Below are positions 1-64,000 of a DNA stretch of 64,000 bases, one piece after another. The notes under the pieces were generated by a model, which was not told the DNA's origin, ran no database searches, and saw only the letters and a list, made by a program, of their open reading frames with translations. The position numbers were made by a program, and so were the translations under genes. Origin of the DNA: Lingula anatina. Its lineage: Eukaryota > Animalia > Brachiopoda. Within the stretch, counting starts at the first letter, position 1; every line of letters begins with the position of its first letter. The stretch covers positions 29,636,001 through 29,700,000 of the forward strand of contig CM120642.1 of the NCBI GenBank assembly GCA_051362555.1. The letters are read 5' to 3'.

Positions 1-3000
1 TTTGCTGGGCTCAGAAAAGCTACAGCGACCGCTCAATTGCAATTGCACTTTCATCATTGTAACGTGTGGCTAAGAGAAAATAATGTTATAAAATTTTGGA
101 TGGCAGTTTTAGTAAATGGATATGCCAAAAAATATTATTAAAAAAAAAAAGATTAAACTATATTTTTGGAAAATTTAAACAGATTATGTAGGATAACATA
201 AAGCTTTTAGTAAAACACTATCAAATAGACGGATATTGTTTGTCTCATTATTTCAGTGTGTCGTGGTGTTTGCCAGTATTTGTACTAGTCAGACCACTGT
301 TGTGTAGGTAAAATTGTACTTTAAGCTTGTATAAGCAAGGTTTTCTGATGTTTAAGGTAGATTGTTCTCAAATTTTTAATAAGTTTCAGAGTTAATTTAC
401 GCTTTTATATATTTATTACTTTTATTATGATAATTCATTCTTTCACGAAGTTAATTATTTAGTTAAGTATTTTTGTTTTTTATTTCTTTTATGCCACCTT
501 CAGAACATTTCAACATCTCAGCTATTAATAATCTTGTGCAACTATTGGACTGTGGTATGATTGCATATGTGGGAAAATAAGCTGTTTTAAAAAACTCAGC
601 TGTACTTTACAGCTTTGAAAAGTTATCCATTTCTAATTGTATTCATTCACTCTAAGCGTGTTGCTCCTGCACAGTGTTAAGATTCTTTATTGTTGATAAG
701 TTTTAAGCAGTTTTTGGGCACAAACTCCCTTTTTTGGGACAGCTGTCATAACGTTTCGCTGCTTTTAAAGCGGTGTGGAGTAGTGAATGACTTTCTACGT
801 CACTATAGGTAAGTAAATGACATATCATCATGAAAGTTGGCATGTTTTATTTATTTATTTTTTTTTTGTTTGGTCATAAGAAGTGAGCTCTCAACTGTTT
901 TTTTATTAAACAAAGGTATTTTATAGACTCTTCACCAATGGATTCAGAAGTAAATATTCAAGAAAGGCACCTGATTGTAGTACTTACTGATACAAGTTCT
1001 GTAGTAATGATTACAACTTGGCATGAGCATTCATTGAATGTGGTCATATGCTAAATCAAAGCTACGAATCAGTGAACTGGACTCGTCTACTATTATTGTC
1101 AGTGAATAGCGTTTTTTTCATTTTTTTTGTGCGTGTCATTAAGAAACCAAAAATAACCCTTTTATCTTTTCAATTAACTCTGATTTTAAAATTCTATAAA
1201 AGGTAATTGATTTCCGTGCAGCAATTCATAATAATTACTTGTGGGTTTTTTATATAAAGATTAGATACACATTTAAACGGCCCGGATGCAATAAAAGCGC
1301 CCTGCATGGGCTGTACTCTCACAGAAAGAGAAGTGGGTGTATTTTTCTTTTGACGTTGGACCTTCAACCTATTGAGTAGAAAAAGGTAAACATTTGATCG
1401 GTCGTTTTTATTTACTCAAGTGCTACGTGTTTGACTACTTTTATATACAAACGTTTGTAAAGCAGACAGTTATGGGATGCCGAAGGTTGTTCCGTAGGGT
1501 TATTTTTCAAAAAAATTCTCAATGGGTGCATGGCCATGGTGCCATTGGTACATGTACACAAGCAAAGTCAAAAGTCTGCTACCAACACGATGTTCTCATC
1601 CTTTTTAAAAACCGACAGATATTTTTTCTCTACATTCAGCACAAGGCAATTATTAGTTATTACCCCATTCCATCACTGATTCAGTGAAACGCTTCGTAAT
1701 TATCACGAAGCAGCGTTATTAATGTATTATCAGGTAATTATATAATAGAGATTCTTTTATAGTTGATAGTTCACTTCTCCAAATGCTGTGAAATGTGATG
1801 TGATTTGTGCTGTGTTGTATAAGTGCCAATCTGTAGACCGCGTGCTGATACTACTTCTGCGCAAGCGTTAATTCTTGGAAAGCTATTAGTACTATGAGTT
1901 ATCACTTTTAAATTATTAAAATATGGTCATATGCCAATATTGAAACTACACGTCACTGGCACGAATCATTAAATCTCAAAATCGATCATCTTTATGGCTG
2001 TTTTAGAATTAAGGGTTCTAAATACAGGTTAGGGGTCTAACATAGACTGGCTGCAATTAAACGTTGCATCATTTTTATTTGACTTTGCTTGTGTACCAAT
2101 GGCGCCATGGGTACCCGTTGAGAAATAATTTATTTGAAAATAAACCGACAGTGATTTGTCCACAGTTTACAGAACAGCCTTCTGCATCCTTTAACCGTTT
2201 ATTTTGCAAACTTTTGTATATAAAAATAGTGAAACACGAAACACTTGAGTATATTAAAATCGACCGATTAAATGTTTACCTTTTTCATTTCAATAGGCTG
2301 AAGGTACAAGGTAAAAAAGTACACCCACTTCTCGTTCTCTGATACTGCTGGGGCACTTTTTATTGCATTCAGTCCATATAAAGCTCACCACCTGCTCATC
2401 AAAGCTTTATTGCGCAACATCCAAAAGAATAATTATCATGAATTGCTGCAGGGAACCTTTTATTCAACATTCTAAAATCAAAGTTAATTTACAAGATAAA
2501 AGGGTTATTTTGGGTTTCGAACCGAGACACCCAAAAATGAAAAACAAATATCACCCTTTACCCACTGATAATAATAGTACATGAGTCTAGTTGACTGTGT
2601 ACCTTTGTGACAAACAATCTTACATGTTGACTTGGGACATTGATTCGTAGCTTTGATTTTAACATATGACCATAGGCAATAATAGAATACACATACTAAT
2701 AGCCTTCCGAAACGCCTGAGTAGAAGTTGTATCAGTGAGTATTACAAACAAGTTCCTTTCTTAAAAGTTGACTTCTGATTCATCGGCAAAGAAGCGATGT
2801 ACAGTGTATATGTATTTAGCATGAGTAATCGTTGGATGTGGAACTTTTCTACCCCAAAAAAAGAACATGAACAATTGTACCTGTCCCGCTATTCAATTAG
2901 AGGAATAACACTTAAAGAGGAAGTAACCAAAACTGAGATGAAAAAAGAGCTGTTCTCGAAGTACTTCCATTTAATATTTATCCTCTCCACTTAGTGGGGG

Positions 3001-3949
3001 TGTAACATGAAAATCTGACTCCCATGAAAATCTGACTCCCCCAGTCAGATTTTCATAATAAAAATCTGACACCCCCCATGCAAATTTGACTCCCCCTCCA
3101 CAAAACTACATAAATCTTATTTTACTTGAGTATATCTTGTAGTATATAAAATGGAGGATACATTGGCCCTTTTTTTAGTTTGCAGGTGAAAATTTTCATG
3201 AAAAAATAAGAAAATTAAAAATGTGCACTTAACCGCCCATTGTCTCCCTTATTAAAATAGCTATTTATTTGATTTTGGTTGATCAATTCTACATATTTCC
3301 TTTTAATTTACTTTATGAAGATTATATTATTGTGTATGATGAATAAAAACCTACATGACAGGACACTTTAAAACGCTCTCTATGATACATGTAGCTCTGA
3401 AAAAGTTAATTACAATACTTTGTGTGTTAGTAAAACCGTTTAGTTTTCTTTTTTTACGGTATCCGATAAAATAAACCAATACAGATGCTGTATCAAAAAA
3501 TTTTATTCACTTCAATAGAAAAACGTGTTTGCACTGATGCAGAAAACGTTAAAAACGCACGATAGATTACATTTGTAATACACATTATCATGTAGATAAA
3601 GCATTAGAACACAGTCAAATTAGAGCTGTACATTGCTAGTAGGTTATCTCGCATAATGGCAAACATATAGACAGAGAATTAAAATATCTAAATGATATCC
3701 ATCTTTGTTAAGTATTAAATATTAAAGTTTTGTCCAAAACAGATTTTTATATACAGACTTTTGATATCCCGGAAATTTGCTGGTCTCCTCGCTGGCTATT
3801 ATGTCTAAGTCTCATTAAATTGTCCAATGTGGGTGTCATACATTGTGGGTCTATCAAAAGGATTATTATTTTATAATTTTGAAATATAATGTTGGTACAT
3901 ATCTGCAGGTGTTGATTCAATTCTGACCTGTTGACGTTTAAAATTTAAA

Positions 3950-4757
3950 CTAAAACGTATCATGATAATTATAGCCTATAGCATTCTGACTATCCTTGGA
4001 AGGTGTCATGCCTAGCTGCATCAGAGGTGCTGTTCCTGTAATAAAGACTACGAAGTATGAACGCAAAGAAGAGATTTCTGATACAGGCTCGAAAGTAAAA
4101 TTCCTATATTTAAAAGCATTTCTGTATTTATTTAATATGATAAGAGCAATGAGTAACTCACATTATTAAACTATGTATTTAAATCAAAATGCTTCGAATT
4201 TTGCTGAAATAAACAGCGTTTGGATTTGTAGCTTAAGACAAAAGGGGGTGAAAGACATACCTACTACAAAAAAGTTGAATTCGGCATACATGTCACCCTT
4301 GCGGAGAACACATTTCCCAATCTTTTGATCACATTCAGATGCATCCCTGGCATTAGGATGGACATGGCCACTTTGGCATCTGGTTTTATTGTTACTGTCA
4401 CACGCTAAAGCCAGATTTTCGTTGGCGTGCGTGTGATCGTTAAGACATGAGGAAGGTGTACTACCTGAAGAAAAAACGGTACGTGAAGGCGCCTCCTGGT
4501 AATGTGTTCATTAGTGCAGCTTAATCTGTCAAATGGTAAGTTAATTTAACAACAGATGCATATATTGAGTTTTGATCAGTTAATCAGATTTGGTTAAATC
4601 TGTTGAATGGAAGTGCTGATAATTTGCGAACAAAGAAAATTAATATCATAAGAGAATTTTTTTCGCTTTCATGAAAAATATTAGTAAATGGGCCATGTAT
4701 TATCAAATGTCAAAAAAAAAAAATGCGTACAAGTACAAAAATTGTATATTTACCCAT
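3950..4757 (-). CDS. Small Cys/His-repeat protein, paralog A (97 aa, putatively N-myristoylated), family unassigned
   Basis: Exons 4757-4754 (ATG G|gtaaat), 4464-4261 (204 nt), 4035-3950. Protein: MGSTPSSCLNDHTHANENLALACDSNNKTRCQSGHVHPNARDASECDQKIGKCVLRKGDMYAEFNFFVVGTAPLMQLGMTPSKDSQNAIGYNYDTF*. Canonical splice sites, a TATA/CCAAT-like region upstream, and the same gene structure as three paralogs in this window. Confidence 0.82.
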
Positions 4758-4835
4758 CTTTCGCATTCAAACTTTTCTGCAAACTTGTGTCGTTCTCCAA
4801 TGCTTTCACGCCCTGTGTCTAAACCTGTTCCACAT

Positions 4836-4868
4836 GGACTATATATATATTCAGCTTAGGCCAATCAC
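4836..4868 (-). promoter_or_regulatory. Candidate core promoter (CCAAT box plus TATA-like box) of paralog A
   Basis: Minus strand reads gattggcctaagctgaatatatatatag about 80-110 nt upstream of the ATG. The same arrangement is found upstream of paralog B. Confidence 0.55.
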
Positions 4869-5540
4869 ATTAAGTTCCCGAGATTAAGTCATACTTATTT
4901 TTGTCACCGTGTTGCTTACGTATGTATGACTTCATACTTATTTTTGTCGCTGCTTTTTTGTTGCTGACTTATTTGTGTAACGCTGAGTGCTGTATCTGTC
5001 CGATGAGTGTTCCTTATCTGTGGAGGTATAGGCTATATGAATAAAGAGATCTGAATCTGTTAACATGTAACACCAAACTCTTGAAATGTGTTTTTTTCTT
5101 TAAAATTGGCAGTCATGTAACGAAACAAATGTAGAAATCTGGATGAGGTCATCTCGTCGATTTATTGACCCAAGGCCTGTATAACTAAGCTATGCCTGTT
5201 AAGATACTTCATAGTATATTACCACTTCATGGGATAAGCATTACTACTTCGTGATAGAAGGTATACCATTTTTGTATGAAGTTATTTTCAATTCCGTTCA
5301 CATTTATCACTGGATTAATCACACTGTATTAAACTATAGAACAATTATAGGCTTTGGTTTCAGTCAATTTGTTGTTTTGCTAGACTCTAGAACAGTGAAC
5401 GCTGCACAACATGAGAAAATAATGTTATTAATTTCGGATGGCATTTTAGCAGATGGATATGGCAAATGATACTTTTTACAATGAACGAAAATGCATTTGT
5501 TAGACATTTTAAAAAGATTATTAGGCGTAAGCTTGTATTA

Positions 5541-5748
5541 GACCCCATTCCCAGAGAGTAGATCGATCCAACTAGATCGACCTTACTCCCTGGGGGTTCA
5601 CGCTAAATAGCTGTCAGCCGAGCGGGCGCGAAAGTTAATTACCCCCTTACAGCTTGTTGTAGGCGGGACGGACATTTAAGCCGTATTATCTGACAGTAAT
5701 CTAGTGAGACTCCCCACAGATCGATCTAAAATCTATGGGAATGAGCCC
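5541..5748. mobile_element. PIF/Harbinger (Tourist-like) MITE, copy 1
   Basis: About 210-bp element with imperfect TIRs (gaccccattcccagaga..tagatcgatc / gatcgatctaaaatctatgggaatgagccc) and a TTA target-site duplication. Four near-identical copies occur in this window. Confidence 0.85.
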
Positions 5749-7575
5749 TTAGAACAATATCAAAAAGATGGATTTTGTAAGTTTACTGTTTGTCTCCTTA
5801 TTTTAGTGTGCGGTGGTGTTAGCCAGTTTTTGCACTAGTCAAGACACTTACTAGTGTACACTTACTGAGTACTGTATGTTTGTATAAGCAAGGTTTTCTT
5901 ATCATGTTTAAGATTGTTATTATATTTTTTATAAGTTTCAGAGTTTATTTTACATTTTATTCATTTATTATTCTTCTTATCATAATTCATTTTTTCGTTG
6001 AGTTATTTATTAAGTATCCATTTCTGTTCTTTATTTCTTTAAGCCACCTTCACAGCATTTCAACTCTGCGTTATCTTCTGTAACAAGTGGACTGTGCAGT
6101 GATTGTATATGTGAGCAAATAGCCGCATTTTGAAAACTCTGCTGCACTTTACAGCATTTGAACAGTTTATCAAATTCTAATTGTAAACATCAACTCTAAG
6201 CGTGTTGCTCCTGCACAGTGTATTGAATCTTGGTGGGTGATAAGTTTTAAGCAGTTTTAGAGCACAATCAATCTTTTTCGGTTTATTCACCGTCCCATGG
6301 AACAAAGGGGTCAAAGCGCTAGTCGTCATATTTCGCTGCTTTGTAAAGCGGTGTGCTATAGTGAACGACTTTCAACGTAACGCCCTAACTAAGTAACATA
6401 TTATCATGAAAATTCGCATGGTCAACGACTAGGTAGGCCTATGAACTTAAATCAGGTAAAGTGTTTGATTTATTATTATTTATTTAATATGTGCGAGCTC
6501 TCAATTACGCTGTTTTATTTAAGCCCCCCTAAACACTGACCGTCTGCATCTTTTAACTGCATCCTTTAACTGTTTATTTTGCAAAATTTTGTATATAAAA
6601 ATAGTGAAACACGTAACACTTGAGTAAATTAAATCGACCGATTAAATGTTTACCTTTTTCATTTCAACAGGCTGAAGGTACATGTACAAGGTAAAAAAGT
6701 ACACCCACTTCTCGTTCTCTGAGACTGCAGGGGCAGTTTTTATTGCAATCAGTCCATATAAAGCTCACCAGCTATTCATCAAAGCTTTATTGCGCAACAT
6801 CCAAAAGAATAATGATCATGATTTGCTGCACGGAACCTTTCATTCAACATTCTAAAATCAAAGTTAAATAAAAAGATAAAAGGGTTATTTTGGGTTTCGA
6901 ACCAACACGCACAAAAATGAAAAACAAATATCATCCTTTATCCTCTGTTATAATAGTACGTGAGTCTAGTTGACTGTGCTTCTTTGTCAAACAATCTTAC
7001 ATGTTGACTTGGGACATTATTAGAAGTGTATATATTGATGCACCTTGAAAGATCTACATTATAGTTGTTAAATACAATCCGAGCTTTAGGCCCCTGGGCC
7101 TTCTTCGGGGATTTTGAACAAAAAGTAAAAAAACAAACTCCTAGGATACGTGACGTCGGTGATGTGTTGAAGACATGCGATGGCCCAAAAGCGTTCTATA
7201 CGTAAACAATACGTAAACAACGTAAACAACAATTCTTGGAAAGAGTTATTGCATGAGACATCATTGAATATGTTTTTTTTTGCCAAAAACAAACATGACA
7301 CAAGTCAATATGGGGAACTGTCTAATAAAAGTGGTAAGGTACATGTACCATCATTATATGTGGCTAAAGGGTGACAGTTATTGGTCCATTAGGCGTGTAG
7401 TGGGAAACCTAAGAGAATATGAAATAAAAATTTATTTATTTTTAACTGACACTACAGTGTATATCAATTTTTACACATTTATCTAAAGGCAATATGATTT
7501 TGTACCGTATTTTACAATTAAGAGTAGCTATTTAATTCTGAAATCGAATAACGCTAATTTATTGTCCAAATTCAG

Positions 7576-8463
7576 AGCGGAAGATCACATTCCACACAAG
7601 TTGTTCCGAGATTTGGTTCAACTGGAATTTAGACTTGAGCGACAGTAAGATGACCGCCCTACCAAAAAGGATATTTGCCAAATCAGAATTACTGTCACCT
7701 TTAGAACTGAGTAGAAATGAACTTCATTCACTTCCACCAGAAATCTTAAAAAAAAAAAAACTCCTGCTAACGAAGTATAATACCTGTGTGCCCGCGTCTA
7801 TAGCCGCCCTCGGTGCTGATACATTGTCATGTGTAAAGTGACCAATTCAGAGGGCAATATTGTGAAGGAGATTAGAATAAACACTCACTGTGGTCACAGA
7901 GAGCTTACAATTGTGAAAACAGAAATTCATGCTTTTCGCTCTATAAAAGAATCTCTTTGGGCGCTTGGAGTCGATCGTTTTAGTCTTCCTGGTTTTAATA
8001 ATCGCAGCGCATGCTAATCACCTGAATTGCGTTAAGTGATCCACCACCAGATGTGATTGTGCAATTGTCGTCAGGGCGCAATGCATCTTCTCCAAGGCAT
8101 TCGACAAAATTCTTTAAATATAATACCAGTGTTTCGGCGTCTATAGCCGCCGGCGGTACTGATATATTAGTCATATGTCAAGCGACCAATTCAGAGGGCA
8201 AAGACGAGAAGGAGGTTAGAGTAAATACTCACTGTGGTCACAAAGAGCTTACAATTGTGAAAAAAGAAATTCAGGCTATTCGCTCTATGAAAGAATCTCT
8301 TTGGACCCTTGGACTTCTTTTAGTCTTCCTGGTTTTAATAATCGCAGCGCATGCTATTTCGTCTGAAGTGCGTGGTCATTTTGAACGAGAAATGAACCAC
8401 CGCAATTTTGATACATCCATGATTCAATACAAGAGACGTTTCGAGGCAGCTCCTCATAATTGA
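7576..8463 (+). pseudogene. Decayed LRR-Ig-transmembrane receptor-like gene fragment with an internal tandem duplication
   Basis: After a ttcag acceptor: IPHKLFRDLVQLE/(frameshift)LDLSDSKMTALPKRIFAKSELLSPLELSRNELHSLPPEI, which fits typical extracellular LRR units. Then two copies (about 7770-8015 and 8115-8355) of C(Q)ATNSEG...EVRV, like an Ig F-G strand, followed by hydrophobic LWTLGLLLVFLVLIIAAHA. Frameshifts and large deletions are present. Confidence 0.62.
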
Positions 8464-9599
8464 GTCCCAACTGGCAGTAACCACGCTTAATCTTCGATAG
8501 AAGCTAGAAAGTAGAATTGATTTTATTATGAAAAACATTGTGTTTAAATTAAAATCGAAATTACCATTTTTATTTTCAATTCATGAAATGTATATCCTGG
8601 ACTCTAACACGCCTGAATACACACCTTAAAACTATTCACTGATTGCATAAGAAAAAGAAGTTCAATTTTATGCGTTTTTTAATATTCATTTTACTTTCTG
8701 GAAGTGTGATTGAGCACGGAAACCTCCAGATCACACCTGATATATGATGAATAAAAACCGAACGGATTTTTGATTTTATGTTATTTTATCAATAGAAAAT
8801 CCATCAATAAAGACCTCTTTGCAACCCCACAAATTAAAACGTCTGCACTATGTTGTTTGGGAATTATATATAAAATAGTCTTTTCGGGCGTAAAAATTAC
8901 GTATTTTGGCACTGCCACAGTTATTCAATTTTAGCTTCTAAAATAACTTCATTTCATTTTATTAAAAGGATTCACAATAAAAGCGGCCGGCATCGGCCAA
9001 ATTTCGAACATCATACTTGTGTTTGTCACTTTAATGCTTTTTTTCCGATACCGTATTGAACTTTTTTCGATCAAGGAGACATAAAGATAATGTAAGTGCA
9101 CTTAGTCTCCCAGTAGGAAAATATGTTGCCAATCCTACTTCGTACATTCCCGGGCGTCATTCCAAAGGACCTGAGAGATCTTATCTATTAATGAAAGGTA
9201 ATCGTGCGCAGGCGTTAATTCTTGGAAGGAGTTATTAGCATGAGTCATAACCGAATATGGTCTTTTGCCAAAATCAAAGCTACGACTCAGTGACACAAGT
9301 CAATATGGAGAGCTGTTTGTCTAATAAAAGTGATAAGATACACGTACCATTATTATATGTGGCTTAAGGGTGACAGTTTTAGGTCCATGAAATAATGTTT
9401 TATCTTTTTTTAAATTGACACTTTATCAATCTTTAGATATTTATCTGAAGGCAATATCATTTTGTGCAGTTAAATTGACGTTATTCAACGTCTGTGCAGC
9501 CAAACCTCAAACTTGACTATCTTTATGATCGTTTTGCAATTAAAAGTTGCGCAAATTATTTCTGAAATCGAATAACGTTATTTTCTTGTTCAAACACAC

Positions 9600-9690
9600 A
9601 GTGGAAGATTACATTCCACACAACTTTTTTCCGCGATTTGGTACAGCTGTACTATTTAGACTTGAGCGACAGCAACAAAATCGCGCCACT
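9600..9690 (+). pseudogene. Second truncated copy of the LRR fragment
   Basis: IPHNFF/RDLVQLYYLDLSDSNKIAP is paralogous to 7585-7660. It is preceded by a copy of 7295-7575 (9290-9600) and followed directly by a copy of the 3' flank 8530-8810. Confidence 0.55.
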
Positions 9691-11445
9691 TTTTTTACGA
9701 AAAAACATTATGCTTAAATTGAAAGTGAAGTTATCAATTTTATCTTTAATTCATGGAATATATATCCTGGACTATAATCTGTCTTAATGTACATCTTACA
9801 ACTATTCAGTCGTGCATTAATGGCACAAGAAAAAGAAGTTCCATTTAGTGCATTGTTTTATTTTCATTTTTTTTACTGCCTGGAATTGTGATTAAGTAAG
9901 AGCAGGTAAGACCTGATATATGAGGAATAAAAACCGAACAGTTCTTTATTTTTTATATTGGCATTTAAAAACAAAGAATATTTTATCAATAGAAAATCCA
10001 TCAATAAAGATAGCAAAAGTGCACTTAGTCTCCCAGCAGGAAAATATGGCGCCAATCATACTTCGTATAATTTCGAGCACCATTCCAATGATCCCGAAAG
10101 ATCTTATCTATAAATGCTAGGTAATTGTGCACGGAAAACTGTAAAAGCTTAAGTTACAGTATAGTTAAATGATACATAAAATGAAAGCAGACCTATTCAC
10201 CGGTTATCAAAAACACTGTGAAACTGTATAATTCCTTGAGAACATTTCTTTTGATCATGTTATTGTTAATGTATAATGAAACCATTTTTGTCTTGTTTTG
10301 CTGGGCTCAGGAAAGCTTACAACGACCGCTCAATTACAATTGCACTTTCATCGTTGTGGCCAAGAGAAAATAATGTTATACAATTTCGGTTGGCAATTTT
10401 TAGTAAATGGATATGCCAAATGATATTATTCCCAATTAAGGATAAATGTATATTGTTTTGCAATGACGATTTGATACGAATTTATATGGACCGGATGCAA
10501 TAAAAGCGCCGCAGCACTCTCACAAAAAGAGAAGTGGGTGTACAAGTTTGTTTTTCTTTTTAACTTGTATCTTCAACCTAATGAAAAAAGGTAAACATTT
10601 AATCGGTCTATCTAATTTACTCAAGTGTTATGTGTTTCACTTTTTTATTTACAGAAGTTTGCAAAGAAGACAGTTTAGAAATGCAGAAGGCTGTTCCGTA
10701 AACAGTGGTAGAAATCGCTGTAGTGTTATTTTTCAAATATATTCCCCGACGGGTGACCATGGCGCCAATGGTTCACAAGCAAGGTAAAAAACAACACATA
10801 ACTTTAATCGCAGTCAGTCTGTAAAACCCGTAACCTCTAATAAGAACCCTTAATTGCAAAACGGTCATAAAGTTAATCGATTTTGAGATTCTGCGACAGT
10901 TCTAAATATTGACTTAGGCAACTTACGTGTAGTTTCAATATTGACAAATAATCATGTTCAGTGATTACTTATGTAATTGCTTTCCAAGAATTAACGCCTG
11001 CGCAGAAGTTGTACCAACACGTGGTCTATACCGTAGATTGGCACTTATAGAATATAGCGCAAACCACACCACATTTCACAGCATTCTAAGAAGTTTATTA
11101 TTAACTATAATTTAAAAGAACCTCTATTATATAATTAACTGATAAAAGAAGATTGCAAACTGCATAATACCTTGAAGATTTATTCTTTTGATCATGTTCG
11201 TTGCAGTAGGTACATGCACGGGAGAAGCTTATAGCCACATCATTACTGGGTCTTCAGTATTTTGCCCTGGATTCTGTTAATATGATTGTGACAGTGTCCA
11301 AGAACTTTATTTAATGCTTGTGAAAGCAAGAAGTGAAAGGGTGCCAATTTGCAAATTATACATGTATAATTACAATCTCCTGCCCAACATTAGTTCTATT
11401 GTACAACAATATTTTAACAGTAAACTAATTAATAGGGTGTATCTA

Positions 11446-11485
<40 letters not shown>

Positions 11486-11848
11486 GTACCTCATTTTATC
11501 TTTTTTCTTATTTTTCTTGTTGGTCTGCCTTGTATACTTTTATCTTAATCATAATCTATTAATCATTATATCCATGCTTTTATTTCTGAAATTAACTCAA
11601 ATAATTAATATTCCTATTTCAATGGCTTTTAAAATATATCAATACATCTTATCGTTTACCATTTTTAAAGATGGTTCAGTATCAAACGTTAAGTTTTGCG
11701 TTATGCAAATCAATATTTTCGTGGATGAATTTTGCCAGTCTCTTTGTTTCAAAGTATAGGTATCTAGTCTAATATAAACCATAGGTCTTATTCCAGCCGT
11801 TTTATAATGTTTCCAAATCCATGCACGTTGATGTTTCGATTTTAGTTG

Positions 11849-12749
11849 TTAGTAGTCTACCGCATTCCCAGAAGACCCGGTTAACATTCGTCCGAATCCT
11901 GTCGTGGTATTAGGAGACCTTTCTGTAATATTAAGAACAGAATATGGGTAAAAGAAAGCACTTTTTGATACAGGGTTGAGAGAAAGATATTTATTCAAGT
12001 GAGATTGGTCGGTAACTTTTGTGCTCTATCTAAAGTTAAAGAATGTAAGGGATAACTCACTTAACTAAATTTAACATTGAATCATAAATATCCTTTGGAT
12101 TTTTATCTTAAGACATATGCACAATATAAGTAAAAACAAATAAATACAACATACATAAATTTACAATAAACTCAATGAAAAGAAGGATCGAAAGACATAC
12201 CGAATGAATATACGTTACCATCGATTCTTTGAGCTCCATTTTGGAGTGTTGCTTTTCCAATTCTATCATCGCATTCGGTAACTTCCTTGCCATTGGCATG
12301 CTTATGACCAGAACTGCATGTGGTTGAATTTCTACCGTCACACGCTGCAGCTTCACTTTCACTATTGTGTTTGTGTCCATTGGAACATGTGGAATAAGAA
12401 CCACCTGCAAAGACGTAACGGTAAAAGAAGCCGCATTCTGCTAATGAGTTAATTCAAATTCAAAGTGCAGGTAAATCGATCAGATCATACCTCAATCTAA
12501 TTAAGATAAATCCATTAGGTTATGATTTCTTAATTTGATTCAGTTAAATCAATTTAATGGAAGTGCTAATAATTTGAAAACAAAGGGCGTATATGAACAA
12601 AAAAATACACTTACTTTCCAAAATAAGTAGATAAATAAATAAACACATAAATAATAATTATAATAATAATAATAATAATGATGATGATGATGATGATGAT
12701 GATGAATATACCGTCATATCAAATGGTAAAAAATCGTATATGTACCCAT
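11849..12749 (-). CDS. Small Cys/His-repeat protein, paralog B (93 aa, putatively N-myristoylated), family unassigned
   Basis: Exons 12749-12746 (ATG G|gtacat), 12404-12201 (204 nt; donor GTATGTCTTT identical to paralog A), 11922-11849. Protein: MGGSYSTCSNGHKHNSESEAAACDGRNSTTCSSGHKHANGKEVTECDDRIGKATLQNGAQRIDGNVYSFERSPNTTTGFGRMLTGSSGNAVDY*. Confidence 0.84.
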
Positions 12750-12831
12750 TTTTCTTTTCGGCTTCTACTGCACAGCTGTGTTGCTCTCCAAAGGTTCCAC
12801 CTCTGTGTTCGACTTTGTTCCCATTGTGCCT

Positions 12832-12857
12832 GTTATATATTCAAAACCAACCAATCA
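12832..12857 (-). promoter_or_regulatory. Candidate core promoter (CCAAT box plus TATA box) of paralog B
   Basis: Minus strand reads gattggttggttttgaatatataac. Spacing and the downstream 5'UTR are homologous to paralog A. Confidence 0.55.
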
Positions 12858-12947
12858 TTATCGAGAAACATCACATGATACCTAGTGCTTAGGGGCCGTA
12901 GCAAAAGTCTAACTGATTTTAATATCTACAGACTTGAACATTACCTG

Positions 12948-13114
12948 CAGACCCGTAGCCAGCAATTTCAAAAGGGGGTTTCTCTTTCTGAAAAAGTGGA
13001 CCTTTTCCCATATATACTTCATGTACCTAGATCAAATTTTACCCATAGTGGACCTTTTCCCAGCAAAAGGGGCGGTTCTTTCGAACCCCCGAACCCCCCC
13101 TGGCAACGGGCCTG
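12948..13114. mobile_element. hAT-like MITE with a 5-bp TSD
   Basis: Termini CAGACCCGTAGCCAG / CTGGCAACGGGCCTG (CAG...CTG), flanked on both sides by ACCTG. Confidence 0.75.
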
Positions 13115-14252
13115 ACCTGGTTGCTTTAAGCATAATACCAAGGCATATAAACTTCTTTCCAAATTTAATGGAAACAAAACAAAATGTTTTACTTCTTATA
13201 CAGGTTATAGTTTTACTTTACGTAAAGGTTAAACAACACGTGCGTGTATTTTACACGAGTGTTCATATCACAATTAAGAGCTTTTCGTTTGTTATTTCCA
13301 AACGCGAAACAAAGGTGTTTAATAAACAGGTAAGTCAAGTCAATCCGGGTGTTCATTTACTTGCAAAACATGCATTTTTTAACTTAAATCATTGACGGAA
13401 AGGCAGCTTTCAGTTTGTGGCAAAATATTGAAAAATTCTATTTAGCGGGCACTACAAAACATGTATTGTTGTGTTGATTGTAGTTACATAAAAAGTAGTC
13501 AAACAACAAATGCGTGGTGACAGACAAAAAAGATAGGACTGATGATGGATTTTATTGTCTATTCATTTCATAGGTAGCGGACACTACAAAATAAATGTTA
13601 CATGCATAATACATTGTTAGAATCAAATACGACTATTTCACATGCAGTAAAAGAAAATTCATGGTTATGAATAAGAAAACATAATTCTATAAACATAAAT
13701 ATTAAGACGAATTTTTTATTTCAGTGATTTTCTTAAATTCATGCATGAAAAATGGAAATTCAAAACACCGAGAAGCTCCCATTTAAGCTTCCATAATGAG
13801 GTCAATTTTAAAAATATCTTTACACCATTAGTTGTAAAACAAAAATAAAAAGCATGTTATGTAAACACATCTCCATATACATTTTTCACAAAAATTATTC
13901 TTTAATAAAACAAAGAAAATCAATGTGCAAATGCATATCACAAATTTATAGATGTTCACATAAATACTGTATATTCATTTTGATTAATAAAGAAAATTAT
14001 TCGTTTTACTTTATATACTGAAAGTCTCCATGACGGTTCAACAAGATTTCATCCAATCTGCATGGTTTGGTTTCATAAAACAAAGGCAGCACACAAAATG
14101 GCACCCTGATCTTGACTGACATGATGTATACCTATTTATTACAAGTACAAAATACAGAATATGCCCACGACAGCTGATTGTCTTTCCCTAACCCAAATCT
14201 TGCAAGGTAAATATAAAAAATTGTTGAACGCCATATTTTTATATACCATTCT

Positions 14253-14260
<8 letters not shown>

Positions 14261-14328
<68 letters not shown>
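14261..14328. repeat. (AT)n microsatellite
   Basis: Pure AT run. Other microsatellites: (AAT)n at about 11446-11484, 12651-12680 and 45485-45537; (AT)n 15192-15248; (CT)n 16604-16636; (CA)n 42091-42127; (AT)n(AG)n 53955-54018; (CT)n(CA)n 56550-56636. Confidence 0.95.
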
Positions 14329-14331
<3 letters not shown>

Positions 14332-15175
14332 AGTTTTAAGTGCATTATAGTTTGAAAATAATCAGACGAGAATTTGACTTTGAATACAGCTTGTTATTTT
14401 TCATCATTTCAAGGAACTAATTACCATTCAAGGAATTGATTGCCATTGGATCGACTTAAAGGTATAAGCGGTTAGGAAGATCGTAGTCATAGATACAATA
14501 TAATAGGCCTAATATAGTTATGTAAAGTTTTAATGACGTATTGTAATTTATTCAGGCAATATATTTTTGTACTTTATGTTATGAAAATTTCCCCGTTGTA
14601 ATGGGAAAATATTTAAGTTAAAAATATTTTAGCGAACTGGACATACAGTTATATGTTTTAGGCTTAACAAACCAGGGAGTATCGTAAGGCATGAATCGTG
14701 ATATGGAGCTTATACAAAAATAAAGAAATGACTCTCTTACTAACTTATCAGGGATGAGTAATTTTGGTGTCCAAAAAGTAGGCAATCTTCCGATAGTAAA
14801 AAAAATCTCATCAGCGTCATATTCACTCTGGAATTTTTGAACGATACGCAACTTCCTGGACACAAATACAACTGATAATTTAGTACATGGCGTCAGTACT
14901 TTTATACTGAATCATGGCAATAGTCTTTATTTAAGCAAAAATCAGCTGAACAAACTGCAATTAATTTACAACACTACAACCAGGCTGGCATCAAAATTGG
15001 AAATTAACAGTCGACAACATACAGCCCCTCCATTAAAGGATCTTCGGTGGCTTCCTGTAAGAAAGAGAATATAGTTCTATATGTGATTTTTAAGCAGTTA
15101 CAGAAAAGAAACTACTTTATATCTCAAAACTCATTCAGATCGGCAGGGACGGATTGTTAAGACTTCAACTTTCAA

Positions 15176-15250
<75 letters not shown>

Positions 15251-16600
15251 TGAACGGGCCTTATTAGTAAATAATAGCCTAATCTTTCAAATAAGAGCAG
15301 AAGATATTGCAGGTATTACATGTATATTGTATTTTGTTTCTAATGAATGAAGTTAGTAAAATATTCTTGACCATCATGTTCTTTGCAAAATAGCAGTCAA
15401 TTCCTTTTGTGAAGTATTAATGACCACATTTTAGACTTAAGACTCACTGTACAATATTATATCACATCACTATATCGGTTAATATATTCAGTAACATGTT
15501 AAAACGATTCCCTTATATAGTTAAGATAGTTCTTGTGCAGTTTGATATACCCAAAATGACTGACAACAACTTATTATATCAGTGAATTTCGTAAACGGTT
15601 AATATTACATTATATGTTTTACTTGATGGATAAAATATTAACTCATCAGTACAATATTTACAGCGTATCGTCGATGAAATTTAAATACTTTACAAAAAAC
15701 TTTCCCGTAAGCCATTGGGTTGCCATTACGTCAGACCCCAGTAAAGAAAGTGAGAACATAAAAATGAATAAAAAACTTATTCCTAAATCTGACTGAACAG
15801 GGTACGTATCTTTAACAAACAATCCATTTGGGTTTATATTAATCAATACATGTATATGCATTAAAGTAATGATGCGTTAAAATTAATATACAGTATATGG
15901 CTTTTTTTGCAAATACCTACTTTACTTTTGGTTTGTGTGATCCCCTTCGTCTGTAATTTCTGTAATAGTGCACGTCTGTTGTCTCACAGGTCTCTTGGTG
16001 CTACCTAAAGTAAAAAGGGATATATCACCGCTGTCCGTTTTGCAAACAAATTTATAATTATCTGTTGTTGAAAAAATTATTACGGAAGATGTTACAGTAC
16101 AACTGTTGTAAATGCCGCAGGGTGAGGCATTATCCTTTCGTTATGCTATTTGTGAGAAGTATTTCTCTGAGGTTCAAAATTATACTTTTCTCATCCAGTG
16201 TTCCAAATTTAAAGATTCCAGATTTTATTGCATTTATTTATTAGTATTTACGGCCGTACTCTTTTGTTATCGAATGATACATACGTCTGATTAGATAATT
16301 TGCCTCAAAGTTCAACAAGCTGATGTTTCAAAATTTTAAAATATGACATGCATTGATATTGAAATCGTTAAATTTCAATTCAGGATTTTCTCCATCTAGT
16401 CTGAAGATTCACCAGCATATGCTGTTTGGTCTTTTTTGTAAAAAGAAAAAGGGCTATAGAATAAAGAATATAATAAATTTCTATCTGTCTACAAGCAAAA
16501 GTTGAAAAAAGGCCTATCTCCACTCATCAACATATTACACGTAAACATGTAGGACAGATTCATCTACCCAGCATCATTTTTTCTTGGTTTTGCGCTCCTC

Positions 16601-16639
<39 letters not shown>

Positions 16640-18324
16640 TTTTTTTTTACTTTCTCTCTGTAACATTTACGGCCTTTTGCGAACACTGCAAGCACTTAAT
16701 CATGATTAAATGGTACTATCTGATCACAGGGTGCGCAGAATGTGATTTTGTACGTATTTCAATGGGGTCCAGATATCAGAGGACAGTTAAATAGTGGCCT
16801 TAAATTTGAAATTGATGACTGCAATCACTTCTCTTAATCGTGGTTAAATAGTCCCCCCCCCTCTCTCTCTGTCTCTCTTGTAATATCACAAAGGAAGGAA
16901 AATAAATAAAGCACTCAACTTAAAAAATTGACTGGGGTCAGTATCACCGATCTTTAGCAGGGGAATGAGATTAACTGAAGCAGATTGATTACGTTGTTAC
17001 TTTTTAATTCAATCAATTTGAATATTTTACTCACATTGATGAAATGCATTTTACAAATACACTAAACAGGACAAAGGCGACAGTCTAGCCCAAAAATACC
17101 TTTTTAGTTTTGCTGTTACTTTTACTTGATGAAAATGTAAGTGTTGGATTTTCTGCCAAGTTTCTTTCCTCTTTCTTAATTTATTCATTTTCTAGAAATA
17201 CTATATGCCTAAAATTTAGAACAGTTTTTTTTTTACATAAAAAGAGGCACGGAGATTTGTTGACCATGCTCAAACACATAATATTTTCTTCAATTGTTGA
17301 CCACACAACACAGCAGATTAAATGAAATAACAACTGACACTGGTTCAACGTGCAGCTAGCTCGTGATACATGTACTAAAAACTAGTTAACATATAGACAG
17401 TTCGCCACGGCCGGCAGACAGGTCGCCTACAGGCTACACGTGCCTTCTTTGTTGTGCTATAGAACACGCTCTAGCTTAATCAGGTCTGAAAATGTCCTTA
17501 TATACTGTATAGTGATAACGTTATCAGACCTCGACACCTCCACCCTTCACAAATACAAACTGTATGTCTGTAACCAAGAAGGAATGCCACTGTGGACAAG
17601 GCCACAATGTAAGCATTACAGACTTGTGGATGTAAGATGACACACTTACAGAAGTTATTGCAAAAAAAGCACACATAGAGAAGCAAATGCAAAAAATACA
17701 AATCCAACATCGTTGAACCTTTACAGGTACGTTGAATAAAAACACAAATTATGATTAGATTTTGGACTATTGACCTGACAAACGCATGATGAGATCCAAC
17801 AGAATAAATAGATTTTATCATAACTGTGCCGAAGTGGGGCGTTTTGTTACAAAGACAATTTGAATATCATGAGTGCAGCTAGTGACCTTGAAGGATATTC
17901 AGTAAGGTTTAAAGAAGGTGAATTGTTATAAGGTATGGGGGCGAGGGTTACTTAAAAAGTCAGTGTTAACCCTAATGTATCAATTTCCATTAGACATCAA
18001 AGACGGCACATGCAGTTCAGTTTGGTAAAAAAATAAAGCCTGTAATATTTCCCCCGGTGTTGATGTGAGCATTTACAAATACACATTCCCTGGTAGAAGA
18101 GCAGTGTGTTACGATTTGATAACACGCACTGAAAATCACCCTAATTTGTCAGAACACCAATCTAGAAATTAATAAAATCAGTGAATAAATTGATGCTATT
18201 GTATTTGGCTGTTCCCACAGCTTTGACGACCGTTATAACTATATAGAGGGCGGACCCTCAGTTTCGTTACACCGGCCCAGATATATATCACAGAAATAAA
18301 ACTCTTTGGTTAACTTAATTTCAT

Positions 18325-19170
18325 ATTATAGCCCCATAGGGGATATAGAAATATGATAAGCACTGAGAGACAGACTAAAGCTTATTTTATGATACAGAAT
18401 ATTGAATAGATATAGAATAATAGTGAAACCTATATGTGCCATTATTTCAAAGGAAAATGGTGACCATCTTGGATTTCCTTAAAATTACATGCTTGTTTCC
18501 CGCCAGATAAATGTTATATGGTGTAAAGGATGATATTAATACTGAGAAACAAAATAACTTTTTTAGAGTTCAAAATGAATAATTTGCATCACCCTGCAGT
18601 TCTTGAAACCTACCGTGTATATGCAGTATCCCATGGCCATTTTAAATTTTATTCAAATACATAAGAATATACGCTTGCTATTCTCCACATATTCATAAAT
18701 ATATTATGGGTAAAATGGGTGTGAAAAACACTCAATATCAAACTCCATTTGTTAATGGGCAATAAATCCCTGGCAGTAGTTGATTCAAATGTAATCATAT
18801 GGTAAATGGTGACCATGTTGGAATTTTTCAAAAAGTCCAAGGAAACGCGCTGAACATTAACTAGATATATATATTACAGGGATAGTAACGATGTGGAAAA
18901 CAATGTGAATCAAATTAAATGTGATAAATAATGTTAATTCCCCCCGGGTATATATATTCTTGTAGTTGAAGTCCATAAATTTCTATGGGAAATGGAGCCA
19001 TCTTGGATTTTTTCAAATTGCCAAAGGAAACACAGTTTTTGACACCATATACATATTATAAGGGTACTTTATATATAGAAAACGGTAGGAAGCACTTTAA
19101 CCTCGTTAATGGACACTTTATCTTACTATTGTTGCAGTTGATACCCATATACACTCGTTTTTCATTTTAG
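18325..19170 (+). mobile_element. Possible older Helentron-like element
   Basis: Begins TTATAGCCCCATAGGGGATATAG (hairpin-like start) and carries diverged internal repeats with (G/A)CCAT(C/G)TTGGA(A)TTT at about 18465, 18812 and 18998. Confidence 0.4.
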
Positions 19171-19429
19171 GAACTTCATACAAAAGCACTGTGATAAAAT
19201 AAGAACTGCTGCAATCAGTTTTCAATCAAACTATAGATTGCCCGGACTATACGCAATGTTGCAAGCAACCGCCTTCGTCAGACGACTCAACATCGACACA
19301 AATTACTGTCATCCAAGGAAATTTTTCAAGTGGAAACTGACCAAACAGAGGGCTAGAAATCCTTTTGAGCCAATAATGCCCGGTCATGCGTCTAATAGTG
19401 CAAAACACGGTAACTGGGCAATCAGAGGC

Positions 19430-20435
19430 CTACGTACAATTCGACAAGAGGTTACTAGTTTTCATGGTCCCCTCAGCACTGGACAATATGGGTCCTATTT
19501 GTTAAATATAAAAGCATGAAGCAGTGTTTCAATATACGACCAATTACGATCATTCGACTGTGCAAATATGCATAGTCAATACATGTACAAACAAGCATAA
19601 ATGTGATGGTCAGTCAATCAGATTTTACTCTTTCCAAAGAAAAAATACATGGGTCTTACCAGACTGTAACACGTTTAGAACTTTTGGCCCCTGGAATTCG
19701 GACACAAAGGTTGCTCTACCAAGAATGCTTTCACATGACATAGCCTCTTCTTTATTCGAATGCACGTGCCCCATTGTACATGTCGTCTTATTGTCTAAAT
19801 CACACTGTATGGCTTCAGGCTCACTTTTATGCTGATGCCCGTTCATGCAAGGATATTTTCGACCTAAAACTATAAAGATTTTCATTACAAAGTGCATTGG
19901 AAAAGTTATACTTCTTGTTATCTTTCTGATTACCATTGCATATGCAACAAAAATATTTCATAGGAGGAAGCATGTTAATGATAACATGGATCCAAAAAAC
20001 ACCCTGATAATCTTTACCATTTATGAAAAATAATTAAAAATTATCATGATACTTCTCTTTATAGTTGAGTACCCCAAAGAACAATGGGGAAAAGGGAAAA
20101 AACGAAAAAAATTAAAACACTCCAAGTAAAAGTAATTTGTGAACATATTTATGAAAGAAGGCCATACAATAAATAATGTTAATGTAAAACCCCTGAAGGT
20201 TTTCATAATAAAGTAGACAAAAATACATGGCCCTTAAACAATGTCCTGATTTAACCGTAATAGAGGTTGGAATGTCAAAGGCCACAGCCACTGCATGTGC
20301 TGGAAAATTATATATTTCATAGTATTTGTGAAATATCATAATTTTCTAATTATTATTATTATTATTATTATTATGCTCGAAATGGTCGTGTTTTGCACGT
20401 CATTGCTATATACCATACCAAATCTGTCGACTCAT
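19430..20435 (-). CDS. Small Cys/His-repeat protein, paralog C (about 96 aa; first coding exon tentative)
   Basis: Core exon 19863-19660 (204 nt, phase 1-1): GRKYPCMNGHQHKSEPEAIQCDLDNKTTCTMGHVHSNKEEAMSCESILGRATFVSEFQGPKVLNVLQS. Last exon 19494-19430: GPILSSAEGTMKTSNLLSNCT*. The only phase-compatible start exon I found is 20435-20414 (MSRQIWY G|gtatat), which is less certain. Confidence 0.72.
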
Positions 20436-22147
20436 TGCAGTAACGCTGTTGACTCAATATTCAATTTGCCAAAGTTTGGGTCGCATACAACTTGCTCCTG
20501 GCCGTAGAGCAAGACAAAAGAAATAGAATACCACAACTGATATCAACGACATTTAGTAATTCAACGCACTAATAGACTTCAGTAACTTACTTAAACCTAA
20601 ATATTGCAATATGCGAAAACGTGGATTTCGGGAGTAATGTATCAATCCCAAACTTGATACTCGGGCACCAAAACCTTTAGGGACCTACAAAATATCTAGC
20701 AGTGTTTCAATCTTTCAAAACTTAAAGCTATTATTTCAAAATTTTCAAAGCTGTATAGTACCATGATATTTTGCTTGTTATCTTCTTTTCTAGCTTTATA
20801 ACCATTTTCTTATTTTTGTATTGCCATTCATAATTGTTACTTTTAAATTGATTTATCATGTGTGTTGACAATATTCACTAGCGTACTTGAGTGAACAGTG
20901 GGATTCCTGGGCAGTGAATCATAAACGCCGTCTTCTTCGGTCAAAAGAAGGTGTAATAAGATCTTTCAACATCTTTTGGAAGTGAATTACAAGGAAGGAT
21001 GGGAAATTGTATCTAGACTTTACTACCAAAAGGTAAATATTTGATAAGACAATTTATTTAGCGTCATGTTATGAAGCTTGGAAGAATATCGGGTGTGCAA
21101 AGTGGGTGTCAAATAAATGCCCAAGGACTGGAACCCCGACAATGTCTTTCCACTCACCAATAAGAGCGCTATCAAATTATTAAGGAGTATTACAGATATA
21201 TATGCATTTTGTGAATACATGGAGCAGTATCACCATGGGAAGTACATTAAAAGTGAAGGACTGTTGGTATGTGATGGTGAAAAATCAAACCATGAAGAAG
21301 AATGTGTATAATTTACGTACTTAGACTACTTATTGGAGTTACATCATTAGCGTTTCTTATTTATACAACAATATGTAGTGAGTTGCATCATTTATGATTA
21401 TGAAAAAGTTAAAACATGCCAAAAATGGATTTAGTCAATTGCTTGACTGCGCATAACCAATATTATTTTAATATTATTTTTCATTTTAATGTGTACGAAA
21501 CGTGCATACTTCTCTCTCTGTTTCCAAAAGTAATAAAAAGTATTGAAACAATATAGTCTCGTTTACTTCATTTACCATTGGCAAAGTGATCCACAAGCCG
21601 ATCTTCAAATCTCAGCTATTTCAGATAAGCATAGATTTTCATTTCAACTATTAGTATAGCAATACTGAAATTACTGTCACTATTCCCTATAAAATTGTAG
21701 CTCATTGTAACTTGTTTACCTGTAAATAGATATCTTAGTATTAGAGAAATGTACGTTTTCAAAATGTTAAATGTGTGATAACATTACAGTGCCTTATAAA
21801 ACATTAGATCCAACGCACAATGTCATAGAATATATCTACCAGTACAGGAATGAATTAAAACTACATTATTACGGTATTAAAGGTATTTTTATAAAAAAAA
21901 TTAAAAAACAGCAGCCTCAATTTCGTGCTAGGACAATCGCAGAGCCCCTATCACTTTCACGGCTTATGTAGCGGGGCCATTATTATTTATAAAGATATCA
22001 GTTTCTTCTCTGTCCTTTTATGTTTACCAATTGCATGCATCTCTAAAGACATTTTCCCACAAAATATTTCTCATGCTGTCAGGCCATGGTTTGTGATAAG
22101 TGGTTGTGTTTTACGTCGCATATGTAGGCTGACCAAAAATGTGTAAT

Positions 22148-22497
22148 TATGCAGTTGCACCCCGCATACGCTGAGACATTTGCCTCAAGAGACCAAAAAA
22201 ATCAAACACGTGAGAAATTTTGCTCAGCCGCGCGAGAGGCAAAAATCTCACCAAAATACCCCCGCACACGATGAGAAAACGGCGCAGCGCAAGTGGCGCA
22301 AGCCAAATGCTCACCGTGTGCGGGCCCCTTTATGGATAAAAATTATATATCAAATATTCAATAAGACTCATCATCCTAAAAATTATGTTGCGACGAGTCA
22401 GCAAAAGTTATTATTTACCAACAATTTTGAAAAAATTTTATTTGTGGGTTATTTGTCGCCATAAAATGTCGTTTGACCACGCCAAACTTTCCTTTAA
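22148..22497. mobile_element. Adjacent DNA-transposon end fragments
   Basis: Short inverted motifs CCCGCA(T/C)ACG / CGTGTGCGGG ending in GCCCCTTTA, followed by a fragment ending AAACTTTCCTTTAA (TTAA-type end). Both are partial. Confidence 0.4.
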
Positions 22498-23316
22498 GTT
22501 GAAATCTGATTTAATTTTAGTTCATGATTATTTTTTATTGATCTATTCACCTTTAATTCATTAACACAATATTTTATTATTTCCCCTCAGAGTGCAATGT
22601 GTAACATACGTTTATACATTAAACATGCTATACCCTCTTTTAATAAACTTATTATTATTATTATTTGAAATATTTACACAAGTAATAATTTTACATTTGG
22701 ATCTATGCCCCATTTACAAGTTAATATGTAGAACTGTTTGTCACAAAAGTACAATAGTTACGATATGAAGGCACATGCCATCCTTTTAACATTATATCTT
22801 CAGACACAGGGTGTTCAAATGATTATCTTGTTTGTTTCTCACTTTTATTTTATTTCATTTATTTATTTTTTGGGGGGAGGGGAGTCTGTTTAGGTCACGA
22901 AGTCATGACTTTGGGGTTAATTTCATAAAATAATCGAAAATAAATCGAAAAGTGGTCATAAAGAAATTATGTAAATGAGATTTCTTACTGAAAACATAGG
23001 GTCATCAATATTGACTACCTTAGGGTCATCAAATGAATATGCCTAAAACGAAGAGTCAGGTGATAAAAATCTGTATTTAATGACCTTGCAGGGTCATCAC
23101 ATGCAACCTGATGATCACTCTTGGATTACTCCGGTTGTCAAATTAGGTTCATACATTCATGTGATTTTGGAGGAGGTGAGGAGTGCTTGCAACCTTCATT
23201 TACCTCTGACCTGCATGCAATTAGTGTGTTTAGAGTGCTGAACTAATAAGTATTGTGAAATGTTGCTCAATAATTGTAGTGGCACAGACAAGCTGAAACA
23301 AGATTTAGTATGAATA

Positions 23317-23750
23317 ATTACCTTCGCAAAGGAGGTTATGTTTTTGGTTCCGTTAGTTTGTCAGTCTGTATATCTTTCTGTCTGTCTGTTAGCAACATTA
23401 CAGTTAAAGTTATGGACCGATTTTGATGAAATTTTCAGGAACTGTCAGGAATGGGCCAAGGAACAGATGTTTAGTTTTTGGTGGTGATCTGGATCAATAA
23501 TCAATTCAATCTATAATCAATAATCAAAAATAAAAAATAAGTTATGGACCGATTTTGATGAAATTTTCTGGAACTGTCAGAAGCGGGCCAAAGAACAGAT
23601 GATTAGTTTTTGGTGGTGATCCAGATCATTTATCAATCAATAATCAATAATAAAAAAATCATTATATAATGAAAATTAAGGGGTGAAACGGCATTGGGTG
23701 GAGACTTGCTGTCTTGGCGGAGGTCTGCGCTCTCGGAGTGCTTTTCTAGT
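23317..23750 (+). mobile_element. Non-autonomous Helentron/DINE-1-like element
   Basis: Starts TTACCTTCGCAAAGGAGGTTATGTTTT, then a (CTGT)n-like microsatellite, then two about 140-bp internal repeats (GGACCGATTTTGATGAAATTTTC...). Ends GGCGGAGGTCTGCGCTCTCGGAGTGCTTTTCTAGTT (subterminal inverted repeat, hairpin, CTAGT). Confidence 0.78.
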
Positions 23751-24234
23751 TTAGTGTCTGAAACCAATTGCTTTAGTAAAAACTGGCGTAATTTTCCAAA
23801 CTTAACCACAACAATCACTGTAGGAGAATGGAGTCTTGCCGTGTGATGCCTCGCCGAACAACAGAGCATTGGCCCAACATTGGCTTAACGGTGGAAAGCC
23901 AACCAACAGCGTTGTGCCAACGTTGGCATCACGTTGTAGAGACGTTGACCCAATGCCAACCATGGGCAGTGGACCAACGTCATAATGCCGACGTTCTGCC
24001 AACGTAAATTAGTGTCTTCTGAGAGAACTCAGCTAAGCAGGAGGTGAGAAAACATGAACGCACAGAGGATGATATCGTTTTGACCCAGGGGGCGTACGAG
24101 GATGGGTATAAACGCCTTAAAAACTATTGATGTGCCCATCATCAGTTATTGACACATGAACATCCATAGAAATGGTGTGCACAGCTCTATTAAATTAGGT
24201 CAAGGCAGAGGCAAATTAATCCCACAACGTCATA

Positions 24235-24449
24235 CACCCCATTTCCATAGATTAGATCGACCTACTTTAGATCGACCTAACTCCCTGGGGGTTCACGCTA
24301 AATAGCTGTCAGCCGGGCGGACACGAAAGTTAATTATCCCCTTACAGCTTGTAGTAGGCGGGACGGACATTTAAGTCGGATTATCTGAAAGTAATCTAGT
24401 GAGACTCCCCGCGGGGATAGATCGATCTAAAATCTATGGGAATAGAGCC
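24235..24449. mobile_element. PIF/Harbinger (Tourist-like) MITE, copy 2
   Basis: Same sequence as 5541-5748, flanked by ATA...ATA. Confidence 0.85.
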
Positions 24450-26440
24450 ATACACAGCAATTTGGATCTGAAAAACACGTTAATTTTTTTAAAAAAATTT
24501 ATAATAATGTTTAACGTTTCTTTTTTTTTCTTTCTGGGAATGCCCAAACCGACAATTCCGCTATAAGAGCGCACTTGAAAGCACTGACCAATTCAGTAGC
24601 ATCAGTGACTGCGATCTATATTTGGACGAGCAGCCACTTGAACACCCGCGGTCGTCATACACACAGTACTGATATGCTACGTGGTGACTTTAGCGACATA
24701 GGATGTTTAATACCCTACAGGGTAATCAGATCGAAATGACGGCCCTTTGCTTTTAGTGCTTTAAGGATGAAAATAATACATACATCAAAACATTAAACAT
24801 GTACGGGTGCATGAAAATACATGTAGGCCTCTATGTTTTGACGCTAATTTATGCTAAGGAAAATAGAACAATAAATAACTCGTTTCTCAAACGATAAGAA
24901 ATCGAAAACATATACCCTCAAAAATATTACACTTTCTTCAAAATCAACATGAAAGAGACTTAGTGTAATTAAACAACATTGGCCTAGGAAGATAAATGCA
25001 CGCATACTGGTTTTTAAGATGCGCTTTTGATTGTAATAGCTGAGAGTCTTGGTGGAGTAAACATTAATGATTGAAAAAAGCTAGGGTGGAGGGTCACGTA
25101 GTGGGCCACCGACTGATACAAATTCTGCGCATGCGTTGATTCTTGGAAGAATTTGCACGAAGTATCATATCGGTTTGTGCCAAAACCTTATCTATGTATT
25201 AATGCCCCTATTGCATGTCAGTACGGCATATGCGCATGTAGAACTTTGTCACAGAAACACAAAATTTATAATGCACCGTAAAAACAGAGTTTAGCTCCTA
25301 GATACATTTCTAAGCGGCTGCCCAGCAGGCATAGTCGCGTTGGATCAATGTTGAAAACAGGTTGATACGTTGAATTGCCGTCGATCTACCTAAATTCAAC
25401 GTAAAATCAACGTTGATCCAGCCGCGTCAAAACACCGTCATCATGTGACGTTGATTCAAAGTTGTATTTTGGTCATTGACACAACCTTAGAGACATGGAT
25501 TGTAATTTAAATTATAAATTATTGAAAACGTGATACTTTGTTTGTCAATACTGTAACTAACTTTATCAAAATAATAAAAAAAAAAAGTGTTTTAAAGTAA
25601 AAGTGACAGTTGTTTTGTGTCTTTAGGGAACTAGTGAATTTTCTTAAATTGTTATTCAGAAATACATTCCAATAAACTGAATTCCTTGCAAGGTCAGCTA
25701 ACACTAGGATGAATATGTTGCTGTAAATGTGATGGAGTGAAGTTAATAAAGTTGACAGTTCTCGGTACCCTGTTATAGATAGACAGGTTGAGGTGACTGT
25801 GACTTTGTTATACAACAATGGTCAAAAAGGTTGTCCCACTCCCATTTCCATGTACTTTTATTTACAAATGATCACCTTACAGGTGTTTCAACGTTAAAGC
25901 AACGTAATTTGCCCGCTGGGTGGTTTGTCTTATTTTTTCAACACGTTTCGCTCCTAAGTATGTTACACGCTTTAAACCTGAATATGTTTGGCAATATGAC
26001 GCGTTTCGTATGAAATTTTATCGAATCAGGCCAATACATATCATTAAAACAATATCATAAATAAAAGGGGAGGAGTTCACTTCTTAATTTTGGCCCTGAT
26101 ACAATCTGCCTTCCTGGAGAGGCTATAGCCCAGCATCCCGTATAAAGCACTGAAAGTTAGCAAATGGAAATATCTATTATTTCTTTGCCAGACCAGGAAC
26201 TTTATAACTACTTCAACCCCTCATGCATGCTAAGTGCCAAGGACGGCAGGTATCGTTTATGCTAATAAGAATGATAATCTCTATGAGCTCTAGCAAAATG
26301 TTCACAAAAGTTTATGACTAGCTGATACCCGTCACACCAATCACTACACCATGATAAGAGATTAGTATACATGATTTATAGCCCTGACAAACATTTTGTC
26401 AGGGCTATTTAACAATAAAAATAAAAAACCAACCTCCCTA

Positions 26441-26544
26441 CCCAGCGGGCAAATTATGTTGTTTTAACGTTGACACAACGTTAAACCATAACGTTGATAA
26501 TATGTTGGATAAACGTTGAAGTTGAAAGTTATATATATGCTGGG
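26441..26544. mobile_element. 104-bp CMC/EnSpm-type mini element
   Basis: CCCAGC...GCTGGG termini, 2-bp TA duplication, internal AACGTT repeats. Related partial ends at about 25321-25490 and CCAACGTTGG-type repeats at about 23865-24005. Confidence 0.65.
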
Positions 26545-26597
26545 TACCCTGCCTTCAGGTGCAAAAATAATTATCAACGATTTTATATATATAAGCC

Positions 26598-27730
26598 ACA
26601 CTGACCATAAAGGTTGTCCCACCCTCATTTCCATGAACTTTTATTTACAAATGATCAGCTGTAAATTGTTAGAAATAGTGCTTTTCATTACAGATACCGT
26701 GTCTAACATGATAAATGGTTTAAAAAATACAAAATGGTGGTGAAAATATGCACATTTTATACCATTTAGTAAAATTTATAAGAGGTACCCCCTCAAATCC
26801 ACTGTTTCACTGTGACTTCTACAGATGTTAAGAAATGTCTATTAAATTGAAAGGACGCCATCAAATATAACCAAATTCACACACAATTAGCATTAGGGTA
26901 GGCTCGTTAAAGGTCACGTGCCTAACAGCGTGTGGGTATTTATCTCCTGTAGACGGTGCGACAAGCCATCAACACGGGTAACAATTCTGTTTTGTGGGAT
27001 ATTGTCCCATTCTTCTTAAACAAGTTGGGGGAGTTGGTCCACGTTTTTATGGGGTTGGTTTTCCTTTGCATTGCACACTTTAATTCATGTCACAGTTGAT
27101 TGGTAAGTTTAATATCAGGGCTCAAAGATGGTGGTTCCATCCTTAGAGCATTGTGTGTCTTCAACAAACAGTTGCCAGGCGAGAGGTGTGAGCAAGTGTG
27201 CAGTCATGATGAAGCCTGGAGTTAACCCCAAAGTCACCTCTTGAAGATGGAATGAGATATCAGCTGAGAATGCTATGTTCATTGATCCCACAGGCACCTG
27301 AACCTGGCCACACATCACTGGAAAGAAGTCGGTTTTGATGCAGAATTAAATTATGTCTTGTATCCCATCGATAGTCAAATTAGGGTCCATAGACATGTTA
27401 AAAATGCCTCTTGGAAGGGTCTGTGAAGGATAATATCGCCTGAGGTGTTAGATCAGTTCGCATTTGGAGAACATTCCAAGCCCATAGTATTAGGACATTG
27501 TTCCTTTTGGAACAAAACGTAACAGGTGCATTTCCATGTGACATTCTTAATTGAAATCTCACTCCATTTGCAAGAGATGACTTCAGTGATGCTACAGGCT
27601 TCATTGTGACAACGCACTTGCTCACAGCTCTCTTCTGGCAAGCGATTTGTTGCAGAAACACAGGGCTCTGAGGATGGGACAACCGTCTTTAAGTCCTGAT
27701 ATTAATCCTACTGAGCACCTGAGTCAAACA
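26598..27730. mobile_element. Degenerate Tc1-like transposon remnants
   Basis: Minus-strand EEWDNIPQNRIVTRVDG at about 26950-27015 resembles a Tc1 C-terminus. Plus-strand PSLSPDINPTEHL at about 27683-27722 resembles WPxxSPDLNPIEHLW. The terminal-like sequence at 26598 recurs at about 25817. Confidence 0.6.
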
Positions 27731-28187
27731 ACTTTTGCAAAAATGATCCGATCAAGCTGTATTTTCATAACAGTGATCGCTCTTGCGATTTTTAAGATAT
27801 TAGGCTTGTCAGTTTTCCTTGAAATGTGTTAGCAGTGTTGCAGATATGCTGAAAAAAAAGGAAAAAAAGTAGAATAACTTTTGAAAGCTGGTCCGATCAT
27901 GCTGATTTTCTAACTCAACCTGAGTTTTATGAATATTCATCAGTTCCATTAGTTTGAAGACAAATATAAGTTTTCCACTTACTGTTATATCACTGAAAGT
28001 GCACAGCGATGGCAGACGACAGACGCAGGTGATAGCTTTATGAACAGACACATATGTGTCTGTATATAAAAAAGTACAAATATTTGTTTGAGGGACAGCG
28101 ACCAGGAGTTTTAGTACTTTTCACTGTCTAGACATTGTGGCACCGATCACTGTTTCTCCCAGGAATTACCGAGTTGAGTTATAGTTA

Positions 28188-28722
28188 CGAGGGTTGATTG
28201 ATAAGTAGTGAGCCTCATATAGAAGGGGTACACATTTTACGAGTATTTTTATTTATTTTTTAACATAGTCTCCTTGAGTATATATACACTTTTGCCAGCG
28301 AGTTTTGAGAGCCTCTATGCCACTTTTATAGCAGCCCTTCTCTTGGCCGTTCAGAAACCCCTCCACTTCACGTATGACGTCATCATCTGACACAAAGTGA
28401 GTACCTGAAATGGCCTTTTTCAATTTGGGAAATAGATAATAGTCAGAGGGAGCAAGATCAGGCGAATAAGGTGGATGTTCTATCAGTTCAAAGCCACACT
28501 CGTTGATTGCAGCCATGGCAATGACAGACTTGTGAACAGGGCATTTTGCAAAAGTCACTTGCCTTGCTTATTTGAGAGTGCTACCTCGTCGACATAAACT
28601 AACCAAATGACACCAAACTTCGGCTACACACCTTTAAATAGTCAGGGAATAGAAGGGCTAAAAAGGGATATCCCTGCTTAACCCCTTCCACACGAGGCTC
28701 ACTACTTATCAATCAACCCTCG
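28188..28722 (-). mobile_element. Internally deleted mariner element with a C-terminal transposase remnant
   Basis: Perfect 28-bp TIRs CGAGGGTTGATTGATAAGTAGTGAGCCT with a TA TSD. ORF 28253-28558 contains HPPYSPDLAPSDYYLFPKLK and RWQKC...GDYV, hallmark mariner DD34D C-terminal motifs. Confidence 0.93.
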
Positions 28723-29603
28723 TATATCCATTCAGTTTAAAAATTCATGATAATGTGAAAAAAATAATTCGAACTGTTACCATGGCAACAGCTATCATAA
28801 TGACGAATTCCAGAGCAACAGATACATTTTTGTTTTTAGATGGGGCATTTTTAGAATCATTTTCATCCAAAAGTAGCATTTGGGCAGTGATTACGGTTTA
28901 AAAAAAGTATAGCAACGGTTACCATGGAAATAATGGATAAATTCCAGAAAATATATCTTGTCAGATTCTTCTCGTGTAACTTTCCAGAAAATTTCAAATG
29001 GATATTTTACTCCATTCAAACGTTATGCCAATTTTGTTTAATTGATTGGGCAATTAGATGACACTTTTGGCTTCCACTATTACATACTCTTCCATAGAAG
29101 ATTTCAAAATTTTGTGGCCGATTAGCATTCTTGTAAATTTAATAACTGTAAATTTAATAAGTCTGTAGTTACGTACACTGTAAAAACGGTGTTTACCTCC
29201 TAAACGCATTTCTAAGCGCCTGTTTTGTCTCATTTTTTCGACGCGTTTAGCTCCTAAGCACGTTAATCCCCTTAACATGTTACACGCTTTGACGCCTTAT
29301 AAATGTAGGATATATTTATTTAACTTTTAGGTGCTAAGGGTTTCAAATGTTTTAGTCACACACGCACGCACGCACACACACAAGAACTCACGGTCACCTT
29401 TAACTGCTATAGCTATTTCTATCCATAACAGGGTACCGTGAACTGTCAACATCGTTGACTTAACACCATAACCTTTACAGCTGGACTTATTCATTCTTGT
29501 GTTATAGCTGAACTTGCAAGGAAGTTTATTGGGATGTATTTCTGAAAAACAAAGTACGAAAATTTACTAGTTCTCTAAAGACACAAAATAAGCTATCACT
29601 TTT

Positions 29604-32071
29604 CAGCCATTCCACGAAAAAGGGTACAATTCTGAATAATACCTGTCGCAGCTAATTTTCGGTAGTAAAAGCATCTGCAATTTAGCTCTTTTTTTTAGCC
29701 TTTTTTAGCAGGACCCGATGTGTTCTACTTAAAAAACAACAATTAATATAGTATCACTTGCTTTGAAGGGAACCCCGGGGGTCTATATGCCGCAAAAAGC
29801 ACGATTTCGACGTGTCGCTTTGGTATTATAGCTGATTTGCCACAAGAAAACGTTTATATTTTCCCGTATTTAAGTGTCTTTAGTCCTCAACTAATTTGAA
29901 TTCATGTTTCTTTTTATCATATATGGTGTTCTCTGTCGAATTTGTTGGTAAGTTACGTCACTGTCATAGTTTAATCAATGTCGCTCAGTAACCCCTAACC
30001 TCCGTAACGATTTTTTAAGTCAGTGTAAGAATAAAAGAAAATGCTCTTAAATGGCATTTTTCAAACTCTTTATACATGAAGTTTAATAAAACAGTGCTAT
30101 TTCTTAATTTTGAATGATGCGTTCCATCATAGAGAATGTTAACTCACAAAAGTCAGGGTGTCGCATTCAAGAGCCTAACCTCAGTAACGCACCAAATATG
30201 AAGAAAATGTTGCTTTAGAAAGTTAAAAACATCATTTTTGTTAAGCAAGGACCAACTTCTTCCTAAAAAATTCATTCAATAGTTATGCAAAGTTATCACG
30301 AGGATAAAAACTGAAAAAGAGTGCGTGTCACCTTACATCCGTTATGCTAACCTCCGTTACCAAATAAGTTAATTGTTATAAAAATGACTATTAATACTTT
30401 AAAACGTTATTTCTGTGGTTTTGTGAGTTAATTCTGATCATAGAAGTAGTTCTACTTCTGTGTTCTGATGTAGTATGCATTCATACCGCTTGCTGTTAAA
30501 GACATTCCCCCGTATTAATATAGATATAAAATATACATATATAGCTGATAATTCTATCAAGCTAATCTCATAAGTTTTTACTCGAGTTTGCTATAAAATC
30601 GAGGGAAAATCGTGTTTTTTTTTTCGAATTGATTTCCATTTGTCACTTGACGATGCCTTTTTGAACTTATCATTCTGATTTTAAGCGAAATGAGGAGTTT
30701 TCAGGACTGTCTTGGCAAGAAAAATGGTACTAGCTGACATCAGTACTAGCGTACATGTAGCAGACATTATTTTCGCGGGAGACATTTGGCGAAATATATT
30801 AAGCATTGAAGCAACGCTTATATTTATCAGGTAGAACTGCGGGGTTATTAGGCCCTATTTTACTATTTCAGTAGCACATAATAGTTGTTATCATCTTCTA
30901 GATGCTTCCAGTAACTTTAAATGGACAGTTATCCGCAAACACGTGTCCATTGTCGGCCTACTTGATTGTATACATTAACTTTCTCGGGTATTGTGTTGTT
31001 TTTTATTGCCTATAGCTGCGATCATGTACATGTAGGTTTAATTTTTTGTTATACAGACACCAATACGCCAATTAGAAATACAGAGCGACAAAAACACTAC
31101 AGAGAAAGAAAAAAATCTAATGACCGCGAAGCTTTTCTTGTGAAAGATTTTGAATTGTTTAAATGCATGACGTAATTTAGACTAGAGTTTTACCTAACCT
31201 CTGTTACTAAGATTATAAATTAAACTATTACTCTGGTAAAATATGGAACGTGGATTCTACAGATACATCGATCAAAATATTAGCGGTAAAATGAGTAGCG
31301 GTAAATGTATTTATGTAGTCCTTGAAAGAAAGCAAAACAACCCGTTGTAACAATTTGCCATTTATTGGTTTGAGTAAACATGTTTTATCAATTTTTCTAT
31401 GTTATTATGTAACGTTTGTCGTATCTGTAATACTACAAATTCCGAATTCAGCCTCTAAAGTCTACTTTAAGCTAAGAAATATCAAACAAATATGATCGCT
31501 ATTAATGACCTAACCTCCGTTACGAAATGACTCATTTTTCATTTGAACATTGGATATGTGTGTGCTCATTGATCAATGCTCATATCATAATAGATTGATT
31601 GCACTTTGTTCATAAACAAATAGTATGATAAAAAGCAAGTCTGTCCCCATTGATTAATAAAATATTTAAATTGGAATATCTCAGGCTTTGTATTTATAGA
31701 AAACAAGCCACTCATTACCAATGTGTTTGCACCGCATTTTCTATAATTAAAGAGAAATCTTAAATGGGCAATAATATTTTGAATACATACAAAATCTTAA
31801 TAATTGAATCAAATATGGAGCCTGTGACCTTCGGCATAATTGAAATATAACCTAATTTAGATGTTACCTAACCTCCGTAACGAAAAAAATACCATGTACC
31901 ATGTTTACACGTGCATATTTCTTTAAATACAGTAATGGTGTGGGTTAAAATTCTTCTACTACTCTCTCAATACCTCTTCATCAAAATAATATAAAAAGTT
32001 TTCCAGTTTTGCAAAGTTCATATCACTGCATTTCTTGTTTTGGAATTGTACCCCTTTTCGTGGAATGGCCG
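29604..32071. mobile_element. About 2.5-kb non-autonomous DNA transposon with a 4-bp TSD (Sola-like)
   Basis: TIRs C(A/G)GCCATTCCACGAAAA(A/G)GGGTACAATTC at both ends, TTTT TSD, and a dispersed internal motif CTAACCTC(C/A)GT(A/T)AC in at least 6 copies. A decayed ERQKHYRERKK peptide lies at about 31080. The superfamily assignment is inference from TSD length. Confidence 0.75.
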
Positions 32072-32197
32072 TTTTACTTTAAAACACCTTTTTTCATATT
32101 TTGATAAAATGCGTTACGGTATTGATGTCTATCCGGAAGTAATGAACAATAGAACACCAGGATGATGGTGGGGTATTCACTATAATAGTTTATTTAA

Positions 32198-32412
32198 GGC
32201 TGTATTCCCAGAGCTTTTAGATCGATCTATCCCCGCGGGGAGTCTCACTAGATTACTGTCAGATAATGCGGTTTAAATGTCCGTCTCGCCTACTACAAGC
32301 TGTAAGGGGGTAATTAACTTTCGTGTCCGCCCGGCTGACAGCTTTTGAGCGTGAACCCCCAGTGAGATAGGTCGATCTAAAGTAGATCGATCTTATCTCT
32401 GGAAATGGGGTC
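32198..32412. mobile_element. PIF/Harbinger (Tourist-like) MITE, copy 3 (opposite orientation)
   Basis: Reverse complement of copies 1 and 2, with a TAA TSD. Confidence 0.85.
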
Positions 32413-33956
32413 TAAGGTTTCATCACATGCTGGTTATTTCGGTACCGATAGCCCGAATATTCTACAATTCGCACCGCTCTAGTCGCCGACTAACCCCGAG
32501 CCCATTTTGGAATTGACCGCTAACTGTAGCTCATACAGCATAAGACGTGTTTTGTTTTTTTATGAAAAAAAGTTTTCAAAACATTATATAATGTTTTTCC
32601 AGAATGTTATAAAAACGCTGATAAAACTCCACAAATTAACTTTAAAATAAAATTTTGTAGAAACGGTCTTCGATTCTTTCTACAAATTACTGTAATGTTT
32701 TTTTATTATCTGGGACACCATTTTGCATGAGTTAAAAACACCCATAACGTTACCTTAAAGCAATAATAACTCTTCCTTTGAGATTCAAAATTCCGCATGA
32801 AATACATTGTAAACAACACATGGAAATATATTCTATTGTATTTTACCACTAAAACGGCCGTTATTGTAGTAAAACTAAAATCTGTGCTTGTCAATGGGGC
32901 TTTCGATGCTTTTCTTCCCAGTCATCAAGGCATTCGTTGCTAATGACGTAATGGTGTCACGCGGATTCGCGCGTTCATTCGAGACCAAAATAACATGGCG
33001 CCAAACGCATTAATGCGGACGCAGACGTAAGTTGCGAGTTTTTGTACAGTGCGTCGGATAACGAAAAGCCCAGAATGGCACACATTGTGGATATAAATGC
33101 ATTTTTAACAAAAAGACGAATATATCTCATGAATCTTATATAGTGTTGTTGTTGTCTGCTTTTCCCGCGGTTTTAAGTAGGTCACCAGTGACTTTGCAAT
33201 GTCAGAGAGAGCTCCGTCAGTTAAAATCTCTTAAGAGATTTTAACAAAAAACCGTACATTTAGGAAAAAAACCCTGGATTAACTTTGAATGCAGGAATGG
33301 GGTCGTTGACCATTGGTAAGTACGGGAAAATTGCCGTTTTTTCCAGGCAAATCCAATTTTTGGCCAAAACGAAGAGTTATTATGACTTTAATTTAAGGAG
33401 GCCCTCTCATATTAGCTTTTTTTTGCGATCTGCGGAGATTTCGCGCATGAGTAGTTTTTTACGATAGCGGCTAATTATAAAAATATAACATGCAATAAAA
33501 TACGTAATTTATCCTTTTAAGAAATCTGTATGAAATATTTAATGTTATTTTGGTCGAAGCGCTACGAATATGTCAACAATGCGTTGCGTATCAGTGAACG
33601 CTTGGTCTTTTACGACGTAAAGTACCCACTTGCGCCTTTGTTTACAAATGCCGCAATGTACGAAATTACGCGAAGAAGGGATTGAAAAGAGCGTTTTAGT
33701 AAGGCTTGTATAGCAGTGACATAATCTTATCTCACAAAAAAACATTCACAAGGGCTTGCATTTTGACCACAAAGTGTATTGCTAAGATTTGTCATATGGT
33801 TACGATGTGTGTAGCAAGACATTGTCTTCTTCAGCATTGGTTTCCGATCACCCAGGTTGCGGTGATTTGTATGCTGAAAACAGTTCTCTTTTCTCTCACA
33901 ATTAGTTAAAATAATTAGACTCATGGCGTTTTTATTATTATTATTATTTATTATTA

Positions 33957-33988
<32 letters not shown>

Positions 33989-35159
33989 GTATGTTATATG
34001 ACCTGTAAACAGTGCAATTTTAAGCTCTCCTGGAAAGATGCAATAGGTGTGCACCCATCCGGTGTGTTGCGATGTCATTCTTGTAATGGTTTAGAACCAT
34101 AAAACACACAACAGAGGACCAAGAGTTTTTTTATGCAAATACATGTAATACTTTTTTATGCTGGGAAAATAAACAGTATACAGTATATAAGAAGATAAAT
34201 TATATTTTATTCCAACTTTATCCAAATTTACCCAATCATTAACAATTTAGTTTGTACATTACTTAACAGAAATTATTCAGCCCATAATGTATTAGAATAT
34301 TGTCTTGAGTCAAAAAATTTAGTTGATGTATGCAATAATAAAGAGCAGAAAATCCTTTGATCTCATAATCCTGGGCCGCGCGAAAAGAGTAGTAGAACCA
34401 AGCCTTTTTTTTTTTCAGTGTTTTTAATCTTTTTTTTTTATCGACATCACAAAACAAAACATACATTTTTCACACTAAACACATATGACAACATATATGC
34501 AACAGACACAAACTAGCATACAGTAGTCTCATTGGACATTAACAGCACAAGGGAGTGACAGAATACGTTGCACAAAATAACAGAAGTAATAGTATATAAT
34601 ACACATAACACAAACTGATAAACATATATCGTAACATATAAACAAACAAACCAGCTTATTATCATATATAAGTCACACCGGATTCTACACATTACAAACA
34701 TATCAGGGTACCATTTATAATATACCACAGTCACAATATATGTTATTATGCAGATTGTCGGGAATAACAGAGAGCATCACTCACTTACAGGATCATACAG
34801 AACAAATAAGCGTACAATAGTCTCCATAAACAATCTGGTACAGCACGCAAGAATGACAATTGGGACTATCGAGCTATATCTCAGATACATATAAAGGCTT
34901 AGCTGTGAACTCAGGTACACATAAAAAGTTGCTACACATTACATACAAACATATAACAAGTATCCATGAGCAATCTGGTGCAACACAAAAGCCTGACAGT
35001 ACGGACTATCGAGATGTGAACTTAGGCACGCAAAGATATTAGACATGCACAATTGGCTATGACTCCAAACAGTAAGAGATTGTCATACATTTACACTCGA
35101 CACGCATTGTATCGTTCTAAGTAAGGCTAAATATTAAATTGTGTAAGCATTCGTACATG

Positions 35160-35825
35160 GCCTTAAGGTGCCCCAAATTCTGTACTGAGTCCAGATATTT
35201 TTTAGCAAATTCAACAAAAGAAATAGGTTTGTTTCTGCACCTAAAGCTGTAGATATAGTATTTGATTAACATATTTAAGACATTATACGCATCTTTATTT
35301 TTTCTTTTTTGTCAAGAATTCCAAATATAAATGTTTTTTTCTCTAAAGTCATATTCAGCTTGTCTTTGATTACATTTCAAAAGGTTTCAGTTACGGAACA
35401 GTCCCATAGTACATGAATAATTGTCTCCGTCTCTTTCTCGCACCTTTTACAAAGGGGGGTGTTAGCCAAACCAGTTTTTGCAAGATAACTATTTGTCGGT
35501 AATATATGTTGATTTATTTAATACTGGAACCATTTAAATTTAGGACTGATAGGAAGGTTGAAAGGCAGTTTATTTATTAGAGACCACTCTTTATCATTAA
35601 TATTGAACAATTTATTCCAATTCATTTTGCCCTTTGAAATAGAAGCATTCTTACTAAGTATTTTATAAAAATCTTGGCAGCCCTTCTTACTTTTAAAGAA
35701 GATACTTAAATACTCTGGGAGTTTAGGGAGCATTACTTCAGATTCGTTTATATCATGCCATCTCAAGTATCGCTTAATGATGCTTACCACCCCTTGATAT
35801 TCTAGGAAGTTGTTTTTAATCTTAA
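35160..35825 (-). mobile_element. 5'-truncated L1/Tx1-clade LINE remnant (ORF2 C-terminus with zf-RVT)
   Basis: Reads NFLEYQGVVSII...KFKWFQY*INQHILPTNSYLAKTGLANTPLCKRCEKETETIIHVLWDC. The C-x2-C-x8-H-x4-C knuckle preceded by FQY-I-HxILPTN is typical of L1/Tx1 ORF2. An in-frame stop is present. Confidence 0.85.
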
Positions 35826-38800
35826 TATGATCAAAATTAAAATAAAAAATGATACTGAAACATAATGAATTATCACAAAAAAAAAATTCACGGCAGATTT
35901 TGACCCAGGAAGATCCCTGTTATTTGATTTTTTATTTCATCCCATTCAATTAACTAAATCCTGTGTTCAACCTTTAGCAAATTCTATATAATACCTAGTT
36001 TATAAAAATAATTCCTTCATGTTTAGGGGGAAAATCAAGATGTCGTGGTTAATATATCAGCATTTGCACATGTCATTTCAAAGAGGTCTAGATGGTCTTT
36101 ATTGTCTTCTATGTGAAATTAATCTAAACACAAAAAAGAGTAACAAAATGTATAAAGTAATAAGAAAAATGCATGTAGGATGTCTATAATTCCTAGATTT
36201 TAAATAAGTATGTATATCTATTATTGATATTTATTTGATTTCATGTTGTAAATATAATATGAAATCAAAATAAACTGATAACCAAACGATGTCTTTAGAT
36301 GAAAGTTCTAACTTTTTTGCCACCTAGTTTCCAAAGCACGTTTGCCAAGAAATATGGCTACATGTAACGTACATGTACCAGTAGTAAGAAATTGATACAT
36401 TGTTTAAACAATGTATATTAAAATATACAAAGCAAACAATCTATCCAGCTATCTCAATGTTAAAAATGTATAAACCAGTAAGAAAAAAGGAATAGGAAGA
36501 TAAAAGTCACAAGAGATTGATACATGTGCTTGTAGGTCCAGCCTATGAAAAATCCAATATAGCGGCATTCCATGAGGCATACTGAAATCCAACTGATACT
36601 TTCAACATTTGAATATCTATTTATTATGAATGGGATACGCAAACTTTATGAAATTTGGTTAGCTGATGCAGAGAAGTATAAATATAATTTTCATGGAAGC
36701 AAAATAAGTTTATGAGTTCAAAAACCCACGATACAAACATATTCATTTAAATTTGCTTGGAAATTTCCATTAATTCCTATGTAAAATTGATAAAAAATCA
36801 ATGTTCAAGCAGCCGTGGCTCAAAAACAAGCTCGGTGTAGTACATATTTTTTTTTGTAAATTTCTTTGAGGTCTACCAAGATCAATAACATATCCACATA
36901 AAATTAAAATCGCTAGGGCAGAATTTTTTATTTTTGCATTTTTCAGCAAAATTAAGGGCATTTTGGCAAAATCCCCCTATAACGCAATGTAATAAACGTA
37001 GCGTTTTTCGGGACGCCACCTCTCGAAAACGAACTGGAGTACCCCCAATTTTTTTTTCATATTTTTTACTCATATGGTAAGAAGATTTTGCCTTACAATT
37101 TTAATAAAAATCGCTAGGGCAGAAATATGAGAGAAATCTGAAATATGAGAGAGCGTCCTTAGATAAAGTGAATAAATCACTCGATCAGCCACAAAAGAGC
37201 TTTAGACTGCTCTTTAAATTTTTGGTCAGAAATCTAACCTACTAATGTGACCTACTTTTTTGCCCCATGTAGGCCTATATACAGGATAGTAAGCTAGCAG
37301 AAAAATCCATTCAAATATCATTTTTCGGGTACGTAATATTAAACAATGCCTTCTGGCAATTTTCTTAATCATACTGTTTGAAACTATATGCTGAAGTTTA
37401 GTTGATTTTGTATGCATCTTTAATAGGCCTATTTTAAATAAGCATAAATAAATAGGGAAGGACACCAGGCGTTTCTGTCGAGCAGGCTGCTCCACGCCTT
37501 CAACAGCTCCACAAGTTTACAAGGGGAAGTGTCAAGCCAAATTGTTGAGCCTTGTAATAAACTTATAGGACCGGTGAAACTAATCACAATGCTAAAAGTG
37601 CGACACTTCTAAGCATGCTAAACATTTTTATTTCTTCTGAAAGAAGTTTGAAAAGCAAAACGTGTTGTTCAGCTACCTTCTACCAGGGCCACAGATTTAT
37701 TTTTCACAGATACTAGTATTCACAGATATAATTCTAGATAAATAGACAGTCATTTCGGTCTCACGTCGCCTCAGCAAAAAATGTCCACAATAACTGCGGC
37801 ACTGGTAGAGGGTATTGTTCAGCAGCTCCACACGTTTACGAATTCCAAATTAATAGAGTGAATGATAAAAAAGTCCATCCAGTCGGCAAATTTGGTGTCT
37901 GAGCTTTCTGGGGAATAACATTTTTATCAGAATAATGAAAATGAAGCGTAGTAGAGGGTTGTTCATATAATGTTGCGCAGCACCAATTAGGCACAGAGCG
38001 TACCTACGTCGTGGAAAGTATTAAAATATCAATCAACATAAAATCCCAAATAAGGGCAGCGAAGCGTTTTTTTTTTTTTTTTTTTTCATTATTTTTTATT
38101 TTCCAAACCATTACACAGAGGTGCTACGCAAAAATGATCCAGTGAAAGTCACTTGCGTTTGCGGGCAAGTAACGCCAGTAGGCACAGGCACTGTGGTATG
38201 ACGAGCCCTGAATTACATATAACGTGGACGTTTGCTGCCAAATTTACGACAAAATACCCAGACGAGTTAATTTTGTAATCAGTTTTTTCATAAGTAATAT
38301 ACACCATTGCTGGATGCCTGGAGCTTCTCAAAAAGTTACTGGACCGACGGGCCGATAGGACAAAAAACAGCTCATTCAAAAATTATATTTTACTGTATCA
38401 GCTGAAATCAAAGACCCTTGTATGTATGTCGTTAAAGTACCACGTGACCCAGATCTTTCGCTTCATTTTTGCATATTGAAGTCGGGTTTTTTAAAACGGT
38501 TTTTCTATTAATAGACTGTTGTTTATTGGGTGGTGATCGATTCAAACCTATCTCGAGAGTACAGACTGAGTGCTGGATCAACCAAATTCGATAAATGGAG
38601 TTAAACGTGTGGCAAACCCTTTAAGGTTACTCTCAAGGTTTATAATCATCAAATAACTTAATAATGCGTATGGAAGCATTGACTTCTTCAAATGACTGTT
38701 AGACGAGAAGTTCACACGTGTCAGATCTAGAGAATACCTAGTCTGCCATGAAAAGAAGTGTGTGGCTCTTAATCTTGCGTATCATAAATCCCACCTACCT

Positions 38801-39292
38801 CATCATTTCTTTAAAAGGTCATTGGAAAAGCCGTGATTCATTTACGAAAACAAGCTCACCTGTCATTTTTTTACTTATCTAGAGACACCAAAGGAAGAGA
38901 AAGAGAATATTTTGTCAGAATTAAAAGAAGCGGTTAATGTAAGATTGTAATTAGTTAATAGTATAAGCTCACCAAAATTGAATAGCTGAGGGCACCATCC
39001 TCCGGCATTTTCTTTCTTCTTATTTTCACGTCTTTGATTATGGTCACCCCGATTTTTCGGCTGAGCTTCTGTTGGGTCTGTAAAATTATATACTGCAAAG
39101 CTAACCAAATTCATTGTTAGTTGAATAAACACGTTTGATCATACACATTTCCATGGACTTGCTGACGGCCAATAATTACTATGTTACTATGATAATACAA
39201 AAACTGATACTCAAATTAAACAATACTATACCTACGGGACGAAATCGATATATGTTTCAGTGAATTCCATATTCTACGTAAACACCATAAAA

Positions 39293-40560
39293 TAAGGGGC
39301 CCTGAAGTAAGTGTCTAGTTTCTAGTTTCCAGTTTCGTTTTTCAGAAATGATTCTGGCAACCAGAAACTAGTGTCGTTTTTCAAAAGCGAACCTGGCAAC
39401 CAGAAACTAGTGTCGTTTTTTAAAAATGATTCTGAGAAGCCAGAATTGTTTGTGCGCAGAGAAACAGTGTTGGACGGAGGGAGAGGCAACTTGCAATTAT
39501 ATTAGCGTCTACCGTGACCAGGTTACCCTTACCGCAAAGGGTGTTACGGTCTCTCCTAGCCGTGTGCTGAGATCGAGACGGTCGCCAATTAGTGCCTACG
39601 GCGCTCAGGTAACCCTCACCACGGAAGCCGGACAGAGTGTTCAGGGAGTAACGGTCTTTCCTCGCCGCACGGTGAGGCCGATTGACTGCAGTCACAGCTA
39701 GTCGACCGCCTTCACAGCGGAAGCCGGGAAGGGTGTTAAGGTGGGGTTGGGGGTGGGCGGATGACGGTGAGGAGGGGGAAGTTTCTAGTTTGAGGTATAA
39801 TTTCTAATTTGATTGAAGTTTTCAAAAATGAACCTGGCAACCAGAAACTAGTGTCGTTCTCCAAAAACGAACTCGGCAACTAGAAACTGCATGTAGTTTA
39901 GTTTTTTGTAAAACGACTCTGGCAACCAGTAGCCAGTATCGTTTTTCGAAAAAAAAAACATTAGTTTCTAGTTGCCAGAATCCTTTTTTTTTTTAAACGA
40001 CACTGGAGTTTTGACATCAGAATCGTTTTTGAAGAATGCAATTAGATTAAAATTAATTCTTCAAACTACGAAAGGAGACCCTGGCCCTCCCTCCCCGCAA
40101 GCAATTAAACGATTCTAGCAAATAAACGAAATTATCTTTTTTCGAAAATGACACAAATTTTTAATTGCCAGAATTTTATTATTATTATTATGAAAAAAAT
40201 CAAACTTAATCAACCCTACAGACGAGACAGCAAATGCCGATCTGTGCGCCGTATATACCGAGACGGAGGAGAGAGACCGTAGTGTTCAGCATAGCTTCTG
40301 CAGGGAAGGCAACCTGTAAACGGCGGACGTTTCGGTCTCAGCGCACAGACTGCCCGGCTTCTGTGGTGGAGGTTTCCTGGTCGCAGTAGACGCTTATCGC
40401 CACTCGCCTCCCCCTCCGTCCACTTCTGTTTCCCCCCGCAAAACGATTCTGGCTACTCAGAATCGTTTTTGAAAAACGACACTAGTTTCTGGTTGCCAGG
40501 TTCGTTTTTGAAACACAAAACTGGAAACTAGAAACTAGACACTAACTTCAGTGCCCCATA
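39293..40560. mobile_element. About 1.27-kb foldback/MITE-like element with long inverted arms
   Basis: Left end TAAGGGGCCCTGAAGTAAGTGTCTAGTTTCTAGTTTCCAGTTT matches the reverse complement of the right end AAACTGGAAACTAGAAACTAGACACTAACTTCAGTGCCCCATA. Repeated subterminal motif CTGGCAACCAGAAACTAGTGTCG; GC-rich inner arms are also inverted (39430-39520 vs 40375-40470). No clear TSD. Confidence 0.75.
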
Positions 40561-41395
40561 AAGTAGAACGGACAAGGTCCATTCTTGGGATGCGCGATTC
40601 TCAGTTTCTGATTGCACAACAGTCGCTAGATAGTTATATCAGGCATGGAAAATGTCTGGAACTCTTTTCATGCACTTTGACTAATGAGATCACAGGTCGC
40701 CTGAAACAACCTCGGCTTTCATTATATTGCTACTTGCAAAATCATTCCAAAAATCGTAAGGAAATTGTAAAAATTAATTAATGCGAATAGCAGAGTCAGC
40801 GACCACAGAAAAATCATTGAAAACCAAAGACTGATATGAATTTTTACCTTCTACTTGTGGATTTGGCGAAAAAGATCAACACGTAAAATGCTGAACTCGA
40901 ATTTTTACATCACCAGATTATATTGTATTGCAACTGTTTTGAGTTAATGTTACAACATACAGCTGTATTAGCAGGAGTGTTATATGCATTTTGCTTCAGT
41001 TTATGTTTTAGAATCATAATTCTAAGAAGTCGTCGTTTTTCAAATTCAAATTTTATTTTCATCGTAACTGATACATCAATATCCATACACTGCTAGTCAT
41101 TACTATCATCAGAAACAACAAACATTTTAGATTCGCTTTTACAAATGCTTTTCCACAGAGTTTGGTCGGAACCAGTGACACACTTACGTGGTTTTAACAA
41201 TACCTCTGAATCATTGAAACTATGAATCAAGACACTCTTGAGAATAGAATTGAATAGAGTATCTGTTTTGAATTGGCTCGTGTTTTCCAAATCTCGCATC
41301 ATATTTCCTTCAAATCAATATTCAAATTATTTTAACTATGCTTGTTTTCAGCTACAACATTAATATTACGTCCCTTTTCCTATTTGGTTCGTTAT

Positions 41396-42087
41396 CTAAA
41401 ACTGTAAAGCTCTGGAGGGGTCCCAGTTCTTGAATGCTTGCTGAACGTTGGGTGTTTTACCTGAATACAATTATATTAAAATTGTTCACACAGCTAAATG
41501 AAGTGAAACAGAAAGAACTCTTTGAATTATTCGGTACGTTATGAAGACATTGTAAGCAGTGTTGACCATATCATTATTTTTGTTGACCTTTTTATTATCT
41601 TTGTTTTTGTTATCATTTTCCAAATTAGTTGCCGAAATATCCTGATAACCATATTTAAAGTACTTGAAAATATTTGAAATGTTAATTAATTTACTGGAGC
41701 AGCATTATATTCAAGGAAAAGTATCGTTATTAATCTATTTTCTAGTAAACAAATCACCAAGAAAACAGTACCAACCAACGGCAATCTCATTATAATCGAC
41801 TTTTGCGTTTTTGCCCAGTGACACACAACGTCTTCCTTGACGTTCATCACACAAAGAAGCTTCATCGCCATTTATATGCTTGTGACCCGAGTTACAATTA
41901 GTCGCCCTTCGGTTGTTGCACCTAACTGCATCAGCCTCATTAGGATGGGTATGTCCATTGTCGCAGACAGATTCACTTTGTCCTACATGTATAATAAATT
42001 TGATCATGACAGACGCCGTTTGTCACGTAGAGGCTGCTTCACTATTCCCTTAACGGTTGAAATACCCCTTTCTATATTGTTTACAAT

Positions 42088-42128
<41 letters not shown>

Positions 42129-42141
42129 TGTACTCACCCAT
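41396..42141 (-). CDS. Small Cys/His-repeat protein, paralog D (91 aa, putatively N-myristoylated), family unassigned
   Basis: Exons 42141-42138 (ATG G|gtgagt), 41982-41776 (207 nt), 41460-41396. Protein: MGQSESVCDNGHTHPNEADAVRCNNRRATNCNSGHKHINGDEASLCDERQGRRCVSLGKNAKVDYNEIAVGKTPNVQQAFKNWDPSRALQF*. Confidence 0.83.
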
Positions 42142-43089
42142 CTTTCGTCCGATAATTTTACGACGGGAATGGTTGGAGGTGAATATGGGCTCACGTTGAC
42201 TCAGTATGACTTTTTATCGGGATAGCCTTTTATCCGTCGACAACAGCGCCCTCCTTTATTCCAACTTCAAACCTTGTATTCCCAACTTGCGGTCAGCAAT
42301 AAAAACCACACTGATATATCTGCAGCTCACTTTGTATAAATTTGGTGAAATTTGGTGTCTTTTCAATTTTATGGACATATCCTTTGTTGAAATCACAGTG
42401 AAACACTGGATTTGAGGGGCGCATGGTCATTAATCATGCTAGATATGGTTTCAGGAATAAAAAGCACTGTTTATAGCACCTGTGAAGTGATCATTTATAA
42501 AAAAAAAAGCAAGTGGAATTGAGTGTGGGACAATCTTTTTGACCAATGTTGTATACACGTATTATCGCGAACTCTACTTATTCTGAGAATTCGTTTTATG
42601 TTTTGTAAATTAATATACTGGTAATTTCATATGTTGGTTTTGCTTTTCACTCATAAAAATATTAATCTTCAATGTAGGTATTTTCGGATTTCAATTTGTT
42701 TAATTTTACTTCTATTAGTTAGATAAGTTATCTATTTCTGCTTGTTAGATTTTTCTTTACACCCACACATCTATGTATTTTTATTCAACTGCAAATTAGT
42801 CTTATTTCTCCAAATTAATCAATGTTATTTAATATGAGTAACAAAGTGCATCATCATGGTTAGTCATCAAGGTTCAAACCCACTCATATGACATTTAAAG
42901 AGATGACATTTTAGGGTAAGTAATCAGAGCAAAAATTAATGTTCGGTTGTCTTATGATAGCTGTGCTGAACTGACAATTTACAAAACACCTGTCTGGCAT
43001 GTCTACGTGCCGGTGGTGCCAGTCACCTGGCATTTAAAACAATTCAACCTAAAGACCGTCACGTTTGTACACTTATTAATCTCTTATAA

Positions 43090-43435
43090 TAAGAAATCAA
43101 GTTTGTACAACTATCAAGCCATTTTGTGAGAAGTAATTAAGTTTCTACAATTATTAATTTTTTGAATAAGTAATCATGACTGTATAATTTTTATATAAAT
43201 CTTTGTGTGAAGAGTAATCAAGTTTGTAGAACTATCAAGCCTTTTTGTGACGAGTAAATTTGTGAAATTATCATAAGTCATATTTCGTTGACAGTGGGGC
43301 TCGAGTCCTTTGTTATTTGTTTTAGCTTGTTTATCAATTATCAATTTATTTATCAATGCAATTATCAAGCCTTTTCGGATAAGTAATCAAGTTTGTACAA
43401 TTATCATGCTTCATTTTTGATAAGTCATATTTCGT
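43090..43435. repeat. Degenerate minisatellite downstream of the Bf-like stop codon
   Basis: Recurrent unit AAGTAATCAAGTTTGTACAA(C/T)TATCAAGCC at about 43092, 43131, 43212 and 43381. Confidence 0.6.
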
Positions 43436-44058
43436 CGAGTTTGGTTCGAGTCCAAAGTTTATACTCAAACCCATGTCATTATCTGTCCATCGATTAATAA
43501 ATATTTGTTCTCTATTAACCAATCTCGTATGAGTTATTTAGTACTAGTAGTTGTCGATTGCGACAATCTCATCTGTTGCAATACGTAAAAGAAGTTGGGT
43601 GAGAAGTTAGCTGTGTCAGCACTACATACTTAGCGCTGCTGCATTGCTTAATATTTGGTGAGTCCATTGGTTTGCTCTTTTTGCGCTGATCCCGGTCTGA
43701 TAATGACAGATCAAGGGCCGTCCTGTAAGTCTCAATATTTCGGAAACGTTTGCACAGAAGAGTTACAAATTGTGCATTTCAAAGTAGCTCGTTCTATAAC
43801 GCGCGAAATGTTGCTGTACGCCAGAATATACATGTAGAAACTGCTGCCCAGCCTACCGTATTTGGGCAGAGGATGTCACGCCCAGGGCATTCATACTAGT
43901 ACGTTACCATCGAGAGACAGAACCTGATCTTTCGGTTATGCTGCTACAACTAAACAAACCCTTTTAGTCTAAGAAAAATGGCTTGACCCTTCACGTCTTC
44001 TTGATGTTGCACACTGTGCAATGCGTTCTCTGTGTCTTACACGAGAATAAACACAGGG

Positions 44059-45484
44059 TTACCCTGTCTTAGACCTTGTTATATGATCCTGAATCCATGA
44101 CATTAAATGATCCAACTTGGTAAATAAAATGTTACTGTCACCATGTCTGCAGTCTGTGCTCATGCTGTGGGCAGCGACACCTGGAGTGAAAATTATTTAT
44201 TAGAAGAAAAACGCTATATTTGAATAGGAATTTTTAATTTGAACTCTTGTGAATTCAAAGGCCGCAGTCTAATCGTGCGACGTTATAAATTTTGAAAAAT
44301 GTACTAAATAAGGCATTTAAAGTTGTGGCGTGCAGTTGTGGCGTGTTTCTCTATAAACAGAATAAACGCTATTTTGTATAATTAAAAGTGTTAGTTTGCA
44401 CCAAAGATTAGGGATCTGGTTAGATGCCATTTCATTATAAACAGCCATTTAAATTTATCACACTGGGCATAAAAATAATTTCTGAAAAAGTAAAATGAAA
44501 ATCCTTACCGATTTGTATCCAGATTTCCTCTCTGGATTCCTTCTTCATGAGCCTCCTGAACAGAGCTCCATCACCTCGCTGATGACAGCCACTCTTTACT
44601 GCACTGGTAGAGTTAAAGGCAACTGGGTATGAAAATAAAAAAGTAATAAGTACAAATAAAACAAAATATTGAACCTCTTTTTTCGCCTTTCGGACATCGC
44701 AACTGTGCTTTTTACAAATGTGCCATTGTGAAATTAAATTTATGACGGTATGGTATGTGTGCAATTTCTTTATGTCTATTGGTAAAATTAAACTTTGACA
44801 GAAAAAGTCATACCTGCGCAAAGTTCGTGTTCATTTGTTGGTTGACGTCTTGATTGACAGTCATCTGGTGGGCGAATTTTCTGTAATTTCTGCACGGAAG
44901 AAAAGGAAAGAAGTAGAAACTTGTATTCAGTTTTAAATTTTCATTTCAAATCCCCATGCAAACACTTTTGGCTACCGATGTCCTGCTTTTTCAGTTCTGT
45001 TGAAGACAGAATTTTTAAACTTATAAGGACAATTGCTTATTAACCAGAATATCAGCTGTAGTGATTCTACTCATTCTAGCACAGTATAAACAAGAGTTTC
45101 ATTACCTGTATTATTCTGGGTTGATCAGCAGTCTGCCGCCAGGTGGCACTTACACCAAGATGGTCCATTCCTGGTCTCCGGAATGTGGTTAAATCGTCAT
45201 AGTCAAATAGGCTTAAATCTTTTAATATAAAATGACAATAAAGATGGAAAAATACATATCTTAAGCATTGGAAACAAACATATTTTCTCTAAATGAAAGA
45301 CCTGGGTTAAAATACACTTTCCTATCAGACTGAGAGAATCCAAAAACAACGACCACCAGTATTTGAATTACCATCGTTTTCCAAAATTAAATTATAATAG
45401 AAGCTTCAAAAATAAGTAACAATACTTAAAGAAAGAAAGAAAGAAAGAAAGAAAGAAGGAGTTAAGGAAAGAAAAATATTTTGG

Positions 45485-45537
<53 letters not shown>

Positions 45538-48500
45538 TTAGTAAATCAAAAACAAAAATTTCAAATAAAAGTTATATTTTTTCTTGTTTTAATACCTAGC
45601 GTATTGGGCAGGCAGATCTTCCTCACGTAGGGACTGAACGAGACTCTTTCTGCCAGATACCACAGAGCAATGTTGTAACCAGGGGCAGCACTCGTCTGGT
45701 TCTGGTCGTATGTGTGAACGTGTAATACTTCAACTTTATGTGAACCTAAGACAAATTAAAGACAGACTTCTGCCGAGAAACCGAGAACATAAATTCATAA
45801 CGAACGCATTATCGGAAAAGCAAGGAAATGCATTATTATTGGATTTAATACATGTCGTGTAAAAACGAAATGAGGACCGAAGACATGTTTTAAATAAGCT
45901 TAAACAATATAATGGATATATTCAATAAAAGCCACTTAATAATCAGCAGTTAAACAGATTTTCTTTATATTGCTAGTTTCGCTTATTTTGAACTATCAAA
46001 ACAAATTACCTATTTTCACGTACGCCTTCCCCACCGCTCGCCCTTCCAGACAACTGGCGCTGCTGAGTACCCAGTACTCGTCCACCAGCGTCCCCGTGCA
46101 CACAAACGGGATCTGAAACCATTAACATTCCAAAAACATGCATATTTTCACAGTGAAGGTCGGCCATTTAATGATTCATAACTGATAGAGCGTCAGTATA
46201 TCGCCTTATACAGGGGTATAATGATAATAACAATAAAATATGTATAATAATAAAAATAAATTAAATCGAAAAAAGAAGAGTTTTAGGTTGATTTTGTACA
46301 AAAAGCTTTCATTAAGCCAAAACATTATAACACTGCATAACACTATGCAGTACAGAAATACAAGCAATGTATTAGGCTTGTCAATTTGTAAACTGGTTGG
46401 TTATCAACAAATACCAATGAGGATTGAATAGAAAGGGAACTAAAAGTGTATCAAAATAGAAGAATTAAAATAAACAAATTGTTTCAACATAAAATGTTAA
46501 AAAAGACTCATAATTATGTGCAAATTAGGGCTCGTTTGAGAATTACTATGCCCAGGTTACCATACCTGATTTCTCTCTATATGCTCTGTCTCGCTGGAGA
46601 ATATGCCAACCACCCACGGCCACGTCTGTTCACTGGAACTCTCGCTGTGGTCAATCTTATATAAGTCAGTCTCTGCCATTGTTTTTCCACAGCCAGAGTA
46701 ATCTGTGGACAATTAAACCATTAAACACGACAAAATTAAATATTTATCTAGATTCGATGACACGTCATAGAGACGACTGATACAACAGAAGTTAAATAAA
46801 ATTCTGATAGTCAAAATGATGGGCAAGATGGGCAAGACTTTTAGGCTGTATTCCCAGAGCTTTTAGATCGATCTATCCCCGCGGGGAGTCTCACTAGATT
46901 ACTGTCAGATAATCCGGCTTAAATGTCCGTCCCGCCTACTACAAGCTGTAAGGGGATAATTAACTTTCGTGTCCGCTCGGCTGACAGCTATTCAGCGTGA
47001 ACCCCCAGGGAGTTGGGTCGATCTAAAGTAGATCGATCTAATCTCTGGAAATAGGGTCTTAAAATTATCAAAAAAGCATGTCTAAAATAGGAATGCCTCC
47101 CTTACAAACGGATACACATTTACGTACCAATGTTCATATTATTCATTGCGTCCCTCAGAGTCCGTAGTTCAAAATAATCTCTTAGAATAAACACATTGTT
47201 TTCTGTTGGCCTGGACACAAGTTGTCGTAAAGTCTGGTTGTGGGCAGATGCGGTAAACCCAAAAGTGATAATGCGAACGTCGTGTCGATTCTTGAGTTCT
47301 TCCGCTTTTTGTATATATTGATCACCTAATATGTGATTTCCTAAATAAAAGAAAATGTGGTTATCAATTAATAAATAACATGGTCATCCTTCTCATCCAA
47401 TGCGGTAAAGAGAAACGTGCTTTCTTTTTAAGAGGCGTATGACGCATTCAATGTGTTACGCATCGAGGACAACGTGCATTGAAAACTAAGTACTATTGTA
47501 TAGCCTACATCACTGCATAGCTTTAACTTAAAATGCATTGAATATCATTATTGTATTTAAATACAACAAAGTTATGGGTTTACCGTCAGTAAATAAAATC
47601 ACTGTTTTAGTAGAATTGGCAGACCCTCGTTTTTTAACCGCCTTTGGGATCATCACGTCACTTAGGTATTCAAGGGCAACGTCGACGCCAACACCGTCAT
47701 CACCTGCAGATTAGAAGATAATGGTGTGATCAAATTTATTGTCTGAATAAAGGCAACGGTGGTAGTTTTACCAGTTGTTATTTCATAAACATTTAACTTG
47801 AAAAATAATTAAATGGGGAAAACCTGTATCCAAACAGGTGAGAATAAGTGAGTTTACATGTATCCAATAGTTATCGTCTTCATTAGATTTTTGTATAAAA
47901 GCTTCGTCTTCAGAAGTCCGCTGTAAACGAGAACTCCCACCTGTATATAGTATGTTATCCAAAGCATCAAGTATCTCCTGTTCACTTGAATGATCGTAGC
48001 TATGAAAGCCGCGTTCTTTCTCTAGTGCCGGGGTTGTAAAGTCAGCGTCTAGGGTTATGGCACCAAACTGGGTCCCGGATGACTGGGATGATACCCCAAA
48101 CTGGATCAGAAAATTGTGATAAATCGATCAGTCGAAACACAAGAAATTGCTTTCTTCTGTCTTTGATGGTGTTTTTGATATTTGTATTATGATCAAAACG
48201 CCATTGCATATTAACAATAAATTAAACGTGGTTTACTTTAAGCAGCGTAAAAAGGGTGACTAGGCCCAAACGCGCATGGTTTTTTAATTGAAAATATAAG
48301 TTTGGTTATTCAGCACTATTCTCTATTTTCCATCCATTAAACTACTCCGAAATCAGATTAAAACGTGACCATACATGTATAATATACCTCATAAATAACA
48401 TGCTTTGCAAATTCCAAACCACGACCAAAAGAAACGTTCCCAATGAAACGCGTGGAGTCGAATATTAAGAAGACGTCTAGGCCATTGGACGCCAAACGGT

Positions 48501-51500
48501 CTCCGTCCTGTCTCGCCACTGCTGTTTTACTCGATGAAGAGGAAAGAGACAGCGCATCTGTGACTTGTTTTAGCCGTTTGGCGATTTCTGCAGTATCTTC
48601 AAATGTTTCTGGGTCTGACATCAAACGATGAATATAGAAATTTTGTTACTGAAAAATCTTGGCCGCTTAGCTAACAGTGAAATAAATTGCGTTCTTAGTA
48701 AAAAAAAAACAATAATAAAATAAAAATAATAAAATTAAGTGCGGTATAAACCTTTTGTTGGTTTTTTAAATGAATAATATAATTTACCTTACGGATTTTC
48801 CAAACTGGCATTTCTACCACTCTATACATGTATGAAAGTGAAATCAAGCTATTCACTATTCTAACAGAAATATTCCATACATTACACAGCACCTGGACTA
48901 TGAGACAAATGAACACAGTGGTGATCTACCTTCACAACGAGGCTGGTCACCTGACCATTCCCCAGTGGAGAGACACTTTCTTTCCTCCGACCCGAGAAGA
49001 ACGTGTCCAGGTTTGCAGCTAAATCGTACAGAATCGCCCACATTGTAGCCGTGGCCATTCTTGTAACCGTTCAGTGGAACAACGGGAACTGGACAATGGG
49101 TATCTAAAAGGCAAGGAACCTTTCTAGAGACAGTATTTACAATAGAGACAAAAAAATACTACCTGGATATAAATGTCATCTTTTTTATTTTTACATGTAC
49201 AGTATCCCTTACGAAAATTTCCTATAGGATTTCCTATAGGATTTCCTATAAGATTTCCTATAGGATCCTATAAGATTTCCTATAGGATTTCCTATAGGAT
49301 CCTATAGGAATTCCTATAGGATCCTATAGGAAATTGTCCCTTTTTCCTATAGGATCCTATAGGAAATCTTATAGGATCCTATAGGAAATCTTATAGGATC
49401 CTATAGGAAATCCTATAGGATCCTATAGGAAATCCTATAGGATCCTATAGGAAATCTTATAGGATCCTATAGAAAATCCTATAGGATCCTATAGGAAATC
49501 TTATAGGATCCTATAGGAAATCTTATAGGATCCTATAGGAAATCTTATAGGATCCTATAGGAAATCTTATAGGAACCTATAGAAATTCATATTAACTGCT
49601 TTGAATATTTTTACAGCTTTTTATATATTGTTGGATCTTTGGCAAAATTGGTAATAGGCACTGGTCCCTCAAAACAAAAGAGAATATCATGTTTACATTC
49701 TTTATTCAATATGTATAAATGTATGTACATATTCCACAGTATGGTATGCATCCAGCTTACTAGAGAATTGTTTCATAGATTTTTGCAAAGTTAATGGTGT
49801 TGCTACTGCTTTTTAATTATAAGTTCTAAAAGTTATCACAAGTATCCAATATGTCTTGTCAAGCTGTGGCGTCACTGTCTTTTTCTTGTGTGAGTTCGAA
49901 CTCCTGCCAGAATAAGTGGCTAAAACCTCCCTTGGCCAGACCGTGTCCATTGTCAGCATACTGCTTCAGTCACTTAATAATTGAAGAATTTCAGACAAAA
50001 GTCTTTTGCACATTGTTCAATTTTATTGTGATAAGTCTTTTGCACATTGTTCAACTTTACTGTGATAACCTTCTTAACCTCCGTCTGAGTTGCGTTGAAC
50101 CATTTGCAGACGTATTCTGAAAGAAAGACATTGTGAATTTCAATTAATTGTACATGTCTACAAAAATGCAAAATCATGAAGGAAAAAATTTCTGAAAACA
50201 ATAATAATCATTGCACCAATTCTATTTTGAGCAATTCATAGCCTTTATTAGTTAACTGAATATTTTTCAAAGACAAGGTATTAAAGCTAGATAATTTGTA
50301 AAAAAAAAAATATAAAGAACATGAACATATTTTATAGGACCAAGTCCACAGGAACAATCAGAAACGAATTTTAAAATGCAGAAATCCACAGTGGAGAAAA
50401 CTCTACTCTGGTTAAATATGCAATTGGGCCATTACAAAGCTGCCAGGGCCAAAAAAGTCCCAAAAACTCATAGAAAATTCATTTCCAAGGGTAAACGGTA
50501 ATTCCCTATTCTCACCAGTCTTTGCTTGACCTAAATCATCAGTCCAAACCACAAAAAAGCAACCCCCAAATTAAATTTTATAGCTTTTATGTAAGCAAAA
50601 TGGCCAGATTTTCACAATGCACATTTCATTTCCATTATGTATAGGTTAGCAAAAAATATTTTTAAACAAACTATGGTGTTTACCTTACATTAAGGGTTGA
50701 AAAGAAATTAAAGGGAAAGAAAACTTGGCAAATAAACGATCCTGAAGAATGTGTGAGGTAATGAAATTTGCCCTGACAGCCCCTCTAACATGTTAATTGT
50801 ATGTTATTTATTAGCATGGGTCTTCCTCAGTTATATATCATGATGGTCCCTTGGAGGCAGTTGTGGATAACATTAAATAGATAATTTTTAATAAATCACA
50901 AACCAAATGTTAAATGAAATGTAAAGTTGTTTTAGATTCAACTGCATTTAAAGAAATATGAGCAATTGATCACAGTTTTATAAGAAATAAAGAGACTAAA
51001 CAATGATTGCATTATGTATCCTTGTTTCTTCATTATAAATTATAACTTGTTCAATGTAATATAGATATGTTGTTTACAAGGTAAACTACAAATTAGATCA
51101 AATAATTATCTCATTTTCAATTTGATTAGATGCCCAAATGATCCAATGCATTACTGTAATACATACCTTCCTCAATCAGATTCTTCTACACTCTGTACCC
51201 TTCCCCTATGCTCTTGAATTTAAACTGTCTTGATAGCTGTATACTCATTTGGTGCTAGTCTCATATAAACAAAGACTTAGACAGGATACCACACATCTGA
51301 TAATATCTAATAGGCAGTTACTGTTACCAAGGAGTTATAACTCCTTGCTGTTACTAGTGTAACAATAGCTACAGGAGTAGTGACCTAATAATAGGTGCCA
51401 GGCTAACAAAAGAAATTCACAGTTGTTGAATCTGTGGTTATGGCTGACATCAGTTGACTGTTAAACCTTACAAGTGATTGAGCATGGTTTATAATAAAAT

Positions 51501-53954
51501 GTGTCTTTATAAACATATTAATTTATCCTCGTTTCCCATCCTTTATGAGGGACAGTACTATACCCATGCTGTTTGCACTTATGCTTTTACATTATATTTT
51601 ATATATTAGGCAGAATTGCACTTTCACTTTTTAACACAGCCAAGGTCAGGTAAAATCTGATTAGATGAGGTTGACTTTCAATATAATAGAAGAAATATGA
51701 AGTAAGTAAATATTATGATCACACAAAAAGTAAAAATACATTATATACTGATAATAAGACCAGTTTCATTATTTTTCATTTAACCCGGCTTTATAAAAAA
51801 TCACTGGATGAATTAGCATAGGATTTCCTATAGAAATTCCTATAGGATCCTATAGGAATTTTAGAATGGTCTGAACATAAATTAAAAATTAAAATTATAT
51901 AATGATATTTAGATTAGACTCATTATTTTTATTCAACCCGGCCTTATAAAAATTCCCTGTATGAATTAACATAGGATTTCCTATAGGTTCCTATAAAAAT
52001 TCCTATAAAATTTCCTATAGGATCCTATAGGAATTTTTATAATGGTCTGAACATAAATTAAAAATCAAAATCATATACTGATATTTAAACCAGATTCATT
52101 ATTTTTCATTCAACCTGGCCTTATAAAAATTCCTTATACATACACATTTATACATATTGAATAAAGAATGTAAACATGATATTATCTTTTGTTTTGAGGG
52201 GCCAGTGCTTATTACCAATTTTGCCAAAGATCCAACAATATATAAAAAGCTGTAAAAATATTCAAAGCAGTTAATATAAATTTCTATAGGTTCCTATAAG
52301 ATTTCCTATAGGATCCTATAAGATTTCCTATAGGATCCTATAGGAAATCCTATAGGAAATCCTATAGGATCCTATAAGATTTCCTATAGGATCCTATAAG
52401 ATTTCCTATAGGAATTTTTGTAATGGTCTGAACATAAATTTAAAAAATAATTTCAGCTTCAGTGATTTGGTACAAAATCATTCCTAATGATAAAATACTT
52501 CTCCATAGAAGATTACTTTACAAATGATCAATTTTTCAAGATTTCTTTAAAATATAAATTAAAGAATTTTTCTATAGAATCCTATAGAAGACTATAAGAT
52601 TGTGCATTACAAACAATAAAAAGCATTTTTACTTTAATAGTGATATATAATTGACAATTAAACTGATAAGATTGACTTATATCAAATATCTATTGTTTAG
52701 AATGATATTTGTTTATAAGTTATGCATTTTTCTCAAGATTTTAACTTACAACAATTTCCTATAGGATCCTATAGGAAATCCTATAGGAAAGGTGCCCTAT
52801 AGGATCCTATAAGATTTCCTATAGGATCCTATAGGAATCCTATAGGATCCTATAGGAAATTTTCGTAAGGGATGCACTCTATATCTTGAATCTTATTTCA
52901 GACAAAATTGAGCAAGAACAAGAAAAGAACACATACATGGTTTGCAGTAACAAATGAAAATAAAAATAAAAATTTAAAAATGCAAACAAAAAGTACGTCA
53001 ACGTACTCCCCGTATCACAGGTGGCGGTGGTGCCGCTCCACCTGCCGTTAGCCTGACACGTTCTCATCACGGAGCCCAGGTGTCGGAACCCGCTGAAGCA
53101 AGTAAACAGCACGCTACCTCCCAGGTGGAACGCACTGCCAATTCTACGTCCATTCTCTGGCCATCGTGGGTCCGGACACCGTACAGCTGAATGGTGAATG
53201 TGTAATTAGTCTTTAAAATCTGTATAATAAAAGCACTTGTTCTCTGCCTACCTTTATTTTTATCTATTTTTTATATTCTTGAATTCAAACTACATGACAT
53301 AATGTACACGTATGTAAAGATAGTTTGGCTGGTTGCCCTTATCATGCTGAAAATTTATACTATATAGAGTAAGACCTACATTGACAGAAAAAAAATCAAT
53401 TTTCAAAATATATTGTGCGTATTATCCGAAATCAATTTAATTATCCGATGTCGGCAACTGTAACTTTTTTAATTGAAGCACCATAATGGTGAAATCGTGA
53501 GTATTTGTAATAATTCTATATATCAATTATAATTAACTCATTTTCATATAAAAGGGTTTTGAAGTACTAATCTTACGTCTACAGGCCGGTTCCCACCCAC
53601 TCCAGCCCTCATAAAACACGGAACACTCCCTGCTGCTGGGGCCGAAGATTTTAAAGCCGTGAGCACAGCGGTAGTGGACGATGTCGCCGGCCTGGAACGT
53701 GGGGCGGTCCTCCTCCAAGATGACACCGTCATATGGGGCTAGTGGCTGAGGACAGGTCCAGACTGGAATAAAATATCACAACTGTGGTGAAAATTTTAGC
53801 CTTTATTGTTATCCTTATTATTACCCTTTTGGCTAGCCACCGAATAAACTTAAGATTTTTTTTATTTCTCCTTAAGCAAATAACCAAATAAATTGATAAA
53901 TAAGTATATTCCACATTTATTAACCAAATAACGAAGAATTAGCTTTGGACACAC

Positions 53955-54020
<66 letters not shown>

Positions 54021-56549
54021 GGTGGAAAACGATTTTGTTTTGTCAAAAATTGTATATATGGCATTTAATAAACTGATTTTGTTTAATGTAAGAGGCTGAT
54101 CAAATAATAAATTTGAGTCAAAACTGACTGTATAAATAGATATGAGTATCGTCTTCTTACCTAAACAAGTGTGATATTTGAGCATATCATCCCACAATCC
54201 ACTTTTAAGACATGTAAACTCCACATTTTCCTCAAAAGTTGCGAAATAATATCCACGGTTACAAGCATACTTCATTGTTGATCCGGGTTGATAGATGCCG
54301 TCATGGGCATCGGGAACTTTTCTGCCGTTTTCTAACTCTCCAGGCTCTTCACAATATATCGGGGCTGGAATATAAACGTCATATTTTCAAAAAACTTAAA
54401 ATTTAAAAAGAAACTACGAATGCATTAATGGCACTATGAAATAGTCTAAATGTTTCAATGTTTCAATTGTTTCCCTTTTGTTTGCAATCAAGCATGGTGG
54501 TGAGCTACAGGTACATTTCGTCCTGGATTAATGTATAAAGAGGTAATAAAACGGATCCCAGAATTCACAGCATAACTAAAGCAATGCCTCACATAGTCCG
54601 CCTGAATAAAGCTGTTATTACCGAGGGCTGGTATATGCAGATCCAACCACACTACTAAGTCACCTGTGTCTCTCAGCAACTGCAATCTTAGATTTACCTG
54701 TGCATTTGGGCGGGGCCTGGTCCCAGTGTCCCCTGCCGACACACTTGATCTCCCCGGGGCCGGCCATCTCGTACCCTGAGTGGCACTCAAAGTGCAGCCT
54801 GCTCCCCATCACACAGCACGACCCGTACCTCTCGCCGTTAGCGATCTCCCCTGGGTCCACGCATGTTGGCTGAACTGTGGCGTATGGAATATATACTTAT
54901 TTGTTATTTTGGCACTTATGCCATTGCTTTTCATTCAGATATTTATTCCTTTAATTATATTTTTCAAATATAGGAAGAGATTTTGAATTAACAGATATAG
55001 AGAGATGAGCCAAAGAATCATTCATCTGAGAAGCATTAGCAATTCACTGCCTGAAAAAAAAAACTTGAATTAAAAAGAAAACAAAGACGCTTTTTTGGCA
55101 GACAAACATAAAAGCATATTTTTATGACTCAAAACTTCTCCAGTGCATTACTCCAATTGCTTAATGCCGACCATCTCTTTGTTGTATATACAAAGGTTTC
55201 CAGAAACTTAACATTACTTACTGATACACGATGGGTCTGAATGGCTCCATTTGAAATTCCTTCTGCATCTCCTTATTCTCCTCCCTTGGAGCACGTACCC
55301 CTCGTCGCACTTATAGATCAGCCTGCTCTTACGACCACGTCCCTCAATGCGGAATTGGCCATGCTGTATACTTTTTGGTGGAGGGCACACGTTGCCTGGA
55401 GAAGATGTAATACAGTGTGCAAATGCGCTGTATCACAACTAACACAATCGTATTGAGAAAAGAAAGCACTATTTACTCGTGGCTCCAAGTTTTCCTCAGC
55501 GCGTTTCTTTGCTGTAGATTGTTTGCAGCAGGGAGAATAAAGATAAAAAAGGAGCAAGATATTATAGAAATAAGAAAATAAAAATACAACCCATCCCTTT
55601 ACCGATTTAGCCTATTACTTCCAAAATGAATTACCTAAATTTTCGTTACTAAATGCCAAATGTTGTTTAATTTGTGATTTTATTCCGTGTTTAATGAGTT
55701 GTGAAAGTAATCGACTGCAGTCAGTTTTGATGGGATGGGTTATATAGTGGCGTATTCTCCGTCTTCGTCACAGGGCCAGTACGTACTGGTAGGACCTATG
55801 TTTTGAAAATCACTCTTCCTGCAGAGAGACTGGACAAGTGAAGAACATCAATTCAAGATCCTGCCATAAATTAAAGAATCTGTCAAACTGCCAACGGCGT
55901 ATGATTTACAAGGTACGTCTGACGAAAATATAAAGTGACATGCATACATGTACCTCGTCTGCGCGTGGAAGTCCATCCCTGCCTGCATTTGCTTGTGTGG
56001 GCGCTTTTTTGTGTGATCAGATGCATTTGTGCATGTATGTACGTACATGTATGTGTATCCTCTACCTGGGCCGCAGATTAAACATGTGCATTTTTTCTTG
56101 AACGCAAGAATCGTAGCATGAATAGAATAAGCCAGAGACTTATCTATGAATATCTAGTGAAAAATCAATCTGTGGCCCTGGTAGAGAGTAACGAGTGCTC
56201 GTGGATTCATTAGTATGCATCAGCGTGTACACGTTTGTGCATAAGTGCCAGTAAGTATACATTAGAGCACGAGAGCGTGCCCGAGCCTCACCCTCGCACC
56301 ACGGGTCCACTCCACTCCAAGTCCCGTTCATCATACACTGCCTGTAAGGCGTGCCTCTCAGCTGCAGTCCGCCCTCACATTCGAACTTCACCACTGTGCC
56401 TGGTGCGAAATCTTTTATCTCCATCTGGGAGTGAACGTGCCCGAAGAGATGCACGATGATATCAAATCTACTGCCTGGATTTCGTCTTGGTATGGGGCAA
56501 TTTTCTGAAAAGTACATCATTTGATTTTATTAAAGTATCATGTTGCCGC

Positions 56550-56582
<33 letters not shown>

Positions 56583-58615
56583 GCACGCACGCACACACAC
56601 ACACACACAAATGCACACACACAAATGCACACACACATTTGTTTTTCGTTCCTGGTGCTATCCTTTTTTCATTCTTTTAAACTTGGAATCGAAGAAAAAA
56701 TATTCTAGTCTGTAACTTGAAAAATTATTGATTGAGATGGGCCATATTCTTCTTATTTTATGAAAAAAATAATTAATTACACTTATAATTGAAATTGAAA
56801 TTTCAGAAAAATCTATTAGAAGGCACGTTACACAGCATTGGTTTGAAAGTATGTAAAAAGGCGGCGTTTCGTTGTCACGGAGCTCAAAAGGAAAAGTTTC
56901 GGACATCTAAATGGAGAATTTCAAATCAGTTCGTCACAGTCTTCATATTTATTTATACCATCTTTGGAGAAGTCTTCGCTTCATTAGATGCAAATGTACG
57001 GTAAATGGCATCCACATGAATCAACATTTAAGACAAATTTAGCGTATCACTCTATTTCCAACATTTGAAAAGGAACTTCAATGTCTTATTTCTGCGTAGT
57101 TCAAGCAGCACTTTCTCACACCACTTCATCCACGCCATCCCAATCATGCTAGTTCAGTTTGATATCTGCATTTCCGCATGTCTCACTGCTGAGTGCCAAG
57201 CACGTGTGGGAACACGCAAGGTCGTCACTACTGGCAAAACAGGACTACGGAAGTTTCTAAAATCGGTTTTAAGGCTGATTCAGATTAACAGATTGACACG
57301 CCTCCGGTCCCCTTGTTTTCCACGTGCTCTAAAAATAAATCACCAGATTTTTTGTTTTCTATTTAGCACCAGGAGATGGTGTGTCACAGATTGCATTCAG
57401 CGAGAGTCCATACGGAGTTGGATCGATCTACGGTTCCATTGGGAATGAGCCCTAAAGTCGTTATGGGACGCCGAGATTACAGTAGCATCCCATTACACAA
57501 CAATCATTCAATCCCCGGTTAAGTTAATTTGTCATCGTATTACTATGCTCTCCAGTAATGAAAGTCTTAACAGATTCTTATTTGAAAAAAGTTCCGGTTT
57601 GAACGAAGCTTAATAAGTTCTTACAAGCAGCTGCAAGAAATGCCATCTCAGACCCATGCTGGGGGCGGCTTTTTAAAACAAATTAGATTAAGACTGCAAA
57701 CTCACGAAAGAAGCGTAATTTGTTCACCGTCTTTCCAAGCACTTGTGTTACACTATACATGTTTTCGCGCTGAGCAGATGTGAAGCAGGCATCTCACTTC
57801 AACGCCCCTGCCTTTTTATAACTTGTCATATACAATGAAAAAATAATTGTGAATGCGCTTTCACGTGCTACCCTGCCCTCCTTTTCGGCTTTTGCACAAA
57901 TCTGACAAAAGTAAACGGGAAACGTTTTTATCACGTATCAATTTTAAGGAATAGACCCGCAAACGACCGTTAATCAAGCTGCTCCTGAAGTCGAACCCTC
58001 TCACCACCACCTCCACCGCCTACGTTATCAAGAAGCCTTTTTCGAACTCATAAATTATTTTAACAGACAGTGCGTGTTTTTTGTATATGAACCCGACTAA
58101 ATCTGCGAGATCTCTTGGGACTGTTTTAAATTTCAAAAGTATCTCTTTATACACAGCTCTCACCCCCACAACCTTTTTCGACCAAGTCAATCATAAACGC
58201 AGGAAATGTGTGGGAGTGTATGTGTGTGTGTGTGTGTGGGGGGGGGGGGGGATCCCCAGCCCCGTCGTTATTTTTTTTCTCTTTTTTTTCTGTTTCCTAT
58301 GCGCTTCATACAGAGAACGCAGTGTTGGTGATTGTTAGAACCAAGGCCACTAATTAGTAAAGGAGACGCTTATCATCTTATATTCTCAATAAATAAGTTT
58401 TTCATGTACAGAAAGGCTTCCTCTTTGAACCCACCCCAACATCTCCCACTTCTATCTTTTCTTCTAAGAGTGAAAAGACGCATAATATATTATATAAATT
58501 ACATCTGTATTTATTACTATCAAACGTTCTTACCCGCCTTGGTAGACGTCAACACTCCGAAAGCCGCAATCACCAGGCACAGAGCGTTCCGTCCAGTTAG
58601 CAGCGGTTGTCCCAT
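44059..58615 (-). CDS. CFB-like: Complement factor B/C2-like protein: signal peptide, 7 CCP, vWA, catalytically dead serine-protease-like domain; 19 coding exons, 974 aa
   Basis: Hand-spliced exons, all GT-AG with consistent phase: 58615-58534 (MGQPLLTGRNALCLVIAAFGVLTSTKA signal peptide). CCP exons: 56504-56292, 55395-55222, 54874-54698, 54364-54161, 53762-53577, 53186-53007, 49103-48930. vWA exons: 48614-48388 (LDVFLIFDS), 48100-47941, 47703-47584 (VILFTDG), 47340-47128. Protease-fold exons: 46702-46566 (CG...WPWVV), 46112-46010 (CTGTLVDEYWVLSSASC), 45745-45596 (NIAL...ICLP), 45218-45106, 44889-44814 (LCA), 44622-44509, 44180-44059 (FTKLDHLMSWI...TAA). Total 2925 nt with no internal stop. 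CCPn-vWA-SP is the defining Bf/C2 architecture. Confidence 0.92.
46844..47058. mobile_element. PIF/Harbinger (Tourist-like) MITE, copy 4, in an intron of the Bf-like gene
   Basis: Same family, TTA TSD; lies between the last vWA exon and the first protease-fold exon. Confidence 0.85.
49206..52871. mobile_element. About 3.7-kb foldback-type DNA transposon (CMC/EnSpm-like) with palindromic CCTATAGG arrays, in Bf-like intron 7
   Basis: TIRs CCCTTACGAAAATTTCCTATAGGA / TCCTATAGGAAATTTTCGTAAGGG with a 2-bp AT flank duplication. Subterminal arrays of CCTATAGGA(T/AAT); a further inverted block 49575-49730 vs 52140-52295; about 170-bp tandem units at 51730-52135. Confidence 0.8.
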
Positions 58616-59638
58616 CTTAATTGTCGGTCCTCTTAGCACTGGGGGTAGCAGGAAACTGAAGGTTCCTTCTGACTGTGCGCCTGCCTAGTCAACCACACTT
58701 AAGATCACTGCGGGCAAAGTTTAGTCTCTCAAACGTAGACCAAAGTGTATTTTGCTTTTTAAAGTCAAGTGCGTCTTTTTTTTCTCTCTGATTGAGGACC
58801 CTCGGTAGCTAAGTATCAAATATTAAGCTATATCGGATTAAGTGCCAACAATATCATATACCCCCAAAATAAAAATTTGAAAAAAAAAACATTTATAAAC
58901 ATGCCATTCGTCTTTTGATAGATTAATATGATTTAAAGCCAAAACAACTGTTATGTGAATTTTGCGTCAAAAAAGAACGGGCATGCCAGACAGCAGAAAA
59001 ATCTAACGTTAAGTCGGTTTATGTGACTCGTAATTCACAATTGTTTTTGCCACAATACGTAAGTTAAACGTTTATGTTGGTTGCATACTTACAGTTGTTT
59101 TGGAAGCAAATTCCCTTTCTGTCGTTCCTAGTTTTAGTACTTAGTAACAAACATGCTAAACCTTGCTGAAAACTCTGCATCTATGACTCACGCATCTTTC
59201 AAAACGCGCTCTCTGAATATCTGCGGTTTTACATAAAAACAGCGTCTTTTCCGATCTCTAGATAATTTCCCTACCAGATCTCTTCTCAGCTTAGGCAAAC
59301 GGTGTTGAAGGAAAGGAACGAACACACTAAGACTAGATTTCTAACAGCAAATTTTGGTTGTGGTTAACCAAATGTCTTGATGTAATCCCCCCTGCCTTAA
59401 CCAAAGCCAGAACCAGCGAGCTCAACTACTTGCAGGAATATAATAACAAACGCGCCCTGAGAGCATATACATACAATTGTGTCCCTAAGCAGAACAAGAA
59501 GCCACAGTGCGGAGAGAAAGGAAACACTTGGGAATCTACAGAGAGATTTCTATATATATCTGCGTCCAGTCTTCGGTTGTTAACAAGCGTGGAGTTCCTT
59601 TGAACTTGGGAAGTTTTACAGCTCCAAATGAAGACCGA

Positions 59639-59671
<33 letters not shown>

Positions 59672-61022
59672 GACTTAAGTATGCTATGTTTTTACAGCAC
59701 TAATGGATAGCGGCACATGTAAAAAGGTTAAGAATGGTCACAGAAAAGTCAGAATGATCCATCTCAGAAAATGAATTCATTCGTGGTTCCCATACTTCAA
59801 TGAAATTTGGCATGACTATGCTTTTTTTTTTCGAACAAGTAAAACTTTATTACTTTGTTTTTGAACGTCTTTACATGGCGGCATGGGATACATGCCTAAT
59901 TTCAGTCAGCATGAGATGTTCTTTTTATTACTAATATATTTCCGTCATCATCTGGTAGAACATAGGTCGGTCTTCATAAAAAAAAAGAAAGCAAAACAAA
60001 ATCTGAACCAGATGCGGTCTTGGCGCAACCGATGCATCTCAACTAACACAGCGAGAAAATCCGACCCGGAACAGAAATGTTAAATCCTTTCTTACATTCC
60101 CCCCGATGTTTTAATAATTCCTCATAAATATCTTCTTTCTTAGTGTCAGTTTAATTTACGCTGCCCTATGCAATTTCCATGTGCGGAAGAACTATATAAA
60201 ACGAGGTATCAAATTAGTTCTTCCAAAATTACTTAATATAGCATATATTTTTTGACATGTAGAAAGAAAGTCCTTACCCAATCTATGGTTTAAACAACTT
60301 TAAATTTTACAGTAATTTTATACATAACCGGTACGTACTTCAATGCTACACCATGCAGGGCCTTTTACATTTGCCCTTTAAATAAAGGAAAAAACAAAAT
60401 TGAGATTTTTTTACAAATTTTTATTCACACAAAATGGAAGAAAATAGAAGGGGCAGAGTTGATGCCAATATGACTCCGATAATTGATGGATGTGGTCCAA
60501 TTACAATGCTGCCTTCGAAGGTAAATCGTAAATTCTCTTAAATCTCCATTCCCAGTTGTTCCGCTATCGTGATGTACTCATTGTCCCACAATTTGTTGTT
60601 CTCAAGGAGATTCAAATTCAAACTTTTTCTGCTTCAAATGCCTCACTCTATTCATTCAACTGAACAAGATTTCCAAGAGAAAATGAGATCATTGGATGAA
60701 TGGTGTCAAGTACACGAAAACTCAAACCCCTAGCTACAAGAATGTTGAAATTCTACCACATTAGATAATATCCCGGGTTGATTTTTTCTTTCGTGTTATG
60801 AAACACTGCGCCAGATTAAATAGCATAATAAATAAGGTTGAGTTATCTTACAAAGGATGCCGAAAATCCGGGAATGACGATCTTTTAAAATCTTGTTGAT
60901 CCACAACATAGACTTAAAGCTCCATTTTTAACGTATTTTTTCTATAAAAGAGGTATATCAAATATTGATACTTGTACAATGTCTCTTATGCTACAAAAGT
61001 CTGTTGGCTCCAATAAAGAAGT

Positions 61023-61778
61023 CTACTTCTTCTTGGGCTTCTTTGCTTTCTTGGCTGCTTTCTCTGAAAAGCAATGACGGAAGTATGTAAGACAGAGTAA
61101 ATATCTACACGTATAAAAAAATCAAGCATACAGTATTCATTTGAGCCACATAGGTTAGGTGCATAAAAACTCCATTGTGACTTTCCTTACGGTGTGGCAC
61201 TGTAGTATTCTGACAAATATGTATTCTCTTTAAAAGCCTCTTATCAAATAAACCAAAGACTACTCACTTGTAACCTTTCCTGACTTCTTCTTTGCTGGTG
61301 CCTTCCTCTTAGGAGCCTTGGCTTTGGCTGAAAATGTGACAGTAGTGTCAGATCTATTTGAACATATGATTTTAAGCCAAAGTTTTTTAGTCATTTAGTT
61401 ATTATTGTCCCTAAACAATAACTGAAATTACTGTATCACATATATATAGAGAGAGTGCCTAGGGTCTATTCACCTCGGAAAAAACGATTATCAATAGTAG
61501 GCCCCTATTGAGATAGATTGAAAAGTATCAAAACATTCCACATGGTTTATAAAGACGGATCTTAAAATATGGAAACACGAATACAGGTTGTATGTTGAAT
61601 GCCCTCCCTCTTTAAGATGAAAAACTGTCTGGACCATACAAAATAGAATTTCGCTATAGATGAGCTTTCCTCTCTCATGGAATCCATATTAAAGATTTTG
61701 AACTGTCAATGTTTTTGAAAACCTACCTGCACTGTCTCCTGCAGGCTTCTTTGCTGCTGCCTTTCTTGCTTTGGCCAT
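61023..61778 (-). CDS. 50-aa Lys/Ala-rich basic protein resembling a histone H1 C-terminal tail or a protamine-like sperm nuclear basic protein
   Basis: Exons 61778-61727, 61327-61268, 61063-61023, all GT-AG and phase 1. Protein: MAKARKAAAKKPAGDSAAKAKAPKRKAPAKKKSGKVTKKAAKKAKKPKKK* (21 K, 15 A, 2 R). An acceptor AG just upstream of the ATG implies a non-coding first exon. Candidate AATAAA on the minus strand at about 60420-60425. Confidence 0.82.
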
Positions 61779-64000
61779 TTTCACTGATTAGAGATTGAAT
61801 CTGATTTCTGAAAATAATAAAAAAAGATAAAATATTACTAAATCTTTATGGTTAACTCGTGTAAAACTGACCTCGAAGAAATGTATCAAGTGCTGAGTTA
61901 TAAAATCATTCAGACTTGAAATCCTTCTTCGTGTAGTTCCATGCCACCGACTTGAGACCAGAAGGCCCTTAAAAGATTTACAAGTAGATATACAAAAACT
62001 ATGAATAAAAAAGAAACCTAATCCTTTCATATATGCCCTAAGTTTCTCAGGACAGTGCGTGACCTGCTTTGGCTTTACAACGTAAACACACACAGCTAAT
62101 GTGTAAATAGGTCGCCGTACTCTTTGTATCGGGATATCCGCTCAGGTCGCGTAAAGTGACCGAGGTTGTCAACCTTGACAAACCCTTAGTAGACAATGGT
62201 CATGAGCTAAACCGATCCATAATTCCTAATTCATTATTTCTCTAACTTCTCCACGGCAGTGTCGTCTACGATACAATTATCGACCACTGCTGCGGAGAAA
62301 AAAATCCAATTTGTAATGTGCCTGACATACTTCACAGCAGATCAGCTGTTGTGAAAATCGATGGTTGGAACTAAATATGCATGTATTTCGTTAATGCCCC
62401 CTCCCTCATCTTTTTGTAACTTGCATGCTGTCTGTGTTAAAACAAGACAGCACCGTAGTTAAGTGCAGATCCCAGAAAAATAGCGGTAAACGGTTTGACA
62501 AGGATAAAACCCCGCCATAACCAACAGCCCGCATAAATGTTGCATATTTTCAAAACAACCCTTGTTGCGCACTATTTCTCCTCTGCGCGCAGAAAACGAA
62601 ACCAAGTCCAACCGTACCTCGGTCGTGATGTAACGTTCCGACTCGCTGATTCTCTAAATTTGACAAGATAAGAAAATCGTCCGTACTTACTTTCCGCTGA
62701 GGTTGAAATCTTTAAACTCAACTGCCAGGTGACGCTACAAACCGACGCTAAATTTGTAGCTGCCCTTTGTCCTAAGGTAAACAAACAAAACCGCGTGGAT
62801 TAAGGGCCAATCGTGTTCAAGCTAACAATCATTCATACACAGTAAACCAATCAAATGTGTTTTAACAAATTCCGGGTTCTAATTTCCTAAACTGAGTCTT
62901 TCGTGGCCTGTTTTATTGGCTACGTAAAATAGGTGGGGGAAAATATGACGTATTTTCTTGGGAGATTTGAATGAGATAATTTTCTATTTGCATAATCCCA
63001 AGTCGTTTTTATTCAAAAATAAACGGAGGAGTTTTTTCCATATAATTCTGTTTAATAAAAGAGTGAATTTTTTTTATTTTTCTGGGACTTATTAGAAGAA
63101 ATAGATTTTGGAGAAGTGTGTTTGACATCACTGGTGCCATTTGCTTGTGGTCTGACGATTACACTGAACCCCTCCTGACCTTGTAAAGTGACGTCAATTT
63201 AGGACAATAACTTGGCCCCAGTTCAAATTTACAATAGTTAATTCAGCGACCAAATCGTCTACTAGCAACTGAAATTTTCAAATGGAGCGTTGGCAAGGAC
63301 GCGCTCGTTTCTGTTACCTGTGCGACTTTGTTTACTTTGGTGTTGAGAAAAATGCAGGTGTAGAATTTCAAAAACAACGAACTGCAATTAAAAACCCCTG
63401 ACACTTCAGCAGCTTGGCCGGCTTGGCAGTGTGCATGTAAAAAAATTCCGTACTTGCTGCGAATTTTGCTGTTTTCAAAATATTTCCCATACGATGAATC
63501 ATGATAAAAACATTTCGAAATATAATATATAGGTCAAACCCAATATCAGCATACAGGCACAAGTGCATGCATGTTGTAAATCCCAATCATCGGCTACATC
63601 AAAGCCATGTTTCATACTGGTACTAGTAATGTGTCTAAAATTACAAAGAATACACATATGCCACAGAATACACATATACCACTCATGCAGTGGAATTATT
63701 AAGCCGCTTCGTAAAATATTTTACTGATGTAATGGCATTGACTTGGCGGTCTTATACACATGTAGGCCTGACGGACTGCATGTGTAGATCATGGCATTTA
63801 ATTAAAAGATATATGCAGGTAAATTATAACGTTTATCTGGTCCATGTCAAGGTGTTGTCCGTGACGGAGTGTAATTTTTGTCTCGCTAAATTCTGTTACA
63901 TCGATGTAACGCTCAATGCAACGGTGATGCAATATATGTCTCTATAGTCCAAACACACGATGCTGGGATGAAGTGTTTCGGGGTTTCACCTTTATAGTTT

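Follow-up and report, generated by a model that had tools for sequence, protein, structure and literature searches.

A tandem family of spliced microprotein genes in Lingula anatina with a predicted Cys/His metal-ligand module that also occurs singly in phage proteins

Introduction

The classical C2H2 zinc finger has ligands spaced as C-x2-4-C ... H-x3-5-H around a hydrophobic mini-core of Phe and Leu in the register F-x5-L-x2-H, and metallothioneins are recognised by a very high Cys content arranged in CxC or CC clusters. Another small module, the CHHC finger of U11-48K, TRM13 and GTSF1/Asterix, has the motif CPX4HX9HX3C and, according to PMC9539491, GTSF1 is a small protein consisting of two CHHC fingers and a variable tail. 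We compare with these systems a group of genes found in a stretch of 64,000 nucleotides of Lingula anatina DNA (hereafter the window), whose products carry the repeated pattern C-x3-H-x-H-x8-C.

Results and discussion

Gene structure and expression

The window contains four minus-strand genes of three exons each, forming a small tandem family. Their spliced frames are open and encode 97, 93, 96 and 91 amino acids (genes 1 to 4), and both the layout proposed in a sequence-only reading of this DNA (tiny start exon, core exon, last exon) and the ends of its spliced models were confirmed, as were the core exon lengths and their phase (1-1). The core exons are bounded by AG/GT and all four are free of stops and frameshifts; the start exon is of 4 nt in genes 1, 2 and 4, and of 22 nt in gene 3. 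The features are as follows.

4754..4757, minus strand: exon 1 of gene 1, the start codon and one further base (ATGG, then a GT donor); predicted, intron without reads
4261..4464, minus strand: 204-nt core exon of gene 1, with its two finger units at 4400-4447 and 4331-4378
3950..4035, minus strand: gene 1 last coding exon; junction to the core exon in 3 reads
4843..4865, minus strand: gene 1 CCAAT-type (ATTGG) and TATA-like boxes; order and spacing match gene 2
12746..12749, minus strand: exon 1 of gene 2, the start codon and one further base; predicted
12201..12404, minus strand: 204-nt core exon of gene 2, with its two finger units at 12340-12387 and 12271-12318
11849..11922, minus strand: gene 2 last coding exon; no reads, its start resembles XP_013417499.1 behind the core
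12833..12855, minus strand: gene 2 CCAAT-type and TATA boxes
20414..20435, minus strand: gene 3 exon 1, 22 nt, without the Gly-2 motif; least certain exon, no reads
19660..19863, minus strand: 204-nt core exon of gene 3, with its two finger units at 19802-19849 and 19733-19780
19430..19494, minus strand: gene 3 last coding exon; predicted only
42138..42141, minus strand: exon 1 of gene 4, the start codon and one further base; Met-Gly at the equivalent place in the Lingula ortholog
41776..41982, minus strand: 207-nt core exon of gene 4, with its two finger units at 41918-41965 and 41849-41896
41396..41460, minus strand: last coding exon of gene 4; its product agrees with the C-terminal end of the Lingula ortholog, trace reads in run X9
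42212..42234, minus strand: two GATA-type boxes upstream of gene 4; pattern match only

The donor hexamer of gene 3 exon 1 is identical to that of an RNA-verified intron in a neighbouring gene. When the predicted junctions were compared with the reads of four RNA runs, one of them, viz. that between the core and last exons of gene 1, was recovered (3 reads, with the exon 4 nt shorter than predicted), whereas no spliced junction reads were found for genes 2-4. The bin holding the gene 1 core exon has a depth of about 1.9 in run X9; the core exon of gene 2 shows a trace depth of 0.41 in one of the four runs and that of gene 3 a depth of 0.05 in one of the four, i.e. essentially no reads. The upstream regions of genes 1 and 2 align with each other (z 13) and their introns align too, but since local alignment overstates identity in AT-rich DNA, intron identity was left out as a measure of neutral divergence. 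By sequence, by ortholog and thinly by RNA, it is nearly certain that genes 1-4 are real genes.

Repeat unit and selection

The window contains exactly eight units of the pattern C-x3-H-x-H-x8-C. They lie on the minus strand only and form four tandem pairs with a gap of 7 residues, which gives the repeat period of 23 residues that the earlier reading had reported; 100 dinucleotide shuffles yielded a mean of 0.05 single units and 0 tandem pairs, and a 10-unit HMM together with tblastn detected no further unit in the window. The residue before the first His is G in seven of the eight units and D in the remaining one, in agreement with that reading. The (D/E)xxxG it placed behind the repeats is found after the second unit only. 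The claim of invariant Cys and His amid divergent residues was borne out: in six proteins (genes 1-4 and two Lingula proteins described below) all 48 of 48 ligand positions are kept, and 18-37 of the 50 residues of their cores are identical. Genes 1 and 2 share 8/8 ligand codons and 19/59 of the other residues. Their dN/dS is 0.67, with a 95% interval (0.34-1.23) that includes 1. Selection on residues other than the ligands is weak, the value there being 0.70. In the other gene pairs synonymous sites are saturated or near saturation, and the ligands are still present.

These observations bear on whether gene 4 alone works and genes 1-3 are decaying duplicates. The few or absent reads for genes 1-3, the dN/dS interval that reaches 1, the long branches in the six-protein tree, the loss of the Met-Gly start in gene 3 and the gene 1 junction, which as read would shorten the tail, are all in keeping with decay. 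However, decay is hard to reconcile with core exons that are uniformly intact, with ligands retained in full both between genes 1 and 2 and where synonymous sites are saturated, with the splicing of gene 1 seen in reads, and with the promoter boxes conserved between genes 1 and 2, and we regard it as very improbable.

Relatives

Among 1.84 billion representatives, there are only two true relatives, both of them uncharacterized proteins of Lingula anatina. The first, XP_023930403.1 (LOC112041432), shares 72% identity with gene 4 across the core exon and has its last exon too, which confirms the gene 4 exon model; the whole chain is conserved between the two, tail included. The second, XP_013417499.1 (LOC106178739 isoform X2), is a second Lingula paralog. 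Both resemble the products of genes 1-4 in having two units, the 7-residue gap and the same hairpin behind them; XP_013417499.1 differs in that an acidic N-terminal extension of 86 residues replaces the Met-Gly start, and the annotation of XP_023930403.1 has four extra N-terminal residues. The grouping of gene 4 with XP_023930403.1 is the only one resolved in the six-protein tree (85/92, unstarred). Both Lingula proteins carry automatic names only, and XP_023930403.1 is named in no paper found by our literature search.

Two of the four matches among the representatives, a Sushi-repeat protein and a repetitive protein, were set aside as repeat-driven, their ligand set being incomplete. A word-indexed protein search returned XP_023930403.1 alone at lengths of 37-170 and none of 1253 longer candidates. 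Searches of Pfam, PHROG, NCBIfam and PDB sequences gave nothing meaningful (best E 0.034-0.05), consistent with the earlier statement that no recognised zinc-finger or metallothionein family is matched. Its suggestion of an undescribed gene family holds for the genes, whose relatives detected so far are all Lingula proteins, but not fully for the unit, which is also found singly in phage proteins (see below).

Predicted fold and comparison with known fingers

A structure prediction, which the earlier reading had proposed as a check, gives beta-beta-alpha twice per protein: in the AlphaFold model of the animal protein (built on 5 sequences; pTM 0.45) the DSSP pattern EE-----EE--helix occurs twice, with pLDDT of 77-78 over the units. 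On this model, each unit is very probably a hairpin followed by a helix. The fold matches are weak, the top ones being C2H2/TRAF-type fingers (best Z 2.8), and Foldseek found no match with E below 0.001. Atlas aligns residues 8-56 with a C2H2 array at TM 0.71, which is under that tool's naming bar, and separately lists DUF1064 at TM 0.52; Atlas feature searches gave no usable match.

The C2H2 and TRAF/UBZ-type fingers would resemble the family in its predicted hairpin and helix, which are of similar size and in tandem arrangement. However, C2H2 fingers differ in ligand order and spacing and in period (about 28 residues versus 23), and their register F-x5-L-x2-H corresponds to H-x5-A-x2-C in the family, so that the Phe and Leu core positions are His in 10/10 and Ala in 9/10 animal units and the place of the core Phe is taken by a ligand; Pfam gives no zf-C2H2 match for the family at E up to 10. 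The CHHC fingers share the ligand order C, H, H, C and, in GTSF1, the small size, two fingers and variable tail, but they are about 40 residues long and bind RNA through a basic face, whereas the family unit has 23 residues and a net charge that averages near neutral; the family lacks the spacing of that motif, and Pfam is without a match. Metallothionein-like composition is likewise absent, there being 4-5 Cys in 91-97 residues, none adjacent and none in clusters (best metallothionein score E 7.5). A literature search by motif spelling found no paper with the ligand spacing C-x3-H-x-H-x8-C, which is predicted to represent an undescribed kind of zinc finger. The evidence supports real genes encoding a predicted Cys/His metal-ligand module without a named family.

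Occurrence of the unit in phage proteins

Single copies of the 16-residue unit are present in some phage nucleases, which form a subfamily of DUF1064 (PF06356), and behind phage prohead proteases. There were 121 single-unit viral matches against a rough expectation of about ten, and 11 of the 16 checked are DUF1064. In ordinary DUF1064 proteins the four ligand columns hold V/I, I, F and Y (of 70 non-redundant sequences, 62 have V/I/L at the place of Cys1 and 41 have I at that of His5); in the Cys/His subfamily these four core hydrophobics have been swapped together for C, H, H and C, and such a joint swap fits a metal site in place of the hydrophobic core. The phage DUF1064 model shows the same hairpin-helix pattern as the animal model (pLDDT 92-95), and its nuclease core matches TnsA (Z 7.7). 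With hhalign, the animal unit aligns with DUF1064 at a probability of 93%, over 27 N-terminal columns only; the animal units have the hairpin-helix with G and the S-x-x-E-A pattern of the DUF1064 N-terminus, and Pfam detects no PD-(D/E)XK nuclease core in the animal proteins. The subfamily shares with the family the ligand spacing, G4, the capping S/T/N9, E/D12 and A13, S/T at -2 and D/N at +17, and differs in that its unit is single, basic and fused to the nuclease core. The prohead-protease (Peptidase_S78) unit is C-terminal and acidic or neutral like the animal units, but is present in single copy in a linker behind the protease domain; we found no published description of it. The animal unit may have been captured from phage or may have arisen by convergence.

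Scanning for tandem pairs with the fixed spacing yielded 7 matches in metagenomes and 2 in viruses, all 9 of which lie in shadow frames or low-complexity DNA, and 0 in genomes; phage tblastn and an alignment scan of viral contigs gave no match. The 23 prokaryote-genome matches to an N/K/T single-unit pattern are, by appearance, mostly chance or shadow frames.

Based on the four-column swap, it is rather probable that Cys1, His5 and His7 of the hairpin and Cys16 of the helix, which would meet at the site of the hydrophobic mini-core of related modules, bind a metal tetrahedrally, most likely Zn. That the Cys instead pair as disulfides in a small peptide that is secreted or otherwise extracellular, with the His serving another purpose, is suggested by the four Cys per core, enough for two bridges, and by the upstream neighbour, a secreted-type complement gene; it is extremely unlikely given that the N-termini are polar and without a hydrophobic signal segment (GRAVY -0.5 to -1.0) and that in phage nucleases Cys and His jointly replace core hydrophobics.

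The phage comparison also bears on binding of RNA or DNA, in the manner of GTSF1/Asterix or of the basic DUF1064 N-terminal module. The overall layout is that of GTSF1, the fold neighbours are DNA- and RNA-binding fingers, and XP_023930403.1 is basic (pI 9.5). However, the window proteins have pI 6.2-7.7, the net charge per animal unit ranges from -3 to +3 with a mean near zero versus +2.7 in phage nucleases, helix positions 10, 11 and 15 are mostly acidic or small rather than K/R as in phage units, and three of the four genes have a Met-Gly start. Nucleic-acid binding is a decidedly improbable function.

N-terminal start and possible function

The consensus for N-myristoylation is M-G-x-x-x-S/T (PMC4736023), and M-G-x-x-x-S starts, with Met-Gly supplied by the 4-nt exon, are seen in three of the four genes (1, 2 and 4) and are absent from gene 3 and XP_013417499.1. 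ATGG with a donor precedes three core exons by 155-341 nt, and the minus strand of the 64 kb has only 5 further instances. The evidence from Gly-2 is confounded because a phase-1 junction favours Gly, and that from Ser-6 because phage units and unit 2 likewise favour Ser/Thr at the position two residues before Cys. By its motif, N-myristoylation of the products of genes 1, 2 and 4 is nonetheless likely, if by a modest margin of belief.

A further interpretation gives these small proteins a role akin to that of metallothionein: they would buffer, sense or chaperone Zn or Cu, with metal holding as the function and a surface that drifts. Nearly all invariant residues being ligands or fold residues, the dN/dS outside the ligands, the tandem expansion with low resting expression, and a single heptamer resembling an MRE, 282 nt upstream from gene 4, would all agree with it. 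However, there are two sites per protein and few, unclustered Cys, gene 4 and its ortholog conserve the entire chain, genes 1-3 have no MRE-like site within 300 nt, and the metallothionein score is as poor as noted above; we consider this interpretation unlikely, if less so than the other alternatives.

The explanation that we tentatively prefer is that this tandem spliced family encodes membrane-tethered protein-binding adaptors, held by the predicted myristoyl anchor. The products, of roughly 10 kDa, would consist of two 23-residue repeats folded as predicted beta-beta-alpha fingers, likely with one Zn each. There is no catalytic part, signal peptide or basic surface, which points to protein-partner binding, and the adaptor role is proposed by elimination of other roles. 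The fingers and the conserved hairpin behind them could possibly bind a protein partner at the inner membrane face, with the paralogs diverging on their surface. A neighbouring gene encodes a catalytically dead complement factor B-like protein. The low resting expression and the neighbour genes allow a weak guess at a role in stress or immunity.

Significance

In its fullest and improbable form, the proposal is that an undescribed zinc finger, in which metal replaces the hydrophobic mini-core of a beta-beta-alpha module, is a mobile unit of phage proteins, and that a lingulid ancestor captured and doubled it. Introns and an exon for myristoylation would then have been gained, and expansion would have produced a rapidly diverging family of microproteins tethered to membranes, perhaps with a part in defence next to the complement factor B-like gene. 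The narrow distribution and the question of the partner limit the general weight of the family. If the prediction is true, the unit, with its 23 residues, would rank among the smallest types of zinc finger. DUF1064 provides a natural experiment, with one module in metal-free and four-ligand forms, by which the gain of a zinc finger from, or its reversion to, a hydrophobic core becomes directly testable. For Lingula, the module would offer a first structural way into a family of brachiopod microproteins which is restricted to its lineage and which annotation has mostly missed.

Gene models and their transcripts

Scanned in six frames, the window holds exactly eight copies of the unit C-x3-H-x-H-x8-C, all on the minus strand and arranged in four pairs with a gap of 7 residues; in 100 dinucleotide shuffles, the mean was 0.05 single copies and pairs were never seen. 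The exons bearing these pairs are of phase 1-1 and measure 204, 204, 204 and 207 nt, as the sequence-only reading had described, and have AG/GT ends. Its four minus-strand genes (genes 1-4) are also borne out, since the three-exon models have open frames (97, 93, 96 and 91 aa) and end where it had placed them. These genes and their neighbours are as follows.

Features of the window
3950-4757, minus: gene 1
11849-12749, minus: gene 2
19430-20435, minus: gene 3
41396-42141, minus: gene 4
7200-10130, plus: duplicated decayed fragments between genes 1 and 2, with a weak LRR match (E 4e-4) and Ig/transmembrane-like text
~43400-56526, minus: complement factor B/C2-like gene, with seven Sushi exons and vWA-like and trypsin-like parts

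The predicted introns (155-550 nt) are consistent in size with the 11 RNA-verified introns (191-453 nt) of the factor B-like gene, where one alternative acceptor is verified as well. No fifth copy was found in the window by unit HMM or tblastn. At the left window edge, positions 74-844 repeat the region upstream of gene 1 (5413-6420; 73-75% identity), and thus the start of a fifth paralog would fall about 800 nt beyond the window.

The RNA evidence for genes 1-4 is thin. Gene 1 is covered about 2-fold in one RNA-seq run (X9) of the four mapped to genes 1-3, and three reads with two different starts in this run cross its exon 2-exon 3 joint. Of the predicted junctions this one is therefore seen, genes 2-4 showing traces only (genes 2 and 3 in one run; gene 4 in X9 only of four runs, in exon-bearing bins). 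However, the joint (window 4033-4264) falls 4 nt short of the one modelled from the genomic sequence, so that the protein would stop four residues into the last exon with its variable tail shortened; the difference may reflect an allele, a paralog or an alignment effect. As the mapping covered only 6-30% of each run and discarded reads less than 90% alike, and as neighbour-gene reads carry many fixed differences from the genomic sequence, the low depth is weak evidence for silence.

Relatives and conservation

A word-indexed search returned a single relative, the Lingula anatina protein XP_023930403.1, which shows 72% identity to the core exon of gene 4 and also agrees with its predicted last exon and Met-Gly start, thereby independently confirming this model. 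When 1.84 billion representatives were searched exhaustively with HMMER, four matches emerged, including this protein and its paralog XP_013417499.1; the other two were rejected as false and repeat-driven. From this distribution, a lingulid brachiopod or a near relative is the probable source of the window. Among the six proteins (viz. genes 1-4 and these two), whose 50-residue cores have 18-37 residues in common, the claimed invariance holds, with 48 of 48 ligand positions and every gap kept. The most recent duplicates are genes 1 and 2, in which the promoter and both introns can be aligned (z 8.7-16.7) and the spacing of CCAAT-type and TATA boxes is kept. Their dN/dS is 0.67 (67 codons; 95% interval 0.34-1.23), which points to weak constraint or diversifying selection outside the ligands. 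If genes 1-3 were decaying copies, with gene 4 the only working one, this ratio would speak for it and the retained ligands against, and we consider such decay very unlikely.

Fold and identity of the unit

That no known zinc-finger or metallothionein family fits agrees with searches of Pfam, PDB, PHROG and NCBIfam with the repeat, which gave nothing meaningful. AlphaFold, given five sequences, predicts a hairpin-helix twice, followed by an extra hairpin (pLDDT 77-78 over the units, mean 68.9, pTM 0.45). The fold searches are weak and one-sided, about 11 of 16 rows at Z 2-2.8 being C2H2, TRAF, UBZ or related fingers, and further fold searches were alike. The consensus, C-x-[NS]-G-H-x-H-x-[NST]-x-x-[ED]-A-x-x-C, suggests, as read from the alignment, that the Gly sits in a turn and that the helix carries a capping box. 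The fold is likely that of the classical C2H2 finger, although spacing and core differ, whereas the CHHC finger of GTSF1, U11-48K and TRM13 (CPX4HX9HX3C; PMC9539491) is a different motif. Metallothionein identity was rejected for genes 1-4, and also that of the DUF1064 (PF06356) nucleases, although DUF1064 has the same unit.

The unit in phage proteins

A single unit occurs in at least 121 viral loci (L001-L121), and among the matches listed 117 of 121 belong, by eye and a loose filter, to one nuclease-like family. Pfam names DUF1064, a predicted PD-(D/E)XK nuclease (PMC1189080), in 11 of 16 checked loci, four of the remaining five having been chosen as outliers. The phage model (100 sequences, pLDDT 93; Z 7.7 to TnsA) has EE-----EE--helix at the unit, the same as the animal prediction. 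For the motif of ordinary DUF1064, a second scan found 120 loci, which were reduced to 70 non-redundant segments and aligned jointly with the Cys/His form. In the ordinary form the turn is one residue longer, the Cys1 column is V/I/L in 62 of 70, the His5 column is mostly I (41 of 70), and the His7 and Cys16 columns are F and Y, both preset by the search pattern. This exchange indicates that four core hydrophobics were traded together for four ligands, and it is the best evidence that the ligands would converge on a single site and bind a metal replacing the hydrophobic core. L001-L121 include a large subfamily of phage DUF1064 nucleases of this Cys/His type, in which a zinc site is predicted to occupy the place of the core.

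Outside the pattern positions, ten animal units scored -179 against the phage profile versus -300 for permutations (sd 28; 0 of 20,000), absolute scores being negative and the fit owed to S/T at -2 and D/N at +17. Comparison by hhalign gave a probability of 93% over 27 columns, half of the template being motif-selected, and structural neighbours from the Atlas resource include DUF1064, unprompted. On 23 residues, common descent and convergence are inseparable, and capture of the brachiopod unit from phage is unlikely. Scans of prokaryotic, viral and metagenome collections yielded no tandem form at the animal spacing.

In a third scan, 8 of 9 loci lie in long frames of the phage prohead-protease kind, and all six long-frame loci checked match Peptidase_S78, four exceeding the cut-off. 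The unit behaves as an autonomous module. In the Peptidase_S78 proteases (L251-L259 except L254, and L074 and L095) it lies within a C-terminal linker, and its acidic form there closely resembles the animal units. Good single units in short or unassigned viral and prokaryotic frames (L019, L266, L267, L270, L274, L280) may be further hosts, or chance.

Neighbouring DNA

Roughly 1 kb separates gene 4 from the end of the factor B-like gene, which lies upstream. In the trypsin-like part of this factor B-like gene the catalytic His, Asp and Ser motifs look replaced, and hence the product is likely a pseudo-protease. Spiralians are known to have genes of this type (PMC9835746), and adjacency alone is a weak argument for an immune role of genes 1-4. 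Mobile or repeated DNA (28186-28724, 35380-35919, 39293-40560, 49200-52860) includes a DDE transposase fragment flanked by 44-nt inverted repeats, a LINE zf-RVT fragment, a 1.27 kb element whose inverted ends are about 110 nt long, and a 22-nt palindromic satellite. Plentiful in RNA is a 210-nt repeat present at 5540, 24235, 32195 and 46845.

Possible mode of action

The first exon of genes 1, 2 and 4 is ATG plus one base, leading to M-G-x-x-x-S, the usual N-myristoylation consensus (PMC4736023); elsewhere on the minus strand of the 64 kb, ATGG plus a donor is found just 5 times. This motif is confounded, as phase-1 junctions favour Gly and the Ser suits the unit's own -2 preference. Gene 3 and XP_013417499.1 have other starts, each with Trp and basic residues immediately ahead of the core. 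In the products of genes 1-4 neither a signal peptide nor a catalytic part was found; that they are disulfide peptides is highly improbable. The mean net charge of the animal units is zero, versus +2.7 for 49 phage nuclease units, which counts against nucleic-acid binding, a role that we regard as quite unlikely. Metal buffering is unlikely. Based on the myristoylation-type start, the lack of signal peptide and catalytic part, and the neutral units, we tentatively favour over all four of these rivals that the products are small cytosolic two-finger adaptors tethered at a membrane, where the first exon of genes 1, 2 and 4 would supply Met-Gly for a candidate N-myristoyl anchor. Lunapark, whose membrane role requires both myristoylation and a zinc finger (PMC3817238), is a precedent for this pairing, being otherwise unrelated to genes 1-4.

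In the main texts of openly available papers, no mention of the accessions of XP_023930403.1 or of the unit motif was found, nor any of zinc or metallothionein in passages of the Lingula genome paper (PMC4595640). Genes 1-4 thus apparently represent an undescribed microprotein family, which is real and lineage-restricted and whose repeat is predicted to be a novel variation on the beta-beta-alpha zinc finger.

What the first reader, a model, noticed from the sequence alone, without database searches (positions are those of the whole stretch)
44059..46702. Factor B/C2-like gene whose protease domain has lost the entire catalytic triad
Seen: the TAAHC motif reads SSASC (His57->Ser), DIAL reads NIAL (Asp102->Asn), and C-x-GDSGGPL reads CHQRGDGAL (Ser195 position is Gly). 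The frame, the structural Cys/Trp residues and all splice sites are intact over 19 exons. Established: Bf/C2 provide the catalytic subunit of C3 convertases through this triad. Inference: a maintained pseudoprotease, possibly a decoy, regulator, opsonin or matrix protein. I recall triad-deficient Bf-like sequences from other protostomes, so the class may not be new, but its role is open.
Basis: partly seen in the sequence, partly recalled or inferred. Interest (0 to 1): 0.75.

Follow-up and report, generated by a model that had tools for sequence, protein, structure and literature searches.

The report
Catalytically dead brachiopod complement factor B
This is an intact, spliced complement factor B-like immune gene whose protein lacks both the protease's cutting residues and most of its magnesium docking site but keeps its likely C3-binding modules, so it likely acts as a non-cutting binder or decoy; cutting-deficient factor B copies are already known from spiders and clams.

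Summary
A 19-exon minus-strand gene (58615-44059) encodes a 974-aa protein: 7 CCP, vWA, chymotrypsin-fold domain. It is nearly identical to RefSeq 'complement factor B-like' of Lingula anatina. His57 is Ser, Asp102 Asn, Ser195 Gly; oxyanion-hole and 214-216 residues are also gone, while all 8 conserved Cys remain. RNA reads support 11 of 11 junctions from exon 8 to 19; exonic differences give pN/pS about 0.15. Two corrections: exon 18 starts at 44622, and Asp102 loss is not fixed (17 of 19 reads of one run read Asp). The class is known: triad-less factor B is published for two spiders and a clam, and 27 of 131 aligned homologues (this one included) lack an intact triad. What is unusual is new here: the vWA MIDAS is also broken (3 of 5 ligands; 24 of the other 26 triad-broken rows keep all five), while the last two CCPs, which in human factor B dock on C3b, rank 8th of 70 in conservation against 62nd (vWA) and 68th (protease). 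Best reading: a secreted pseudoprotease that likely binds activated C3 through its CCPs as a decoy or adaptor. No binding or function was tested.

The parts
58534..58615 (-). Exon 1: start codon and predicted signal peptide (aa 1-27)
   Evidence: Hydrophobic N-terminus and in-frame GT donor in the model; inferred, not in P0001/P0003 and not tested with reads
53577..56504 (-). Exons 2-6: CCP1-CCP5, one module per phase-1 exon; CCP2 is cationic (net +10)
   Evidence: Pfam Sushi above cut-off for each exon; charge
53007..53186 (-). Exon 7: CCP6, equivalent of CCP2 of mammalian Bf/C2
   Evidence: Pfam Sushi; up to 61% identity to Bf homologues; aligns with the second CCP of a mammalian C2-type protein
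48930..49103 (-). Exon 8: CCP7, equivalent of CCP3 of mammalian Bf/C2
   Evidence: Pfam Sushi; up to 60% identity; CCP6-7 rank 8 of 70 in conservation
47128..48614 (-). Exons 9-12: linker helix, shortened scissile loop and vWA domain with degenerate MIDAS (D-T-F-V-D for D-S-S-T-D)
   Evidence: Pfam VWA on exon 12; alignment; RNA joints; model
48445..48462 (-). MIDAS DxSxS motif reading DSTRF
44059..46702 (-). Exons 13-19: chymotrypsin-fold pseudo-protease domain and stop codon
   Evidence: Z 24.1, rmsd 2.7, 218 aligned to plasmin
46053..46055 (-). His57 position, Ser (AGT)
45672..45674 (-). Asp102 position, Asn (AAC); Asp in 17 of 19 reads of run X7
44573..44575 (-). Ser195 position, Gly (GGT), the middle of an Arg-Gly-Asp triplet
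44509..44622 (-). Exon 18 with its read-supported acceptor
   Evidence: joint 44622-44814 in runs X7 and X4

Best explanation
A transcribed factor B/C2-family gene encoding a predicted secreted pseudoprotease that likely docks on activated C3 through its conserved CCP6-7 pair but would neither lock on through the magnesium site nor cut, and so likely works as a competitive decoy or adaptor of the brachiopod complement system. Shown: domain order, splicing of exons 8-19, loss of His57, Ser195, the 193-196 loop and 214-216, a MIDAS with 3 of 5 ligands changed, retention of the structural Cys. From established knowledge: human Bf first binds C3b without Mg through its CCPs, then through the MIDAS, and the MIDAS is the only anchor left to Bb. 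Inferred: secretion, C3 binding, competition with an active convertase, and that vWA and protease domains persist as a folded scaffold.
For: Of 37 protease-domain columns conserved in at least 80% of intact-triad rows, 26 are kept and 11 lost; 10 of the 11 lie at the active site (my count). MIDAS D-T-F-V-D; of 27 triad-broken rows among 131 complete rows, 24 keep D-S-S-T-D, 2 have one change, only this one has three. CCP6-7 median identity to active homologues 0.398 (rank 8 of 70) against vWA 0.261 (62) and protease 0.235 (68); residual +4.3 SD, the largest of 70. Among three copies (window, P0001, P0003) 6 of 409 CCP residues vary against 21 of 468 in vWA+protease, Fisher p 0.010. CCP2-3 form the extensive C3b interface and MIDAS chelation is pivotal for the convertase (PMC12847986, passages; PMC11868072, passages). 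C3, factor B and factor C are reported for brachiopods (bioRxiv 10.1101/2022.04.26.489627, passages citing Gerdol 2018).
Against: No binding was tested, and neither Lingula C3 nor an active Lingula Bf paralogue was seen: no genome is held, the window has no second Bf-like locus, and the 120 listed of 964 hits hold no Lingula entry (that search did not list P0001 either, so it is weak). CCP6-7 conservation could serve another ligand or packing against the linker helix and vWA. The contact residues on CCP6-7 were not mapped. The 70 rows are related, and the domain limits were taken from this protein. In humans the CCP-only contact is a first, weak step, so a MIDAS-less protein may compete poorly. 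Expression is low and uneven (about 10 reads deep in X7, 2 or fewer in X4 and X5, none on exons in X1), tissues unknown.
Confidence: 0.45

Rival explanations
1. Non-catalytic recognition or scaffold protein: the CCP array binds microbes or plasma lectins and assembles or opsonises, without regulating C3 directly.
For: Horseshoe crab C2/Bf binds plasma lectins (PMC3351276 passages; PMC4714745 discussion). Fish Ba binds LPS through CCP1 and kills bacteria (PMC11929084 abstract). CCP2 has net charge +10; 10 of 407 homologous CCPs reach that.
Against: The best-conserved modules are the two C3b-docking ones, not the N-terminal ones. Cationic CCPs also occur in intact-triad homologues. Not exclusive of the main reading.
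Confidence: 0.27
2. A duplicate in slow decay towards a CCP-only protein: vWA and protease domains are passengers kept only so that the protein folds and is secreted.
For: Long branch (1.7-2.1 changes per column); threefold higher variation in vWA+protease than in CCPs; the 102 position still varies.
Against: No stop or frameshift in three copies; pN/pS 0.15 over these very exons; all 8 conserved Cys kept; confident fold (mean pLDDT 82.9).
Confidence: 0.13
3. Co-option outside immunity, as an adhesion or matrix protein, possibly using the Arg-Gly-Asp at positions 194-196 as an integrin ligand.
For: RGD sits in the former catalytic loop and is present in all three copies; uneven expression between runs.
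Against: RGD is in none of the other aligned homologues at that site; the loop is modelled poorly (pLDDT 55) and normally lines a cleft; the MIDAS that adhesion vWA domains use is broken; a triplet arises easily by chance.
Confidence: 0.1
4. A protease with a non-canonical active site.
For: The fold and Cys pattern are kept; the possibility was raised for Lox-FB (PMC4714745).
Against: No Ser, Cys or Thr at 195 in either register; His57, Gly193, Asp194 and Ser214-Trp215-Gly216 all replaced.
Confidence: 0.03

Closest known systems
Lingula anatina 'complement factor B-like' XP_013415956.1 (P0001) and XP_013417483.1 (P0003)
   Same: 899 and 905 of 920 residues identical to the window's protein; same S/N/G and same MIDAS. 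Probably alleles of this gene.
   Different: They lack exon 1; UniRef labels them 'C3/C5 convertase', which the lost sites contradict.
[quoted passage not shown]
   Same: CCP-vWA-protease order; Lox-FB has Ser, Asn, Pro at the triad, the same first two as here.
   Different: They have two CCPs; Lox-FB keeps its MIDAS and Ser214. This protein has seven CCPs, a broken MIDAS and Ala214, and falls outside the short, mostly dead clade in both trees, although joining them is not rejected (AU p 0.18).
Seven-CCP factor B of Tachypleus (TtC2/Bf-2), Ammothea FB-1, Hasarius FB-1, Scolopendra FB-1
   Same: Seven CCPs, vWA, protease domain, about 970-1080 aa.
   Different: TtC2/Bf-2 is activated in a Mg-dependent way; this protein lacks the metal ligands and the triad. 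Their sequences were not compared by name here.
Human factor B and C2
   Same: All top Foldseek hits (E 1e-40 to 1e-32, about 21% identity).
   Different: Three CCPs, intact MIDAS, scissile Arg and triad.
Vertebrate pseudo-proteases with a chymotrypsin fold (haptoglobin, HGF/MSP beta chain, protein Z; recalled)
   Same: Dead protease domain kept as a binding scaffold; MSP beta chain is among the structural matches (Z 22.6).
   Different: Unrelated domain order and separate origins.

Membership tests
Bf/C2 protein family (by homology) | CCP repeats, then vWA, then chymotrypsin-type domain | tested here: met
Bf/C2 protein family (by homology) | Last two CCPs and linker helix homologous to those of Bf/C2 | tested here: met
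   (helix 417-432 of P0001)
Bf/C2 protein family (by homology) | Secreted (signal peptide) | tested here: inconclusive
   Hydrophobic exon 1 in the model; no predictor run, no reads
Active C3-convertase subunit | His57-Asp102-Ser195 triad | tested here: not met
   S/N/G (S/D/G in run X7)
Active C3-convertase subunit | MIDAS D-x-S-x-S...T...D | tested here: not met
   D-T-F-V-D
Active C3-convertase subunit | Scissile Arg before the vWA domain | tested here: inconclusive
   Consensus G-R aligns to G-D with Arg one residue later and a shorter loop; another Arg lies 5 residues upstream
Active C3-convertase subunit | Binds and cleaves C3 | not testable with these tools
   No Lingula C3 in hand; needs experiment
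Short two-CCP triad-less Bf type (Lox-FB, FB-3, clam Bf) | Two CCPs | tested here: not met
   Seven against two
Short two-CCP triad-less Bf type (Lox-FB, FB-3, clam Bf) | MIDAS kept | tested here: not met
Short two-CCP triad-less Bf type (Lox-FB, FB-3, clam Bf) | One clade with them | tested here: inconclusive
   Placed elsewhere in two quick trees on a long branch; AU p 0.182; the named spider and clam sequences were not identified among my rows
Pseudogene | Broken frame, no transcript or neutral change | tested here: not met

The most novel reading that the evidence does not exclude
A complement inhibitor made from the activating enzyme itself: a seven-CCP factor B that lost catalysis and its Mg lock independently of the known two-CCP forms, kept the C3b-docking CCP pair, and caps activated C3 to damp or redirect amplification in a lophotrochozoan. 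P0130, an unnamed triad-broken protein with the same conservation pattern, may mark a wider group.
Probability: 0.25. Interest if true: 0.7.

Novelty: new variant of a known kind. Interest (0 to 1): 0.38.

Why it matters
How invertebrate complement is kept in check, and what the many triad-less factor B copies do, is open: the 2016 Lox-FB paper says there was no experimental evidence on them. This protein separates the functions cleanly (no catalysis, no MIDAS, conserved docking CCPs), so it gives a direct test of a decoy role and a contrast to dead forms that keep the MIDAS. It also shows that database labels such as 'C3/C5 convertase' are wrong for part of the family: 27 of 131 aligned rows lack an intact triad. 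Without functional data it stays a sequence-level variant of a published class.

Tried and rejected
Alternative exons restoring the triad: none in six frames, no alternative joints in reads. Acceptors at 44598/44603 for exon 18: replaced by 44622. Whole-genome search for C3 and an active paralogue: no genome held. Word-based searches: one search found only P0001, one search found 2 of 7991 candidates, one search listed no Lingula protein among the best 120 of 964; none is evidence of absence. Second Bf-like gene in the window: none. No RNA holder was listed by index; raw-read runs under the same species label were laid instead. Read support for exons 1-7 could not be obtained, so that part rests on P0001/P0003 and splice signals. 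The careful tree did not finish; both trees are quick trees (5 rows dropped as truncated or duplicate; 37 chosen rows). The MIDAS Thr column was off by one and corrected; only one search is used for MIDAS counts. The model's closer match to C3b-bound than to free factor B was not used: domain packing in such a model is unreliable. No complex prediction was sent: no Lingula C3 was in hand. Gerdol et al. 2018 and Peng et al. 2019 are not held; either may already describe this gene or a non-catalytic role. Nine paper searches listed no paper on this protein; 'factor L' appears in PMC9835746 without a definition in the passages I saw. Earlier scan findings: none.

Full report
Observation. Exon limits chosen from AG/GT signals give 19 exons from 58615 to 44059 and one open frame. 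With the read-supported acceptor of exon 18 at 44622 the product is 974 aa. Pfam finds a Sushi/CCP module above cut-off in each of exons 2-8, VWA in exon 12 and weak Trypsin matches in exons 14 and 15. Exon 15 matches P0001, named 'complement factor B-like [Lingula anatina]', at 100%; over 920 residues the window differs from P0001 at 21 and from P0003 at 15 positions. I take the window to be this brachiopod gene; whether P0001 and P0003 are alleles or recent duplicates is not settled.

Transcription and selection. Four RNA runs were laid on 43200-49200. Run X7 covers the exons about 10 reads deep and shows all 11 joints from exon 8 to 19; X4 and X5 show a few reads, X1 none on exons. The output listed 40 of 199 letter differences, 30 of them in exons: 20 synonymous, 10 not, against 353 synonymous and 1177 other sites, pN/pS 0.15, binomial p 5e-7. 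One change is at the Asp102 codon: 17 of 19 X7 reads give Asp. No difference was listed at the His57 or Ser195 codons, although neighbouring sites in the same exons were listed; 159 weaker rows were not shown. So 'entire triad lost' is true for the window, P0001 and P0003, and two of three for the animal behind X7.

The dead site. HMMER alignments to enteropeptidase, elastase, prostasin and thrombin put SSASC on S/TAAHC and NIAL on DIAL. In the family alignment, of 37 protease columns conserved in at least 80% of intact rows, 26 are kept, including 8 of 8 Cys, and 11 are lost; ten of these are positions 54, 55, 57, 102, 193, 195, 196, 214, 215 and 216 (my count; chymotrypsin numbers from general knowledge). 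An AlphaFold2 model from 60 sequences has mean pLDDT 82.9, with the 191-197 loop at 55. Its best Foldseek matches are human factor B and C2; the protease domain matches plasmin and chymotrypsin at Z 23-24, rmsd 2.5-3. The fold is kept and catalysis is not credible.

How common. A search of 1.84 billion representatives with the vWA+protease part gave 579 hits, 150 listed; 67 of the 152 proteins then held had both domains by my filter, and I aligned 68 rows after adding four borderline ones and leaving out three fragments. Of 64 rows with all three columns filled, 23 lack H-D-S (P0001 and P0003 included): His lost in 21, Ser in 20, Asp in only 4, which fits Asp102 being the last to go here. With 72 more proteins, 27 of 131 complete rows are triad-broken. 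Named examples: Diadema (S/N/R), Acanthaster (S/D/T), Mercenaria (S/D/V), Amblyomma (S/D/S), Lineus longissimus (K/D/I, Q/D/A). In print, Lox-FB has S/N/P, and Hasarius FB-3 and Ruditapes Bf also lack the triad (PMC4714745: passages, section 12 and the first part of the discussion). The class is known and recurrent; at least 6 changes of state on a 37-row tree.

What is particular. First, the MIDAS reads D-T-F-V-D. Of the 27 triad-broken rows, 24 keep all five ligands and two have one change; Lox-FB keeps it too. Second, it has seven CCPs, like the long arthropod forms, not two. Both trees place it on a long branch among multi-CCP, mostly intact proteins, outside the well-supported short clade that holds most dead forms, but forcing it in is not rejected (AU p 0.18), so independent loss is likely, not shown. 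Third, conservation is lopsided: among 70 invertebrate rows its last two CCPs rank 8th, its vWA 62nd and its protease domain 68th in median identity to 48 intact proteins; the residual is +4.3 SD, the next being the unnamed, triad-broken P0130 at +3.6. Variation among the three copies points the same way (6 of 409 against 21 of 468, p 0.010). These rows are related and the test is rough.

Mechanism. In human factor B, CCP2-3 make the extensive first contact with C3b, the C3b C-terminus then chelates the MIDAS Mg, and that bond alone holds Bb after cleavage (PMC12847986 and PMC11868072, passages). A protein that keeps the first contact and has lost the lock and the catalytic site would bind activated C3 without making a convertase. 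That is my best reading (0.45): decoy or adaptor. A paper citing Gerdol 2018 reports C3, factor B and factor C in brachiopods (passages), and horseshoe crab factor C is itself a C3 convertase (PMC3351276, passages), so an active partner may exist, but I saw none directly. Rivals: lectin or microbe binding through the CCP array (0.27; abstract, 79), slow decay to a CCP-only protein (0.13), adhesion or matrix role with an RGD in the dead site, found in no other aligned homologue (0.10), and unusual catalysis (0.03).

Limits. No genome, no Lingula C3, no reads for exons 1-7, no functional data. Gerdol 2018, the Lingula immune survey, and Peng 2019 on mollusc Bf/C2 could not be read and may cover this gene or role. 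The tree figure among the supplements of PMC9835746 and the bioRxiv supplements were not seen and may name it; the protein sequences in its file 4 were cut short. Verdict: real, maintained, a new variant of a known kind; interest 0.38.

Noticed in passing
window 61778-61023, minus strand: Three small exons with AG/GT limits encode a 50-aa Lys/Ala-rich basic peptide resembling a histone H1 tail or protamine-like protein (resemblance recalled). Not searched.
   Followed up: partly
window 46841-47065; copies at 32197-32413, 24236-24449, 5540-5742: A roughly 215-bp interspersed repeat with inverted ends in intron 12, 89-95% alike between copies; it draws 400-1500 reads in all four RNA runs, from copies elsewhere. 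MITE-like by appearance.
   Followed up: partly
window 49220-49586, 52275-52414, 52757-52860: Arrays of a near-palindromic 11/22-bp unit in the 3.9-kb intron 7.
   Followed up: no
window 28567-28256, minus strand: Open frame that looks like the C-terminal part of a mariner-type transposase (motif recalled, not searched).
   Followed up: no
window 41738-42022, 12175-12453, 4187-4507, minus strand: Three related open frames with a repeated C-x2-G-H-x-H pattern, probably a dispersed repeat family.
   Followed up: no
P0023 and P0051 (Acanthaster planci): An intact and a triad-broken factor B-like protein with close accession numbers on a contig of the same length, suggesting linked active and dead paralogues.
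   Followed up: no
P0004 (Argiope bruennichi): Protein with four vWA domains and a protease domain with His and Ser kept, no CCPs, named 'collagen alpha-3(VI) like'; groups with arthropod-type factor B rows in the tree.
   Followed up: no
P0130 (unnamed): Multi-CCP triad-broken protein with the same pattern of conserved last CCPs and diverged vWA/protease, MIDAS kept; 30% identical to P0001; joins it in one tree with a long-branch warning.
   Followed up: partly
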